From Huintestinicola sp. (GTDB lineage Bacteria; Bacillota; Clostridia; Oscillospirales; Ruminococcaceae): DNA of 64,000 nt. Both the position numbers and the translations under genes were made by a program. The stretch spans positions 2,052 through 66,051 of the forward strand of contig NZ_JBNMJV010000011.1 of the NCBI RefSeq assembly GCF_050874005.1. The letters run 5' to 3'. The stretch's first letter is position 1, and the number at the start of each line of letters is the position of its first letter. Of this stretch, positions 1 to 64,000 are shown piece by piece. The notes below the pieces were generated by a model. It was not told the origin of the DNA. It was given only the letters and a program-made list of their open reading frames with translations, and made no database searches.

Positions 1-2
1 TA

Positions 3-236
3 TGCGACCCTGTGGCGGGACTTGTGGAAGTTCTGTGCATAAAAAGAAATTCGTATGGTGCCGTTAATGCCATCACTTCCGCCCAGCTGGCATTGGCAGG
101 TATACGAAGCGCAGTAGTACCCGACGATGTGATCGACAGTATGAAACGAATTGGGATCCTGATGCACGGCTCTCTTAAAGAAACAAGCTGTGGAGGGCTT
201 GCCGTGACCGAATCCGCAGGAAAATATTTAACTTGA
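3..236 (+). CDS. sdaA: L-serine dehydratase (Fe-S dependent) alpha subunit, 3' partial (gene starts upstream of window)
   Basis: In-frame CDPVAGLVEVLCIKRN and LKETSCGGLA match the SdaA C-terminal motifs (CDPV.GLV..PC..RN, L.ET..GGLA). Confidence 0.85.
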   Translation, partial: CDPVAGLVEVLCIKRNSYGAVNAITSAQLALAGIRSAVVPDDVIDSMKRIGILMHGSLKETSCGGLAVTESAGKYLT

Positions 237-251
237 ATATGAAATTAACGG

Positions 252-290
252 AGCAGCATAAAACAGCGTAAAATACTGTTTTATGCTGCT
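252..290 (+). terminator. Intrinsic terminator after sdaA
   Basis: 15-bp perfect inverted repeat AGCAGCATAAAACAG / CTGTTTTATGCTGCT. Confidence 0.75.
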
Positions 291-401
291 GTTTGTATTG
301 TCAGCATTTCTGTTTTATTAGTAAGTGATATACGAAAAAACTGTATTTATATATCCGTTTTAACCTTGCCGCATAAAAAATCGGAATATTTTTCAAAAAC
401 A

Positions 402-430
402 TTGAAAAAAATAATAATATATGATATAAT
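402..430 (+). promoter_or_regulatory. Sigma-A promoter of the A2M-Memo operon
   Basis: TTGAAA-17-TATAAT with TG extension; the -35 lies in a TTTTTCAA/TTGAAAAA inverted repeat. Confidence 0.6.
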
Positions 431-525
431 TGTTTTTAACAATTGGTATTATTCCCGGGAGCGGAAAAAGCCGTCTGCGGACATAGCCGCAGCCGACAAT
501 GACAATAATGTATGGAGGGATAGAT

Positions 526-3500
526 TTGAACAAAACAACGCATAAGCGCCTTGCTGCACTTCTCACGGCAGTAATAATGGCGTCAGGGGTATTTTCGGGC
601 TGTATGAACAATGCCCCTTCAGACGAGGAAATATCCGCAGCAACATCTTCTCAGGAAATCGAAGCATCGGTCTCGGAGAGCACAGAGACTGTAAGCGAAG
701 CACCGGTCACCTCGGCAGAGACATCATCGTCAGAGCCTTTGACCGAGGCATTTAAGGGCAAAATACTTTCCGTTGAGCCAACCGAGGATAAGGGCGAAGG
801 ACTTATCGGCTGTGAAAGCTCCTTTATGCTGACTCTTGACAGAGCCGTTTCCGAAGAAACACTATCGGATGCAATAACCCTTTCTCCCGACGTTCCCTTT
901 GACGTAACAGCCGGTGAGAAGGATAATTCTTTTCTCATCAAGCCCTCTGAGGAACTGCCCTCGGGTAAACTTGTAAGGCTCGGGCTCAAAAACGGCAGCG
1001 GAGACAGTCTTTATAAATGGGCGTTCCAGACAGAGGATATATTCAAAGTGAGGCAGACATATCCCGCTGACGGCAGCGACTATGTACATATCGACACAGG
1101 TATCGAGATCACTTTCAGCTCAGAGGTCGACCCCGACGCCGCAAAGGATTATTTTGAGATAACGCCGGATGTTGCGGGACGGCTTGAAAGCCACCTTTCC
1201 ACGCTGTATTTCATTCCCGACAAGTCCCTTGAAGAGGATAAGAATTACACCATTACCCTGAAAAAGGGTCTGCCATCAAAGGACAATACTGTTCTCGGGG
1301 AGGATCACAGCTTCTGCTTCAAGACCTCGAAGGACTACAGCAAAAGCTACTGTTATACCGCCGACAGCACCGAGACCTTTGTACCTGGCGATCTCACCGT
1401 CGTGGAGATATTCTGCTCCGATGACTATCTGGATACGGATTTTAATGTGGATATCTACCGTATTGACAGTCCGGACAAATATATAAGCTCCCTTGCGCAG
1501 TCAAAAAGCGGCAATGAGGTATCCACCGGAGGACTTGCAAAGGTCTATTCGGAAAAGAGCCGTCTTCGTGAGGGCGGAGATCACTATAATTCTCCCAACT
1601 TCCTTATGCTTCCCGATGATCTGGAGGAGGGCTGGTACCTTGCGGAAATAAACGCACAGTCGGGCAATAATGTAACCAAGATACAAAGACATATCCAGAT
1701 AAGCACAGTTTCCGTATATAGTGCAGGACTTCCCGGACAGGCGCAGTTTTTCATAAACGATACAAATTCGGGAAATGCCGCTTCGGGCGCAAAGATCGAG
1801 CTTACCACAGACAATGGCAGCTATACCGCCGCAGCAGACGGAGACGGTCTTGCGTTTATGGATATCCCCGAGGAAACTTACGGCAGAGGTATCTTAAAGA
1901 TCACCTATAACGGAAAGACCTATGCGGATATCTACAGCTACTCTCCCGACGGTGCCAAGGACCCGAGAGACAGCTATTTTATGTATCTCTTTACCGACAG
2001 AGAGACCTATCTCACTTCCGATACCGTGCAGGTATGGGGCGTTATCAGGTCAAGAACGGCAGATCAGACTCTCCCGGGTGATCTGAAGCTTGTTTTCGGC
2101 GAGGGACGTTATTGGGACGATAACGAAACCGTTCTTGACAGCAAAGATGTGACTCTTGGCAAGGACGGTACCTTCACCGCAGAGTTTACATATAAAAACC
2201 ATACCAATTCCTGGGGAAGTATGGTCGCCCTCTATTCGGGAGACACAAAGCTCTGCACCAAATTCGTATCCATTCAGGATTACGACAAGCCGATATATAC
2301 CGTATATGTGGACGCTCCGGATTATGTGATACTGTATGACGGCGAAACTGTTCCGGTGGAAATAAACGCAGCTTTCTATGACACAACGCCTGCCGAGGGA
2401 CTTGGATTTGAGATAAATAACTATGGGGTCACGGTGGTCTCTCCCGAAAAAATAGTGACCGATGAAAACGGATATGCAAAGGCAGAGGTAAAACTGGAAG
2501 ACAACGAGTATTTCAGGCTCTCAGGAAATTATATCAATGCCACAATATCGGGAGTGCAGGACGTATACAGCGGAGGTCATAAGACTGTTTACTCATTCAG
2601 CCGTGATATTATGGCAGAGTGTGAATGGGACAAGGAAACAGGCGAACTTGCCTTTACTGCAAATTACGTTACCCTTGACAATATTCCCGAGGGATATGTA
2701 TATGAATATGACAACTACGATGTTTTCAGAGGTGCTCCCGCAGATACGGAAATAACCGCCGAGGTTACTCATACCTACTATGTAAAGACGGAAAGCGGCA
2801 GCCATTATGATTTTCTGCAGAAGAAAAACATTACCGAATATAAGTATGAAACTGTGACGGAAGACCTGGGCGAATATAAGGTAAAGACCGAAAACGGAAA
2901 AGCCGTTATCAAAGATGTTCCTATCAAGAAAGACGATGGCAGCTATAAAATTTCCCTCTCGTGGAAGGACAGCAAGGGCAGGAATACTGTTTCCGAATAT
3001 TATCCCTGCGGATACGGCTCTTATTATTCAAACGAAAGCTCCTACAGATATTACACCTTTGAAGCCGACGAATACAATGACGTATATGATCTTAAATTTA
3101 CGGAAAACAAGTCTGTTCCCTTTACTCTGAAAAGGAACTATTCCACCGAAGATGAAAAATGCGAGGGAAGGATACTTTTTACAGTCCACGGAAATGACTT
3201 CACCGACAGCAGGATCTATACAGACTCCCGATTTGAATATACGATGACCCGTGAATGTATCCCCACAGTAAATGTCTGCGGCGCATATTTTGACGGCAGA
3301 CACGTATATCCCGTCCACGAATACTGGATGAACTTCAACTTCGACCCGTCGGAGAGAAAGATAACCCTTGATGTTTCGGCAGACAAGGAGACATATCTTC
3401 CCGGAGATACCGCCGAGGTGACCGTCAAGGCTTGCTATGAGGACGGAAAGCCTGCGGAAGGAGCGTCAGTGCTTCTGAGCGTGGTGGACGAAGCAGCATT

Positions 3501-5403
3501 TGCTATGGGCGAGCAGAACGCAGATGTTCTGGGAAAACTTTACCAGAGCATTTACATACCCTCTGTAACGGAATATTTCAGCTATGTCCAGCACACTCTC
3601 GACCGTGACGGCGGCGGAGAAAAGGGTGGAGGAGACGACGACTGGTCAGTCCGCAAGGACTTCAAGGATACGGCAATGTTCTCCGAAAGTACAGCCGACA
3701 GCTCGGGAACGGCGCATTTTACCGTTAAGCTTCCCGACAACCTCACCACCTGGAGAGCGACTGCCCTTGCAGTATCATATACCAAAGGAGAGGAAAGCGG
3801 CAAGAGCAGCGCAGTCTATGCAGGAAATACCAAATATCCCGTTGTTGTAAAGCAGCCTGTTTTCCTTACGCCAATAATGCCCGACAGCTTCCATACAGGC
3901 GATGACGTGGTGCTTGCCGCAAATCTTCACGGTTCAGAGGACGTCAGCATAACAGTAAGCGGAAACGGCGTAAATAAGACCCTTTCGGGAAAATCCGGGG
4001 ACTCCGTTTCCTTTGGCAAGCTGCCCGAGGGAGAGTATAAGGCACTTTTCAAGACCGAGGGAGAAAACGGAAAGGACGCTGCGGAATACACATTTGACGT
4101 TCGGGAAACACTTCTTGAGGTGCCCGTGATGATGGTATCGGATATTTCGGAGCTGAACTCCGCCGATTCCCTTAGATGGCCCGTGCGTATCACATTTTTC
4201 AACAAGGACTATATGCTTTATACCGATGTCCTCTATAAGCTTTCGGAATATTACGGCAGCAGGACCGATACGACTATCGCCTCAAAGTATGCAATGAAGG
4301 AGTTCGGATTTATCACCGAGGAAGAATATCTCGAATGTAAAGTAAACCTTGACAGCAAGGGCTTTGTCAAGCTCCTTGACGCTTCCGAGGGGGATGCCGG
4401 GCTCACAGCAAGGCTTCTTGCGGCAGTACCCGAGTTAATGGGCAGAAGTCTGGCTGTGGATAGCTATTATACGATCATCAACGACAGAGACTCCGCCGCT
4501 GCGGACGTTGCCGACGCATATCTGGGACTTGCCGCAATGGGTGAGCCTGTGATGATACAGCTTCGCCGTATCCTTGCCGATGAAAACAGCGGATTTGAGG
4601 GACTTGACAGGATAAAGCTCATAGCCGCCCTTGCAGTTATAGGAGACTGCGAGACTGCTTCGGGATATCTCTCCGGGTATCTTGCCGATGCCGAAAGAAC
4701 TGAGACCGACGACGGCACACAGCTTTGCATAAAAGGCTCAGATACCCTCGAATATACCAAATATGCCCTTGTTGCCGCAGCAGCTTCGGGACTTCCCGAG
4801 GCAGACGAAATGGCACGGTATATAGTGAATACCGAATATGTATATGACACCGCAGCACCCGAGCTTATCTATTATCTGAAGCACTACAGCGCCGACTCGG
4901 ATACCGATGCTGTTTTCAGCTATAACAGCGGAAATGAGGAGAAGCTTGTGACCCTTGACCGCCATTTCGGCACCTGCATAGGCTTTGGCGAGGAGCAGTT
5001 CAAGTCTGCGGACTTCAAAGCCGTTTCGGGAAATATCCGCACATTTATGAACTACAGCGGCAGAGTGACCGATATAAACAAAAAGAAAGACCTGGGCGTT
5101 ACCAAGACCCTTTCAGTCGGTTCGGGCGGATACAGACCCGGCGCTCTTGTAACGGTAAATATCACCACTTCCGAGCCTTACTGCTATGTTACCGACATTA
5201 TCCCCTCCTGCGGAAGATATGTGGACAATAACAGCTGGAGATGCTCAAAGCAGACGGTAACTCTTTATACCAATAAGGACGGCAAAGCAGGGTATAAGTT
5301 CCGCATAGCCGTTTCCGGCGAATTTGTGGCAGAGGGTGCCTATGCCTGCGGCAGGGACAATGTGTGCGGCATTTCCGAGACTCAGACCATAACCGTAAAG
5401 TAA
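526..5403 (+). CDS. Alpha-2-macroglobulin-family lipoprotein with N-terminal Ig-like (SbsA/Big_5-type) domains
   Basis: GGAGGG RBS then TTG at 526 (the ORF track opens at 499). Lipobox FSG-C. MG2-like YLFTDRETY and A2M-like VRKDFKDTA...LPDNLTTWRATALAV motifs. No CxEQ thioester motif. Confidence 0.8.
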   Translation: MNKTTHKRLAALLTAVIMASGVFSGCMNNAPSDEEISAATSSQEIEASVSESTETVSEAPVTSAETSSSEPLTEAFKGKILSVEPTEDKGEGLIGCESSFMLTLDRAVSEETLSDAITLSPDVPFDVTAGEKDNSFLIKPSEELPSGKLVRLGLKNGSGDSLYKWAFQTEDIFKVRQTYPADGSDYVHIDTGIEITFSSEVDPDAAKDYFEITPDVAGRLESHLSTLYFIPDKSLEEDKNYTITLKKGLPSKDNTVLGEDHSFCFKTSKDYSKSYCYTADSTETFVPGDLTVVEIFCSDDYLDTDFNVDIYRIDSPDKYISSLAQSKSGNEVSTGGLAKVYSEKSRLREGGDHYNSPNFLMLPDDLEEGWYLAEINAQSGNNVTKIQRHIQISTVSVYSAGLPGQAQFFINDTNSGNAASGAKIELTTDNGSYTAAADGDGLAFMDIPEETYGRGILKITYNGKTYADIYSYSPDGAKDPRDSYFMYLFTDRETYLTSDTVQVWGVIRSRTADQTLPGDLKLVFGEGRYWDDNETVLDSKDVTLGKDGTFTAEFTYKNHTNSWGSMVALYSGDTKLCTKFVSIQDYDKPIYTVYVDAPDYVILYDGETVPVEINAAFYDTTPAEGLGFEINNYGVTVVSPEKIVTDENGYAKAEVKLEDNEYFRLSGNYINATISGVQDVYSGGHKTVYSFSRDIMAECEWDKETGELAFTANYVTLDNIPEGYVYEYDNYDVFRGAPADTEITAEVTHTYYVKTESGSHYDFLQKKNITEYKYETVTEDLGEYKVKTENGKAVIKDVPIKKDDGSYKISLSWKDSKGRNTVSEYYPCGYGSYYSNESSYRYYTFEADEYNDVYDLKFTENKSVPFTLKRNYSTEDEKCEGRILFTVHGNDFTDSRIYTDSRFEYTMTRECIPTVNVCGAYFDGRHVYPVHEYWMNFNFDPSERKITLDVSADKETYLPGDTAEVTVKACYEDGKPAEGASVLLSVVDEAAFAMGEQNADVLGKLYQSIYIPSVTEYFSYVQHTLDRDGGGEKGGGDDDWSVRKDFKDTAMFSESTADSSGTAHFTVKLPDNLTTWRATALAVSYTKGEESGKSSAVYAGNTKYPVVVKQPVFLTPIMPDSFHTGDDVVLAANLHGSEDVSITVSGNGVNKTLSGKSGDSVSFGKLPEGEYKALFKTEGENGKDAAEYTFDVRETLLEVPVMMVSDISELNSADSLRWPVRITFFNKDYMLYTDVLYKLSEYYGSRTDTTIASKYAMKEFGFITEEEYLECKVNLDSKGFVKLLDASEGDAGLTARLLAAVPELMGRSLAVDSYYTIINDRDSAAADVADAYLGLAAMGEPVMIQLRRILADENSGFEGLDRIKLIAALAVIGDCETASGYLSGYLADAERTETDDGTQLCIKGSDTLEYTKYALVAAAASGLPEADEMARYIVNTEYVYDTAAPELIYYLKHYSADSDTDAVFSYNSGNEEKLVTLDRHFGTCIGFGEEQFKSADFKAVSGNIRTFMNYSGRVTDINKKKDLGVTKTLSVGSGGYRPGALVTVNITTSEPYCYVTDIIPSCGRYVDNNSWRCSKQTVTLYTNKDGKAGYKFRIAVSGEFVAEGAYACGRDNVCGISETQTITVK

Positions 5404-5404
5404 T

Positions 5405-6352
5405 ATGAAAAACAAAAAAATGACCGCTGTAATTCTCTGCACCGTCCTCCTTATGTGGGGCTGTGCGGAGAATGAGGGTGAGCAAAGCGATACCTGTATA
5501 GCAGACGAAAGCAGCGTTTTGTCCGAAACCGTCCTGACGGAAAGCAAGCAAAGCTTCGGACAGCTTGAATGTCTCTATTACAATGAAAAGGAATTCGGCG
5601 CATTAGACGGTATGAACCGCACATATGAAACAGGCGGACAGCTTATGTGCGCCACCGTTCCTCATCATCTTCTTGCAGGTGAAATGATATCCTCCGCATT
5701 CCGGACAGCCGCAGAGACACGGGAAAGTACAGATACGGTGGTGATAGTTGCCCCCATACACGAGCCGAAAGGAAATGATATCATAACCTCTCTTGCCGAC
5801 TGGAACACGCCCTTCGGCGTTCTGGAAAACGACAGAGAGCTGTCGGAGCTTTTCTCCTCAAGGCTGGGAGCGGCATATGACGACAGTATGCTTGAGACTG
5901 ACCATTCCGCTTCGGGGCTCATACCCTTTGCCGCCGGATTTTTTCCGAATGCGCAGATAGCCTGCGTGCTTATTTCGGGGCAGGCAGATGATGATATCCC
6001 CCGACAGCTTTCGGAGCTTTTAAATGAGATATCCGCAGAAAAGAACTGCTTTTTTGTGTTCTCAACGGATTTTTCTCATTACCTTGAACCACACGATGCG
6101 GACAGAATGGACGAATGTACACGCAGAGCCGTATTTGACTGTGATACCGCTGCGATCGCCGCAATGACAAATGACAACACCGATTCACCGCCGACCGTGG
6201 AGACCTTCGTGAGACTTTCCGCTCTCCTTGACTGTAACGTTTCCGAGCTTGACCACGGAAATTCAATGACCGTTTCCGGGCTGCCCTACAGCAAAGCGGC
6301 ATATCCAGAGGGAGTGACAAGCTATTTCGTTTTCGGAGCGGTAAAGCAATGA
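5405..6352 (+). CDS. Memo/AmmeMemoRadiSam protein B-like lipoprotein
   Basis: Lipobox MWG-C; motifs VPHHLLAG, APIH, DHS, STDFSHY, VTSYF; starts 1 nt after the A2M stop. Confidence 0.75.
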   Translation: MKNKKMTAVILCTVLLMWGCAENEGEQSDTCIADESSVLSETVLTESKQSFGQLECLYYNEKEFGALDGMNRTYETGGQLMCATVPHHLLAGEMISSAFRTAAETRESTDTVVIVAPIHEPKGNDIITSLADWNTPFGVLENDRELSELFSSRLGAAYDDSMLETDHSASGLIPFAAGFFPNAQIACVLISGQADDDIPRQLSELLNEISAEKNCFFVFSTDFSHYLEPHDADRMDECTRRAVFDCDTAAIAAMTNDNTDSPPTVETFVRLSALLDCNVSELDHGNSMTVSGLPYSKAAYPEGVTSYFVFGAVKQ

Positions 6353-6436
6353 AGTTTATCCAAGCCCGGGATCCGTCCCCCTTTTCGCTTTGGCGGAAAG
6401 GGGTGATCTATTATCTTTAAATCACTAAATTACCCC

Positions 6437-6465
6437 TTGCAAAAAAAACAAACCTGTGATATAAT
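6437..6465 (+). promoter_or_regulatory. Sigma-A promoter
   Basis: TTGCAA-17-TATAAT with extended -10 TG. Confidence 0.65.
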
Positions 6466-6548
6466 AGACTCATACATAAAAAATCAAATACGGGGGGAAC
6501 GGCGCAAAGCGTTCCCCTCTTTTATATCTTTATACACAGAGGTGCAAA

Positions 6549-7613
6549 ATGGAAGATAAGGAAAAAAACACCGAAAACGAGAGCAGCGAAAGCAATGAAA
6601 ACAAGGATAAAAAAAGCGAAAGGCCCAAGTCATTCTTACAGACAGTCCGTGAGATAGACGCCGCCGACAGAAAAGCGGAGCTTGCCGAGGAAGCAAGAAG
6701 AGCCGAAGAAAGAGCAAAGCGTGAGGAAAAGCAGCGCAAAGCCTACGAGGACAAGCTGAGACAGGAACGTATAGAGCTAATGAAGCTAAAGCAGGGCGTA
6801 ATTTCCGAGGAGGATATCGAGACTGTACCCGAAGAAGTCCGCACCTATACCGTTTGGGAAAAGATAGGCAACTTCTTTTATCATAACAAAGCCTTTATCA
6901 TTGTGGGAATAATGCTTGTCGCCCTTGCAGCATTTCTCATATATGACTTTATCCGCAAGGAACGCCCCGACGTGCAGTCGATGTACATTGCCGCCGATTA
7001 TGATATGAGCTACTATTCGGGAGAGCTTACCGCCCTCTGGAGCAAATACTGTCCCGACTACAACGGTGACGGCGAGCCGCTTGCCCGTCTCTATTATGTC
7101 CCCACAGGCTATGCCGATGAAACAATGGCGTCTCTTTATTATGCCCAGAGCGACCGCACAAAGCTTATCGGCGAGTTCCAGTCGGGCAATGTGGTAATGA
7201 TAATAGGCGACAAGGACGCATATCAGTCCATAGGCGCACTTGAGGACGTTTTTATGGACTGCCGTGAGATATTCCCGGATGACCCCTACGCCGAGGAAAT
7301 AGGCTACCGCCTTGCAGGGACCGACTTTATGGATATGCTGGGAGCGGACACCGTAGACGATACCGACCTTTACGTGTCGTTCAGAAAGCCTGTGGACACA
7401 ATGGGAATGAAAAAGGAAAAAATGCAGGTAAATTACGACCACGCCGTAGAATTCTGGAAAAATTTCCTTGAAGAGCACCGCATAGACGGTCTTGACCTGC
7501 CTCCCACTCCCGATGTACAGCCCCTGCCCATAGACGAGGATAATTACGACTTTATGGAAACCGCAGCCGGCACTTCTGCCGAAACAACCACCTCCTCCGG
7601 ACCCGCCGAATAA
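6549..7613 (+). CDS. Hypothetical single-pass membrane protein
   Basis: GAGGTG RBS; charged coiled-coil N-terminus; TM segment AFIIVGIMLVALAAFLIY; DxNGDG loop motif. Confidence 0.7.
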   Translation: MEDKEKNTENESSESNENKDKKSERPKSFLQTVREIDAADRKAELAEEARRAEERAKREEKQRKAYEDKLRQERIELMKLKQGVISEEDIETVPEEVRTYTVWEKIGNFFYHNKAFIIVGIMLVALAAFLIYDFIRKERPDVQSMYIAADYDMSYYSGELTALWSKYCPDYNGDGEPLARLYYVPTGYADETMASLYYAQSDRTKLIGEFQSGNVVMIIGDKDAYQSIGALEDVFMDCREIFPDDPYAEEIGYRLAGTDFMDMLGADTVDDTDLYVSFRKPVDTMGMKKEKMQVNYDHAVEFWKNFLEEHRIDGLDLPPTPDVQPLPIDEDNYDFMETAAGTSAETTTSSGPAE

Positions 7614-7645
7614 AATAAAAGAAATAAAGAAAAGAGATACATAAA

Positions 7646-8767
7646 ATGAAAAAGCTTAAAATTTCTGCCGCCGTTATGGCAGCCCTTGCGCTTGCTGCCT
7701 GCACTTCCGTTGAGGAATTTCCCGATGAAACAGACGCTCTTCCCGCAGGCGGAGATAATGTAGTATCTTCCGAGCCGCTTGCTGATGAGACCGCCGCACC
7801 CGAGACCGAATCCGTTTCTGCAGATCCGGAGACTGCTGAGACAGTCACCGAGACCGCAAAGCCTGCCGAGACCTGGACAGACTCCGAGGAACCTCCCATA
7901 GAGCTTCCCGTACAGACCGAAGAGGAAGAAAATGACCCCGACAGCATAGAAATAACCGCCATAGACCTTACATATTACGAGATAACCCTTGAAGCGGGCG
8001 AAAGCTCAATGCCCATAGTGACAATGTACCCCGAGGACGCCTCCGATAAATCGGAGATATGGAGCAGTTCGGACGAAAGCGTAGCCCGGGTGGACGATAT
8101 AGGCAATATCACCGCCATATCCGAGGGCGAATGTATAATAAAGGTGCAGTCCGCCGTATCTCCCGATGTATATGCGGAAGTAAGTGTCACCGTCACCGCC
8201 GCACCCGAGCCGGAGGAAACCAAACCTGCCGAAAGCAGCGAAAGCGACACACAGCTTACCTACATAAACGGCATACTTATCGCCAATAAGACCTATGCCC
8301 TTCCTCCCGACTATAACCCGGGCGTAGACCCCGACGCACAGGCAGCTTTTGACAAAATGCAGTCCGCCGCAGCCGCAGAGGGACTTAATATCTACATATC
8401 CTCAGGCTTCCGCTCCTATGATTATCAGGCAGGGCTGTACGAAAGATATGTGGAAAAAAGCGGCAAATCGGAAGCCGACAGATATTCCGCCCGTCCGGGA
8501 CATTCCGAGCATCAGACAGGACTTGCCTTTGATCTCAACACCATTGACATCACCTTTGCCGACACCGCCGAATACGATTGGTTAAAAGTACACTGCGCCG
8601 AATATGGCTTTATAATCCGTTATCCCGAAAACGGCGAAAGCGTTACGGGATATATGTATGAGCCGTGGCATATAAGATACCTTGGCACAGATACCGCCCA
8701 AAAGGTGTACGACAGCGGACTTACTTTAGAGGAATATCTGGGAATAGACTCGAAATACTCTGAGTAA
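7646..8767 (+). CDS. D-alanyl-D-alanine carboxypeptidase (M15B/VanY-like) lipoprotein with Ig-like domain
   Basis: Lipobox LAA-C; Big_2-like WSSSDESVARVD; SGFRSY, SARPGHSEHQTGLAFD and YEPWHIRY motifs. Confidence 0.88.
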   Translation: MKKLKISAAVMAALALAACTSVEEFPDETDALPAGGDNVVSSEPLADETAAPETESVSADPETAETVTETAKPAETWTDSEEPPIELPVQTEEEENDPDSIEITAIDLTYYEITLEAGESSMPIVTMYPEDASDKSEIWSSSDESVARVDDIGNITAISEGECIIKVQSAVSPDVYAEVSVTVTAAPEPEETKPAESSESDTQLTYINGILIANKTYALPPDYNPGVDPDAQAAFDKMQSAAAAEGLNIYISSGFRSYDYQAGLYERYVEKSGKSEADRYSARPGHSEHQTGLAFDLNTIDITFADTAEYDWLKVHCAEYGFIIRYPENGESVTGYMYEPWHIRYLGTDTAQKVYDSGLTLEEYLGIDSKYSE

Positions 8768-8808
8768 TAAATCAAATAACAATACAAATTGTAAATATGT
8801 TGTCACCC

Positions 8809-8845
8809 GACCCGAAAGTAAAATTGCTTTCGGGTCAATTTTTTT
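8809..8845 (+). terminator. Intrinsic terminator
   Basis: GACCCGAAAG / CTTTCGGGTC stem followed by a T-run. Confidence 0.75.
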
Positions 8846-8971
8846 ACCCCTCCGAGCCGTATTTTTGACACATCATTTTATAACTTTTTCATAAATTGAG
8901 CAAAAACCCCCTTAAAAGTATGATATTTCAAGTCAAAATGCAAGATTTTTATTAAAACTTGCAAAATTGTA

Positions 8972-9000
8972 TTGACAAGGAGAATTTCCTGTGATAGAAT
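8972..9000 (+). promoter_or_regulatory. Sigma-A promoter of gltBD
   Basis: TTGACA-17-TAGAAT with TG extension. Confidence 0.75.
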
Positions 9001-9074
9001 TATAATATGCCGAAAAAGCCGGGCTTTTTCAGGGAGAGTTTCGGCTTTCAGAGTATAGCAGAAAGTAAGGAGTA

Positions 9075-12000
9075 ATGGCTATGGACAACTACAGAGTACA
9101 GGAACCATACGCAAAGCAGGGACTCTATGACCCCCGCTTCGAGCACGAGAACTGCGGAATAGGCGCAGTAGTAAATATGAACGGCGAGGCAGACTACAAG
9201 GTAGTTGACAGCGCCCTCAAGATCGTTGAAACTCTCGAGCACCGTGCAGGAAAGGACGCCGAGGGAAAAACAGGCGACGGCGTGGGAATACTTCTCCAGA
9301 TATCCCACACATTCTTCTCAAAGGTATGCGCCGAGGAAGGAATAAAGATCGGCGGCAAGAGAGAATACGGAATAGCTATGTTCTTCTTCCCCCAGTCCGA
9401 GGACAAGCTGAAAAAGTCAATGGCAACCTTTGAAAAGGTGCTTGCCGATGAAAAGCTTACATTTTTAGGCTGGAGAAAAGTTCCCGTTGAGCCCTCCGTA
9501 TTAGGCTCCAAGGCACTTGAAAGTATGCCCAATATCTATCAGGCATTCATTGAAAAGCCTGCTGACTGCGAAAAGGGACTCCCCTTCGACAGAAAGCTTT
9601 ATATCGCAAGAATGGTATTTGAAAAGGCAGACAAGGAGACATATGTGGTTTCCTGCTCAAGCCGTACAATAGTATATAAAGGAATGTTCCTTGTAGACCA
9701 GCTGAGAAAATTCTATAAGGACCTTGACTGCGAGGACTATCACAGCGCAATAGGAATCGTTCATTCCCGTTTCAGCACCAACACCAACCCCAGCTGGCAG
9801 CGCTCCCACCCCAACCGTATGATGGTGCATAACGGCGAGATAAACACCATTACGGGAAATGTGGATAAAATGCTCAGCCGTGAGTCCGTATTAAAGTCCG
9901 ATTATATCGGCGACAGAATGAAGGATATCGTTCCTATCCTTGACGTAACAGGCTCCGACTCCGCACGTCTTGACAATACTCTTGAATTTATGACAATGGC
10001 AGGGGTAGACCTTCCCCTTGCCGTAATTACCCTTATCCCCGAACCCTGGCAGCACCAGACAACAATGAGCCGTGAAAAAAGAGCTTTCTATCAGTATTAT
10101 GCAACAATGATGGAGCCGTGGGACGGCCCTGCCTCCATTATCTTCTCTGACGGCGACCTTGTAGGAGCTGTGCTTGACAGAAACGGTCTCCGTCCCTCAC
10201 GTTATTACATCACCGACGATAATAAGGGCGGAAAATATCTTATCCTTTCCTCAGAGGTAGGCGCACTTGATATCCCTGTTGAGACTATCGTTAAAAAGGA
10301 ACGTCTCCACCCCGGAAAAATGCTCCTTGTGGACACCGTAAAGGGCGAGCTTATCGAGGACGAGAAGATAAAGGACTACTACAGCAAGAGACAGCCCTAC
10401 GGCGAGTGGCTCGACCACAATTTCTACTCTCTCCACGAGTTCAATATCCCCAACAAGAAGCCTCTCAGATATTCGGGAGAGGAGCTTGAAAGACTTCAGC
10501 ACGCCTTCGGTTATACATATGAAGCTATCAGAAGCACAATGATACCAATGGCGTTAAACGGCTCAGAGCCTACAGCTGCAATGGGCGTAGATACTCCTAT
10601 TCCCCCGCTCTCAAAGAAAAATCCCCCTCTCTTTGATTATTTCAAGCAGCTTTTCGCACAGGTAACAAATCCCCCCATCGACGCTATCAGAGAGTCGGTC
10701 ATCACCGATACATCGGTATATCTGGGCACCTCGGGCAATATCCTCAAGGAGGACGAAAAGAACTGCCGTGTACTCCAGATAAAGAACCCCGTTCTTACAA
10801 ACCTCGACCTTCTGAAAATTCGCACCGCCAACATTGAGGGACTTAAAACCGCAGACATCTCAATGCTCTACAAAAAGGACACTTCCACCCTCAGGCAGGC
10901 GATCGAAAACCTTTATACACAGGCAGACAAGGCTCACGAGACAGGCGCATCTATCCTTATCCTCTCCGACAGAGGTGTTGATAAGGATCACCTTGCAATT
11001 CCCTCTCTCCTTGCCGTTGCAGCCCTTGAAAATTACCTTGTAAAGACAAGAAAGAACACCGCCATCTCCATAATCGTTGAAACTGCCGAGCCTTACGAGG
11101 TGCATCATTTTGCAACCCTTCTGGGCTTCGGAGCAAGTGCCGTAAACCCCTATCTTGCAATGGATACTCTCTATGAGCTTACCTCTGGCAAGGCTATCGA
11201 CAAGGAATATACAGAAGCGCTCAACTGCTATGTCAAGGCAATTGTCAGCGGCATTGTAAAGATAGCCTCTAAAATGGGTATCTCCACGATCCAGTCCTAT
11301 CAGGGCAGCAAGATATTCGAGGCTCTCGGTATCTCCAAGAGCGTGTGCGATGAATTCTTCCCCGATACCGTCAGCAGGGTGGGCGGCATAGACCTTGATG
11401 ATATCAGCGATCAGGTAATTGCCCGCCACGATGCCGCATTCGACCCCAGAGACCTTACCGTAAACGATGCAATGGAAAGCGTAGGCAGCCATAAGTCCAG
11501 AAGCGGCAAGGAGGAGCATATGTATAATCCTATGACTATACATCTTCTCCAGCAGGCAGCGTGGACAAACGACTACAGCCTTTTCAAGAAATATTCCGAG
11601 TATCTTAACGCCGAGGAGAGAAATCTCACCCTCAGAAGCACCCTTGACTTTAAATTCGCCCCCGACGGCGGCATACCCCTTGACGAGGTAGAAAGCGTAG
11701 AAAGCATTATGCACCGTTTCAAAACAGGTGCAATGTCCTATGGCTCCATTTCTCAGGAAGCCCACGAATGTATGGCGATCGCAATGAATATGATAGGCGG
11801 CAAGTCCAACAGCGGCGAGGGCGGCGAGGACCTTGAAAGAATAATCACCGCAGGAATGCCGGAGGATAAATGCTCTGCCATCAAGCAGGTGGCATCGGGA
11901 CGTTTCGGCGTAACATCGAAATACCTCACCTCCGCAAAGGAGATCCAGATAAAAATGGCACAGGGCGCAAAGCCCGGCGAAGGCGGACATCTGCCTGCAA

Positions 12001-13652
12001 AGAAGGTATATCCCTGGATAGCCAAGACCCGTCACTCCACACCCGGTGTGGCTCTTATCTCCCCTCCTCCTCACCACGATATCTACTCCATCGAGGACCT
12101 GGCACAGCTTATCTATGACCTGAAAAATGCCAACAAGGACGCACGTATCTCCGTTAAGCTGGTTTCCGAGGTGGGCGTAGGCACCATTGCCGCAGGCGTT
12201 GCAAAGGCAGGCGCAGGGGTAGTGCTCATTTCGGGCTATGACGGCGGCACAGGCGCAGCACCCGGAAGCTCCATTCACAACGCAGGTCTGCCTTGGGAGC
12301 TTGGACTTGCGGAAACTCACAGAACTCTTATTATGAACGGTCTCCGTTCCAAGGTCGTTATCGAAACAGACGGCAAGATGATGACAGGACGAGATGTAGT
12401 TATCGCCGCAATGCTGGGCGCAGAGGAATACGGCTTTGCCACCGCTCCTCTGGTAACAATGGGCTGCGTAATGATGAGAGTATGTAACCTTGACACCTGC
12501 CCCGTAGGCGTTGCCACACAGAACCCCGAGCTGAGAAAGCGCTTCAAGGGCAAGCCCGAGTATATCGTAAACTTTATGCGCTTTATAGCAACAGAAATGC
12601 GTGAGTATATGGCAAAGCTCGGTATACGCACCGTTGACGAGCTTGTAGGCCGTTCCGACCTCCTTGTAAAGAAGGACTTCCCCGAGGGAAGCAAGGCAGC
12701 AAAGATAGATATGTCGGAAATTCTCGATAATCCCTATGCAGGAACCGACACACCTTCTCACTTTATCCCCGGCGACGCATATGACTTCAAGCTGGGCGAG
12801 ACAATCGATGAAAAGGTCATAATCCCTGCAATGTCGGAAGCTCTCGAAAAGAAGGAGCCTAAGACTATTGATATCAAGGTAAGCAACCTTAACAGAACTC
12901 TCGGCACCCTCTTCGGCTCCGAGATAACAAGAAGATATTACAACACTCTCGAGGACGATACTTATGTTGTTAAGTGTCACGGCTCGGGCGGACAGAGCTT
13001 CGGCGCATTCATTCCCAAGGGACTCACCCTTGAGCTTGAGGGCGACAGCAACGACTACTTCGGAAAGGGCCTCTCAGGCGGAAAACTTGTGCTCTATGCA
13101 CCCAAGGAGGCAAAGTACAAGGCAGACGATAATATCATCGTGGGCAACGTTGCACTCTTCGGCGCAACAAGCGGCAAGGCGTTCATCGCAGGTATCGCAG
13201 GCGAGCGCTTCTGCGTAAGAAACTCGGGCGCAACAGTTGTAGTAGAGGGCGTAGGCGACCACGGCTGCGAGTATATGACAGGCGGACGTGCAGTTATCCT
13301 CGGAAAAACAAGCAAGAACTTTGCGGCAGGAATGAGCGGCGGTATCGCTTATGTCCTTGACGAGGAATTCGACCTTTACACTAAGCTCAACAAGGCTCTC
13401 GTAGGCTTCTCCAAGCTTACCGAGCAGGAGGATATCGACGAACTCAGATCCCTTATCGAGGAGCACACGCAGGCAACAGGTTCTGTACGAGGCAGAGAGA
13501 TACTCGATAACTTTGACGAATATCTTCCCAAATTCAAGAAGATCATTCCCCACGATTATGCGAAGATGATGAACAGCATAAAGAAGTTCACAGCCGAGGG
13601 TATGAACCCCGACGACGCACGTATCTCCGCATTCTATGAGAACACCAAGTAA
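9075..13652 (+). CDS. gltB: Glutamate synthase large subunit
   Basis: ENCGIG amidotransferase start, HSRFSTNT, HNGEINT, QGAKPGEGGHL, Fe-S motif CVMMRVCNLDTCP, GXGXG C-terminal domain. Confidence 0.98.
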   Translation: MAMDNYRVQEPYAKQGLYDPRFEHENCGIGAVVNMNGEADYKVVDSALKIVETLEHRAGKDAEGKTGDGVGILLQISHTFFSKVCAEEGIKIGGKREYGIAMFFFPQSEDKLKKSMATFEKVLADEKLTFLGWRKVPVEPSVLGSKALESMPNIYQAFIEKPADCEKGLPFDRKLYIARMVFEKADKETYVVSCSSRTIVYKGMFLVDQLRKFYKDLDCEDYHSAIGIVHSRFSTNTNPSWQRSHPNRMMVHNGEINTITGNVDKMLSRESVLKSDYIGDRMKDIVPILDVTGSDSARLDNTLEFMTMAGVDLPLAVITLIPEPWQHQTTMSREKRAFYQYYATMMEPWDGPASIIFSDGDLVGAVLDRNGLRPSRYYITDDNKGGKYLILSSEVGALDIPVETIVKKERLHPGKMLLVDTVKGELIEDEKIKDYYSKRQPYGEWLDHNFYSLHEFNIPNKKPLRYSGEELERLQHAFGYTYEAIRSTMIPMALNGSEPTAAMGVDTPIPPLSKKNPPLFDYFKQLFAQVTNPPIDAIRESVITDTSVYLGTSGNILKEDEKNCRVLQIKNPVLTNLDLLKIRTANIEGLKTADISMLYKKDTSTLRQAIENLYTQADKAHETGASILILSDRGVDKDHLAIPSLLAVAALENYLVKTRKNTAISIIVETAEPYEVHHFATLLGFGASAVNPYLAMDTLYELTSGKAIDKEYTEALNCYVKAIVSGIVKIASKMGISTIQSYQGSKIFEALGISKSVCDEFFPDTVSRVGGIDLDDISDQVIARHDAAFDPRDLTVNDAMESVGSHKSRSGKEEHMYNPMTIHLLQQAAWTNDYSLFKKYSEYLNAEERNLTLRSTLDFKFAPDGGIPLDEVESVESIMHRFKTGAMSYGSISQEAHECMAIAMNMIGGKSNSGEGGEDLERIITAGMPEDKCSAIKQVASGRFGVTSKYLTSAKEIQIKMAQGAKPGEGGHLPAKKVYPWIAKTRHSTPGVALISPPPHHDIYSIEDLAQLIYDLKNANKDARISVKLVSEVGVGTIAAGVAKAGAGVVLISGYDGGTGAAPGSSIHNAGLPWELGLAETHRTLIMNGLRSKVVIETDGKMMTGRDVVIAAMLGAEEYGFATAPLVTMGCVMMRVCNLDTCPVGVATQNPELRKRFKGKPEYIVNFMRFIATEMREYMAKLGIRTVDELVGRSDLLVKKDFPEGSKAAKIDMSEILDNPYAGTDTPSHFIPGDAYDFKLGETIDEKVIIPAMSEALEKKEPKTIDIKVSNLNRTLGTLFGSEITRRYYNTLEDDTYVVKCHGSGGQSFGAFIPKGLTLELEGDSNDYFGKGLSGGKLVLYAPKEAKYKADDNIIVGNVALFGATSGKAFIAGIAGERFCVRNSGATVVVEGVGDHGCEYMTGGRAVILGKTSKNFAAGMSGGIAYVLDEEFDLYTKLNKALVGFSKLTEQEDIDELRSLIEEHTQATGSVRGREILDNFDEYLPKFKKIIPHDYAKMMNSIKKFTAEGMNPDDARISAFYENTK

Positions 13653-13681
13653 CAGGCACGGAAAGGAAGGAATGATTTACT

Positions 13682-15175
13682 ATGGGAAAATCAACAGGAT
13701 TTTTAGAATATAAAAGAACCGAAAACGAAGGTCTCGAACCCCTCGAGCGCATTAAGAACTATCGTGAGTTCCACACCCCCCTTGATATGGAGGCAAGAAA
13801 AAAGCAGGCGGCACGCTGTATGGACTGCGGCGTACCCTTCTGCCAGTACGGCAAGCCTCTTCATAACGGAATGGTGTCGGGCTGCCCCTTAAATAACCTC
13901 TGCCCCGAGTGGAACGACCTTATCTATACCGACAGTATGGACGAGGCGGCACGCAGACTGCTGCTCACAAACAGCTTCCCCGAGTTCACCTCGAGAGTAT
14001 GCCCCGCCCTCTGCGAAAAAGCCTGCACCTGCGGACTAAACGGCGACCCGGTTACCGTCAAGGAGAACGAGTATTCCATCATCGAATATGCCTATTCCCA
14101 CGGACTGATGGAGCCCTCCGTTCCCTCCGTAAGAACGGGCAAGACCGTAGCCGTAGTAGGCTCGGGACCCTCGGGCCTCGCCGCAGCCCAGAGACTTAAC
14201 AGACGTGGTCATAAGGTCACCGTATTTGAGCGTGAAGACCGTCCCGGCGGACTGCTTATGTACGGCATACCCAATATGAAGCTTGAAAAGTCTGTAGTTG
14301 ACCGCCGCATAAAGCTTATGGAAGCCGAGGGCGTAGAGTTTAAGACAAATGTGAACGTAGGCAAGGATATAACCGCCGAGGAGCTTACCTCGAAATTTGA
14401 CGCAGTTGTACTCTGCTGCGGCTCGGGCAATCCCCGAAATATCGAGGCTCCGGGACGTGACGCAAATGGAATTTACTATGCCGTAGATTTCCTCAAGGCA
14501 ACCACCAAGAGCCTTATGGGCTCCAACCTCTCCGACGGCTACTACATCAGCGCAAAGTACAAGAATGTTGTAGTTATCGGCGGCGGAGACACAGGCAATG
14601 ACTGTGTCGGAACAGCTATCCGTCACGGCTGCAAATCCGTAGTCCAGCTTGAGATGATGCCCAAGCTCCCCGACACAAGAGCGGAAAACAACCCCTGGCC
14701 CGAATGGCCCAGAGTAAACAAGACCGATTACGGTCAGGAAGAAGCTATAGCAGTATTCGGCCACGACCCTCGAATTTACCAGACCACCGTAAAGCAGTTC
14801 ATCAAGGACGAAAAGGGCAATATAAACTCCATTGAGACAGTTCGTCTCCAGCCCGTAAAGGACGAAGCCACAGGCAGAACTAAGATGGAGCAGGTAAGAG
14901 ACAGCGAGGAAATTATCCCCGCAGACCTTGTCCTCATCGCCGCAGGCTTTTTAGGTACAGAAAAGTACATTGCCGATGCATTCGGCGTAGAGCTGAACCC
15001 CAGGACTAACGTAGCTACCGCCTCCCCCGACACCTATAAGACCAACATTGAAAAGGTGTTCACCGCAGGCGATATGCACAGAGGACAGTCCCTCGTGGTA
15101 TGGGCAATAAGAGAGGGCAGAGAGGCAGCAAAGGCAGTAGACGAGTATCTTATGGGGTACACCACACTCAGATAA
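13682..15175 (+). CDS. gltD: Glutamate synthase small subunit
   Basis: MGKSTGF start, ARCMDCGVPFC, GSGPSG FAD motif, GGGDTGNDC, GQSLVVWAI. Confidence 0.98.
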   Translation: MGKSTGFLEYKRTENEGLEPLERIKNYREFHTPLDMEARKKQAARCMDCGVPFCQYGKPLHNGMVSGCPLNNLCPEWNDLIYTDSMDEAARRLLLTNSFPEFTSRVCPALCEKACTCGLNGDPVTVKENEYSIIEYAYSHGLMEPSVPSVRTGKTVAVVGSGPSGLAAAQRLNRRGHKVTVFEREDRPGGLLMYGIPNMKLEKSVVDRRIKLMEAEGVEFKTNVNVGKDITAEELTSKFDAVVLCCGSGNPRNIEAPGRDANGIYYAVDFLKATTKSLMGSNLSDGYYISAKYKNVVVIGGGDTGNDCVGTAIRHGCKSVVQLEMMPKLPDTRAENNPWPEWPRVNKTDYGQEEAIAVFGHDPRIYQTTVKQFIKDEKGNINSIETVRLQPVKDEATGRTKMEQVRDSEEIIPADLVLIAAGFLGTEKYIADAFGVELNPRTNVATASPDTYKTNIEKVFTAGDMHRGQSLVVWAIREGREAAKAVDEYLMGYTTLR

Positions 15176-15189
15176 CCGACGGTAATAAT

Positions 15190-15218
15190 ATTATAGCACA
15201 TCTGTGCTGATTTGTCAA
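15190..15218 (-). promoter_or_regulatory. Consensus sigma-A promoter facing antisense into gltD
   Basis: Minus strand reads TTGACA-aatcagcacagatgtgc(17)-TATAAT with TG extension. Confidence 0.6.
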
Positions 15219-15244
15219 GCCCTTTATAAGAAATATGTTCTGAA

Positions 15245-15284
15245 AAAATCCTCCGCAGTTTGTATATAACTGCGGAGGATTTTC
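15245..15284 (+). terminator. Terminator after gltBD (probably bidirectional)
   Basis: AAAATCCTCCGCAGTT / AACTGCGGAGGATTTT inverted repeat. Confidence 0.8.
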
Positions 15285-15294
15285 TTTCCGAGCC

Positions 15295-15323
15295 TTGAAA
15301 TCCCGAAAAAAAGGTGATATAAT
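15295..15323 (+). promoter_or_regulatory. Sigma-A promoter of the SGNH-MATE genes
   Basis: TTGAAA-17-TATAAT with TG extension. Confidence 0.65.
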
Positions 15324-15358
15324 ATACATACATATAAATCTGAAAGGAAAATTTACCA

Positions 15359-16627
15359 ATGAACAAAAAAATAACCACAGGACTTGCCGCACTTCTTATG
15401 TGCGTAAGTATGACTGCCTGCAAATCGGAAGAAGCCGCCGCACCCGAAAACGTTTCCGAAACTGCTGCCTCTTCAACAGAAACCGTCACCGAAGCCGACC
15501 TGACTCCCGGCGAGCCTGTAGACCTTGAAGCGGGGCTTACGGATAAAATGTATCAAAGAGCGCTTTTAAACGAGGGAAACCGTTCCCGCCTTGCCGCCGC
15601 AATGAAAAAGGCTGAAAACGGCGAACCCGTTACCGTAGGCGTTATTGGCGGCTCTATCACCCAGGGAAGCCTTGCCTCCAATCAGGCAAACTGCTACGCC
15701 GAGCTTTTCCACAAATACTGGACTGATAAATTCCCAAGCAGCGAGATAACCTTTGTGAATGCAGGCATAGGCGGCACGAACTCCTATCTTGGCGTTCACC
15801 GTGCAGATGAACAGCTCCTTTCCGCAAAGCCCGATGTGGTCATTGTTGAATTTTCAGTAAACGACACAGACAAGGTAATGAACAAGTATTCCTACGACAG
15901 CCTTGTAAGAAAGATACTTAACGCCGAGGGCGACCCCGCAGTTATCCTTCTATTCACCACTCAGGAGGACGGCACAAGCTTACAGGAAGTCCATAAGGAA
16001 ATAGGTCTTGCCTATGACCTGCCAATGCTCAGCTACCGTGAGGTGGTATATCCCGAGGTTGCCGCAGGCACTCTTAACTGGAAGGACATCTCCCCCGATA
16101 ATATCCACCCCAACGACGCAGGCCACAGCCTTATCGGTCAGCTCCTCGGAAGATATCTTGACAGCGTTTACGACGATCTGGAAAATATAGACGATACCGA
16201 CACCGCCTTTACAGCAAACGCTTACACCGCCGATTACTACAAAAATGCGAAAATGCTTGGCGCCTCTCAGACAGAAGCCACGGAAATGAGCGGCTTTGAG
16301 ATATCGGGCAATAAGGTCTACCCCGAACTTTTCTCCGACAATTTCGTCACCGAGGAAGAGGGCTATCTGAAATTTGAGGTCGAGTGCCAAAATCTGGGAA
16401 TATTCTACTTAAAGCAGACCGACGGCAAAGGCGGCAAATACGATGTCCTGGTTGACGGGGAAAGAAAATCCGTCCTCGATGCAGATTTTTCGGGCGGCTG
16501 GGGCAATTACGGCGAACCTCAGCAGGTCATCATCGGCAAGGAAACGGGCAAACACACCATTGAGATAAAGCTTTCCGAAGGCAGCGACAAAACAGCTCTT
16601 ACTATTCTCGGAATTATGGTGAGCTGA
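15359..16627 (+). CDS. SGNH/GDSL hydrolase lipoprotein
   Basis: Lipobox MTA-C; blocks GGSIT, GIGGT, EFSVND and DNIHPN are intact. Confidence 0.85.
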   Translation: MNKKITTGLAALLMCVSMTACKSEEAAAPENVSETAASSTETVTEADLTPGEPVDLEAGLTDKMYQRALLNEGNRSRLAAAMKKAENGEPVTVGVIGGSITQGSLASNQANCYAELFHKYWTDKFPSSEITFVNAGIGGTNSYLGVHRADEQLLSAKPDVVIVEFSVNDTDKVMNKYSYDSLVRKILNAEGDPAVILLFTTQEDGTSLQEVHKEIGLAYDLPMLSYREVVYPEVAAGTLNWKDISPDNIHPNDAGHSLIGQLLGRYLDSVYDDLENIDDTDTAFTANAYTADYYKNAKMLGASQTEATEMSGFEISGNKVYPELFSDNFVTEEEGYLKFEVECQNLGIFYLKQTDGKGGKYDVLVDGERKSVLDADFSGGWGNYGEPQQVIIGKETGKHTIEIKLSEGSDKTALTILGIMVS

Positions 16628-16667
16628 ATATAATAAAGAATACTGAAAGTATTCGGAGATAACATTT

Positions 16668-18038
16668 ATGACAAACGCAAAAAAATACGAAATGGATATG
16701 TGCAGCGGCTCCATACTGAAAAAAATGCTGATATTCACCCTGCCGCTGATGTTCTCAAGTATCCTCCAGCTTCTTTTCAATGCAGCGGATATCGTGGTGG
16801 TAGGCCGTTTTGCGGGAGATAACTCCCTTGCGGCGGTAGGCTCCACCACATCGCTCATAAACCTCCTCACCAACCTTTTTGTGGGGCTGTCCATAGGCGC
16901 AAACGTAACAGCCGCACGAAACTACGGCGCAAAGCGTGAAGAAGCTCTCAGCCGCACCGTTCACACATCAATAACCATCAGCCTTATAAGCGGCGTTGTC
17001 CTTACCGTCATAGGCATATTCGGCGCAAAGGAAATGCTGAAACTAATGAGCACCCCCGACGAGATAATCGACCTTGCTGCCGACTATCTGCGGATATATT
17101 TTGCGGGAATAACCGCCTCAATGGTCTACAACTTCGGCAGCGCCCTGCTTCGTGCCATAGGCGATACCAAGCGTCCCCTTTATTACCTTATGGCGGCGGG
17201 AGCGGTGAACGTGGCAATGAACCTGCTTTTCGTCATTGTTTTTAAAATGGACGTGTCGGGCGTAGCGCTGGCGACGGTCATATCCGAGTGCCTTTCCGCC
17301 TTTCTGGTGGTCAGGTGCCTTATGAAAGAGACGGGAGCCATAAAGCTTATTCTCAAAAAGCTTCGTGTCCATAAGCAGGAGCTGGGAACAATACTGCGTA
17401 TAGGACTGCCCGCAGGCTTTCAGGGAATAGTTTTCGCCCTGTCCAATGTGGTGATACAGTCCTCGGTAAACCTGTTCGGCAACGTGGTGGTTGCGGGAAA
17501 TTCCGCCGCCGCCAATATCGAAGGCTTTGTATATGTGGCAATGAACTCTTTCTATCAGGCGACCCTTTCCTTTATGAGCCAGAATTTCGGCGCAGGACAG
17601 TATAAGCGCCTTAACAGGATACTTGTCTGCGGCGAGATATGCGTTATCGCTGTGGGAGTTATCCTGGGAAATCTTGCGGTGATATTCGGAGAACCCCTTC
17701 TCGGTATCTATACCGACAGCCCCGAGGTAATTGCCGCAGGAATGGTGCGTCTCGGATATATATCGAGAGTTTATGCCCTCTGCGGCATAATGGACGTTCT
17801 CGTTGGCGCTCTCAGAGGAATAGGCTATTCGGTAATGCCGATGATAGTTTCCCTTGTAGGAGCCTGCGGACTGCGGCTTCTCTGGATAGCAACGGTTTTT
17901 CAAATACCCGAATATCACTCGGTGGAAACGGTGTATCTCTCCTATGCCATCACCTGGATAATCACCGCTTCTGTCCACCTTTTATGCTACATCATCGTGA
18001 GAAAAAAGGTTGCCCGTAAATACGAAACTGCCGCTTAG
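16668..18038 (+). CDS. MATE family efflux transporter
   Basis: LQLLFNAADIVVVGRF, RAIGDTKRPL, about 12 hydrophobic segments. Confidence 0.93.
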   Translation: MTNAKKYEMDMCSGSILKKMLIFTLPLMFSSILQLLFNAADIVVVGRFAGDNSLAAVGSTTSLINLLTNLFVGLSIGANVTAARNYGAKREEALSRTVHTSITISLISGVVLTVIGIFGAKEMLKLMSTPDEIIDLAADYLRIYFAGITASMVYNFGSALLRAIGDTKRPLYYLMAAGAVNVAMNLLFVIVFKMDVSGVALATVISECLSAFLVVRCLMKETGAIKLILKKLRVHKQELGTILRIGLPAGFQGIVFALSNVVIQSSVNLFGNVVVAGNSAAANIEGFVYVAMNSFYQATLSFMSQNFGAGQYKRLNRILVCGEICVIAVGVILGNLAVIFGEPLLGIYTDSPEVIAAGMVRLGYISRVYALCGIMDVLVGALRGIGYSVMPMIVSLVGACGLRLLWIATVFQIPEYHSVETVYLSYAITWIITASVHLLCYIIVRKKVARKYETAA

Positions 18039-18478
18039 CCCTCCGCAGTTTTCAGCCTTTCGGGACTGCCTGCCGCCGTGCATATGACCGCCACAGGCAA
18101 TGACAGCAGAAACCACCCTGCGCTGTAGGAGGGACATATCTGCCCCAGCACATTCAGATACATATGGGAATAATCCCATACGTCCCACCCCAGCAGCACA
18201 TTGACCACGCACCCCACGGTGAACTCAAAAAAGGTTATCACGCACATTCCGAAGAAGCATTTGAAAAGAATGCTGTCCTCGGGGTGGCGGGCGTAGCGCA
18301 GGTACATTATGAGCAGGCACACGCCCCCCGTCAGGGTCATAGTCCAATGGGTATAGCCCCTTGCCACTATCTCGATAAGTGAATAAAGCACGCCGCCGCC
18401 GAGAAATACGGCGGTGTACCGTCCTATAGGCGAGGTCGACGACCAGGGGGAGCTTCCGCCAAGAGCAAAGCTTTGCAT
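18035..18478 (-). CDS. Putative ABC-transporter-permease-like membrane protein (CmpB/DUF1113-type)
   Basis: GYTHWTM..TGG, EF..G..VN..LGWDVWDYS..LN.LGQIC motifs. Start moved to 18478 (GAAAGG RBS); the ORF track opens at 18535. Confidence 0.75.
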   Translation of the reverse strand: MQSFALGGSSPWSSTSPIGRYTAVFLGGGVLYSLIEIVARGYTHWTMTLTGGVCLLIMYLRYARHPEDSILFKCFFGMCVITFFEFTVGCVVNVLLGWDVWDYSHMYLNVLGQICPSYSAGWFLLSLPVAVICTAAGSPERLKTAEG

Positions 18479-18675
18479 AATAATATCAGACCTTTCAAAA
18501 AAATCTATAGGCATATTATCCCGCAGCGAGTGCATAAAAATACCCTCAAAGCCAAATTGACCATAACCAATTAAAGGAATGTGTGAAAATCAAAGATTTT
18601 CACACCGAGTTTTGTTTCATTGTCTGCCGACAAAGATTTCCTGGCGGAAAATACAAAGCTCTCAAGAAAGGAAAA

Positions 18676-19308
18676 ATGAACAAAATGAACGAAGAAAAAT
18701 TTTTCGCCATAATCTCCCGAATGAAATATATAAACCGCTGGGGACTTATGCGAAACACCATAACCGAAAACATCAGCGAGCACAGCCTTGAAACGGCATT
18801 CATCGCCCACGTACTTGCCCTTTACAGAAATGTCCGCTTCAAAGGGAATGTTGACCCCCAGCGCTGTGCACTTCTTGCAATGTACCACGATGTCACCGAG
18901 ATAATCACAGGCGACCTGCCCACCCCCGTAAAATATTACAATGCGGAGATACGTGCGGAGTATGACAAGGTGGAGAAAATGGCTGAGGAGAAAATGCTTT
19001 CCTATCTTCCCGAAGATCTGCGGGAGTATTACCGCCCATTGCTGGGACATACCGAGGAGGAAAAGGAGCTTTGGAAGCTTGTAAAGGCGGCGGATAAGCT
19101 TTCCGCCCTGATAAAATGTGTGGAGGAGCGGCAGATGGGCAACTCCGACTTTACCGATGCGGAAAAATCCACCCTTGAAGCCATTCACGAGATGAATCTC
19201 CCCGAAGCGGAGGAATTTTTAAAAGAATTTATGCCTGCATATAATGGAACGCTGGATAAGCAGGCAGCGGGTGACGACCCGCAGCGACCTCGTTGGGATA
19301 TTTCGTAA
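18676..19308 (+). CDS. yfbR: 5'-deoxynucleotidase (HD domain, YfbR family)
   Basis: RMKYINRWGLM, ENISEHS, YHD...GDLPTPVK, ADKLSALIKC.EE motifs; start at 18676 or 18685. Confidence 0.9.
   Translation: MNKMNEEKFFAIISRMKYINRWGLMRNTITENISEHSLETAFIAHVLALYRNVRFKGNVDPQRCALLAMYHDVTEIITGDLPTPVKYYNAEIRAEYDKVEKMAEEKMLSYLPEDLREYYRPLLGHTEEEKELWKLVKAADKLSALIKCVEERQMGNSDFTDAEKSTLEAIHEMNLPEAEEFLKEFMPAYNGTLDKQAAGDDPQRPRWDIS
19267..19294 (+). repeat. Partial copy (first hairpin) of the stop-codon-associated repeat, translated as the YfbR tail
   Basis: GCGGGTGACGACCCGCAGCGAC nearly identical to the copies after typA and in folD. Confidence 0.65.
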
Positions 19309-19526
19309 AAGTCCTCTCATTTGTGGCACGGTCACTTTCAAAGGCACAAGTTCAAACCGCAGACCTAAACCGAATAGGCGTATGCCCCACCCCGAGAAAT
19401 GGAAAATCGCAAAAAAGAGATGTCGTGGTAAACAAATCCGAACAAAACCAAGCAAAGGACTTTAGTTAACAAGTCAAAGTACAACTGTAAAAATGCAGAA
19501 AGGGGGAGAGGGTAGGGAAAGAGGTC

Positions 19527-19610
19527 GCAAGGGGAAAACCGTAGGAGAGGGGGAAGTCCGCATTTTTGTTGGGTTTATTTCTTCTCCCTCTCCTTAGGTT
19601 GTCCCTTTGC
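19527..19610. repeat. Long imperfect inverted repeat (about 30-bp arms) in the yfbR-rplL intergenic region
   Basis: GCAAGGGGAAAACCGTAGGAGAGGGGGAAG ... CTTCTCCCTCTCCTTAGGTTGTCCCTTTGC. Confidence 0.65.
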
Positions 19611-19723
19611 CTACTCGCTAACAGGTTTAAGCAAAACCAAATTTCGTTAATCAAAATAATCAGACCGACATATTCCAATTTGACTCTCACTTTAAAATTA
19701 TCATAATCAAAAGGAAAATATAT

Positions 19724-19760
19724 AAAAAGGCGGTGCCGATAAAATCGGCACCGCCCAAAA
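19724..19760 (-). terminator. rplL terminator
   Basis: GGCGGTGCCGAT / ATCGGCACCGCC stem with a T-run on the minus strand. Confidence 0.8.
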
Positions 19761-19783
19761 GCGTTATATGTTCAAAACTCAGA

Positions 19784-20158
19784 TTACTTGAGCTCAACAG
19801 TAGCGCCTGCAGCTTCGAGCTTAGCCTTGAGCTCTTCAGCCTCAGCCTTGGGAGCAGCTTCCTTGAGGGTCTTGGGAGCAGCCTCAACAGCCTCCTTAGC
19901 CTCCTTGAGGGAGAGACCGCAAGCGTCCTTAACAGCCTTGATAACGTCCATCTTCTTGTCGCCGAAGGAAGCGAGAACAACGTCGAACTCAGTCTTCTCA
20001 ACAGCTCCATTATCGCCACCGTTATTAGCGGGACCTGCAGCAGCAACAACAGCGGTTACACCGTACTTTTCCTGGATAGCTTCAACGAGCTCAGCGAGCT
20101 CAAGAACAGAAAGAACATCGATCTGGTCTAAAATTGCAGTGATCTTTTCAGATGCCAT
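19784..20158 (-). CDS. rplL: 50S ribosomal protein L7/L12
   Basis: [52 protein letters not shown]. Confidence 0.98.
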
Positions 20159-20235
20159 GATAATAATCTCCTTTAAATTTTATTTTGTTTTAAGAAACAT
20201 TTTTGTTTCACGCCACAAAGCAATATAAATTATGC

Positions 20236-20745
20236 TTATGCAGCTTCCTCTGCCTTCTTGTCGGCGAGAGACTTGAGTGTAGCTGCGAGCTTCTGCATAG
20301 GACCCTGGAGAGAGCCAACGAGCTGAGCAAGCAGAACATCCTTGGAAGGGATCTTGGAAAGAGCCTCAACGCCCTTAGCGTCATAAACAGTACCCTCAAC
20401 AAATCCGCCCTTGAGGTTGAACTTGTCGTCGTGAGCCTCAGCAAACTTGCCGAGAATTCTTGCGGGAGCAGTCTGATCGTTCTCGCATACAGCGATAGCG
20501 GTAGTACCCTCGAGTACGCCGCAGAGATCTTCGAGACCGTTCTCCTTGAGAGCGATGCGGAGCATAGTGTTCTTCTCAACGAAGTACTTAACGCCTGCCT
20601 CTCTCAGCTCTTTTCTGAGCTTGGTATCCTCCTCAACGGTGATACCCTTGTAGTCAACGAGAACGCCCGAGCAGGAGTTCTTTACAAGCTCTGTAAGCTC
20701 GGCAGCTCTTGCCTTCTTGGATTCAAGAATCTTTGCGCTTGGCAT
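20236..20745 (-). CDS. rplJ: 50S ribosomal protein L10
   Basis: VDYKGITV...LRKELRE, VEKNTM, LSKIPSKDVLLAQL. Confidence 0.98.
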   Translation of the reverse strand: MPSAKILESKKARAAELTELVKNSCSGVLVDYKGITVEEDTKLRKELREAGVKYFVEKNTMLRIALKENGLEDLCGVLEGTTAIAVCENDQTAPARILGKFAEAHDDKFNLKGGFVEGTVYDAKGVEALSKIPSKDVLLAQLVGSLQGPMQKLAATLKSLADKKAEEAA

Positions 20746-20789
20746 AAAATTTCACCTCCGAAAAAGTTGAAAATTATGCTACCCATTCA

Positions 20790-20920
20790 TAAAAAAGAAA
20801 AATCCTTTCCCTGCAGTACAGGAAAGGAGCGTACAAACATAATAGTACAGCGATCTCTTTCCTCGGCAGGATTTACGGAAGTCATAGTTGCAGCCTGACT
20901 GCCACCTGCTGTCTTTAGAA
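20790..20920 (-). ncRNA. Ribosomal protein L10 leader (cis-regulatory) with attenuator terminator
   Basis: Minus strand CTAAAGACAGCAGGTG...TAAATCCTGCCGAGG matches the L10-leader core, followed by a TCCTTTCCTG/CAGGGAAAGGA + T-run terminator. Confidence 0.85.
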
Positions 20921-20957
20921 TATGATAGCTTTGTTATTTATTCAAACAACATCTAAT

Positions 20958-20986
20958 ACTATATCACATTATTTTCCCTTTGTCAA
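20958..20986 (-). promoter_or_regulatory. Sigma-A promoter of rplJL
   Basis: Minus strand TTGACA-17-TATAGT with TG extension. Confidence 0.75.
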
Positions 20987-21073
20987 GGGGTTTTTGAAAA
21001 TTTCTCAAATTTTTTCGGATAATATAAATGTGTATGCCCTGTCCTGCAGAATGTAAACATTTCGTTAACCCTA

Positions 21074-21111
21074 TTGCATTTCCAATATCTATATGGTATA
21101 CTCTAAGTATA
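21074..21111 (+). promoter_or_regulatory. Promoter of tetR-methyltransferase with a putative operator over the -10
   Basis: TTGCAT-17-TATACT; inverted repeat TATACT-CTA-AGTATA at 21097-21111. Confidence 0.55.
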
Positions 21112-21133
21112 CTAAATATAACAGGAGTATACT

Positions 21134-21763
21134 ATGAGCAGAGAAAATAAAAATGAAGCAGTTGCGGCAGTTCACAGGAAAAAAATTCTCGAAAGTGCAG
21201 GCAGGCTGTTTTCGGAAAAAGGCTTTGAAGCGGCGACTATCGAGGATATCTCCATAGCTTCGGGATACAGCAGACGGACTGTCTATGCCTATTTCCGAAG
21301 CAAGGAGGACATTCTCCACAGCTTTATTTGCGAGGGGCTTTCGGAGCTGAGCGGAGCGGTGAGGGATATCGTTTCCCGTGAAACGGACTTTGAAAAGCGG
21401 TGCAGGGAAATCTTTGATGCAATGGGTGAGTTTTATAGGAATTATCCTTTGGCGGCTGAGATAATAAACGGCTTCAAGCCGTCGGAAATGTCCGAGCCGT
21501 CCGAAGCGGCAAAGAGGATATTTGCTCTGGGCGAAGAGATAAACGACACTCTCGTCGGATTTGTAAGCGGCGGAATAGCGTCGGGAAACGTCCGCAAGGG
21601 CATCGTTCCCGAGCTGACGGTCTATATCCTCTGGTCGGAAATTTCTGCCTTTTACGGTCTTGTGCAGAGCAAAGGCGAATTTATCCGCAAGCGGTTTTCT
21701 TTTTCGGAAACAGAGCTTTGCGAATATGGATTTAAGCAGATATTCGGTTCAATTTTTAAGTGA
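21134..21763 (+). CDS. TetR/AcrR family transcriptional regulator
   Basis: ILESAGRLFSEKGFEAATIEDISIASGYSRRTVYAYFRSKEDI HTH. Confidence 0.92.
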   Translation: MSRENKNEAVAAVHRKKILESAGRLFSEKGFEAATIEDISIASGYSRRTVYAYFRSKEDILHSFICEGLSELSGAVRDIVSRETDFEKRCREIFDAMGEFYRNYPLAAEIINGFKPSEMSEPSEAAKRIFALGEEINDTLVGFVSGGIASGNVRKGIVPELTVYILWSEISAFYGLVQSKGEFIRKRFSFSETELCEYGFKQIFGSIFK

Positions 21764-21774
21764 GGAGAAACTTA

Positions 21775-22677
21775 ATGGATAACAGATCAAGTATGACAGC
21801 GCTTATGTCGGCATTTGCAAGGGCATATCATTTCAAAACGGAAAAGCAGCCTGTTTTTGCAGACAGCGCCGCAGAAAAGCTTATGACAATGGAGGAATAT
21901 GAGGGCATAGGGAAATATATCCTTAGCGGAATTGACTTTTTCGCTCCCGAGCAGAAAGGAAAGCTGCCCGACAGCGAGGCTCTCGGATATATCGTTAACA
22001 CACAGCTTGCGCCCACGCCTCTTGCGAGAGCGGCATTCTGCGAGGAAAGCCTTAAAACTGCAGCAATGACGGGAACGGAGCAGTATGTGATCATCGGCGC
22101 AGGGTATGATACCTTTGCTCTCAGGGAAAAAGCCTTTGTTTCCAAGCACCCCGTTTTTGAGGCAGACCACCCTCTGACGCAGGCTGACAAGCTTGAAAGA
22201 ATAAAACGTTTCGGACTTGCTTATAATGATAACGTAAAATCCGTTCCCGTTGACCTTGCCACGGAGGATATGTCCGAAAAAATTTTGGCGGCAGGCTTTG
22301 ACAGGACGAAAAAAGCATTCTTCTCCTGGCTCGGCGTAAGCTATTATCTGTCCGAAGAGGAGATAAGCAGGACACTCGGTGACATTGCAGGGCTTTGCTC
22401 CGAGGGCAGCTCACTTGTGTTTGACTTCGGAGACGAAGGGCTTTTTGACAGCACCGACAGGCGTGTAAAAAATATGCTGGCTATGGCAATGGCGGCAGGA
22501 GAGCCGATGAAAAGCTCGTTTGATAAGACTTCTCTTGCACGGCTGCTTGAAAAGCACGGATTTCTTATATATGAGCTGCTCGGTCCGAAGGACATAGAAG
22601 AGCGGTATTTCGGCGGTCAGAGAGAAGCGAAGCCCTTCCCGGATATAAATATGGTACTTGCGGTGTATAAGGGATAA
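21775..22677 (+). CDS. Class I SAM-dependent methyltransferase (LCM/O-methyltransferase type)
   Basis: SAFARAYH, QYVIIGAGYDTF, FEADHP.TQ..K, FFSWLGVSYYL. ATG at 21775 follows a GAGGAG RBS. Confidence 0.88.
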   Translation: MDNRSSMTALMSAFARAYHFKTEKQPVFADSAAEKLMTMEEYEGIGKYILSGIDFFAPEQKGKLPDSEALGYIVNTQLAPTPLARAAFCEESLKTAAMTGTEQYVIIGAGYDTFALREKAFVSKHPVFEADHPLTQADKLERIKRFGLAYNDNVKSVPVDLATEDMSEKILAAGFDRTKKAFFSWLGVSYYLSEEEISRTLGDIAGLCSEGSSLVFDFGDEGLFDSTDRRVKNMLAMAMAAGEPMKSSFDKTSLARLLEKHGFLIYELLGPKDIEERYFGGQREAKPFPDINMVLAVYKG

Positions 22678-22801
22678 CGCTGAAAGTCAAAATGTTACAG
22701 CTGTAACCGAATTGTGATTATTTTCCTGCCTTTTTTTCGGATTTTGTGAAAATCGTGCAAGATGTCGAGTAAATAACGAAAAAAATTTGTTATAATAATG
22801 G

Positions 22802-22830
22802 TTGTAGTGCATTTTGAATTGTGCTATAAT
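22802..22830 (+). promoter_or_regulatory. Sigma-A promoter of the small surface-protein gene
   Basis: TTGTAG-17-TATAAT with TGTG extension. Confidence 0.5.
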
Positions 22831-22876
22831 AAAACTATGCTAAAAGCACCAATACTAATGTTTGGAGGAAAAAATT

Positions 22877-23167
22877 ATGAAGAAGTTTCTTGCTGCTCTT
22901 GCAGCTTCTGCAATGGCACTTTCTATGATGGGCGTTTCCGCTATGGCTACCGGCCTTGACGGCGAAGGCGACGTTATCGACGACGAGACTGTAGAGGACG
23001 TTGTTGAGGAAACAGAAGTTGAGGAGACTGAGCCTGAGGTTGTTGAGACTGAGGCTGCTCCCGTTGAGACTGCTCCCTCTCCTGCAACAGGCAACTCTCC
23101 TGTAGCTATGGCTGTAATTCCCGTAGCTCTCGCTGCAGCTGCGATCGTTGCTAAGAAGGCTAAGTAA
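22877..23167 (+). CDS. Small acidic cell-wall-anchored protein (NPXTG-like sorting signal)
   Basis: GGAGG RBS; signal peptide MKKFLAALAAS...AMA; C-terminal SPATGN, hydrophobic segment and KKAK tail. Confidence 0.8.
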   Translation: MKKFLAALAASAMALSMMGVSAMATGLDGEGDVIDDETVEDVVEETEVEETEPEVVETEAAPVETAPSPATGNSPVAMAVIPVALAAAAIVAKKAK

Positions 23168-23190
23168 TCTGCCTTAAAAATGCAGTAACC

Positions 23191-23230
23191 AAGATCCGCT
23201 TTCACTTTACGGAAGGCGGATCTTTCTTTT
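23191..23230 (+). terminator. Intrinsic terminator
   Basis: AAGATCCGCTTTC / GAAGGCGGATCTT followed by a T-rich tail. Confidence 0.75.
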
Positions 23231-23300
23231 ATCTAATAACCATTTAAAAGCACCATAGACCCACTCTCTGCCGATAATGCTCTTATTCTGATCTTTAGTA

Positions 23301-23759
23301 TTAGTCCCTCCGATTCTTTTTAAAACAGCTTTTTTGAAGATACCATTCCGTAAAGCCGGAACCTCCCGTATCAATATCCTTTAATGCTTCCTTTTCCAAA
23401 GCACGCCGCTGCGAAAAGCTGTCATGATAATACTCTATCATTTCCGCTATTTTTTTGCCCGAAATAAATAAAGGCAGCGGACTGAAAATGTCCGAATATT
23501 TCCCTGCAGCTTCCGTACAGCTTACCGAAAAGCAGCCCAGAGGCGTAAGCAGTGCAAAGGAATATTCATCGCAGTGGCTGCCCATTCTTGTTATTGCAGA
23601 CGACATATAACGAGTTACTGTAAGACAGACATTTTTTTCTTCATCATATACCGCCGTAAGCAGATTTAAATTCTGATAGGAGTAATAATCGCCCGCCGAA
23701 GGTCTTGCCATATTGATTATCGCTTTACGCTGTTTGTCGTTTAGCAGAATTACTTTCAT
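23301..23759 (-). CDS. Hypothetical protein
   Basis: 152-aa ORF with AAGGGAG RBS and its own consensus promoter; no recognisable motif. Confidence 0.65.
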   Translation of the reverse strand: MKVILLNDKQRKAIINMARPSAGDYYSYQNLNLLTAVYDEEKNVCLTVTRYMSSAITRMGSHCDEYSFALLTPLGCFSVSCTEAAGKYSDIFSPLPLFISGKKIAEMIEYYHDSFSQRRALEKEALKDIDTGGSGFTEWYLQKSCFKKNRRD

Positions 23760-23863
23760 ATTGCTCTCCCTTTATCGGTTGATAATATCAATTATTTTAT
23801 CTGTTATGTGAGTTCTTATCCTTAATGCAGATCTCACGCCAAAGCTAACGAGTGTTTCCCAAT

Positions 23864-23892
23864 ATTATACCACAGCCGTTCCCGATTGTCAA
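23864..23892 (-). promoter_or_regulatory. Sigma-A promoter of ORF 23301-23759
   Basis: Minus strand TTGACA-17-TATAAT with TG extension. Confidence 0.7.
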
Positions 23893-24171
23893 GCATATAA
23901 TACTAAACATTTATTACTCACGAGGGACTCCCGGCATAAAAATCCATATATGCAAGATTTTCACGCCGATTTTTCTCCGCAAGTTAAATGGTGTTTAGTA
24001 TAAAATTATCACATCTATAAAAATTGCACAATGAAAACGATTAAAGTTTAGCACTTTGAATATAGATTTTTTGGGGAAAATATTGTATAATATGGTCATA
24101 AGTATATTTGCGGCTATACCGCAGTTTACTGTCAAAAAACACATTTCAAGAATAATTTGGAGGAGATCAAA

Positions 24172-24891
24172 ATGAAACTCAGAAGAATCGCAGCCGTTGC
24201 TGCAGCTTCGGCAATGGCACTCTCCGCAGTGGCAGCTTCCGCTTCCGCTTACGAGTATACCGCATTCCTTATGTTCACCGATATGGACTGGCTCTGGGGT
24301 AACTGGGACGCAGGCAAGGCAACCGATGCAACTATCACAGGACCCGGTACATATACCGTTTCCCTTGACAACACTCAGGCTGAGAACGCAATGTCCGCTA
24401 CTAACGGCGCAAACGTATTCTGCGTTGATATCGTAGGCGGCTATGCAGACCTTGCTGACTATGAGGTGACTCTTGACAGCGTTAAGGCTGACGGCGTTGA
24501 AGTTCCTTTCGATCCCGAGAAGATCTGCTACGGCGATATCGAGGAGAAGGGCAACTACAGAATTGAGATCCAGAACGCATATGGTCTCACAGGCGATATG
24601 AACGATCCTCACTACGGTGCGATCGATGCTGCTTCCTTCTCTGCTGCTGAGAAGATCGAGGTAACATTTACAATTTCCGATCCCAACGGCGCTGCTGAAG
24701 AGGCTGCTCCCGAGGAGGCTGCTGAGGAGACCGAGGCTGCTGCTGAGGAAACTGTTGAGACAACAGAGGCTCCCGCTGCAGATACCACAACAACATCTAC
24801 AGCTACAGGCAACACTTCCGCTGCTGCTCTTGCAGGCGTAATGGTTACCGCTGCAGCTGCTGCTCTTATCGCTAAGAAGCGTTCTAAGTAA
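24172..24891 (+). CDS. Cell-wall-anchored protein with a putative carbohydrate-binding beta-sandwich and an NPXTG-like sorting signal
   Basis: GGAG RBS; signal peptide MKLRRIAAVAAAS...ASA; aromatic-rich domain (YTAFLMF..DWLWGNWD); A/E/T linker; STATGN, hydrophobic segment and KKRSK tail. Confidence 0.75.
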   Translation: MKLRRIAAVAAASAMALSAVAASASAYEYTAFLMFTDMDWLWGNWDAGKATDATITGPGTYTVSLDNTQAENAMSATNGANVFCVDIVGGYADLADYEVTLDSVKADGVEVPFDPEKICYGDIEEKGNYRIEIQNAYGLTGDMNDPHYGAIDAASFSAAEKIEVTFTISDPNGAAEEAAPEEAAEETEAAAEETVETTEAPAADTTTTSTATGNTSAAALAGVMVTAAAAALIAKKRSK

Positions 24892-24912
24892 GAGCTTTTT
24901 AAAGACTGTATT

Positions 24913-24950
24913 ATCCCCTGCCCGAAAAGCTTCCGGGCAGGGGATTTTCT
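24913..24950 (+). terminator. Intrinsic terminator
   Basis: ATCCCCTGCCCG / CGGGCAGGGGAT followed by TTT. Confidence 0.8.
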
Positions 24951-25020
24951 GCCAAACCATCGTGGTAATTATATACAAAATTGCCGCCCGATATTTTAAT
25001 TTTTCAAACGTTTACACGAC

Positions 25021-25049
25021 TTGACATTATTCGCAAGCTGTGTTATAAT
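25021..25049 (+). promoter_or_regulatory. Consensus sigma-A promoter with no adjacent gene
   Basis: TTGACA-17-TATAAT with TGTG extension. Confidence 0.65.
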
Positions 25050-25055
25050 CATAAT

Positions 25056-25144
25056 TGCAACAAACTAATTGATGCGGCCTTGAACTGCGTCATATATGTA
25101 ATAGATCTATGTAATGTTACGATCTGTATAATAACTTGTTTGCA
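25056..25144 (+). ncRNA. Candidate structured small RNA 1
   Basis: Starts at the predicted +1; closing stem TGCAACAA/TTGTTTGCA encloses hairpins GATGCGG/CTGCGTC and AGATC/GATCT. Inference only. Confidence 0.35.
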
Positions 25145-25216
25145 GTACATTTTGTATAAGGAAAATGCCAATAAATTGTGCAGTTCTCCAAAAATGTAAA
25201 AGTTGTTCTATAGATA

Positions 25217-25245
25217 TTGACTAAATCGGATTTATGCGCTATAAT
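25217..25245 (+). promoter_or_regulatory. Sigma-A promoter of candidate small RNA 2
   Basis: TTGACT-17-TATAAT. Confidence 0.6.
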
Positions 25246-25251
25246 ATATAT

Positions 25252-25373
25252 GATGTTAAGTTCTTATATTTCTATGTTAACATCCGTTTTGTTGTCTCCT
25301 TTCTTTTGTTCTACACATATTATTTTATGTGATCTCATCTGGCACAGCAGGGCTTAGTCCCTGCTATTTTTTT
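25252..25373 (+). ncRNA. Candidate trans-acting small RNA 2 with an anti-Shine-Dalgarno tract
   Basis: Promoter, 5' hairpin GATGTTAA/TTAACATC, unpaired GTTGTCTCCTTTCTTTT, hairpin CACATA/TATGTG, terminator AGCAGGG/CCCTGCT + T7; no sense ORF. Confidence 0.5.
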
Positions 25374-25476
25374 GCTAAATTTTTCTTATATTTTTGCCTA
25401 AATGCTTTAAGATTAACAAAAAATTGTTAACTATTTTATTCAATGTGCAGAATATACAAGCGGGCTTTTTTTGATA

Positions 25477-25505
25477 TTGATTTTTTAATGCAATTGTGAT
25501 ATAAT
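25477..25505 (+). promoter_or_regulatory. Sigma-A promoter of the mcrBC-like operon
   Basis: TTGATT-17-TATAAT with TG extension. Confidence 0.55.
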
Positions 25506-25537
25506 TATACTTAGTTATAAATCTCTGAAAGGTAAGG

Positions 25538-26554
25538 ATGAAAATGGGAAAAAACATAATCCTCTACGGACCTCCCGGCACAGGTAAAACCTACAATTCC
25601 GTCAATTATGCGTTGGCGATAATCTACAATATCCCTGTGGAATCGGTTATGAAGAAGGACTACAATTCAATGCTTGACCGCTACAATGAGCTGAAAAACA
25701 GCTTCGGTCAGATCGAATTTACTACATTCCACCAGTCGATGGGATACGAGGAATTTATTGAAGGTATCAAGCCCGTCTTCCTCGAGACGATGAACGAGCG
25801 AGGCGAGCGTACACGTAAAAAAGAAATGGTTTACGTTGTCGACAAGGGTATTTTCCGTGAGTTCTGCCAGAAGGCTGCGGAGCACCCCGACGAGCGCTTT
25901 GTTTTCATCATAGATGAGATCAACCGAGGCAATATCTCCAAGATCTTCGGTGAGCTTATCACCGTTATCGAGCCGTCCAAGCGCCTTGGCGAGCCTGAGG
26001 AGGTAAAGGTAAGACTGGCATATTCCCAGGAGCCTTTCGGTGTTCCCGGTAACGTTTATATCGTCGGCACAATGAACACCGCCGACCGTTCCATCGCCCT
26101 TCTCGATACGGCTATCAGACGTCGTTTCGACTTCGTTGAAATGCTCCCTCAGCCCGAGCTTTTCCACGATACATATGTTGAGGACGTAAGCATTGAAACC
26201 CTCCTTGCCACTATCAACAAGAGAATTGAAATTCTCTGCGACAGAGAGCATACCATCGGACACGCTTACTTTATGTCTCTGAAAACGGATCCCACCATCC
26301 AGCGTCTCGGCTCTATTTTCAAGAATGCGATAGTTCCCCTTCTCCAGGAGTATTTCTACGGCGATTATCAGAAGATACGCTGGGTACTGGGCGATTACAA
26401 CAAGGAGCCTGAGGAGCAGTTCGTCAAGGCTCTGGCAATCGATTACAAGAAGACCTTCGGCGAAAACGTGGAGCTTTTCCTTGATGTGGACGATACCTAC
26501 GAAATAAACGAGGCCGCTTTCTGGAACATCAATTCCTACAGAAAGCTGCTGTAA
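25538..26554 (+). CDS. mcrB: McrB-family AAA+ GTPase lacking the N-terminal DNA-binding domain
   Basis: GPPGTGKT, TTFHQSMGYEEFIEG, IDEINRGN, MNTADRS and IRRRF are all intact; Walker A is within the first 17 residues. Confidence 0.88.
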   Translation: MKMGKNIILYGPPGTGKTYNSVNYALAIIYNIPVESVMKKDYNSMLDRYNELKNSFGQIEFTTFHQSMGYEEFIEGIKPVFLETMNERGERTRKKEMVYVVDKGIFREFCQKAAEHPDERFVFIIDEINRGNISKIFGELITVIEPSKRLGEPEEVKVRLAYSQEPFGVPGNVYIVGTMNTADRSIALLDTAIRRRFDFVEMLPQPELFHDTYVEDVSIETLLATINKRIEILCDREHTIGHAYFMSLKTDPTIQRLGSIFKNAIVPLLQEYFYGDYQKIRWVLGDYNKEPEEQFVKALAIDYKKTFGENVELFLDVDDTYEINEAAFWNINSYRKLL

Positions 26555-26627
26555 TTTACTTTATAAATTCGGATAAGGGGCATATTATCGCCCCTTATTT
26601 TACAGACTGCACACAGGAGGGCGGCGT

Positions 26628-27980
26628 ATGGGCAAAAGAGACCGATATAAGCTGCAGGAAAACGACTTCTTTAAAATTGACGGGCTGTCCGAGGCAGAGG
26701 GCGGCGTTGCCATTCCCCTCGATATATTTGAAATGCTGGAATCCTTCGTGTATGACAAGAAGATGCCCGATCCCCGAGGCATCAATAGTTATATGCTGTC
26801 TGCCGAGGGTGAGGGAAATAACCGTATCCTCCGTGCAGGCGGATACGTAGGCGCACTGGTTTTCAAGGACGGCACGCAGATAGAGATACTGCCTATGCTG
26901 TCCGCAAAAAACAACAAAGGCGAGGAGCTTTCGAGCAAAAGAGTTTTTCTGAATATGCTCAAATCAATGAAAAATCTTCCTCTCACAAATTATAACCTGA
27001 ACACACGAGCTTCCGAAAACCTTAATGTTTTCGAGTCGTTTATCCTTGCGTTCATCAACGAGGTCTCGGGCATCGTCAGAAATGGTCTGAAGCAGAGCTA
27101 TCAGCCGATAATCGAAAACGAGCACTTTCTGAAAGGCAAGGTAGTTTACGCAAAGCACGCTACGAAGAATTTTGCCCACAAGGACAAATTCTTCGTTCAG
27201 TACGACGTTTTCTCCATTGACCGACCCGAGAACAGGCTTATCAAATCCTCACTCAAATATCTGAGAAACATCACCTCCTCCGCCCGAAGCAGAAACAAGC
27301 TTGATGCTCTTATCGCTAATTTTGACGGAGTAGAGTATTCGATGAACTACCAGCAGGATTTTGCATCTTCCGTTCTTGACAGAAGTATGGCAGGCTATGG
27401 AAACGCCCTCAGATGGGCGGAAATATTCCTCCTCAGCCGCTATGTAACGGTTACAAGCGGAAGGAATGTGGCATATGCCGTAATATTCCCCTCGGGAGAG
27501 CTTTTCGACAGCTATACTGCATACAGCCTCGGACGTATGCTTGACAATCAGCGATTTAAGATAGAGCTGCAGAAGAAGCGTTATCCGAGACTTAACCGTC
27601 CAATGCCCCGTGACAGCGCACAGGCTCTTGCAGTTATGACCAGCCGTGCAGACGGTATGAGAGTAGTTTTCGACTCGAAGTGGCAGGAGCTTTCCTCCGA
27701 CGATGAAAATATGGGCATTTTGCAGACGGATATATACGATCTGTATAATCTTCTTGAAATATACAAAGCGCAATCAGTCTGCTACATATATCCCCTTACC
27801 CGTGAAATGAAAGAGGATCGCCGTGAGATATGCTTCAAAAACGAGGACGGTATTCTCGGACGTGTATATTTCGTGGATATCGGAGATATGGAAAACAGCC
27901 TGTCTGTCGTGCTTGAGCATATTTTCGGTCAGAAGATTGAAGACTCCGAACACAGGCGTGCGGCAGGAGCGACAATGTAA
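26628..27980 (+). CDS. mcrC: McrC-family protein with a degenerate PD-(D/E)xK nuclease site
   Basis: GYVG, IEILP, ENEHFLKGK, YDVFSIDRPENRLIKS and FDSKW are McrC features; the RPD and QxxxY motifs are not found. Confidence 0.82.
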   Translation: MGKRDRYKLQENDFFKIDGLSEAEGGVAIPLDIFEMLESFVYDKKMPDPRGINSYMLSAEGEGNNRILRAGGYVGALVFKDGTQIEILPMLSAKNNKGEELSSKRVFLNMLKSMKNLPLTNYNLNTRASENLNVFESFILAFINEVSGIVRNGLKQSYQPIIENEHFLKGKVVYAKHATKNFAHKDKFFVQYDVFSIDRPENRLIKSSLKYLRNITSSARSRNKLDALIANFDGVEYSMNYQQDFASSVLDRSMAGYGNALRWAEIFLLSRYVTVTSGRNVAYAVIFPSGELFDSYTAYSLGRMLDNQRFKIELQKKRYPRLNRPMPRDSAQALAVMTSRADGMRVVFDSKWQELSSDDENMGILQTDIYDLYNLLEIYKAQSVCYIYPLTREMKEDRREICFKNEDGILGRVYFVDIGDMENSLSVVLEHIFGQKIEDSEHRRAAGATM

Positions 27981-27981
27981 T

Positions 27982-28016
27982 GCGGGTGACGAGCGGGGGG
28001 CGCCCCGCAGCGAAGT
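27982..28016 (+). repeat. Degenerate copy of the stop-codon-associated repeat
   Basis: GCGGGTGACGAGC...CCGCAGCGA immediately after the mcrC stop. Confidence 0.45.
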
Positions 28017-28104
28017 TGCACTGTGCGTTTGTGCGGACTGTCAGCTTTGTCTCTGCGCCGATATATTTTGTATCAGCCTGATAATTTATAAAGCTTGAAT
28101 ACAC

Positions 28105-28138
28105 AAAACCTCCCCCGGGAAATCCCGAGGGAGGTTTT
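28105..28138. terminator. Bidirectional terminator
   Basis: AAAACCTCCC / GGGAGGTTTT between convergent genes. Confidence 0.8.
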
Positions 28139-28154
28139 CATATGCCTATACGCA

Positions 28155-28790
28155 TTATTCTTTTCCCGAGCTTACATAAAGGGTGACTGTTGAGCCTATG
28201 GGCACTTCCGTATTCCGTTCGGGTTCGGAAGCTATTACAATCCCTTCTTCGTATTCCTCCGAAGGCTCGTATACAATAATGCACTCAAAGCCGTTTGCCG
28301 TTAACATTTTCTCCGCCGTTTCGGCACTAAGGGCTATCACATTGCAAACGATGGTCTGTTGCACACCCTTGCTCACAACGCACCTTACCTCGGTACTTCC
28401 CCTTATTATGGGTGCTTCCGCACGAGGTTCGTGCCTGATTATCGTTCCCTTTGGATATTCGTTGGAATACTCTTCCCCCGAGACCGAAAGGTCAAAATAT
28501 TCGGCATAGTATGTTTTGCAATAATTATAATCGTATCCTGTAAGATCGACCATCGGCTCAGGGCGCTGTACAACGGGAGGGTAAATGAGCAGTATGACAA
28601 ATGCCGTTACCGGATATACCGCAAGGAGTGCCGATACGGAAGCGGATATTACAGCCGGGGCTATCTTCTTTTTGTTCTTTTTATTGTGCTTTATCCATAA
28701 TAAGCTTACGGCAAACATCGCCAAAGGAATAAGCGCCGCCAGGAACCAGAACATCATCTCGTTATAATACTGAGTGCCGCAAAAGCCCAT
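28155..28790 (-). CDS. PASTA domain-containing membrane protein
   Basis: Two TM segments then two PASTA-like repeats (EYSNEYPKGTIIRHEP, YEEGIVIASEPERNTEVPIGSTVTLYVSSG). Confidence 0.85.
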   Translation of the reverse strand: MGFCGTQYYNEMMFWFLAALIPLAMFAVSLLWIKHNKKNKKKIAPAVISASVSALLAVYPVTAFVILLIYPPVVQRPEPMVDLTGYDYNYCKTYYAEYFDLSVSGEEYSNEYPKGTIIRHEPRAEAPIIRGSTEVRCVVSKGVQQTIVCNVIALSAETAEKMLTANGFECIIVYEPSEEYEEGIVIASEPERNTEVPIGSTVTLYVSSGKE

Positions 28791-28828
28791 TTGCTCATCT
28801 CCGTTTCACTCTTGGAATGTCTGATAGA

Positions 28829-28857
28829 ATTATATCATTGTAGTCGCAATAAGTCAA
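28829..28857 (-). promoter_or_regulatory. Sigma-A promoter of the PASTA gene
   Basis: Minus strand TTGACT-17-TATAAT with TG extension. Confidence 0.65.
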
Positions 28858-28899
28858 GTTACGATTTGGATATGAGCAATTATTGGAAGTAAGACACAT

Positions 28900-29667
28900 T
28901 CAGCTCCTCACCGAAGTCTTGCTCACATAATCCGCAAACTCCTTGCCTGCCCAGCCATCGACCTTTGCTCTCCGCATTGCGCCGAAAATTCGTGCAGTAA
29001 CACCTCTGTTGGTCTTTTCAAGCTCCTTGAGAAGCTCCTTGGTGGTCTGGCGGTAGGTGTGACCCGCCGCAGGACACTTGCTCTTTACAATGGGCAGCTC
29101 TGCACCCTCGGCACAGCGTATAACATCTCTCTCGGGAGCCAGCACCATAGGTCTTATCACCGTCAGATCACGCCTTGACATATAGCTTACGGGGGCAAAG
29201 CAGCCTATCCTGCCCTCATTAAAAAGGTTCATCATAAAGGTCTCCACAGCGTCATCATAGTTGTGACCCAAAGCAAGCTTGTTGCAGCCTGCCGCCTTTG
29301 TGGCTTCGTGAAGCGCACCACGCCTCATTTTTGCACACAGACTGCAGGGATTAGGCTCTTTCAGCACATCAAAAACCACCTGCCCGATATCGGTGGGGAT
29401 AAGCTTGTACTCCACGCCGCCCTTCTCGCAAAGCTCCGCAACGGGGCTGTAATCGGTGCTTTCCCCGTGAAACATAGGGTCAAGGGTAATGGCGGTGAGC
29501 TTGTAGTCAATGCCGATAAAACGTCTCAGCTCCATAAGCCCCATAAGGAGCACCATACTATCCTTGCCTCCCGACACTCCCACAGCGATATGGTCTCCGT
29601 TTTCAATCATATCAAATTCCTGAATAGCCTTTCTCATATATCCCAGCATTCTCTGAACGCTCTGCAT
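28900..29667 (-). CDS. ttcA: tRNA 2-thiocytidine biosynthesis TtcA-family PP-loop ATPase
   Basis: VSGGKDS, PCSLCAKMRRG, ALGHNYDD, KSKCP. Start moved to 29667 (GGAG RBS). Confidence 0.88.
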   Translation of the reverse strand: MQSVQRMLGYMRKAIQEFDMIENGDHIAVGVSGGKDSMVLLMGLMELRRFIGIDYKLTAITLDPMFHGESTDYSPVAELCEKGGVEYKLIPTDIGQVVFDVLKEPNPCSLCAKMRRGALHEATKAAGCNKLALGHNYDDAVETFMMNLFNEGRIGCFAPVSYMSRRDLTVIRPMVLAPERDVIRCAEGAELPIVKSKCPAAGHTYRQTTKELLKELEKTNRGVTARIFGAMRRAKVDGWAGKEFADYVSKTSVRS

Positions 29668-29790
29668 ATTTTCCACTCCATTGATAGATATTATTCGAAC
29701 AATGTTTCGTAAAGCATTATTTGTCCGCATATATTATAATACACTAATCTGCTATGAATTGCAATAGAAACGGGAAATTTCCCTAAAAAA

Positions 29791-29821
29791 ATTCGGCTGA
29801 CGAATTAACATCAGCCGAATT
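29791..29821. terminator. Hairpin terminator downstream of typA
   Basis: AATTCGGCTGA / TCAGCCGAATT. Confidence 0.65.
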
Positions 29822-29837
29822 AGTATCATATTTTACA

Positions 29838-30024
29838 GCAACGCATTTACACCGTTACCGAGCCGCCCGTCTGCCGCCCAAATAAACTATAGAACGAGCG
29901 GCTGCAGGCTCAGCCTGCTCGTCACCTGCTTATTTTTAAAGGTAACGCATTTGTATAGTTACCGAGCCGTCAGCCTGCCGCCCGAATAAACTATAGAACG
30001 TCTCGCCGCGGGTCGTCACCCGCC
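29838..30024 (-). repeat. Two copies of the stop-codon-associated two-hairpin repeat after typA
   Basis: Minus strand GCGGGTGACGACCCGC..CGTTCTATAGTTTATTCGGGCGGCAG..GGCTCGGTAAC, then a second copy starting GCAGGCTGAGCCTGC. Confidence 0.85.
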
Positions 30025-31845
30025 TTACTTCTCTTTAGCCTTTGTCTTGGCTCTCAGCGCATTGTCAAGGATACGCTTTCTTATTCTGATAGACTTGGGA
30101 GTTACCTCAAGAAGCTCGTCATCGGCAATGAACTCAAGGCTGTCCTCAAGGGAAAGCTTTCTGGGAGGAACAAGTCTCAGCGCATCGTCCGAACCGCTTG
30201 CACGTGTGTTTGTCAGGTGCTTCTTCTTGCAGACATTTACCACAAGATCCTCCACCTTGGGAGATGCGCCAACAACCATTCCCTCGTAAACGGGAGTGCC
30301 TGCGCCGATAAAGAGCGAACCACGCTCCTGAGCGTTATACAGACCATAGGTAACAGCCTCGCCCGTCTCAAAGGAAATAAGGGAGCCTGTGTTTCTTCTT
30401 GGGATATCTCCCTTGTAAGGCTGGTAGGAATCGAAAATGCTGCTCATAACGCCCTCGCCCTTGGTGTCGGTGAGGAATTCGCTCTTGTATCCGAAAAGGC
30501 CTCTTGCGGGAATGATAAATTCAAGTCTCATACGGCTGCCCTGGGGGTGCATAGACTGAAGCTCGCCCTTTCGTGTGCCCATTTTCTCCATAACGGAGCC
30601 TGTGCAGTCCTCGGGGACGTCGATAACAAGCCTTTCCATAGGCTCGCACATCACGCCGTCAATTTCCTTCATAAGAACTCTCGGTGTGGAAACGCCAAGC
30701 TCATAACCCTCTCTTCTCATATTCTCAATGAGAATGGAAAGGTGCATCTCACCACGTCCGCATACTCTGAATGCGTCGGTGTTCTCGGTTTCGGAAACTC
30801 TCAGGGAAACGTCTCTCAGCACTTCCTTGAAAAGTCTTTCACGAAGCTGACGGGAGGTAACGAACTTGCCCTCTCTGCCTGCAAAGGGGCTGTCGTTAAC
30901 GGAGAAGGTCATTTCAACGGTAGGCTCGGAGATCTTCACAAATGGCAGCGGCTCATAATTATCCGCAGCGCAGAGGGTGTCGCCGATGGTGATGTTCTCA
31001 ATACCCGATATCCATACAATATCGCCAACCTTTGCCTCGTCAACGTTCTGCTTGCCGAGACCTTCTATCTGGCTTATGGTAACGATCTTGCTGTTATAGG
31101 GCTTCTTGGTCTCGTGGTAATCGCCTACGATAACAGGCTGATTAACCTTGATAACGCCTCTTTCCACACGTCCGATACCCGTTCTGCCCACATAATCGTT
31201 GTAGTCGATAGAGGAGATGAGCATCTGCATAGGACCTTCCTCATCGCCCTCGGGAGCGGGGATATAGTCGAGAATGGTGTCAAAAAGGGGCTTGAGGTCT
31301 GTTCCTGTCTCGTACTGGCTGATAGAGCAGGTGCCTGCACGGCCGGAGCAGAAAAGGATAGGGCTTTCAAGCTGTTCGTCATTAGCGTCAAGGTCGAGAA
31401 GAAGCTCAAGCACTTCGTCGCCTATCTCGTCAAGACGAGCGTCGGGACGGTCGATCTTGTTAACAACGATGATTATCTTGTGACCCAGCTCAAGAGCCTT
31501 AGAAAGCACGAAGCGTGTCTGGGGCATAGGTCCCTCTGCTGCGTCAACCAGCAGAAGAACGCCGTCAACCATTTTGAGGACACGCTCCACCTCGCCGCCG
31601 AAATCGGCGTGGCCCGGGGTGTCGATGATGTTTATCTTAACGCCGTTGTACTTAACGGAGGTATTCTTTGCGAGAATGGTAATGCCTCTTTCACGCTCGA
31701 TGTCGTTGGAGTCCATTACTCTGTCCTCCACCTCCTGATTTTCTCTGAAAGCGCCGCCCTGCTTGAGCATTTCGTCAACAAGGGTGGTCTTTCCGTGGTC
31801 AACGTGGGCGATGATTGCAATATTTCGCAGATCGTTTCTTACCAT
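30025..31845 (-). CDS. typA: Translational GTPase TypA/BipA
   Basis: [55 protein letters not shown]. Confidence 0.98.
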
Positions 31846-31971
31846 AAGGATTTTCCTTTCATTTTTAGAAAATTTTTATTAAAAATTCGTCTAAACCGTA
31901 TGGATATTATGCCCGATAATATTAAACTCTTACAAAAATTTCTATAAAACCCATACAAATACGTCTTTGCA

Positions 31972-32003
31972 TAAAAAAGCCTTGCAGGAAAAACCTGCAA
32001 GGC
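31972..32003 (-). terminator. Terminator of the tRNA pair
   Basis: GCCTTGCAGG / CCTGCAAGGC stem with a T-run on the minus strand. Confidence 0.75.
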
Positions 32004-32010
32004 AATTTAC

Positions 32011-32094
32011 TGGTGGAAGAGGGTGGATTCGAACCACCGAAGCCGAAGCAACAGATTTACAGTCTGCCCCCTTTGGCCACTCGGGAACTCTTCC
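32011..32094 (-). tRNA. tRNA-Tyr(GTA)
   Basis: GGAAGAGTTCCCGAGTGGCCAAAGGGGGCAGACTGTAAATCTG...GGTTCGAATCC...CCA with a long variable arm. Confidence 0.97.
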
Positions 32095-32098
32095 ATAA

Positions 32099-32174
32099 TG
32101 GAGCTGGTGGACGGACTTGAACCCCCGACCTGCTGATTACAAATCAGCTGCTCTACCAACTGAGCTACACCAGC
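32099..32174 (-). tRNA. tRNA-Thr(TGT)
   Basis: GCTGGTGTAGCTCAGTTGGTAGAGCAGCTGATTTGTAATCAG...GGTTCAAGTCC...CCA. Confidence 0.97.
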
Positions 32175-32210
32175 TTGAGTTTCCTGTGTGCTCTCTCAAG
32201 CGACTATTAA

Positions 32211-32239
32211 AGTATATCATAACCTGCGAAAAATGTCAA
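32211..32239 (-). promoter_or_regulatory. Sigma-A promoter of tRNA-Thr/Tyr
   Basis: Minus strand TTGACA-17-TATACT with TG extension. Confidence 0.8.
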
Positions 32240-32318
32240 GGGAATTTGCGAGGTTTTACAATTTGTTAAAAAATATCTTTGATTTCGGCTTGCCTGCGTA
32301 TCCGGAATAGTGTCCGAG

Positions 32319-32347
32319 GAATACCGGGGGCTTTTTTTTCATACTAT
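32319..32347 (+). promoter_or_regulatory. Possible sporulation-sigma (E/G-type) promoter of spoIIP
   Basis: GAATA-16-CATACTA resembles sporulation sigma consensus; assignment is inference. Confidence 0.35.
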
Positions 32348-32380
32348 ATTATAATAATATTTCTGCGGAGGACTGATAAT

Positions 32381-33679
32381 ATGAACGACAATGAAAAAGA
32401 CTTTTCCGAGCTTCGCTTCTATCACGCCGAAACGCCACCGAAGCCGCCGAAGCGCAATAAAGCTTCCCGTTCGGGACTTTTCTGTGCAGGAGGGCTTATC
32501 TTCCTTGCCCTTTGGAGCTTTCCCGAGACAACAGCCATTCCTGCTGCGGGTATCATTTCCAAAGGTGCATATGCCGTCTCAAAGCTTTCCGCAAAGGCAG
32601 AACAGCTTAGCGGAGATGCTATCATAAAGTATTTTACCCGCAAAACCCCCGAAAATTCTGTTGCAAAGGTGAATGATACGCCGCCTTCGGGCAATACTAT
32701 TCTTATAGATACGGAAAAAATGAGCGAGGAAGATGTGCTTATGCTCTCCCGTGGCAGCCGCCGAATGCCATCCTCTGCCAATGAAGAGAAGATAGTGGAG
32801 GATTTTCTTCCGCCACCCGAAAGCACAGATGACCCATTGCCCTTTCCCGACAGCTTTTCTCAGAGCGGCGTTGTCACACCACTTTGCTATGAGTCGGGAA
32901 CGGGAGATAACTACATAGACCTGCCCCTGGGCGGACAGATACGCAATGTGACGAGCCTGTCTACAGATGAGATATACGCCGAAGCCCTCCTTGCCCCCGA
33001 TTTCGGGATAGTGCTTGATGCCCCCGAGGACGAGCCACAGATACTCATTATGCACACCCACACCACCGAAAGCTATCAGCCCGATGAAAGCGGCTGCTAT
33101 GACCCCGAATACATCTGCCGCACCACCGACAGCAGCAAAAATATGGTTGCCGTAGGTGACGCAATGGCAAGGGTTTTCGAGGAGCGGGGCATACGCACAT
33201 ATCACGACACCACCGTCCACGATTATCCCTCCTACAACGGCTCCTATGACCGAAGCAGGGAGACGGTAACAGCTATTCTCGAAAAATACCCCTCAATAAA
33301 GGTAGTCCTTGACGTTCACCGTGACGCAATAGAGAGGGAAAACGGGGAGATAATCGCCCCCACCGTAAATATAGGCGGAAAAAGCTGCGCCCAGGTAATG
33401 ATAATATGCGGCTGCGACGACGGAACGATGGGAATGCCCGACTGTATGAAAAATCTCCGCACCGCCTCTCTTTTCGAGCAGCATATGGAAAGCAGGTACA
33501 AGGGGCTTACCCGTCCCGTACTTTACGATTACCGAAAATATAATCAGGACCTTACCACAGGCTCTCTGCTTATCGAGGTAGGCGGACACGGAAACAGCTT
33601 AGAGCAGGCGGTATATGCAGGCGAGCTGTCCGCCGAAGGGATCGCAGACGCACTTATATCAATAGGAAAGGAAAAATAA
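32381..33679 (+). CDS. spoIIP: Stage II sporulation protein P (cell wall hydrolase)
   Basis: QILIMHTHTTESY, HDTTVHD.PSYNGSY.RS, LDVHRDA, YNQDL..GSLLIEVG..GN. ATG at 32381 follows a GGAGG RBS. Confidence 0.92.
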   Translation: MNDNEKDFSELRFYHAETPPKPPKRNKASRSGLFCAGGLIFLALWSFPETTAIPAAGIISKGAYAVSKLSAKAEQLSGDAIIKYFTRKTPENSVAKVNDTPPSGNTILIDTEKMSEEDVLMLSRGSRRMPSSANEEKIVEDFLPPPESTDDPLPFPDSFSQSGVVTPLCYESGTGDNYIDLPLGGQIRNVTSLSTDEIYAEALLAPDFGIVLDAPEDEPQILIMHTHTTESYQPDESGCYDPEYICRTTDSSKNMVAVGDAMARVFEERGIRTYHDTTVHDYPSYNGSYDRSRETVTAILEKYPSIKVVLDVHRDAIERENGEIIAPTVNIGGKSCAQVMIICGCDDGTMGMPDCMKNLRTASLFEQHMESRYKGLTRPVLYDYRKYNQDLTTGSLLIEVGGHGNSLEQAVYAGELSAEGIADALISIGKEK

Positions 33680-33683
33680 AAAG

Positions 33684-33896
33684 ATGTCCGAAAGAAAAAG
33701 GAAAGCCGAATATTATCTCAGCATCATAAGCATTTTCATCATCTCCGCCGCCGCACTTGCGGTGGGCAGCGCCATTGTGACCGTCAACTGCCACAACGCA
33801 ATGAGCAGCGACAAAATGACCCTTTTTGACATCAGCTCCGAGGGCGGCAACGTTATTATCACAGTTATGGACAAGGACTACAGGCTGGCAGGCTGA
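33684..33896 (+). CDS. Small hypothetical membrane protein
   Basis: 70 aa with one TM segment, directly after spoIIP with an AAGGA RBS; its stop lies inside a repeat copy. Confidence 0.65.
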   Translation: MSERKRKAEYYLSIISIFIISAAALAVGSAIVTVNCHNAMSSDKMTLFDISSEGGNVIITVMDKDYRLAG

Positions 33897-33953
33897 GCCT
33901 GCAGCCAATCGTTCTATAGTTTGTTTGGGGCGATAAACATACGGCTCGGTAAC
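33888..33953 (+). repeat. Copy of the stop-codon-associated two-hairpin repeat
   Basis: GCAGGCTGAGCCTGCAGCCAATCGTTCTATAGTTTGTTTGGGG...CGGCTCGGTAAC. Confidence 0.8.
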
Positions 33954-34161
33954 GGAAGAAATATGTGTAATTTTTTGCAACAGCCTCAAAGGGGATGGGT
34001 CTCTGTTAAGAGACCACGTTTTCCGTCCCGCTGCCTTTCTGATTTATTATTTCTAATAAAAATAAAAAGAGACGTTTAAAGAATAAAGAAAAAAGAATAA
34101 ATAATAAATTATAATGTATATTTGCCAAAACAGCCCGTCTGTATCATACGCAGACAGGCTG

Positions 34162-34938
34162 TTACTGTTTTCTTATATCCGGCAGCTTTACCGAAGACAT
34201 TTCGCACCAGGCAGGGAAAAAGCCGCATTTAGCTGCCAGCCGCTGGGAGATGATATTTCCGCTCCAGGTGCCGTAATAGGGGATATACCCTGCCGCAAGG
34301 AGCTCTGCGGCGCAGGCGGAAACAAGCGCCGCACCCACGCCCATTCCCCGGAATTCGGGCAGCACGTCTATGCCTATCTGAGCCATAACGGGGCTGTCGT
34401 TTGAAGCTCCCGCAATGCCCATTATCCGCCTGCCGTTAACGGCGCAAACGGCTAAAATATCTCTCCTTGCACCCTCGTTCCGATACAAAAGAGCGTTTGA
34501 AAATCCCCGGCAGGAGTAAAGCTCGCACAGCTCCGCCCCCTCGAATACTCTGAGAGAATAGCCCTCGTGCCTTGCGCCGCTTCTGAAGGGCGTTTTCGGA
34601 AGATAATACTGACTTAAATGACCCACGCAGCAGCCGTGAGTGAAAAGCTCCCTGTTAAGAGCAGATACCGCAGAGGCTTCAAATATCTCAGCACCGCACC
34701 TCTGCTCCGCAAGCAGCTTTGCGTAAGGGGTCACAGCGCCTGCAGCGGCTATGACCGTTCCCATTCCCATTGAAGCCGCACGAAATAAGGGCGGCTCATC
34801 GGTGAAAAGCCGCCTGCCTTCGTTGTTTTTTGGTATTGTGACGGTGTTTTCGGGTCTGAAAAAGCTATCGGGAGAGCAGTTTAGGTCCGTAGACAGCTGC
34901 TTTGCCGCCGCAAGCTCCATATCGCTTCGGATTATCAT
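34162..34938 (-). CDS. GNAT family N-acetyltransferase
   Basis: QIGIDVLPEFRGMGVGAALV (acetyl-CoA motif A), PYYGT...NIISQRLA.KCGF.P.W. Confidence 0.88.
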   Translation of the reverse strand: MIIRSDMELAAAKQLSTDLNCSPDSFFRPENTVTIPKNNEGRRLFTDEPPLFRAASMGMGTVIAAAGAVTPYAKLLAEQRCGAEIFEASAVSALNRELFTHGCCVGHLSQYYLPKTPFRSGARHEGYSLRVFEGAELCELYSCRGFSNALLYRNEGARRDILAVCAVNGRRIMGIAGASNDSPVMAQIGIDVLPEFRGMGVGAALVSACAAELLAAGYIPYYGTWSGNIISQRLAAKCGFFPAWCEMSSVKLPDIRKQ

Positions 34939-34963
34939 CTGCTCTCCTCCTCTCTAAAACAAA

Positions 34964-34986
34964 GGGCAGGAAACGGCTTCCTGCCC
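34964..34986 (-). terminator. Hairpin between the MCP and GNAT genes
   Basis: GGGCAGGA / TCCTGCCC followed by TTTGTTTT on the minus strand. Confidence 0.55.
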
Positions 34987-35080
34987 CATAAAGATCATAA
35001 TTTATTATTTATTCGTTATTATAAAGCCTGCGGACGGGAGACCTGTTACCTGCATTTATAGGATAAAGGCTGATTTTCAG

Positions 35081-35168
35081 GCAACATATTTGTATTGTTA
35101 CCGAGCCGCCACTTTGCCGCCCGAATAAACTACAGAACGAGCGGGTATAAGCTGAGCTTGGCTCAGCC
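35081..35168 (-). repeat. Copy of the stop-codon-associated two-hairpin repeat after the MCP gene
   Basis: Minus strand GCTGAGCCAAGCTCAGC..CGCTCGTTCTGTAGTTTATTCGGGCGGCA..GCGGCTCGGTAACAATACAAATATGTTGC. Confidence 0.8.
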
Positions 35169-35181
35169 TTACTCAGTCTGC

Positions 35182-37182
35182 TTATAGCTTGAATTCGGAA
35201 ATAAGACCGCTGAGCATTGAAGCCTGACCGCTCAGCTCCTCGCTGGAAGCGGCACCCGACTGAGCGGTGTCTGCGGTGGTGCTTACCACCTCGGAAATAG
35301 CGTTTATTCCTTGGAAAACGCTGCCCATAAACTCGCTCTGCTCTCTTGCGGTATCGGATATCCGTCCGATGTTCTCGTCAACACGGGCGGTGTCGGCAAC
35401 AGCCTCTGCAAGCGCCTTGGCGGTTGAGTCAGCCAGAGCAGCACCTGCCGCAACGGCTTCGGTGGTCTGATTTATGAGCTTGGAAGTGCGGTTTGCGGCT
35501 TCTGCAGATTTGCCTGCAAGGTTTCTTACCTCGTCGGCAACAACGGTAAAGCCCTTTCCTGCCGCACCTGCTCTTGCCGCCTCAACGGAAGCGTTAAGAG
35601 CAAGGATATTTGTCTGGAATGCGATATCGTCAATGGTCTTGACTATCTTTGCTGTCTCGGCGCTCATTTCGGATATCTCGTTCATAGCATCGAGCAGCTT
35701 GTTCATTTCACGGTTGCTTTCCTCCAGCTTGACCCTTGCGCCCTCGGCAAGTTCACGAGCCTCGCAGGCGTTCTTGTCGCTGTCCTTCACCTTTTCAATG
35801 ATAACGGACATATCGGAGTTGAGCTTTTTGAGATTTTCCGTTTGACTGTAAACGCCCTCGGCAAGACGTGTAGAGGACTGAGCCACATTTGCGGCGCCCA
35901 GATTTACCTGACCCGAAGCGACCTCGATGTTATTAAGAGTATTTCGCATAGATGTGATAATATTCGTGAGTGACTCCTTTATGGGAGCGAAATCGCCGAT
36001 ATAATCCTCCGTGACATTTACCGTAAAATCGCCCTTTGCAAGACGGTCGAGCTTTTCGGAGATATCGGAGATATATCGTCTTGTGGTATCGGTGCAGCGT
36101 GCGAAATTCGAGCAGAGGATACCGATATCATCGGTTGAATTGTAATCGAAGCCTGCAGAAAGATCACCTGCGGCAATTTTCTCGGCAACAGCGCTTATCT
36201 TCTTGAGGGGCTTTACGCTTACCTTGATAACTCCCACAACAACTGCTGTGCCTACTGCAAGGAACACGAGAGTGAGGATGATGTAGATGACCGCAAGACC
36301 GTTAAGAGAGCCGTCAATGTCGTTTTTGGGGCATACATAGCCCAAAGTCCAGTCGGCGGAGGAAAGCCTGCTGAAAACGAAATATTTCTGCGAACCGTCA
36401 AAATCCTTGTTCAGATCCATATAAATGCCGTCGGAAAGCTGCGAGAGGACTTCGGCATAATCTCCCCCTGCGTCAGCGGCAGCGGTGATGACCGCATTTC
36501 CGTCCTCGATCTTAGGGCTCAGCGCCTCATTTCCGTGAAGCATAATGTTTCCGTCGCCGTCGATGAGAACGGGAAAACCGTTCTCGGTAAGCTGCATCTG
36601 ACTTGCCAGCTCCATTATGTAATCAAGGGTGATGTCGCAGCCGAAAACGCCCACAAGGTTGCCGTTTTCGTAAATAGGCGACGCAACGGTTATGACCATT
36701 GCACCCGTAGCGGTGTCGATATAGGGAGCGGTGATGATGGTGGATCCGGAGTCGTAAGCGCTCCGGTACCAGCCTCTTGTGGTGGCGTCAAAGCCCTCGG
36801 GAAGGGTCGAGGTGTCGGTGACAGCCATATAAAGGGCGGTGTCATTGTATGCTGTGTAGCAGTCAAGGAGAGCGTCGTTCAGGGTCATTGCAGAGTCAAG
36901 GAATTTGTCGTTAAATCTGCGGTTGCCTGCGCCCGGGACAAGATTTCCCGCCGCATTTGCCTGAGCTTCGCAGAATGTTGCCTGCTCGGAAAGCCAGGCG
37001 TCTATCTTTTCCCTGTAAACGGTGATGGACTGCTTTACCGATGACTGAATGCCGCTTTTTGTCCTTGAATAGGAGAAAGTGAAGCCTATCACGGATATAA
37101 GCGTCAGAGCCACAGCAATGGTAATAACTACAGAAATAATGATGGATCTGATAAGACCCGCAGATTTTTTTGAGCCGTTCAT
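35182..37182 (-). CDS. Methyl-accepting chemotaxis protein with dCache sensor and HAMP domain
   Basis: Two TMs; RGWY...[12 protein letters not shown] Cache motif; [34 protein letters not shown] signalling domain. Likely start at 37182. Confidence 0.95.
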
Positions 37183-37238
37183 ATTCCACATTCCTTTTGA
37201 TCTCCAGAATTAAGATACCTCGAGTAATAATTATATAT

Positions 37239-37267
37239 AGTATATCATATTTTACCGCAAATTTCAA
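37239..37267 (-). promoter_or_regulatory. Sigma-A promoter of the MCP gene
   Basis: Minus strand TTGAAA-17-TATACT with TG extension. Confidence 0.6.
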
Positions 37268-37589
37268 CATATTTTTTATAAAATGGGGATAATATTTTTC
37301 TGTATCCGTCATATCCCGGAAAAGGCTTCGGAAAAAACGGGCTGCCATATCTGCGAAAACGTTGTAAACAGCCATACTGCGATATTTTGCCGCAAAAAGC
37401 CCGTGTAAAATTACACAAAGCAAATGTTAAGATTAAATGAAATCCGACTGCCGCCGACAAAATATTTGCCAAAAAATTATTATTTTCGACAGCAGCTATT
37501 GTTAAATGTGCCGAAACCTCTGTAAAAAACGACGGAAATAACAAAATCGGGTTGATTTTTCCGTCAGTTGAGTTATAATTATTACAAAG

Positions 37590-37606
37590 TGTAACCGCTT
37601 TGTAAC
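37590..37606 (+). promoter_or_regulatory. WalR-like direct-repeat box upstream of the M23 peptidase
   Basis: TGTAAC-CGCTT-TGTAAC fits TGTWAH-N5-TGTWAH; it lies 10 nt after the TATAAT at 37574-37579. Confidence 0.55.
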
Positions 37607-37739
37607 CATTTTGTCCCCGTTTTGATATTCTCCAAAAGAATGTCATTTATAAAGAAAGAAATTACGGGCAAAATCACAAGCATTTTTCCTCTGCTGTCTG
37701 CATTTTTTGTCGGTATAGCCTAAAGATAGAAAAGGGCTA

Positions 37740-37768
37740 TTGATTTTAAAGGGAAAATGTGCTATAAT
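37740..37768 (+). promoter_or_regulatory. Proximal sigma-A promoter of the M23 gene
   Basis: TTGATT-17-TATAAT with TGTG extension. Confidence 0.6.
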
Positions 37769-37813
37769 TGTAAAGTTAGCTGTTTGAAAGGAAATCGGAA
37801 AGGAGATGCTGTT

Positions 37814-39607
37814 ATGACAGAAAAGCGGACCCATAAAGCTTCGCTTGTAGAATGCGTGGGCGAGCAGGTATGCCGCACCGCAGGACTTACTGCAGAGTAT
37901 GCTGTCCGTATCCTTAACAATGCTGTCTCCGCAGTAAAACATTCCTCCGCCCCCTTCGGACGTGACGTATCGGCATTTCTCAGGGAAACCGCAAAGATCC
38001 CCGTTACATTTATAAAGGCAAAGAAGGAAAACGTTTCCGAGGTCTGCTCAAGATTTAAGAGAAGATCAAAGATATTCGGCATCCGCAAAGCGGCGGCAAT
38101 GCAGTGGAAGGAACACCGCCTTGCAGTCCGCAGAAAGGGCAGCGCATTTGCTCCCCTGACGGAACTTATCTTCCCCGCAGCTTCCGTATGTTTCCTTGCA
38201 TTCTGCGTCAACAGCGTAATGTCGAGAGACTATGGCGTTGCCGTTGAATACGACGGCGCTCAGGTGGGCGTTGTAAGCGGAGAGGAAGTTCTGGGCGAGG
38301 CTCAGTGCGTGGTAGCCGACAGAGTCAAGTATTACGATACCGACGGCGATTATTATGTTACCGCCGCTCTTGCCATAACACCTCTCACATCAAACGACAG
38401 CGTTATCGACGAAGCAGCCCTTGCGGAAAATATGGAAGGCAGAATGTCGGAGAAATACGAAGAAAAGCCCGTTGTTTCCGAGGAAGATATACCGGAAGAG
38501 GAAGCTCCGGAGTTTGATAACGGCAAGAAGAAAGCGTATGCGGTCAGAGTAGACGGAGAGCTTATCGGAGCCGTTGAAAGCTACGAGCAGATCGAAAACG
38601 TGCTTGAAAACATAAAAGAGCCTTACGATTCGGGCGAATATCAGGAAATATGCTTTGACAAGGACGTTGAATACGACCTTGAGGAATATGTGGACGAAGA
38701 TCAGATAGTATCCGAGGGCAGCATACTCAAAACTCTTACGGGAGTTGAGTCCGCTCCCGAGTATTACGAGGTACAGCCCGGAGACAATCTCTGGAACATC
38801 GCAGAGAGCAAGGGTATGACTTTAGACGAGCTGAGCAGCTGCTATGCCACCTACAACGGACAGGTGGTAGAGGATCTGGAAAATCAGGTGCTCAGAGTGG
38901 GAACTCTTATTCAGATAGAGTCCGAGGTCCCTTATTTACAGGTCGAGTGCAAAAAGGAAGTTACATTCCGCAAGGATATCCCTTATGAGTCTATCACCAT
39001 CGAGGACGCTTCTCTTCCCTCAGGACAGGTGGTAATAGACACCGAGGGTCAGAACGGCGAACAGCGTTCAAGAGCGCTGGTTACATACAGAGAGGGCACA
39101 GCGGTAAGAAAGCGCACTCTCGAGACCATTACAGTCACCGAGCCTGTCTCCGAGATAATCAGGATAGGCACAGGCACGGCAGGCGAAGGCGTTATAGACT
39201 ACAGCGCACCCGAATTCATTACCGAGGGCGGCACAGGCGATTACTTCTGGCCCGTAGACGGCGGCTACATCTCCGCTCATCAGGGCGACGGAAGAGGTCA
39301 TAAGGGCATAGATATCGCCGCTCCTTACGGAACACCCATTTATGCGGCTGCAAGCGGAACGGTAATAGACGCAGGCACAGGTTGGAACGGCGGTTACGGA
39401 AACTGCGTCATCGTTGAGAATGACGACGGCAATGTAACAGTCTACGCACATCAGGCAGAGCTTGCAGTAGAGTACGGTGATGTGATCGAAAAGGGTCAGC
39501 TTATCGGATATGTGGGAAGTACGGGAGATTCTACCGGAAATCATCTCCATTTCGAGGTACGCAAGGACGGAAAGTATTACGATCCCGAGCTTTATGTATC
39601 TCAGTAA
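37814..39607 (+). CDS. M23 peptidoglycan endopeptidase with LysM and G5 domains
   Basis: LysM YEVQPGDNLWNIA; G5-like segment; HKGIDIA, YAHQ and HLHFEV zinc motifs intact. ATG at 37814 follows AAGGAG. Confidence 0.9.
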   Translation: MTEKRTHKASLVECVGEQVCRTAGLTAEYAVRILNNAVSAVKHSSAPFGRDVSAFLRETAKIPVTFIKAKKENVSEVCSRFKRRSKIFGIRKAAAMQWKEHRLAVRRKGSAFAPLTELIFPAASVCFLAFCVNSVMSRDYGVAVEYDGAQVGVVSGEEVLGEAQCVVADRVKYYDTDGDYYVTAALAITPLTSNDSVIDEAALAENMEGRMSEKYEEKPVVSEEDIPEEEAPEFDNGKKKAYAVRVDGELIGAVESYEQIENVLENIKEPYDSGEYQEICFDKDVEYDLEEYVDEDQIVSEGSILKTLTGVESAPEYYEVQPGDNLWNIAESKGMTLDELSSCYATYNGQVVEDLENQVLRVGTLIQIESEVPYLQVECKKEVTFRKDIPYESITIEDASLPSGQVVIDTEGQNGEQRSRALVTYREGTAVRKRTLETITVTEPVSEIIRIGTGTAGEGVIDYSAPEFITEGGTGDYFWPVDGGYISAHQGDGRGHKGIDIAAPYGTPIYAAASGTVIDAGTGWNGGYGNCVIVENDDGNVTVYAHQAELAVEYGDVIEKGQLIGYVGSTGDSTGNHLHFEVRKDGKYYDPELYVSQ

Positions 39608-39632
39608 AATCGGATTACAGCTTATAATTTGC

Positions 39633-39670
39633 GGCAGACGATAGATAATTTCCATCGTCTGCCCTTTTGC
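39633..39670 (+). terminator. Intrinsic terminator
   Basis: GGCAGACGAT / ATCGTCTGCC followed by CTTTT. Confidence 0.7.
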
Positions 39671-39712
39671 TGTATAATGCTGTATAAAAAATAAGACAGA
39701 GGGGTTTTTCAT

Positions 39713-41215
39713 TTGGCAGGCAAACGCATTTCGGAAAAAACATCAAAGCACATCGCCGCACCTCGGGACACATTCGCCGAGGAACTGAGCAGATACATTG
39801 AAAAAAGCGGAATGACCATACAGAAGCTGTCCGCTGTAACAGGCCTGGGCAGGACAGCCATTCAGCATACCATCGCAGGCAAGCTTGTGCCTGCCAAAAA
39901 CTTTATCGACAGGCTCTGCGCCGCACTTCCTATGACCCCCGAGCAGCGTGACGAGCTTACCCGCCGATATGCAAGGGAAAAAGCCGGAGAAGCGGCATAC
40001 TACAACCGCAGCCGCATAAAGCAGATCATCGAGACCCTGCCTCAGTACCGCATATCCGACAGGATAACGGACATATCGGTGGGAGTAGACAGCCTCAAAA
40101 ACTGCACGATCAAAAGTGTTTCGGGGCTGGTAAATGTCAATAGCCTGCTTAGAACGGTGCTGCTGGCGGAGTCCTCGCTGCCGTCTCCGAAGCTTATTAC
40201 CGCCATACCCTTTGACTACACGGTGTTTTTTGAAATGCTGCTGCAAATATTTTCCGCCTCCCGTTCGGGACTGTGCCTTGAGCATTATTTCAGAATGTAC
40301 ACCTGCGCCGAGGGGGAGAAGAACATCAATCTGGATATTCTTCAGGGAGCGCTTAAAATAGCAATGTGCGCCGCTATAGACTATTCCCCCTATTATCATT
40401 ATGCAAACCGTGAAGCGGTGGACTGCCTGCTTACGGCATATCCCTATTTTATGATATCAAGCGACTTTTCGGTTCTCGTGTCCTCAGACTTTTCCGCCGC
40501 CGTGCTTATCGGGGATAAGGAGCTTAGAGAAGAGCTTATCAGGCATTCCGAAAGGATAAGAAGCCGTTCCTCCCTTATGATAACAAGAGTGGGACAGGCG
40601 GAAATGTTCGGAGTTTTTGCAAACTGCTCCCCCTATTTTTACAGCAGCATAGAATATCAGCCCTGCCTTACCGCATACGTAAACGAGGATATCCTGCAAA
40701 GGCGGCTGGGTGATGTTCCTCACAGAGAGGATATACTGCGGACTGTGAGGGAAAAGTTTTTCGACACCCCAAATATGGACACAAGCCGATATAAAAATTA
40801 TTTTACCAAAGAGGGACTTATTTCCTTCGCCAAAACGGGTAAAATGACTAATATGCCGGGGTTCCTGCTGGAACCTATGAGCCGTGAGGAAAGGATATAT
40901 TTCCTCGAGTCGATGAAAGCAGACTCGGGAAGCTATATAATGCTGTCCGAGGACTTTGCGGTACCCTCCTTTATGCAGGTCATATGCCTTACAAACCGAA
41001 CGGTCATTATTTCCTGCCTTACCGAGGAGATTAAATTCTGCTGCCTGCTCACCGAGCCGGGGCTCTGCGGAGCTTTCGAGGACCTTATAGACAGTCTGGG
41101 CGACTCGGGACTTACCGAAAACGTGGGCATATTTACAGCGGTGATAGACAGCTGCATTGAAATGATAAAAAAATCAGATGAAGAAGACTATGTGAAAACA
41201 GAACTTGAAGCATAA
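39713..41215 (+). CDS. XRE-like HTH protein with a large uncharacterised C-terminal region
   Basis: TTG start after AGAGGGG; LSRYIEKSGMTIQKLSAVTGLGRTAIQHTIAGK HTH. Confidence 0.7.
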   Translation: MAGKRISEKTSKHIAAPRDTFAEELSRYIEKSGMTIQKLSAVTGLGRTAIQHTIAGKLVPAKNFIDRLCAALPMTPEQRDELTRRYAREKAGEAAYYNRSRIKQIIETLPQYRISDRITDISVGVDSLKNCTIKSVSGLVNVNSLLRTVLLAESSLPSPKLITAIPFDYTVFFEMLLQIFSASRSGLCLEHYFRMYTCAEGEKNINLDILQGALKIAMCAAIDYSPYYHYANREAVDCLLTAYPYFMISSDFSVLVSSDFSAAVLIGDKELREELIRHSERIRSRSSLMITRVGQAEMFGVFANCSPYFYSSIEYQPCLTAYVNEDILQRRLGDVPHREDILRTVREKFFDTPNMDTSRYKNYFTKEGLISFAKTGKMTNMPGFLLEPMSREERIYFLESMKADSGSYIMLSEDFAVPSFMQVICLTNRTVIISCLTEEIKFCCLLTEPGLCGAFEDLIDSLGDSGLTENVGIFTAVIDSCIEMIKKSDEEDYVKTELEA

Positions 41216-41229
41216 AAAGGAGGTAGCAT

Positions 41230-42495
41230 ATGCCCGAGCTTTATGAAACAGAGGCGGAGGAAATGCCCGTAAAAGCCGTTATAATAACCGTTGATACGGG
41301 AGAGTTCGACGCCGAGCTATCCTTAAAGGAGCTTGAGGAGCTTGCCCATACCGCAGGAGCGGAGGTTGTGGGTCAGGTCATACAGAAGCGCCCCACACCC
41401 GATACAGCCACATATATCGGTTCGGGACGTCTTGCAGAGCTTACCGGGGAGATCGAAGCCTTAGGTGCGGAGCTTCTTATCTTTGACTGCGAGCTTACCG
41501 CCAATCAGACAAGGAATATCGAAAATATAACCGATATCCGCACCATAGACCGCACCACTCTTATCCTTGATATATTCGCACAAAGAGCACTTTCTGCCGA
41601 GGGACGCATACAGGTGGAGCTTGCTCAGCAGAAATACCGCCTTGCTCACCTTGCAGGAAAGGGCATATCAATGTCGAGGCTTGGCGGCGGAATAGGCACA
41701 AGAGGCCCCGGAGAGTCAAAGCTTGAGACCGACAGGCGGCATATAAGGCGGAGGATAGAGCTTCTGGAGGATGATTTAGAGGAAATTCGCCGCCGCCGTG
41801 ACCTTATCAGAAAGCGCCGCAAAAAGGACAGCGTTCTCACCGCCGCTGTGGTGGGGTATACCAATGTGGGCAAATCCACCCTCTTAAATGCCCTCACCGA
41901 TGCGGGAGTGCTTGCGGAAAACAAGCTTTTTGCCACCCTTGACATAACCTCACGCTCGATTGAGCTGCCCGACGGACGGAGCGTTCTCCTCACCGATACG
42001 GTGGGACTGATAAGACGTCTGCCACATCACCTTGTGGAGGCATTCAAAAGCACTCTCGAGGAAGCGGCAAACGCAGATATTATCCTTAACGTCATAGACA
42101 TAAGCTCCGACGACGCCTACGGACAGGCAAAGGTCACAAACGAGCTGCTTTCCGAGCTGGGCTGTGACGGCATACCCAAGATAGATGTTCTGAATAAATG
42201 CGACAAGCTGCCCGGATATGAAAATATCCCCGAGGACAGCACTACCGTTAAAATATCCGCAAAGCAGGGCTTCGGCTTTGACAGGCTTCTTGAGTGCATA
42301 GCCGCAAATCTCCCCGAGCAGGCGGTAAGGGGCAGCTTTGTCATTCCCTATGACAAGGGCAGTCTGCTTAACACTATCAGGGCGGACGGAAAGATATTTT
42401 CCGAGGAATACACCGAAAGCGGCACGCTTATTGATGCGCTTGTGGACAAAAAAGTGCTGTATATGGTGGAAGAATACCGCTATGAACAGGAATGA
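41230..42495 (+). CDS. hflX: GTPase HflX
   Basis: ILDIFAQRA, GIGTRGPGESKLETDRR, VGYTNVGKST, LFATLD, DTVG, NKCD. Confidence 0.97.
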   Translation: MPELYETEAEEMPVKAVIITVDTGEFDAELSLKELEELAHTAGAEVVGQVIQKRPTPDTATYIGSGRLAELTGEIEALGAELLIFDCELTANQTRNIENITDIRTIDRTTLILDIFAQRALSAEGRIQVELAQQKYRLAHLAGKGISMSRLGGGIGTRGPGESKLETDRRHIRRRIELLEDDLEEIRRRRDLIRKRRKKDSVLTAAVVGYTNVGKSTLLNALTDAGVLAENKLFATLDITSRSIELPDGRSVLLTDTVGLIRRLPHHLVEAFKSTLEEAANADIILNVIDISSDDAYGQAKVTNELLSELGCDGIPKIDVLNKCDKLPGYENIPEDSTTVKISAKQGFGFDRLLECIAANLPEQAVRGSFVIPYDKGSLLNTIRADGKIFSEEYTESGTLIDALVDKKVLYMVEEYRYEQE

Positions 42496-42504
42496 TGAAA
42501 AATT

Positions 42505-42927
42505 ATGCCCTATTTTCTCATAATTTTCGGTGCCGCTCTGGTAATAATATCTGTACTGGCGCATAAAAAAGCCATTGTGAAAGAAAATGAGCTTCAACGC
42601 TTCATATCTCTTGCAAAGGAATATGAAGCGGTGGTGCTTGATACCCCGAAGGAAAAAAAGAAAAGGTCGGCGGTGATACAGATACGTATCGAGGAGCAGA
42701 AGCGCACCCTTGTTCATCGCTGTACAGAGCCGTTTGTGGGCAATTACAAGCGTGGAGACAGGATAAGCGTGTACCTTATCGAGCAGATGCCTGCCGACCG
42801 CTCCCTGATAAAAGGGGACAACCGCTTTGAAAAATTCATAAGCACCGAAAAAAAGCTGAGGCTCCCCGTAATGATATCCGGGGCGGCTGCGGCTGTTGTC
42901 GGGATAATACTTCTTTTTCTAAGATGA
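42505..42927 (+). CDS. Hypothetical membrane protein (N- and C-terminal TM)
   Basis: 140-aa ORF in line with hflX with two hydrophobic ends. Confidence 0.65.
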   Translation: MPYFLIIFGAALVIISVLAHKKAIVKENELQRFISLAKEYEAVVLDTPKEKKKRSAVIQIRIEEQKRTLVHRCTEPFVGNYKRGDRISVYLIEQMPADRSLIKGDNRFEKFISTEKKLRLPVMISGAAAAVVGIILLFLR

Positions 42928-43006
42928 AAAACTTGTGAAATAAGTAGAATTTTCCCGAAAGATGTGTTATACTTAAATAAATGATTTTTATATCGGAGAT
43001 GATAAA

Positions 43007-44281
43007 GTGACCCATCGCAAAAGAACGGAAATAGGCAAAGGGATAGGTCTGACCGTCCTTACAGACCCCAAATTCAAGACCAACGGCATTGTCATAAATC
43101 TTGTGTGCAGACATACAAAGGAGACTGCCGCCGCAAATGCCGCAGTTGCCTTTATGATTGAGGACACCTGCAAAAAGTACCCCACCGTCACCGAATTTAA
43201 CAGGCGGCTGGGAATGTTATACGGAGCAAGCGTGAATACGGGTATCAGCCGCCGCTCGGACAGCGTGCAGATAACCGCCGCCGCTTCCTGCATTGCGGAT
43301 AAATATGCCCTGAACGGCGAGGATATCACCCGTCAGACTGCAGAGCTTCTTACAGAGTGCCTTTTTGAACCCGTTACCGAGCTTGTAAACGGTGAGGAAT
43401 GTTTCCCCGAAAAGCAGTTTCAGCTTAAAAAGCAGGAGCTTATTGACGATATAGACGCAGATATCAATGATAAAAGAGGCTATGCATTAAAAAATGCAGG
43501 CAGGATAATCTATGAAGGCGAGCCTGCGGGAATACCCCTCAAGGGTGAGCGCTCCGAGGCAATGGCTCTTACAGCTTCGGAGGTATATAAGGCATATAAG
43601 AATATTCTCAGAACTGCAAGGATAGAGATCGTCTGCGTGGGCTGCGAGATATCCCCCGAATGTGAAAAGCTTATAACCGACCGCTTTTCCGCTATGGACA
43701 GGGGAGAGATATACGAGCCTGTAAACAGCACCTCACCTGCAAAGTCCTCTCCCGTAAGCAAGACCGACAGACTTGAAGTGGCACAGAGCAAAATGGTTAT
43801 GGCGTATAAGACTCCCGAGACAGATTACGCCGTATCAAAGCTCTTTAATGCGCTGCTTGGCGGCACACCTTTTTCAATGCTTTTTAAGAGCGTAAGAGAA
43901 AAGCTGAGCCTCTGCTATTACTGCTCCGCAAGCGTGAGCCGCAGAAAGGGCGTAATATATATCGACAGCGGCATTGAAAAGGAAAATATCGAGCCTGCCA
44001 AAAACGAGATAATGAAGCAGGTGGAAATGGCGGCAAAGGGTGAATTTACCGATGAACTGCTCCAAAAGACCAAGCTTCTCCTTACCTGCGCCCTGAAATC
44101 TGTTTTCGACTCACCGAAAGCCGCCGCAGACTGGGTATCCGACGGATATCTTGACGGAGATATCTTCTCTCCCGAGGAAGCGGCTGAACGGATAAACGCC
44201 GTTACAAGAGAGCAGATATGCGAATACGGCAGATCTCTCAAGCTTGATACGGTCTATGTTTTAACGGGAAAGGAGGACTGA
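43007..44281 (+). CDS. M16 family peptidase-like subunit (YmfF-like, no HxxEH)
   Basis: LGGTPFSMLFKSVREKLSLCYYC and IDSGI M16 C-terminal motifs; paired with the next gene. Confidence 0.85.
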   Translation: MTHRKRTEIGKGIGLTVLTDPKFKTNGIVINLVCRHTKETAAANAAVAFMIEDTCKKYPTVTEFNRRLGMLYGASVNTGISRRSDSVQITAAASCIADKYALNGEDITRQTAELLTECLFEPVTELVNGEECFPEKQFQLKKQELIDDIDADINDKRGYALKNAGRIIYEGEPAGIPLKGERSEAMALTASEVYKAYKNILRTARIEIVCVGCEISPECEKLITDRFSAMDRGEIYEPVNSTSPAKSSPVSKTDRLEVAQSKMVMAYKTPETDYAVSKLFNALLGGTPFSMLFKSVREKLSLCYYCSASVSRRKGVIYIDSGIEKENIEPAKNEIMKQVEMAAKGEFTDELLQKTKLLLTCALKSVFDSPKAAADWVSDGYLDGDIFSPEEAAERINAVTREQICEYGRSLKLDTVYVLTGKED

Positions 44282-45568
44282 GTGATGAAAAAGGAAATAA
44301 TTTCCAATGCCCGCACAGGTGAAAAATACACAAGAGTGCTTCACGACAGCGGACTTGAGATACTTATCTGGAAAACCGAAGGACACAGCGTAAAGCACGC
44401 TCTTTTCGGCACCCGCTACGGCTCGGTGAACACCACCTTCAAGACCTCCGACGACCCGGATTTCGTTACCGTACCAAACGGCATTGCCCATTATCTTGAG
44501 CATAAGCTTTTCGAGAACGAGGACTGCGATGTTTTCGACCTCTACGCACAGACAGGAGCTTCGGGAAACGCTTACACCTCATTTGACAGGACCTGCTATC
44601 TGTTTTCCTGCACCGATAATTTCATTCCGTCTCTGAGAATACTTCTGGATTTCGTACAGAAGCCCTATTTCACCGAGGAAACTGTCCGCAAGGAACAGGG
44701 AATAATCGGGCAGGAGATAAGAATGTACGACGACAGCCCCGACTGGAAGGTGTTTTTCAATCTACTTGAGGGCATATACCACAAAAACCCCGTAAGGATA
44801 GATATTGCAGGCACACAGGAGTCTATCGCAATGATAAACGCCGACCTGCTTTACCGCTGCTATAATACGTTCTACAATCTCCACAATATGGTGCTTGCCA
44901 TTGCGGGAGACGTAGACGAGGACGAGATACTTTCCGTCTGCGACGAGCTTTTAAAGCCCTGCGAGAATAAGGATCTTGTTTCCATCGTTCCCGATGAGCC
45001 CGATACCGTTAAGGACAGCTACAGGGAGCAGAGCTTCGAGGTAGCCGTTCCTATGTTCAATCTTGGCTTCAAATCAAAGCCCGTGAGCAATGATGATATC
45101 GTCAGGGAAACAGTTCTCTGCAATATGGCGGAGGAGCTTCTTATGGGCGAAACATCGGAGCTTTACAAGACCCTCTATGACGGCGGACTTATAAATTCCG
45201 CATTTTATTTTGAGACCTTCTCGGGAGACGGCTTCTTCGTTCCCATTTTCGGCGGCGAGTCACGTGACCCCGAAAAGGTTCGGGAAATGCTTAATGCCGA
45301 GATAAAGAGGCGTTTGACCGAGGGCTTTGACCCCGAAAGCTTTGAGATAGCAAGAAAGCATTATTACGGCTCTCTCATAAAGGGTCTCGGCAGTCCCGAG
45401 TCCATAGCCACGGGGCTTATAAACGCAGGACTCCGAGGCACAGGAGACGCATTCTCGGTCATCGAAGCGGTGGCAAATGCCTCTCTCGAGGACGTAAACG
45501 CCTGCCTTAAAACACGTTTTGATACGGATAATAGCACTCTTTCCGTTATCCGTCCCATAGAAAAATAA
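44282..45568 (+). CDS. M16 family zinc peptidase (YmfH-like)
   Basis: GIAHYLEHKLFE, NAYTSFDRTCYLFS, KEQGIIGQEI.MY.D. Confidence 0.92.
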   Translation: MMKKEIISNARTGEKYTRVLHDSGLEILIWKTEGHSVKHALFGTRYGSVNTTFKTSDDPDFVTVPNGIAHYLEHKLFENEDCDVFDLYAQTGASGNAYTSFDRTCYLFSCTDNFIPSLRILLDFVQKPYFTEETVRKEQGIIGQEIRMYDDSPDWKVFFNLLEGIYHKNPVRIDIAGTQESIAMINADLLYRCYNTFYNLHNMVLAIAGDVDEDEILSVCDELLKPCENKDLVSIVPDEPDTVKDSYREQSFEVAVPMFNLGFKSKPVSNDDIVRETVLCNMAEELLMGETSELYKTLYDGGLINSAFYFETFSGDGFFVPIFGGESRDPEKVREMLNAEIKRRLTEGFDPESFEIARKHYYGSLIKGLGSPESIATGLINAGLRGTGDAFSVIEAVANASLEDVNACLKTRFDTDNSTLSVIRPIEK

Positions 45569-45596
45569 AAATTCCCGAAAGGACTGAACATCACAA

Positions 45597-46616
45597 ATGA
45601 ACGAAGTCGGAAGACTTTACGGAGATAACATCGTTTTTCCGGGACTGGGAATTGATATCACCGTTGATAACGAGGCTTTTTCCCTTTTCGGACTGTCCAT
45701 AAAGTGGTACGGCGTGCTTATCGCTCTGGGAATGCTGCTGGCAATGATATACTGCTTCAAGCGCACAAAGGAGTTCGGCATAGATGGCGACCGCCTTACG
45801 GACGCAGTATTCGCAGGACTTATCGGAGCGGTCATAGGCGCAAGGCTCTACTATGTGGCACTCCACGCAGAAAGCTTCCACGATATCAAGGAGGTTTTCG
45901 CCATACGGGACGGCGGACTTGCCATATACGGCGGAATAATCGGAGCGCTGTTATTTGGCTGTATCACCGCAAAGCTGCGAAAGCTGCGAATACTCCCCAC
46001 CCTCGACCTTGCCGCAATGGGCTTTCTTATCGGACAGTCTCTCGGCAGATGGGGCAATTTCTTCAATCAGGAAGCATTCGGCTGCAATACCACCCTTCCC
46101 TGGGGAATGTCGGGCGGCAAAATTCAGCAGTATCTTGTAAATCATCAGGCATCTCTTGCGGCGCAGGGAATGGATATAAACCCTTATGTACCTGTTCACC
46201 CCTGCTTCCTCTATGAGTCAATTTGGTGCGCTGTGGGATTTATCCTGCTCCATTTTTATCATAAGCACCGCAAATTTGACGGAGAGGTTTTCTGTATGTA
46301 CGTGTTCTGGTACGGCTTGGGCAGGTTCTTTATCGAGAGCCTCAGAACGGACAGCCTTTATATCGGCAGCGTCAGAGCGTCGCAGATGCTGGCACTCATA
46401 AGCGCCATTGCCGCACTTGCCCTTATTATCATAATGAGGGTGAGAGTGAAGAAAAAGGGCGTTTCACTTTATCGTGACAGCCAGGAGTCAAAGGCTATAC
46501 TAGAAGCTGCGGCAAATGCGGAAAAGGAAGAAGCCGAGAGGAAAGCAGCAAAGAAGCATAAGGAACTCACAGCAGAGCAGAAAATTGTTGAGGACGAGAA
46601 CGAGGAAGATAACTAA
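45597..46616 (+). CDS. lgt: Prolipoprotein diacylglyceryl transferase
   Basis: IKWYG, GARLYYV, GGLAIYGGIIG, GRWGNFFNQE, HPCFLYES, RFFIESLRTD. Confidence 0.96.
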   Translation: MNEVGRLYGDNIVFPGLGIDITVDNEAFSLFGLSIKWYGVLIALGMLLAMIYCFKRTKEFGIDGDRLTDAVFAGLIGAVIGARLYYVALHAESFHDIKEVFAIRDGGLAIYGGIIGALLFGCITAKLRKLRILPTLDLAAMGFLIGQSLGRWGNFFNQEAFGCNTTLPWGMSGGKIQQYLVNHQASLAAQGMDINPYVPVHPCFLYESIWCAVGFILLHFYHKHRKFDGEVFCMYVFWYGLGRFFIESLRTDSLYIGSVRASQMLALISAIAALALIIIMRVRVKKKGVSLYRDSQESKAILEAAANAEKEEAERKAAKKHKELTAEQKIVEDENEEDN

Positions 46617-46640
46617 CAAACTCACCTGACCCCCAAAGGT

Positions 46641-46891
46641 AAAAGTTTCGCTCAAGCCTTTTCTAAAGGCTTGCAGGTTTCCAAAGGGCAGAGCCCTTTG
46701 GTCGCCCTCCGCAGAGGGCGAAATCCCCTTTACGAAGGAGCTCCGCAAAGGGGTGAATTGAAAACAGTCCAGTGGACTGTTTTCAAGAGGGGAACGCCCT
46801 GCGATAGAGGGCGGGCTTGGAACAAGACCAATTCCCCTCCGGGATTGTTAAGGGCTTTGCCCTTAACACAATGCGCCCCCAAGGCGCATTG
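46641..46891. repeat. Cluster of back-to-back palindromes (REP/MITE-like or structured RNA)
   Basis: At least seven stems, including CAAGCCTTT/AAAGGCTTG, CCAAAGGGC/GCCCTTTGG, TCGCCCTC/GAGGGCGA, TTGAAAACAGTCC/GGACTGTTTTCAA, TGTTAAGGGC/GCCCTTAACA and CAATGCGCC/GGCGCATTG. Confidence 0.75.
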
Positions 46892-46973
46892 CTTATAGCG
46901 TTCTGTTTTCTAACCTAAAAGCCAGTTTTATTGCGAACAGAAAAAACAAAATAATATAATGGAGGAAAAAACA

Positions 46974-47843
46974 ATGGCAAATCTTATCGACGGCAAGGCA
47001 GTATCCGCAAAGGTAAAGGCTCAGGTAAGAGCCGAAGCCGAGGAGCTTAAAGCAAAGGGCATATCCATAGGTCTGGCAGTAGTTATCGTGGGCGATAACC
47101 CCGCTTCAAGAGTGTATGTCAACAATAAGAAGAAGGCCTGCGCCGAGGTAGGCTTTGAGTCATTCGAGTACGCTCTCCCCGAAGAGACCACCGAAGCAGA
47201 GCTTCTTGAACTGGTCGACAAGCTCAATAACGACAGCAGGGTGAACGGCATACTCGTCCAGCTTCCTCTCCCCAAGCAGATAAACGAGACCGCCGTTATC
47301 AACGCTATCCGTCCCGAAAAGGACGTTGACGCATTCCACCCCGAAAATGTGGGACATATAATGATAGGCGATTATTCCTTCCTCCCCTGCACCCCCGCAG
47401 GCGTAATGGAGCTTATCGCAGACACAGGAGTAGATGTGTGCGGCAAAAACTGCGTAGTTATCGGCAGAAGCAATATCGTGGGCAAGCCTATGGCAATGCT
47501 CCTGCTCCATAAAAACGGCACAGTCACAATCACCCACTCAAAGACCAAGAATCTCAAGGAAATATGCGCCGCTGCTGATATCCTTGTTGCCGCTGTAGGC
47601 AAAGCAAAATTCGTAACTCCCGATATGGTGAAGGAAGGCGCTGTAGTCATTGACGTAGGTATGAACCGCAACGAAGAGGGCAAGCTCTGCGGAGACGTTG
47701 ATTTTGAAGCCTGCAAGGATAAGGCGGGCTACATAACCCCCGTTCCCGGCGGCGTAGGTCCTATGACCATTGCAATGCTTATGAAAAATACCCTTACCGC
47801 CGCAAAGCAGGCGGGTGAAGATCCGCAGCGAGACGTTCTGTAA
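46974..47843 (+). CDS. folD: Bifunctional methylenetetrahydrofolate dehydrogenase/cyclohydrolase
   Basis: IDGKAVS, GILVQLPLP, KDVDAFHPEN, PCTPAG, GRSNIVGKP, TPVPGGVGPMT. ATG at 46974 follows GGAGG. Confidence 0.97.
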   Translation: MANLIDGKAVSAKVKAQVRAEAEELKAKGISIGLAVVIVGDNPASRVYVNNKKKACAEVGFESFEYALPEETTEAELLELVDKLNNDSRVNGILVQLPLPKQINETAVINAIRPEKDVDAFHPENVGHIMIGDYSFLPCTPAGVMELIADTGVDVCGKNCVVIGRSNIVGKPMAMLLLHKNGTVTITHSKTKNLKEICAAADILVAAVGKAKFVTPDMVKEGAVVIDVGMNRNEEGKLCGDVDFEACKDKAGYITPVPGGVGPMTIAMLMKNTLTAAKQAGEDPQRDVL

Positions 47844-48083
47844 TTTATTCGGGCGGCAGACTGTCGGCTCGGTAACGGCAGGCTGAGCCTGCAGCCTCTC
47901 GTTCTGTAATTTATTCGGGCGGCAGACTGTCGGCTCGGTAACGGCAGGCTGAGCCTGCAGCCTCTCGTTCTGTAATTTGTTCGGGCGGCAGACTGTCGGC
48001 TCGGTAACGGCAGGCTGAGCCTGCAGCCTCTCGTTCTATAGTTTATTCGGGCGGCAGGTTATCGGCTCGGTAACGATACAAAT
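47811..48083 (+). repeat. Tandem array (66-bp period, about 4 units) of the two-hairpin repeat, overlapping the folD 3' end
   Basis: CGTTCT recurs at 47834, 47900, 47966 and 48032; the units are near-identical with no variable spacer. Confidence 0.95.
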
Positions 48084-48205
48084 AAGCTGAAATTTCTTTA
48101 AAAGCATTATCACCTGTTTTTCGGGTCATATCAAATAGTTTACGTATAAAAAAGTCTCTCACCGCTAAAAACGATGAGAGACATTTTTTATAACTTATCC
48201 AACAG

Positions 48206-50620
48206 TTACGCTCTTATCTCCGCACCCAGCTCGGAAAGCTTCTTGAGCGCCTTCTTAACAGCGCCGTCAGCCTGCTCGTCGGTAAGAGTGCCCTCGTGGG
48301 AGCGCATTACGATGCTGAATGCAACGGATTTCTTTCCGTCAGCTATCTGCTTGCCCTTGTAAACATCGAAAAGCTTGACGCTCTCAAGTATCTTGCCCAC
48401 GCCCTCGGTAATAGCCTTTTCAAGGTGAGCAACGGGTATATCATCATCGCATACCACCGCCAGGTCTCTTGTTGTAGCAGGGAACTTGGGCAGGGGCTTG
48501 TAGGTCTTGGGAGCCGCAGCAGCCATAAGCTCGGGGAGGTTGATTTTAGCCGCATATGCCTTAACGCCGATGCCGTAATTTTCAAGAGTCTCGGGGTGAA
48601 GTTCGCCGAAAATGCCAATAGCCTTTCCGCCTGCAAAAACCTCCGCACATCTTCCGGGGTGGAATGCGGGTGCCTCACCGAAATTCTCGGAAACACCCTT
48701 GCAGGGTTCATAGGAAACATCAGCCGCACCCACGATATCAAGCAGCTGTTCGATAATTCCCTTTAAGCTGTAAAAATCGTAATTCTCGCCGTACATACCG
48801 AAAGCAATTCTCGCAGGCTCCTCGGGAAGCTCGCCGCCCTTGGGAAGGTACTCATTGCCCATTTCAAAAAGCACAGCCTCGGCATTTCTGCTGTTGTAGT
48901 TTCTCGCCAGCACCTCGCACATAGAGGGGAGCATAGTAGTTCTCATAACAGAAGTGTCCTCGCCCAGAGGATTTGTGATAACAACGGTCTTTCTGAGAGG
49001 GCTGTCCTCGGGGAGACGTATCTTGTCAAAATATTTGGGGGAGATAAAGGAGAATGTGGTTATCTCGTTTGCTCCCAGAGCGCAGGCAGCGTTCATGACC
49101 TTTCTGCTGAACTTCTGCTCGGGAGTAAGCTCGCCGCTTGCAACGCCTCTGATGATAGTCTGAGGAATGTTGTTGTAGCCGTAAAGACGGGCAATTTCCT
49201 CCGCAAGGTCGTTTTTGTACTCAATGTCAATTCTGTAAGGAGGAGCATATGCAATGCCATCATTGACCTTGATATCAAGCTTTTCAAGATACTTTATCAT
49301 ATCCTCTTCGGGAATGTCGGTGCCAAGGAAATTGTTTATCCATACGGGGTCAAAGGGAGCAGTTTTCTGAGTGTCTGCGTGAGTGTCGCAGTCAATTATC
49401 GTGCGGACAACCTCGCCGCAGCCCAGCTCCTCAACAAGCTCGAATGCACGAAGCAGCGCAGGCATACACATTCTGGGGTCAAGACCCTTTTCAAAGCGTG
49501 CGGAGGCATCGGTTCTCATTCCCAAAGCCTTTGCGGTGGTGCGGACGCTTGCGCCGTCAAAGCAGGCAGCCTCGAAAACAACGTCCACCGTATCGTCCAT
49601 AATGCCGCTGTACTCGCCGCCCATAACGCCTGCAACGGCAACGGGCTTCTCAGCGTCGGCAATTACAAGCATTTTCTCGGAAAGAGTTCTCTCAACGCCG
49701 TCAAGAGTGGTTATCTTTTCACCCTCTGCGGCGTTTCTTATCTCAATGGAATTGCCCTTGATGTAGCGGATATCAAAGGCGTGCATAGGGTGACCGTACT
49801 CAAGCATTACATAGTTTGTGATATCAACAAAATTGTTGATGGGACGAACGCCGCTTGCACGAAGTCTTTCTCTCAGCCACAAAGGAGAGGGCGCAATTTT
49901 AACGTTCTTAACAACGCCTGCACAGTAGCGTGAGCAAAGCTTCTCGTTCTTTATCTGCACCTTGAGCATATCGTTTATATCACCGTCAATGCCCTTGAAG
50001 GAAGGCTCCTTGATGTTAAGGGGCTTGTCAAAGGTTGCAGCAGTCTCTCGTGCCAGACCAAGAACGGAAAGGCAGTCGGGACGGTTTGAGGTTATCTCAA
50101 ATTCGATAGATGTATCGTTCAGGTCAATTGCCTCACGGATATCCATACCGGGGGTAAGCTCTCTGCCGTCCTCGCTTTTGAGGATAAAAATTCCGTCTGC
50201 GATTGCATAGGGGAAATCGTGAGTGGTAAGACCCAGCTCGCCTAAGGAACAGAGCATACCGTTAGAAGCCACACCTCTCAGCTTGCCCTTCTTTATCTTC
50301 ACACCATTAGGAAGCGTAGAACCGTCAAGAGCGGCGGGAACTAAGTCACCGATATTTTCCTCTCTGATGTTGGGTGCGCCTGTAACTATCTGAACAGGCT
50401 CACTCTCGCCAACGTCCACCTGACACACAACAAGGTGGTCGGAATTTTCGTGGGGCTTTACATCGAGAATTTTTCCCACAACAACACGGGAAATTTCGCT
50501 GCCCTCTGTTTCATATTTTTCAACCTTGGAGCCGCTCATGGTAAGTCCCGAGCAAAGCTCCTTTATGCTCATATCTCCGATATCAACATAATCGGAGAGC
50601 CATCTGACTGAAAGATCCAT
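48206..50620 (-). CDS. pheT: Phenylalanine--tRNA ligase beta subunit
   Basis: HENSDHLVVCQVD, LRGVASNGMLCS, ITSNRPDCLS, PINNFVDITNY, RFEKGLD, RDLAVV. Confidence 0.97.
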   Translation of the reverse strand: MDLSVRWLSDYVDIGDMSIKELCSGLTMSGSKVEKYETEGSEISRVVVGKILDVKPHENSDHLVVCQVDVGESEPVQIVTGAPNIREENIGDLVPAALDGSTLPNGVKIKKGKLRGVASNGMLCSLGELGLTTHDFPYAIADGIFILKSEDGRELTPGMDIREAIDLNDTSIEFEITSNRPDCLSVLGLARETAATFDKPLNIKEPSFKGIDGDINDMLKVQIKNEKLCSRYCAGVVKNVKIAPSPLWLRERLRASGVRPINNFVDITNYVMLEYGHPMHAFDIRYIKGNSIEIRNAAEGEKITTLDGVERTLSEKMLVIADAEKPVAVAGVMGGEYSGIMDDTVDVVFEAACFDGASVRTTAKALGMRTDASARFEKGLDPRMCMPALLRAFELVEELGCGEVVRTIIDCDTHADTQKTAPFDPVWINNFLGTDIPEEDMIKYLEKLDIKVNDGIAYAPPYRIDIEYKNDLAEEIARLYGYNNIPQTIIRGVASGELTPEQKFSRKVMNAACALGANEITTFSFISPKYFDKIRLPEDSPLRKTVVITNPLGEDTSVMRTTMLPSMCEVLARNYNSRNAEAVLFEMGNEYLPKGGELPEEPARIAFGMYGENYDFYSLKGIIEQLLDIVGAADVSYEPCKGVSENFGEAPAFHPGRCAEVFAGGKAIGIFGELHPETLENYGIGVKAYAAKINLPELMAAAAPKTYKPLPKFPATTRDLAVVCDDDIPVAHLEKAITEGVGKILESVKLFDVYKGKQIADGKKSVAFSIVMRSHEGTLTDEQADGAVKKALKKLSELGAEIRA

Positions 50621-50635
50621 TTATTATTTTCCTCC

Positions 50636-51247
50636 TTATTTTTTTCTGATAACAGTAATGCTTTCCGCCCGTAATGTGTTAAAATACTCCTCCATATCCG
50701 CTTTCTGATAATTCACACGGAATAAAATATCCGCATTGGGGCATTTCCGGGAAAGCAGATCATAGAAGCCTTCGTTCATATATCCGAGTCCCACAGGTAT
50801 GCGGAGCTTTCCGAAGCTTCTTGTTTTAAAAACGATGTTGGTGGCGGAAGGCGAGCCGACATAGGTGTTTGTGATGACCTCCTCTATCTCATAGTAAGGA
50901 ATGATAAGCCCCTCCTTTGAGAAGAGATAATCCGAGGTAAATGCGAAAACTCTGAACTGCTCGCAGCTTTCAAGCTCTGCGGAAATCCTTTCCGCCGTAT
51001 TTTCCGAGATCGCATCAATCTGCCTTTTCATTGACCTGCTCTGAATGATATTCATCGAAAACAGGGCAATTCCCATTGCAATGGAAATTATTTTCCACAA
51101 AGTGCTGTAATCCGTTCCGTCAAGGAATTTTATAAGCGGGATAAGAAAAAGGGTGTAGGTGATGCTCAATGTGTTCCACAAAAACTGCTTGCGTCTGAAG
51201 TGCTTTTTATAGCGGTCAAGCAGGTTGTTTTTGTCAGTGCTTTCCAT
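50636..51247 (-). CDS. Hypothetical two-TM membrane protein between pheS and pheT
   Basis: 203-aa ORF starting 4 nt after the pheS stop; two hydrophobic helices then a small beta-rich domain. Confidence 0.75.
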   Translation of the reverse strand: MESTDKNNLLDRYKKHFRRKQFLWNTLSITYTLFLIPLIKFLDGTDYSTLWKIISIAMGIALFSMNIIQSRSMKRQIDAISENTAERISAELESCEQFRVFAFTSDYLFSKEGLIIPYYEIEEVITNTYVGSPSATNIVFKTRSFGKLRIPVGLGYMNEGFYDLLSRKCPNADILFRVNYQKADMEEYFNTLRAESITVIRKK

Positions 51248-51251
51248 TTTA

Positions 51252-52271
51252 TCAGAACTGACCTAAGAATCTCATATCATTCTCATAAAGCAGTCTCATA
51301 TCATTGATGTGATATCTGCCCATAGTGATACGCTCAAGACCGATACCGAAAGCAAAGCCGCTGTAGACCTCGGGGTCAATGCCGCAGCCTCTGAGGACTT
51401 CGGGGTGGACCATACCCGAGCCGAGAAGCTCCACATATCCCTCGCCCTTGCACATAGAGCAGCCCTTGCCGCCGCAGTTGAAGCATACAAGGTCAACCTC
51501 TGCAGAAGGCTCTGTATAGGGGAAATGATGAGGACGGAGACGAATTTTAGCGTCCTTGCCGTAAAGCTTTTTCATAAGCAGGTCAAGTGTGCCGTACAGG
51601 TCGCCCAGAGTAACGCCCTTGTCAATAACAAGTCCCTCGATCTGATGGAAAAGGGGAGAATGAGTAGCGTCAACCGCATCGGAACGGTAAACACGACCGG
51701 GGGAAATAATTCTGATAGGAGGCTTTCTCTGCTCCATAGTGCGTATCTGAACGCTTGAGGTCTGAGTTCTGAGGACAACGTTCTCGTTGATGTAGAAGGT
51801 GTCCTGAGTGTCTCTTGCAGGGTGGTGCTTAGGCATATTAAGAGCCTCGAAGCAGTAATGGTCGGTCTCCACCTCGGGACCGTCCACGATATCAAAGCCC
51901 ATACCCAGGAATATTTCCTTTACCTCCTCAAGAGTAGCGGTAAGAGGGTGGAGACGTCCGGGACGGGGAGCCTTTCCGGGAAGGGTAACGTCAATAGTTT
52001 CCTCTGCCATCTTCTTAGCGGCAGCCTCGCTTTTAAGAGCCTCAGCCTTTTCGGCAAGCTTTTCCTCTATCTCCGAGCGGACCTTGTTGGCAAGCTGACC
52101 GATAACGGGTCTTTCCTCTGCGGACAGACCGCCCATCTGCTTGAGGATAGCCGTAAGCTCGCCCTTTTTGCCGAGAAACTTAACTCTCAGATCCTCCATA
52201 ATTTTCAGGTCGTGACACTCCGACAGCTCCTGTTTTGCCGTCTGGAGTATCTTTTCAAGCTGTTCTTTCAT
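51252..52271 (-). CDS. pheS: Phenylalanine--tRNA ligase alpha subunit
   Basis: [53 protein letters not shown]. Confidence 0.98.
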
Positions 52272-52289
52272 TGGTTTCTATCCTTTCTG

Positions 52290-52610
52290 TATGAAAATAA
52301 AAAAGCCTGCACCCGAAACAAAACCATTCAGGCACAGGAGAAATATCTATTCCCGACTTTACGGAGCATAAATTCAGCTCGTACAAAGGCTAAGGACAGA
52401 CATCCCCCCGACCTTAACGTGGTCATCCGTCTGCCCCTAATAACCGTTTTCCGCCAAAGGACACGATATTCAAGGCAGCCACTCACGGGCGAATTTCGGG
52501 ATCAAGCGGCACAAAGGGATTTCCAGCCGTCTGCAAGATCAGACGATCCCTTTTCTCTGTGTATGCCAAAAGCGCAGGATCCTTACTGTATCCCGGTCAG
52601 CGTGTTTTTG
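52290..52610 (-). ncRNA. T-box-like leader (Phe specifier UUC) with terminator; antiterminator atypical
   Basis: Stem I elements GGGATACAGTA, AGAGA...GCTGGAA apical motifs and GAAA-TTC specifier (plus 52491-52493); terminator CCTGTGCCTGAA/TTCGGGTGCAGG + T-run. No GGTGGNACC found. Confidence 0.75.
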
Positions 52611-52636
52611 TACAGCGCAAAATAATTGCTTCTTAT

Positions 52637-52665
52637 ATTATACAGTATGTCTTCGGAAAATGCAA
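52637..52665 (-). promoter_or_regulatory. Sigma-A promoter of the pheST operon
   Basis: Minus strand TTGCAT-17-TATAAT. Confidence 0.7.
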
Positions 52666-52882
52666 GTGTTTTTTTGAAAAAAGTGAGGTGATAACGCTAA
52701 ATAAAAAAGACTGACCGTCCAAGCTCCAACCTTGAGCAGTCGGTTTCTAACATCAAGTCAGAGATATGATCGCTTTATAGGAGGCACGCCGTTTATACGG
52801 CTGCTTCTTTTTTTATTATCATTGCTTAACACACCGAAAAAACAAAGCCGCTCCCGACAATATCGGAAACGGCTTATTATAC

Positions 52883-54094
52883 TCAGGCTCTTCCCTCGCT
52901 GCCGATTATGCCTGCATAAAAATCGCAAAGCTCTGCGGCGGTCTCTGCGGCGTAGCTTTCCACACAGAGCATAACTCCCTTGCCCGTGCGGACGGGACGG
53001 ATAGTGACCCTGCCGTTCTCCCCGTCGCCTATAACGCCGCTCTCCTCCATTCCGGGAACGCACAGCCTTTTGAGCAGCTCCGAGGGGCGGTCAACGGGAA
53101 TATATCGGCTGATGTCCGCATACTCGGGAAGTCCCTCTAAAGCCTCTCCCAGAGTTTTCTCCTCCGACCCAAGGATATCGAGGACGGTGACCATAAGGGC
53201 AATACTGTCGCTTGTGAAAAGCTGTTCCGAAGCGGCTTTCCTTGCGGCAAGACACCTTTTCGACGGATTTTTCTCGTTAATGCAAACCGCTCCGCCGCAG
53301 CTTAGTATTTTCCTGCCGTAAAGCCCTGCCAGCTTTTCCAAGGCTCTCGGAGCCTTGCCGCAGACTGCCGCATCACGTCCCTGCTCAAATAGCCTGCGGC
53401 AGCAGAGCATAATAAGCTTGTCTCTGAAAACATACCCCGTTTCTTCGGAATATGCGGATATCCGCTTGCCGTCGGCGCTTATGCGGAAGGCGATGCGCTC
53501 CCCGTTTTTGCTGCCCTTTCCCTCAAGGATACGTTCGCACACTCTCATCACCGAGGGCGAGGAGCTGTAAACGTCCGCATACACACGGGTAAGCTCAGAG
53601 CGAAGAAGTGTGCCTATCCCTGCTGCATAGATATCCTCCGCACCGGTGAATATGTGTATGTCTCCGAAATGGCTGTAGGGAAGTTCTCTTGCTCCCCGAA
53701 GCTCCCGTTCCACCGATTCCTCAAAGCTGCGGTAAAGGGGCAGTCCGTCTCCGGCAAAAAGTCCTAATGAAGCGGTTATCTCGGTGCGGACGTGACAGCC
53801 TGCGGCACAGCCAAGCACCCTTGCCGCATATGCCGCTGCAGGAGCGCAGCAGTCTCCTGCGAATATGCACCTTGCTCCTGCCGCCGCCGCTCCCGAAGCA
53901 AATGCGTAGGAAAGTGCGTCTGCGCCCGTTCCCGAGCCGTGAGCAGCAAGTACCGTGCCGCCGCCCCTTTCAGCCGCAGCAATGGCACAGGCGGCTCCTG
54001 CGGCTATGGCGTCATAGGGAGTTATATTTCCCGAAGCGGAGGCGATAAGACGGCTCTCTTCCTCAAAATGGAGACGTTCTTCAAAGTTTTTCAT
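52883..54094 (-). CDS. Phosphomannomutase/phosphoglucomutase-fold protein, catalytic motifs degenerate
   Basis: GNITPY..IAAG N-terminus, G..L, and C-terminal VTIRP.RTGKGVMLCVES match the PMM architecture; no TASHN or DxDxDR. Confidence 0.65.
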   Translation of the reverse strand: MKNFEERLHFEEESRLIASASGNITPYDAIAAGAACAIAAAERGGGTVLAAHGSGTGADALSYAFASGAAAAGARCIFAGDCCAPAAAYAARVLGCAAGCHVRTEITASLGLFAGDGLPLYRSFEESVERELRGARELPYSHFGDIHIFTGAEDIYAAGIGTLLRSELTRVYADVYSSSPSVMRVCERILEGKGSKNGERIAFRISADGKRISAYSEETGYVFRDKLIMLCCRRLFEQGRDAAVCGKAPRALEKLAGLYGRKILSCGGAVCINEKNPSKRCLAARKAASEQLFTSDSIALMVTVLDILGSEEKTLGEALEGLPEYADISRYIPVDRPSELLKRLCVPGMEESGVIGDGENGRVTIRPVRTGKGVMLCVESYAAETAAELCDFYAGIIGSEGRA

Positions 54095-54245
54095 AATTAT
54101 TTCCCCTTTCGGACGATATGTATACGATAATTTCAGAGTACACGCAAGTCATTCCTCTGTTATAATTGACAAATATTCGGGAAATAATTCAGCAAAATGC
54201 ATATTTCAAAGGCTCGGCACAGGGAAATATACGTGTAATTTGCAA

Positions 54246-54274
54246 TTGAAAAATAGGGAAAAATGTGGTATAAT
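54246..54274 (+). promoter_or_regulatory. Sigma-A promoter of nadB
   Basis: TTGAAA-17-TATAAT with TGTG extension. Confidence 0.65.
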
Positions 54275-54340
54275 TTCCTTAAATATAAATTTGTGGTCTC
54301 TGCAGACAGCAGAGAATATCCGCAGAAGGAAGATTTTTTT

Positions 54341-55792
54341 ATGGATAATCATTATGATGTCATTATCGCAGGCACAGGGGTGGGCGGTCTTTACACCGCT
54401 CTGTGCCTGCCGGAAAGTATGAATATATTGGTCATCAGCAAAAGAGAGCTTGACCTGTGCAATTCCGCTCTGGCGCAGGGAGGAGTTGCTGCCGTTTACA
54501 AGCCTGTAGACGATGATACCACCACTCTCCACACCAATGATACTCTTATCGCAGGCGGCTTTAAGAACAACCCCGACTCCGTAAAGGTGCTTGTTACCGA
54601 GGCGGCAGGAGAGATACAGCACATTCTCGACATCGGCGTGGACTTCGACAGGGACGAGAACGGCGAGCTGGACAGGACTCTCGAGGGCGGTCACAGCCGC
54701 AGACGTATTTTCCACCACAAGGACTCCACGGGAGCGGAGGTCACAGCAAAGGTGCGTGAGGCGGTCCTTAAAAAGCCGAATGTTACTGTTCTTGACAACG
54801 CTCTGCTCTGCCGTATGAAGAAGATAGGCGGAGGCTTTGCTGCCGATATCCTGAGAGACGGAGTACATACCACCGTTACGGCACAGTTTGCGGTAATGGC
54901 TACGGGCGGCATAGGCAGGGTATACGACTACACCACAAACTCCGCCATTGCTACAGGAGACGGCATTGCTATGGCTTATGAGATGGGTGCGGAGATACGC
55001 AATCTCTCTCTTATCCAGTTCCACCCCACCGCTTACAACAACAAGGAGTCAAGAGAGTGTTTCCTTATTTCCGAGTCTGTTCGTGGCGAGGGAGCATATC
55101 TGCTGAACTGCAGCAAAGAGCGGTTTATGCACAATTATGATGACCGCTTAGAGCTTGCTCCGAGAGATGTGGTTTCACGCTCCATAATCCTTGAGAGCAG
55201 AAAAACGGGCAGCGATGAGTTCTATCTCGACATACGCTACAAGGGCAAGGAATATCTGAGCGGCAGATTCCCGATGATATATGATTTTCTCAAAACTCAG
55301 GGCATTGATATGGGCGAGGACCTGATACCCATTTACCCCTGTCAGCACTACCTTATGGGCGGTATCAATGTGAACACCTCCGCTCAGACGGACATAAGCG
55401 GTCTGTACGCTGTAGGCGAATGTTCTCACACAGGTGTTCACGGCAACAACCGCCTTGCTTCAAACTCACTTCTTGAGGCGCTTGTTTTCGGTCACAGGGC
55501 AGCACTTGACATCAGCGGCAAGTTCGCTCCCGAGGCAGAGTGCGAGGAATACGCTTTTTCGGAGCCCGAGAATGCTGTTCCCATTCCTCACGGCATAAGG
55601 ACCGAGATAAGACACATAATGCAGAAATCATACTTTGTTATACCCGACAAGCAGAAGGCGCTTGAGGGCTTTGAGAGAGTTTCCGAGATAAAGAAGATGC
55701 TGGAAAACGGCAGCTACATCATTGACAGGGATTTTGTGGAGGCTCATTCTCTTGCTACGGTGGCTTATCTGGTGCTCAAAGAGGTCATCTGA
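54341..55792 (+). CDS. nadB: L-aspartate oxidase
   Basis: IIAGTGVGGL, NSALAQGGVA, LEGGHSRRRI.H, QFHPT, ELAPRDVVSR, HYLMGG, GVHGNNRLASNSLLE. ATG at 54341. Confidence 0.95.
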   Translation: MDNHYDVIIAGTGVGGLYTALCLPESMNILVISKRELDLCNSALAQGGVAAVYKPVDDDTTTLHTNDTLIAGGFKNNPDSVKVLVTEAAGEIQHILDIGVDFDRDENGELDRTLEGGHSRRRIFHHKDSTGAEVTAKVREAVLKKPNVTVLDNALLCRMKKIGGGFAADILRDGVHTTVTAQFAVMATGGIGRVYDYTTNSAIATGDGIAMAYEMGAEIRNLSLIQFHPTAYNNKESRECFLISESVRGEGAYLLNCSKERFMHNYDDRLELAPRDVVSRSIILESRKTGSDEFYLDIRYKGKEYLSGRFPMIYDFLKTQGIDMGEDLIPIYPCQHYLMGGINVNTSAQTDISGLYAVGECSHTGVHGNNRLASNSLLEALVFGHRAALDISGKFAPEAECEEYAFSEPENAVPIPHGIRTEIRHIMQKSYFVIPDKQKALEGFERVSEIKKMLENGSYIIDRDFVEAHSLATVAYLVLKEVI

Positions 55793-55835
55793 CTTTTGGT
55801 TTATGGATTTGATTTACAGGAAATGTAAATAAGTT

Positions 55836-55890
55836 ATCCCCGATAATGCAGGGTGTTGTATAAACTGCATTATCGGGGATTTTTGTTTTT
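55836..55890 (+). terminator. nadB terminator
   Basis: ATCCCCGATAATGCAG / CTGCATTATCGGGGAT followed by T-runs. Confidence 0.85.
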
Positions 55891-55940
55891 GTGGGAATTT
55901 ACAAAAATGGCAGAAACAGAAAATTTGTTTCAAAAAGGCA

Positions 55941-55970
55941 TTGACAAAAATGGAGCAAATGTGCTATAAT
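55941..55970 (+). promoter_or_regulatory. Sigma-A promoter of the five-gene accessory cluster
   Basis: TTGACA-18-TATAAT with TG extension. Confidence 0.6.
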
Positions 55971-56034
55971 GTAAATGATGGAAATTACAAATTGGTATAG
56001 CTGTAAAACTCTTACGAAAGGAATAGTCATAAAA

Positions 56035-56475
56035 ATGGTCTGGCTGGAACCAAGCGAATATGAAAAGCAGAAATTTACGGTGCTGAGGCTGTATGCACCC
56101 AAGAGCGAAAAAATCTTATTGGACTTTGAGCCGCTTAAAATTTCCGATAAACCTGATAGGGAGCCGCTGTGGGAGGAGTGGCACTGCTATGCTTCGCCGT
56201 TAAGGATATTTAAACAGGACTATGAGCTGCTGCTTCGTTATTTTAGCAAGGTATATCCCGTTAAAGACCCGATCAACGGGAATGTGCTGTCTTTTTTTGA
56301 TGTGTGTTCGGACAACCGGATAGGCGGGGAGGACTGGCTTAAAATAATCTGTGAAATAGAAGGGGATATGGGAACTGTTCCCGATAACGAAAAAGCTTTC
56401 CTTTTGAGGTTTGTTAAGTGGCTGAGGGAGGCGATGAAATACACTTCTGTTATTGTTGCGGAGGGAAATTTGTAA
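56035..56475 (+). CDS. Hypothetical protein
   Basis: ORF after a GAAAGGA RBS; start uncertain (the ORF track opens at 55975). Confidence 0.65.
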   Translation: MVWLEPSEYEKQKFTVLRLYAPKSEKILLDFEPLKISDKPDREPLWEEWHCYASPLRIFKQDYELLLRYFSKVYPVKDPINGNVLSFFDVCSDNRIGGEDWLKIICEIEGDMGTVPDNEKAFLLRFVKWLREAMKYTSVIVAEGNL

Positions 56476-56499
56476 AAGGCATTTTGGAGGTGACTACCT

Positions 56500-56829
56500 T
56501 TGATCGGAGATATTGTTACTGTAACTGTTGACAGACCGCTGGGGAGCTGTCACCCGGAGCACAAGGATATGTATTATCCTGTGAACTATGGCTATATCGA
56601 GGGGATAATTGCTCCCGACGGAGAGGAGCAGGACGCTTACATTTTAGGGGTGAATGTTCCCGTTGAGAAATTTACGGGCAGGGTCATTGCGGTCATTCAC
56701 AGAGATGATGATGCAGAGGAAAAATGGGTGGTATGTCCCGATGAGTTTTCTTTCAGCAGAGAGGAAATTATGGAGATGGTGGATTTTCAGGAAAAGTATT
56801 TTCGGTCGGAGGTCATTATGCAGATCTAA
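56500..56829 (+). CDS. Small family-I inorganic pyrophosphatase-like protein
   Basis: VDRPLGS.HP...YYPVNYGYI.G..APDGEEQDAYILG...D.EEKWVV. Confidence 0.8.
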   Translation: MIGDIVTVTVDRPLGSCHPEHKDMYYPVNYGYIEGIIAPDGEEQDAYILGVNVPVEKFTGRVIAVIHRDDDAEEKWVVCPDEFSFSREEIMEMVDFQEKYFRSEVIMQI

Positions 56830-56841
56830 GGAGGTGGGGAT

Positions 56842-57336
56842 ATGCTTAGCAGGGTCATTGTTATAGGCAGCCCCGGGTCGGGGAAAAGCACATTTGCAAG
56901 GCGGCTCAAGGATATGACGGGTCTGCCCCTTTATTATCTTGATATGATATGGCACAAGCCCGATAGGACTAATATTTCCAAAGAGGAATTTGACAAAAGG
57001 CTCAATGAGATCTTATCCACAGACAGGTGGATAATTGACGGGAATTATCAGAGGACGCTTGAGGTTCGGCTGAGAAAATGCGACACCGTTTTTCTTTTTG
57101 ATCTTCCTGTTGAGGTTTGTTTGTCGGGTGCTAAGGCAAGGGTCGGCACTAAAAGGGAGGATATGCCTTGGACAGAAACGGAATTTGATGAGGAGTTCAG
57201 GCAATGGATAGTGGATTTTCCAAAAAAACAGCTGCCCGAAATTTATGGGCTGCTTGAAAAATACAAGGATAAAAATATTGTGGTTTTTAGATCGAGACAG
57301 GACGCTGAGACTTATCTGAAGGGAGAATTATTATGA
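56842..57336 (+). CDS. Adenylate-kinase-like / FlaR (topology modulation) P-loop protein
   Basis: VIGSPGSGKSTFAR.L, YLD...H, WIIDGNY. Confidence 0.85.
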   Translation: MLSRVIVIGSPGSGKSTFARRLKDMTGLPLYYLDMIWHKPDRTNISKEEFDKRLNEILSTDRWIIDGNYQRTLEVRLRKCDTVFLFDLPVEVCLSGAKARVGTKREDMPWTETEFDEEFRQWIVDFPKKQLPEIYGLLEKYKDKNIVVFRSRQDAETYLKGELL

Positions 57337-57848
57337 TACTTGAAACGGAAAGGCTTATTCTTCGCAGGTATACTGCCGATGACCTGAATGACCTTTATGA
57401 ATATTTATCCGATGATGAGGTGGTAAGGTTTGAGCCGTACAAGGCAATGAGCCTTGAGGAAACAAAGGATAATCTTAAATGGCGTATCGGGACAGACGAG
57501 ATGATCGCTGTGGAGCTTAAAAGCGAGCACAAAATGATCGGCAACATTTATCTCGGAAAAAGAGATTTTTATGCCCTTGAGATAGGATATGTTTTTAATC
57601 GGAAATACTGGGGAATGGGTTATACTAAGGAGGGCTGTGAGGCTATCATAAAGCGTGCTTTCAATGACGGGATACACAGGATATTTGCCGAATGCGACCC
57701 CGAAAATACAAGCTCATGGGGATTGCTTGAGGCGCTGGGATTTGACAGGGAGGCGCATCTCAAGAAGAATGTTTATTTTTGGACAGATGAGATGGGGAAA
57801 CCTATCTGGAAGGACACTTACATATATGCGAAATTAGGCTCTGACTGA
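57333..57848 (+). CDS. GNAT N-acetyltransferase (RimJ/RimL family)
   Basis: LETERLILR, EIGYVFNRKYWGMGY, N.SSWGLLEALGF.REA. Confidence 0.9.
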   Translation: MILETERLILRRYTADDLNDLYEYLSDDEVVRFEPYKAMSLEETKDNLKWRIGTDEMIAVELKSEHKMIGNIYLGKRDFYALEIGYVFNRKYWGMGYTKEGCEAIIKRAFNDGIHRIFAECDPENTSSWGLLEALGFDREAHLKKNVYFWTDEMGKPIWKDTYIYAKLGSD

Positions 57849-57861
57849 TAGAGGTGATTAT

Positions 57862-58689
57862 ATGAAAACAGAAGCCGCAGGCTGTATAAAGCTGTCGTCC
57901 CTTATTGAAAAATACGGTCTTGAGGGCTATTATTCCTACAGTCGGACCGTAGGCGCTGACGGGAATATTTATATATTCCTTCAAGAGGACAGCCACAGGA
58001 CGAAGCACGACCGTTCCCTGCTTTACAGCTATGCTGCTGTTCGTCTCATTCCCGATTGGTACGGCACAGATGTGACCTCGGAGCTTCTTGCGCTTGGGGA
58101 ATACAGAGACAGGCTCTCGGGCATACACCCCATGGGAGATCGTCTCCTGCTTATAGGCAGAGACGATAAAAATGCTATAGGGATAATTCTTGATGAACGC
58201 TTAAAAGAACAGGGCAGGATAAGCTTCGGCATAAGCTATTTCGACAAGTCTATCATAACGGCGGACGGCAGGATATGTCTGGGAGAAATAGAAGAAAATT
58301 GTTTCAGCCCTGCGCCCGTAAGTATTTTTGACGAGCAGGGGTGCTGTGAAAAAATTGAGCGTTTCTCTCATTGGGACGTCACGGCTCTTAACATTGACGA
58401 AAACGGCGATATATGGTACTATGCATATCCCGATAACGGCTTTTTCTCTACAGGAGGCGAAAGCCTGAGATATGACGGGGCAGTATATAATTTCGCTGTT
58501 CTTCCCCACCGTCGGGGGATGATCGCAGATACGGGCGGCAGGTTCAGGCTTCTCCGATTTAACGGTCAGTCCGAAAATGCAGTATTTACTTACGGCGGAA
58601 GAGAGATAACAGACGGACTTTCCTCATTCAGAGGAAACCGTGGAGTTATTCTTTGCGATGACGCTCTATACTTTTTCTGCATAAACTGA
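57862..58689 (+). CDS. Hypothetical protein (possibly beta-propeller-like)
   Basis: 275-aa ORF with GAGGTG RBS; repeated beta-strand/Gly-Asp patterns. Confidence 0.65.
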   Translation: MKTEAAGCIKLSSLIEKYGLEGYYSYSRTVGADGNIYIFLQEDSHRTKHDRSLLYSYAAVRLIPDWYGTDVTSELLALGEYRDRLSGIHPMGDRLLLIGRDDKNAIGIILDERLKEQGRISFGISYFDKSIITADGRICLGEIEENCFSPAPVSIFDEQGCCEKIERFSHWDVTALNIDENGDIWYYAYPDNGFFSTGGESLRYDGAVYNFAVLPHRRGMIADTGGRFRLLRFNGQSENAVFTYGGREITDGLSSFRGNRGVILCDDALYFFCIN

Positions 58690-58695
58690 ACAAAA

Positions 58696-58725
58696 GTCCC
58701 CGTACTCCGAAGGGAATACGGGGAT
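58696..58725. terminator. Terminator between convergent genes
   Basis: TCCCCGTA / TACGGGGA stem. Confidence 0.6.
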
Positions 58726-58729
58726 AAAT

Positions 58730-60334
58730 TTATCTTCCTGTCAATGCGCTCCTTCCCACCTTGTCAAAAAAGGCGGAAATGAAAATTAGAGGAGCTGAGA
58801 AATGTATGGAAGGTTCGTTTGTGGAAAGGCTGCAGCTATTGTCGGCATAGCATTTCGCTCCGGGAGTGCCCTTTTCGATGTGCCACTTGGAATATTCGTC
58901 GCTGCGTTCAACATTTGCACCGCTGACCACCATTCCCGGGAGGGGCGGGTCATTTTCCATCAAGGCGCTCATAAGGTGGCAGGGCATCTGACAGCAGTCG
59001 TTTCCTATACCTGTGACATAGGATAAGCCCATTGGATTTTTGCCGAATATATAGCCGAACTGGTCGATCGCTCCCGAAAGATATTCCTGCTCGCCGCTTA
59101 TGAGATAGGCGGTGATGAAGTCCATACAGTCGGAAAGCACCGCAAAATTGCTGCCGTATGTATATCCGCCGCCTGCGCTTCTGGCGGTGCGGTAGCCGCT
59201 GGAGTTTACGGCTATTGTCATTCTGTCTGCTCTGTCGGTGAGACGCTTCCTGATAAACGCTTCTGCGGAGCGGTCACGGGTGCGGCTGTTCATCAGGTAG
59301 GACAGCGCCGCAAATCCGCCGCAGGTGGAATATCCGAAGCCGTAAAACGAGGACAGGATATATTTTTCCATTATCATCTGCTCGAAGCTGCTTTCTCCCG
59401 TAAGGGCGTACATCTCACACATTGCCCACATAAATTCGCTTTCGATGGCGTTAAGTCCGTCGCCGTTTTCCGAGGCGCTGCCAAGCCTGCGGCAGTAGTT
59501 TTCGTATTCCTCCGTTCTGAGAGCGGCTATCCAGCTGAGCTCTGCCGCCTTACGGAGCTTTTTGGAAAATGCTTTGTCCGTTTCGGAAAAAAACTCCGCT
59601 CCAAGAGCCGCCGCCGCTGTGAAAACAAGAGCCGCAGAACAGCTTTGCTCCGTAAAAAAGTAGGCGCCGTTATCCTCCTCGGGGGAAGCTATATCCGTTC
59701 CGCAGACGGATATTCCGCCGTAAACGCCTCCGTCTCTGTCCTGCATTTTAAGGAGCCACTCAAGTCCCCATCTGCACTCGTCAGAAATAAGCTTTTTTTC
59801 CTCGTCCGAAAAGCTTTCTCCGAAAAGCTTCAGAGCATATAACATATCCGCTGCTGCAAGGCAGGTGCTGCGGACGTTTTTTGCATATCCGCCGCCTGTA
59901 TGCCAGCCCCCGGATGCGTCTGCAAAGGAGCCGTGCTTTGTAACAGGCTCGGTGTGACATTCACGGTGGGTATAATTGCCGCAGCGTGCGGTCTCTCCCG
60001 AAAGGTCAAAGCCGCAGCGGCTGGCAAATATGCCGTCAAGTACCGTTTTTCGTATATTTTTATAAGGCTCGCCGGTTATCTCGAAAACGTCCGAACGCCT
60101 GTAGCCTGCACGGATAAAATATGAACCGCAGGTATTGAAATCGGAAAAATCCGCAAGCTTTACCGTATCTCCCGACTCACGGTCGAAATAGGGACAGGTA
60201 AGACGGCCTGCATATACGCTTATTCCCGTGGCGGCTTCAACAAGATAGAACACGCCTGCCGTTACTCTGCATACGGCGTTTTTAGGCATTCCCGTCATAT
60301 ATCCCAGATGATTTACCTGTATACGTTTCTTCAT
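58730..60334 (-). CDS. GH9-family glycoside hydrolase homologue with N-terminal Ig-like domain; catalytic base motif lost
   Basis: IQVNHLGY, DFSDF...GSY, RCG, D.SGGWH, Y.D....STNE; the DAGD motif reads TGGG; no signal peptide. Confidence 0.82.
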   Translation of the reverse strand: MKKRIQVNHLGYMTGMPKNAVCRVTAGVFYLVEAATGISVYAGRLTCPYFDRESGDTVKLADFSDFNTCGSYFIRAGYRRSDVFEITGEPYKNIRKTVLDGIFASRCGFDLSGETARCGNYTHRECHTEPVTKHGSFADASGGWHTGGGYAKNVRSTCLAAADMLYALKLFGESFSDEEKKLISDECRWGLEWLLKMQDRDGGVYGGISVCGTDIASPEEDNGAYFFTEQSCSAALVFTAAAALGAEFFSETDKAFSKKLRKAAELSWIAALRTEEYENYCRRLGSASENGDGLNAIESEFMWAMCEMYALTGESSFEQMIMEKYILSSFYGFGYSTCGGFAALSYLMNSRTRDRSAEAFIRKRLTDRADRMTIAVNSSGYRTARSAGGGYTYGSNFAVLSDCMDFITAYLISGEQEYLSGAIDQFGYIFGKNPMGLSYVTGIGNDCCQMPCHLMSALMENDPPLPGMVVSGANVERSDEYSKWHIEKGTPGAKCYADNSCSLSTNEPSIHFSAPLIFISAFFDKVGRSALTGR

Positions 60335-60476
60335 CTGACCGCCTCCTTGCGCCTGTTATTTGCTTTAGTATATTACCTTATTATAATTATACCTTATTTT
60401 GAAATTTCATTATATCAATACCTATGACCAATATAAAATATTATTTTTTTGTTTTTTTTAAATTTGCTTGAACGGG

Positions 60477-60505
60477 TTGAAATAAAAATCGAACTGTGAT
60501 ATAAT
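60477..60505 (+). promoter_or_regulatory. Sigma-A promoter of the CE2-PAP2 genes
   Basis: TTGAAA-17-TATAAT with TGTG extension. Confidence 0.65.
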
Positions 60506-60541
60506 TTGTGTAATATTAGATCCGTACAGGAGGAAAACGCT

Positions 60542-61594
60542 ATGGAACTTTGCCATAAAAGTGAGAAAATAAATTATTACGGCAGAATTGATATGAAGGA
60601 AGATGGGGCATATTTCTATTTTCCCTCGTCCTCGGCGGAGGTGCGCTTTAAGGGGACGGAGATATATGCAAGTGTAAATGCAAATATCGTCTGGGGTACT
60701 GTTGCTCTGGGCTATGTGATAGACGGACGTATGGGTCAGGTGCCTTTGAGCAGGGACAACAACGGAAAAGATATGACCTATCAGCTGGCAAATTCCCTTG
60801 AGCCTGACAAGGAGCATACTCTTATCCTCTACAAAAGGCAGGCGGCAAATCTGAGCTTTTCGCTTAAAGGCTTCTCCTGCGACGGAGAATTTACCCTTCC
60901 TCCCGAAAAGCCTGCATTAAAGCTGGAATTTTACGGTGACAGCGTTTCAGCAGGTGAGGTGACGGAGGCTTATGATTTTGTGGGACGCTCCGACCCTGCT
61001 TCCCACGACAGCGCATATGACAACTCATATCTGAGCTACACCTGGCAGACCGCAAGGCTGCTTGGGGCGCAGATACAGAACGTTTCCCAGGGCGGCATTG
61101 CGGTCTTTGACGATACGGGATATTTCCACGCTCCTAAGATGATCGGTATGGAGTCGGTCTATGACAAGCTGTGCTATTTTCCCGAGGGCGGCGAGCTGAC
61201 AGAGTGGGATTTTTCAAGGTATGATCCCGATATTGCGGTATTTGCCCTGGGTCAGAACGACAAGCACAACGGAATTACCGACAAGGACGATATTGACATT
61301 TACGACACTAAGACACGTACAAAGTGGAAAGAGGGCTATAAGGACATTGTAAGGAATATCCACGCTCATTACGGCAATAATACCAAATATATCTTCCTTA
61401 CCACTCTGCTTATGCACGACCCCGAGTGGGACAAGGCTATCGACGAGGCAGTATGCGAGCTGAAAACCGAAGGCATACCCGCCTATCATATGCTCTTCAA
61501 GCGAAACGGCGCCGCTACTCCGGGACACCCTCGTTATCAGGAGCATAAGGAAATGGCAGAGGAGCTTGCCGCTTACATCAGAGGGATTTTATAA
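60542..61594 (+). CDS. CE2-like SGNH/GDSL carbohydrate esterase (no signal peptide)
   Basis: N-terminal beta domain then EFYGDSVSAG, SQGGI, ALGQND, GHP. ATG at 60542 follows AGGAGG. Confidence 0.8.
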   Translation: MELCHKSEKINYYGRIDMKEDGAYFYFPSSSAEVRFKGTEIYASVNANIVWGTVALGYVIDGRMGQVPLSRDNNGKDMTYQLANSLEPDKEHTLILYKRQAANLSFSLKGFSCDGEFTLPPEKPALKLEFYGDSVSAGEVTEAYDFVGRSDPASHDSAYDNSYLSYTWQTARLLGAQIQNVSQGGIAVFDDTGYFHAPKMIGMESVYDKLCYFPEGGELTEWDFSRYDPDIAVFALGQNDKHNGITDKDDIDIYDTKTRTKWKEGYKDIVRNIHAHYGNNTKYIFLTTLLMHDPEWDKAIDEAVCELKTEGIPAYHMLFKRNGAATPGHPRYQEHKEMAEELAAYIRGIL

Positions 61595-61596
61595 AA

Positions 61597-62151
61597 ATGC
61601 TTGACGCAGTTTATGAGATAGATTTTACCATACTTGCCTTTATCAGGGAGCATCTGAGCTGCAATGCTATGGACGTTGTGATGAAGCTGTTTACCTATGC
61701 GGGAAACTGGGGCATCATATGGATAGCGATCACCATTGGTCTGCTTATTTCAAAAAAGTACCGCAGGCTGGGGGTCACTATGGCAATAGGGCTTGTGGTA
61801 TGCCTTGCGGCAGGAAATCTGATACTGAAGCCCCTTATCGCAAGGGACAGGCCGTTCATAGCCGACCCCGGCATCATTCTTTCCATATTGCCGCCGTCGG
61901 GCTATTCCTTCCCCTCGGGTCATTCCTTCTCGTCCTTCGTATCGGCTTCCATTCTGGCAAAGTACAGCAGGAAGGCGGCTGCCTTTGCAATTCCCACAGC
62001 AATACTTATTGCATTTTCAAGGCTTTATTTCTGCGTTCATTTCCCCACCGACGTGATATGCGGTGCGGCTCTGGGGATAATTGCCGGGCTGACGGTATAT
62101 AGGCTCAGAAGGGACAGGACAGAGGAAAAGCCTGCTTCGGAAAATAAATAA
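61597..62151 (+). CDS. PAP2 family membrane phosphatase
   Basis: K..IARDRP, SFPSGH, SRLYFCVHFPTD motifs C1-C3. Confidence 0.92.
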   Translation: MLDAVYEIDFTILAFIREHLSCNAMDVVMKLFTYAGNWGIIWIAITIGLLISKKYRRLGVTMAIGLVVCLAAGNLILKPLIARDRPFIADPGIILSILPPSGYSFPSGHSFSSFVSASILAKYSRKAAAFAIPTAILIAFSRLYFCVHFPTDVICGAALGIIAGLTVYRLRRDRTEEKPASENK

Positions 62152-62156
62152 CATAA

Positions 62157-62191
62157 AAAAGCTTCTCTGCTGATGTTGCAGAGAAGCTTTT
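62157..62191. terminator. Bidirectional terminator
   Basis: AAAAGCTTCTCTGC / GCAGAGAAGCTTTT. Confidence 0.85.
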
Positions 62192-62205
62192 GCATTTGCT
62201 TGTAA

Positions 62206-63492
62206 TTATTTCAGAACGTAAACGTAAACAGGCTTGTTGCCCCACTGAATGCAGTCGTCATACTCGTTCATAAAGAGATCGACGATGATGTGTCCCTTGC
62301 GGACAGATGAACCTGTGTCTGCGGCGATGGCATAACCGTAAACCTCTCCGTCCTCGGCAACTATGTAAAGCTCTGTGCCGTAGGGAATAATGTCGGGGTC
62401 AACTGCAACATAGCCCTGGAATACTGCCTTTCCTGTGGACATAAGAGCGTCGGGAGCGGCGGTATATGCACAAGCGTTGCCCGTAAGTACGGCGGAATAC
62501 TCGGTGGGTATTCCGTTTTCGTCAAATTCCAGCCATTCGGGAAGCTCGAGGAGGGATATTGCGCCTTCCCGGGGAGCAGGAGTGCTTTCTTCGGCTTCAT
62601 CTTCATCGTCGAGGGTGATATCCTCGGGGATATCGTTCATATCCTCGTCTGAGGAAGTATCCTCGGTCTCGGTATCATTCTCGTTCTTGGAATTTTTATA
62701 TGAGGCGCTGTATCCGGCTGCTGCTCTTGAAGCTGCCTTCTCGGGTGCGCTGTATACTGTTATGAGATCGTCAGCTTCATCAGTCTCGGTGCTGTCCTCT
62801 GTTTCAAGGTCAAGTGCGGAGGAAAGTCCGCCGTCGTCCTCGTCCCCGCCTGCGGCAGAGAAACGTGCGAGAACGCTTTCGGTGATCTCCTGCTCTTCTT
62901 CGGACTGCCGGGCATCATTATCGGTGCTATCGGAAATTTCTTCGGCTTCATCGGAAACGTCTTCGACAGAAGCGGCTTCATCGTTCTCGGGGCCGGTTTC
63001 CTCGGAAAGAACAGTTTCTTCCGTGGAGATCATTTCATCTTCTTCGGCTGTATCTCCTTCGGAAGCTGTCTCAGGCTCTTCGGAAACAACGTTCTCAGCA
63101 GTATCATTGTCTGCGGTTTCCTCCTCGGAGGTCTCCTCTGCGGCTGTTTCGTTAACTGCGCCGGCAGCGGATACTGCCGCTTCGTTTATTTCCTCTGCTT
63201 CGGAAACGTCCTCCTCGTCCTTGGAGGTCATTTTTTTAATATCCTCAAAGGAGAAATACTCCATATCGTGAGAATAGGTTTTCTTTTCTGCCTTTTCGGT
63301 AACTGCCTCAAGGGCTGTTTCCTCGGGGATAACGTCCGTTTCAAGGTTTACTGTGGATATATCCTCTGAATTTACTCCGCCGATGACTGCAAGCGCCGCA
63401 ATTCCTGCGGTCATTGCTCCTGCTGCCATACAGCCTCTTATTCCCGAAAGTCTGAGCTTTCCGGAAAAAATCTGTCTGATCTTGTTCATCAT
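62206..63492 (-). CDS. 3D-domain (lytic transglycosylase-like) protein with a long acidic linker
   Basis: N-terminal TM; about 290-aa E/D/T/S-rich region; CAYTA, AVDPDIIPYGT, AADTG and VDLF. Confidence 0.85.
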   Translation of the reverse strand: MMNKIRQIFSGKLRLSGIRGCMAAGAMTAGIAALAVIGGVNSEDISTVNLETDVIPEETALEAVTEKAEKKTYSHDMEYFSFEDIKKMTSKDEEDVSEAEEINEAAVSAAGAVNETAAEETSEEETADNDTAENVVSEEPETASEGDTAEEDEMISTEETVLSEETGPENDEAASVEDVSDEAEEISDSTDNDARQSEEEQEITESVLARFSAAGGDEDDGGLSSALDLETEDSTETDEADDLITVYSAPEKAASRAAAGYSASYKNSKNENDTETEDTSSDEDMNDIPEDITLDDEDEAEESTPAPREGAISLLELPEWLEFDENGIPTEYSAVLTGNACAYTAAPDALMSTGKAVFQGYVAVDPDIIPYGTELYIVAEDGEVYGYAIAADTGSSVRKGHIIVDLFMNEYDDCIQWGNKPVYVYVLK

Positions 63493-63629
63493 AATAAAAT
63501 TCTCCCTGACGGCTTACTTTTTATATATGTGTCCGCCGTCGTTTCTTGTATTACCACCTTTATACTTGCCGAATAATACGGAAAGTTTAACCATACTTCC
63601 GATATCCGCTTCCGCATTACCCCCAAATT

Positions 63630-63703
63630 ATTTCAAAAGGTTTCAAAACGGTTACAAATCGGAATGTACTTGTAATTATACCGTAATTTCTTTTTTGTGT
63701 CAA
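63630..63703 (-). promoter_or_regulatory. Sigma-A promoter of the 3D gene with a downstream WalR-like direct repeat
   Basis: Minus strand TTGACA-17-TATAAT (63703-63675), then TGTAAC-CGTTT-TGAAAC-CTTT-TGAAAT (63656-63630). Confidence 0.65.
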
Positions 63704-64000
63704 AGAAAAATTTTGAGCCGATTTTGTGCAAGATGACTATAAATTGTTGATTGCATTCATAAAAAGTGCGATTTCGGGGGCGGATTTCAGTAGATTGGAA
63801 TAAATGTGCTGTAATTTTTGGTCAATTAGACAAAATTGCTTTTTTTACTTTGAAAAGGGGACTTTTTTACAAAAAGTATAACCTTCATTGTAGACATTTG
63901 AAATTGTATATCTATATTTATTGGCGGTAAAGTTATATTTCATCAAGATTGTATTGTGATAATGAACACATATTTGTGCGTCTTATTGTGCATATAGCCA

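Follow-up and report, generated by a model that had tools for sequence, protein, structure and literature searches.

A hairpin-headed intergenic repeat family found at gene ends in a rumen Ruminococcus genome

The 64,000-nt stretch of DNA analysed here (the window) carries a short repeat at the 3' ends of six of its genes, and the question it raises is whether this repeat is an RNA signal serving those genes or a DNA element that has spread among them. The original prediction left room for both, proposing either a REP-like or small mobile element that targets gene 3' ends or a module acting in the processing or stability of mRNA. Of the two, the evidence best supports the first: the element exists in many copies, is confined to one genus, occupies given loci in some sister species but not in others, varies in tandem number and has a conserved hairpin head. 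All six predicted sites carry it, in each case co-oriented with the upstream gene and touching its stop codon.

Four of the six sites hold units with a recognisable core. Behind folD (46959-47843), a plus-strand tandem array of four units occupies 47811-48089 with a 66-nt period and cores at 47834, 47900, 47966 and 48032; the first unit is of the H1a type and the other three are of the H1b type. The folD reading frame runs through the first head (…QAGEDPQRDVL) and ends at a TAA in the linker (47841-47843). Two minus-strand units follow typA. The H1a-type unit (29937-30023; head at 30008-30023, spacer, core at 29958-30000, tail) lies 1 nt beyond the typA stop codon (30025-30027), and the H1b-type unit (29838-29918; head GCAGGCTGAGCCTGC, core at 29854-29896, tail) is followed by the typA terminator. 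On the plus strand, an H1b-type unit at 33888-33975 (core at 33910-33953) provides, as its loop TGA (33894-33896), the stop codon of a 70-aa ORF (33684-33896). On the minus strand, an H1c-type unit at 35080-35181 (head GGCTGAGCCAAGCTCAGC, core at 35097-35139, tail) has a decamer-like GCAGACTGAG directly 3' of the TAA (35182-35184) of a 669-aa ORF.

At the other two sites, both on the plus strand, the repeat had been called partial and degenerate, respectively; each is rather the same hairpin head joined to a different repeat body. The first is a solo H1a head (GCGGGTGACGACCCGC followed by AGCGA, 19267-19289) within the 3' end of a 241-aa ORF (18583-19308), where its translation is AGDDPQR; the body attached to it is not the CGTTCT core. 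The second (27982-28070) begins 1 nt past the TAA of the ORF at 26628-27980 and consists of an H1a fragment and the hairpin GCGGGGGGCGCCCCGC, with a further repeat body, AGCGAAGTTGCACTGT...GCTTTGTCTCTGCGCCGATA, attached. A partial copy of a palindromic repeat, family X (GCAAAGGGACAACCTAAGGGGAGGGG…), at 19349-19681 is separate from the hairpin-headed element.

Searching the 2.9-Mb rumen Ruminococcus genome with nhmmer, we identified 75 copies of the core in 61 loci, a number far above chance that shows the family to be genuine. Arrays comprise one to four units each, and the hairpin-head pattern has 99 matches genome-wide (47 a-type and 52 b-type). Element matches occur in at least seven sister species of the host genus, with none in the 16 other genera searched. 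A metagenome search yielded only 5–6 true matches among 241 million records, and the viral contigs, phages and plasmids searched gave no match. A comparison with Rfam had been suggested for the element and produced no family match: when the covariance models were run against the window, nothing reached the gathering score, and one chance-level match (E = 7.7) fell on the typA copies. The repeat is a new family within a known kind of intergenic repeat, and not a new RNA gene. On balance, we take these to be mosaic repeats of the REP/BIME/BOX type: modular, non-autonomous DNA elements of intergenic regions, restricted to one genus.

Each unit is built, in order, of a hairpin head, a 7-nt spacer, a 43-nt core and a variable tail. 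The head is 15–16 nt long and GC-rich, with a 6-bp stem and a TGA or GACG loop, and occurs as several alleles (GCGGGT/ACCCGC, GCAGGC/GCCTGC and others) whose differences are compensatory. Stem cells were paired in 95% of cases, compared with 83% (maximum 86%) when the 3' arms were exchanged at random between copies. Two to three Watson-Crick pair types occur at each of stem positions 3 and 6, and other lineages add the compensatory variants ACAGGC/GCCTGT and TCGGGC/GCCCGA. The bases 5' of the head are variable (TAA, TGA, TTTA, a T-run, CTG and others), and its 3' side reads AGCGAGA or AGCCNNT. The core has the form CGTTCTRTAR...CGGCTCGGTAAC, in which the closing box is near-invariant. The three forms of the first hairpin and the CGTTCT(A/G)TA linker were as originally described, but the second hairpin did not hold up. 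The region assigned to it folds no better than shuffled sequence (mean z-score −0.13), and because its 5' arm varies while its 3' arm, the closing box, is retained, we read that arm as a sequence box rather than as part of a conserved helix. The difference in folding energy between the sense and antisense strands of the core (−6.7 and −2.6 kcal/mol), which arises through G-U pairs, is explained by G+T richness.

Single units are asymmetric and have no terminal inverted repeats, head and tail being unrelated except for about 5–7 nt (GGCAG…CTGCC) in some copies. Amplification takes the form of direct tandems with a 66-nt or ~100-nt period, and also of inverted doublets; arrays run head-to-tail with the 66-nt period, and the doublets (C1:173856-174041, C72 and C60) are a minority. 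Heads, cores and tails are also found shuffled with other repeat modules.

The repeat had been predicted always to sit co-oriented at a stop codon. This was true of the six window sites but not genome-wide, where 41 arrays were co-oriented with the upstream gene and 18 were opposite. Among b-type (GCAGGC) copies, 28 were co-oriented and seven opposite (tallied from tables), and a stop codon abuts 17 of the 37 b-type arrays (null expectation 0.129, P = 9 × 10−7). Core-carrying GCGGG-type copies were oriented without bias (13 to 11) and did not lie significantly often at a stop (5/24, P = 0.19). Of the solo H1a heads, 12 in 24 lie against a stop codon or include one. In at least ten genes the hairpin TGA is itself the stop codon, giving a C-terminus of -Ala-Gly, and the gene-end pattern recurs in other species. 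Orientation agreed with that of the upstream gene 32 to 13, whereas its agreement with GC skew (28 to 18) was near the 64% baseline for genes. The strand link of GCAGG-type copies to the upstream gene is therefore real and does not come from replication-strand bias, although it is a tendency and not a rule.

Comparison of filled and empty sites in sister species, as had been proposed, showed that individual loci differ between species in whether they carry the element and in how many copies. Clean empty sites were found in one species, G041. In the comparison with a second, G009, whose flanks are 90–96% identical, the element was missing from G009 at about nine of 28 loci and 12 loci were larger, and the folD array has three units in G009 and four here. 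At typA, the H1a-type unit is present in G009 and absent in G041, and the H1b-type unit is common to both at the same locus; downstream of typA in more distant relatives the element is absent. Copies at the orthologous folD, typA and C35:23390 sites are common to species, so some copies are old, and these might have been kept for function.

Exact junctions could be read against a close species in four cases, and in each the head was joined at, or no more than two codons from, the old stop codon. ATG|TGA became ATG-GCA-GGC-TGA, AGA|TAA became AGA-GCA-GGC-TGA, GTA-TAA became GTA-TGA-GCAGG, and AAATAC-TGA became GCAGGC-TGA. The native sequence 3' of the stop was replaced, not simply interrupted, at all four junctions, which departs from what plain transposition predicts. 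No target-site duplication was visible at the clean empty sites or exact junctions apart from a possible TAAG at typA, these being between-species comparisons in which the flanks are often replaced.

The window had been reported to hold no transposase, and none of seven transposase and reverse-transcriptase families matched its contig. Across the 100%-complete host genome, Y1/RAYT, IS110, TnpB, reverse transcriptase, rve and DUF772 gave no match, no multi-copy transposase was found, and the search for a RAYT/TnpA or reverse transcriptase gene flanked by the same hairpins found none. The sole genome matches were two DDE remnants on other contigs, which have no sequence in common with the element. 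We suggest that the element spreads as DNA through a trans-acting function not visibly encoded in the host genome or, alternatively, through recombination that swaps out the 3' intergenic segment. Its stop-abutting, sense-oriented distribution could reflect preferential insertion at gene ends, combined with selection. Insertions at the 3' terminus would be made harmless by early stop codons, and a stable hairpin in the 3' UTR may be tolerated, or be mildly useful as a barrier to 3' exonucleases.

A reading that we consider unlikely, though worth weighing, is that the repeat is a 3'-UTR RNA module selected by the host, with head and box acting in the mRNA as a block to 3'-to-5' exonucleases, a processing mark or a means of tuning termination, and with copies persisting because they are useful. 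An orientation matching the upstream gene rather than the replication strand, the strong stop adjacency, the compensatory changes that keep the head paired and the better pairing of the core on the sense strand would all suit such a module, as would the copies at orthologous sites and one copy inside an operon, between two co-transcribed genes (C5:74561). However, an intrinsic-terminator-like hairpin with a T-run precedes about ten copies, which would mostly put them outside the mRNA, and 18 of the 59 arrays are anti-oriented. No gene depends on the element, given its absence at typA of distant relatives and at nine of 28 loci in a close species. The core fold at the level of shuffled sequence, a strand difference that follows base composition, the replacement of the loop TGA by TGT or TAT in other lineages and the lack of an Rfam match also count against an RNA role.

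Selection does not easily explain, on its own, why heads lie 0–2 codons from the old stop rather than anywhere in the 3' spacer. A speculative answer, which we hold to be doubtful, is that the head is placed at translation stops by a directed mechanism and not by selection. It would be joined in sense orientation at or near a stop codon or the end of a terminator T-run, with replacement of the native 3' segment. The route could be single-stranded DNA or an R-loop, exposed at points where transcription and translation come to an end or lose their coupling, or else the 3' end could be rewritten from an RNA template. If true, directed placement would make the repeat a mobile “gene-end cassette” with a form of target recognition undescribed for bacterial repeats.

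It is improbable that the element derives from a REPIN/RAYT or IS200/IS605 system and moves as single-stranded DNA by means of a Y1 (HUH) transposase, the hairpin being the recognition structure and the strand bias reflecting insertion into the lagging-strand template. The GC-rich hairpin at one end, the orientation specificity without visible target duplication and the REPIN-like inverted doublets are features of this kind, and a-type and b-type heads differ in insertion context, as expected if a guide sequence differed. Against this, the Y1 domain PF01797 has no match in the host genome and, of 30 genomes of the genus, occurs in only four; it is missing from most genomes that bear the element, and the Y1 loci retrieved contain no copy of the element. 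TnpB is also absent, the foot of the hairpin has no conserved tetranucleotide of the GTAG/CGTC type, and, with gene orientation allowed for, element orientation does not track GC skew.

Still harder to sustain is the idea of a classical MITE, in which an insertion sequence with an internal deletion is mobilised in trans by a DDE transposase. The element is small, non-coding, multi-copy and variably present between species, and at C38:20381-21260 family X lies between two inverted element copies in a ~870-nt composite palindrome, resembling a long-TIR element, in place of which G009 has 60 nt of native terminator sequence. Yet this composite resolves into separate nested repeat families, X being found alone in other species, and single units show no terminal inverted repeats and, at the between-species junctions examined, no visible target duplications; nor did the genome supply a multi-copy transposase or a DDE remnant related to the element. 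Integron attC sites lie at the 3' end of a cassette and can contain its stop codon, and cassette arrays adjoin intI. That the repeats are comparable sites for a tyrosine or serine recombinase is scarcely credible: they share co-orientation at the gene 3' end, an imperfect palindrome with a conserved box containing TAAC and 3' segments wholly replaced from the stop codon on, but the copies are scattered behind housekeeping genes without forming cassette arrays, and by inspection the box GTTACCG is unlike the attC core consensus (RYYYAAC/GTTRRRY).

Among known systems, the mosaic repeat can be likened to BOX of Streptococcus pneumoniae (boxA-boxB(n)-boxC) by architecture, not by sequence homology. 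Both have a Firmicute host, though of different genera, and both are modular repeats that carry no gene and in which an internal module is tandemly repeated a variable number of times. Each forms hairpins, is enriched on the 3' side of genes and can supply a stop codon: Croucher et al. (2011, PMC3049150) report 36 BOX copies that encode the stop of the gene before them. The ends of BOX are inverted repeats similar to those of ISSpn2, and no such repeats were seen in our element, which abuts genes through a 6-bp GC hairpin head with the stop codon in its loop and whose b-type copies have a strong sense bias. With the REP, BIME and REPIN sequences of Enterobacteria and Pseudomonas it has in common short, GC-rich, high-copy intergenic hairpins in mosaics with other motifs, inverted doublets, and positions at gene 3' ends and in operon interiors. 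In PMC3733652, one end of the REP palindrome is described as carrying a conserved tetranucleotide, GTAG or CGTC. The present element has neither this tag nor a RAYT/Y1 gene, has a Firmicute host, and accompanies its hairpin with a long conserved non-palindromic core; its arrays are direct with a 66-nt period, whereas the REPs of BIMEs alternate and have conserved linker motifs.

REP hairpins near stop codons reportedly affect translation and mRNA stability, and in E. coli those within about 15 nt of the stop are said to tune translation termination. The MIRUs of Mycobacterium are reported to be tandem intergenic units of 50–100 nt that are oriented with the flanking genes, overlap the upstream stop codon at their ends, vary in copy number between strains and contain small ORFs providing translational coupling to the gene that follows. 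Our element resembles them in its tandem intergenic units of this size, gene-related orientation, overlap with the upstream stop codon and variable copy number, but differs in having a hairpin head, which MIRUs lack, and no evident coupling ORF or start codon.

The repeat adds an undescribed family from a Gram-positive anaerobe to the few well-characterised small interspersed repeats, and is a second independent case, after pneumococcal BOX, of a repeat that routinely rewrites the last codons and stop of housekeeping genes. Its copies break assemblies of these genomes (12 arrays lie at contig ends) and create spurious C-terminal differences between orthologues, and they could serve as strain-typing markers. 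With its exact stop junctions, replication-independent sense bias and no recognisable transposase, the family is a good system in which to study how repeats spread and how far targeting, as opposed to selection, determines where they are found.

The repeat was present at all six of the window sites where it had been predicted, namely 19267 (yfbR), 27982 (mcrC), 29838-30024 (typA), 33888 (a small ORF), 35081 (MCP) and 47811-48083 (folD), and it is a real and well-defined family. The host genome is 100%-complete and comprises 2.9 Mb in 88 contigs, with the window at C11:2052-66051; relatives identified via typA put the genome in the R. flavefaciens group of Ruminococcus from rumen or gut. We searched it with a profile of the 43-nt core and found 75 core copies in 61 arrays or loci. 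The true copy number is probably higher, because 12 of these 61 sit at contig ends.

Each unit consists of a hairpin head, a spacer, the core and a tail. The head has a 6-bp stem, with main alleles GCGGGT-GACG-ACCCGC (a) and GCAGGC-TGA-GCCTGC (b) and the minor forms GCAGGT/ACCTGC, GCGGGG/CCCCGC and a longer GGCTGAG…CTCAGCC (c). The 7-nt spacer is linked to the allele, being AGCGAGA with a and AGCCNNT with b, and is followed by the 43-nt core (CGTTCTRTARTTTATT–variable–CGGCTCGGTAAC) and by the tail (G)RTACAAATA…, often with GATAAATCGRAAT next. One to three additional copies of the first ten bases of the b head, GCAGGCTGAG, often lie 5' of it. Mini-forms of 22-30 nt, in which GCAGGC is joined straight to GGCTCGGTAAC, were seen in two other genomes (contig C20 of genome G009, fetched as stretch L137, and contig C17 of genome G016, at L115:494-512); their sequences are consistent with internal deletion between GCAGGC-like repeats within one unit.

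The head is well supported as a genuine structure. In a set of 94 distinct copies, drawn from this genome and others, pairing was kept in 95% of stem cells, compared with 83% (maximum 86%) when 3' arms were shuffled among copies. The pair varies at stem positions 3 and 6 (GC/AT and TA/CG/GC), and other lineages have the further variants ACAGGC/GCCTGT and TCGGGC/GCCCGA. The original prediction gave each unit a second hairpin, but this region did not behave as a conserved helix (mean z = -0.13 versus shuffled sequence), its 5' arm drifting and its 3' arm being near-invariant; its sense strand folds better than the antisense because the composition is G+T-rich. RNAalifold returned no consensus structure for a mixed a and b alignment, since the two heads misalign, and Rfam searches, whether at the gathering score or with permissive E-values, gave only generic long-hairpin noise on neighbouring palindromes.

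Placement at co-oriented stop codons, often supplied by the element itself, was significant. Among b-type arrays, 17/37 had a co-oriented stop between -36 and +21 nt of the core start, compared with 12.9% expected from random placement in permissive DNA (p = 9e-7); the same interval gave 5/24 for a-type arrays, which was not significant. Solo a heads abutted or contained a stop in 12/24 cases and, over all heads, a stop lay within the element or no more than 12 nt upstream in 35/89. The TGA of a GCAGGCTGA unit serves as the stop codon of at least 10 genes, whose proteins therefore end in Ala-Gly. Translation of folD (46959-47843) runs through an a head and ends at the linker TAA, giving the C-terminus …AGEDPQRDVL, and the ORF at 18583-19308 likewise ends in residues from an a-type head (…AGDDPQRPRWDIS); thus, the repeat has altered the C-termini of housekeeping proteins. 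Like placements were seen again in other species. Outside the window, a homoserine-kinase-like gene (C25:38600-39523) with a C-terminal Cys/His-rich repeat (…GTCECHGTCECHGTCEC) has element copies on either side, their heads pointing toward the gene.

The b-type units close all three reading frames within 66 nt, which is suggestive only and was rejected as a designed feature: by a back-of-envelope estimate about 27% of random 66-mers would do the same, the linker TAA/TAG polymorphism mirrors an A/G polymorphism at an adjacent non-stop position, and the loop TGA becomes TGT or TAT in other lineages.

The claim that copies are always co-oriented with the upstream gene did not hold genome-wide: 41 arrays were co-oriented and 18 opposite. 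In our tally from the tables of arrays, b-type arrays (c included) were 28 co-oriented and 7 opposite, and a-type arrays with a core were 13 and 11. On large contigs, orientation agreed with the upstream gene in 32 arrays and disagreed in 13, while agreement with GC skew (28 to 18) did not exceed the genes' own baseline of 64%, so replication-strand bias fails as an explanation.

The family is a mosaic system rather than a single element. At least two other bodies are also found joined to the a head, for instance at 19267 and 27982 in the window, and units occur singly, as direct tandems (period 66 nt at folD, about 100 nt in other species) or as inverted doublets, and flank other palindromic repeats. 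A hairpin module, GGGACGGG…CCCGTCCC, has about eight clear copies, five of them adjoining cores, so a portable cassette of stop, UTR and terminator is not general. At C38:20381-21260 (L001:1521-2400 in the fetched stretch) a composite palindrome of about 870 nt combines family X, a central palindrome and two inverted element copies; we rejected it as a full-length parent, since it consists of distinct repeat families nested together and G009 lacks it at this locus. X is a separate palindromic repeat (GCAAAGGGACAACCTAAGGGGAGGGG…, a hairpin of about 95-125 nt) with about 20 copies in this genome, many at contig ends, and a partial copy at window positions 19349-19681; it occurs by itself in several sister species. 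Another family, with AT-rich arms (TTTATTCTTTATTATTTATTCTTTA and its complement), lies at window positions 34078-34101 and about 35020-35075 and flanks C8:61937, C25:35284, C53:6168, C3:36101 and C5:6339. It carries the hairpin CTTGTAGGGGACGGGTCTCCCGTCCC…CAAG in about eight places and often adjoins or surrounds element copies.

A composite query matched 16/24 genomes of the same genus and essentially nothing in 16 other genera. The two-hairpin element proper was seen in at least seven species; of 30 genus genomes, at least 8 contain the element and at least 10 lack it. Searches of phages, plasmids and viral contigs gave no match, and metagenomes just a handful. Comparison of sister species revealed presence and absence at shared loci. 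In G041, with flanks about 80-87% identical, three loci were clean empty sites and typA had a b unit only. In G009 (flanks 90-96% identical), the element was missing at about 9 of 28 comparable loci; 12 loci were larger there and several were similar, and the folD array had three units versus four here. Four junctions were resolved to the base. At all four, the GCAGGC-TGA of the head stood at the old stop position or within two codons of it, and the native downstream sequence, terminator included, was gone; neither target duplications nor terminal inverted repeats were seen at the junctions examined. Downstream of typA in G009 (C71:5350-6500, stretch L145), an insertion of about 370 nt has a copy of the typA terminator's hairpin (ATCGGCTGATGTTCGTTCATCAGCCGAT) on each side.

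No obvious mover of the element was found. Domains of Y1/RAYT, IS110, TnpB, reverse transcriptase, rve and DUF772 were absent from the genome, as were multi-copy proteins, and inverted copies enclose ordinary housekeeping genes. The only transposase-like sequences (C17:11799-13148 and C53:13466-13981), one a DDE_Tnp_1 gene with an interrupting stop codon and the other an IS5-like fragment lying where a contig ends, are single-copy DDE remnants unrelated to the element. Y1 genes, present in 4/30 genomes of the genus, do not coincide with the element.

The proposal of a REP-like or small mobile element found the most support: the family is multi-copy, genus-restricted, variably present at shared loci, tandemly unstable and structurally conserved in its head. 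An RNA function in the 3' UTR, maintained by host selection, is possible but less likely; against it as the main explanation are the copies behind terminators (about 10, mostly a-type, begin where the T-run following a terminator-like hairpin ends), the copies in opposite orientation and the rapidity with which copies are lost between species. The evidence best supports a non-autonomous mosaic repeat family of the REP/BIME/BOX kind. Such a family may spread at the DNA level through a trans-acting function, or through recombinational exchange of 3' spacers, and insertion preference and selection would together shape its distribution. Among precedents, the pneumococcal BOX element comes closest: it is built of modules, an internal one being variable, and in 36 cases it provides the upstream gene with its stop codon (PMC3049150). 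The family is apparently undescribed so far, though of a known kind, and only its puzzling precision at stop codons could lift it beyond that kind.
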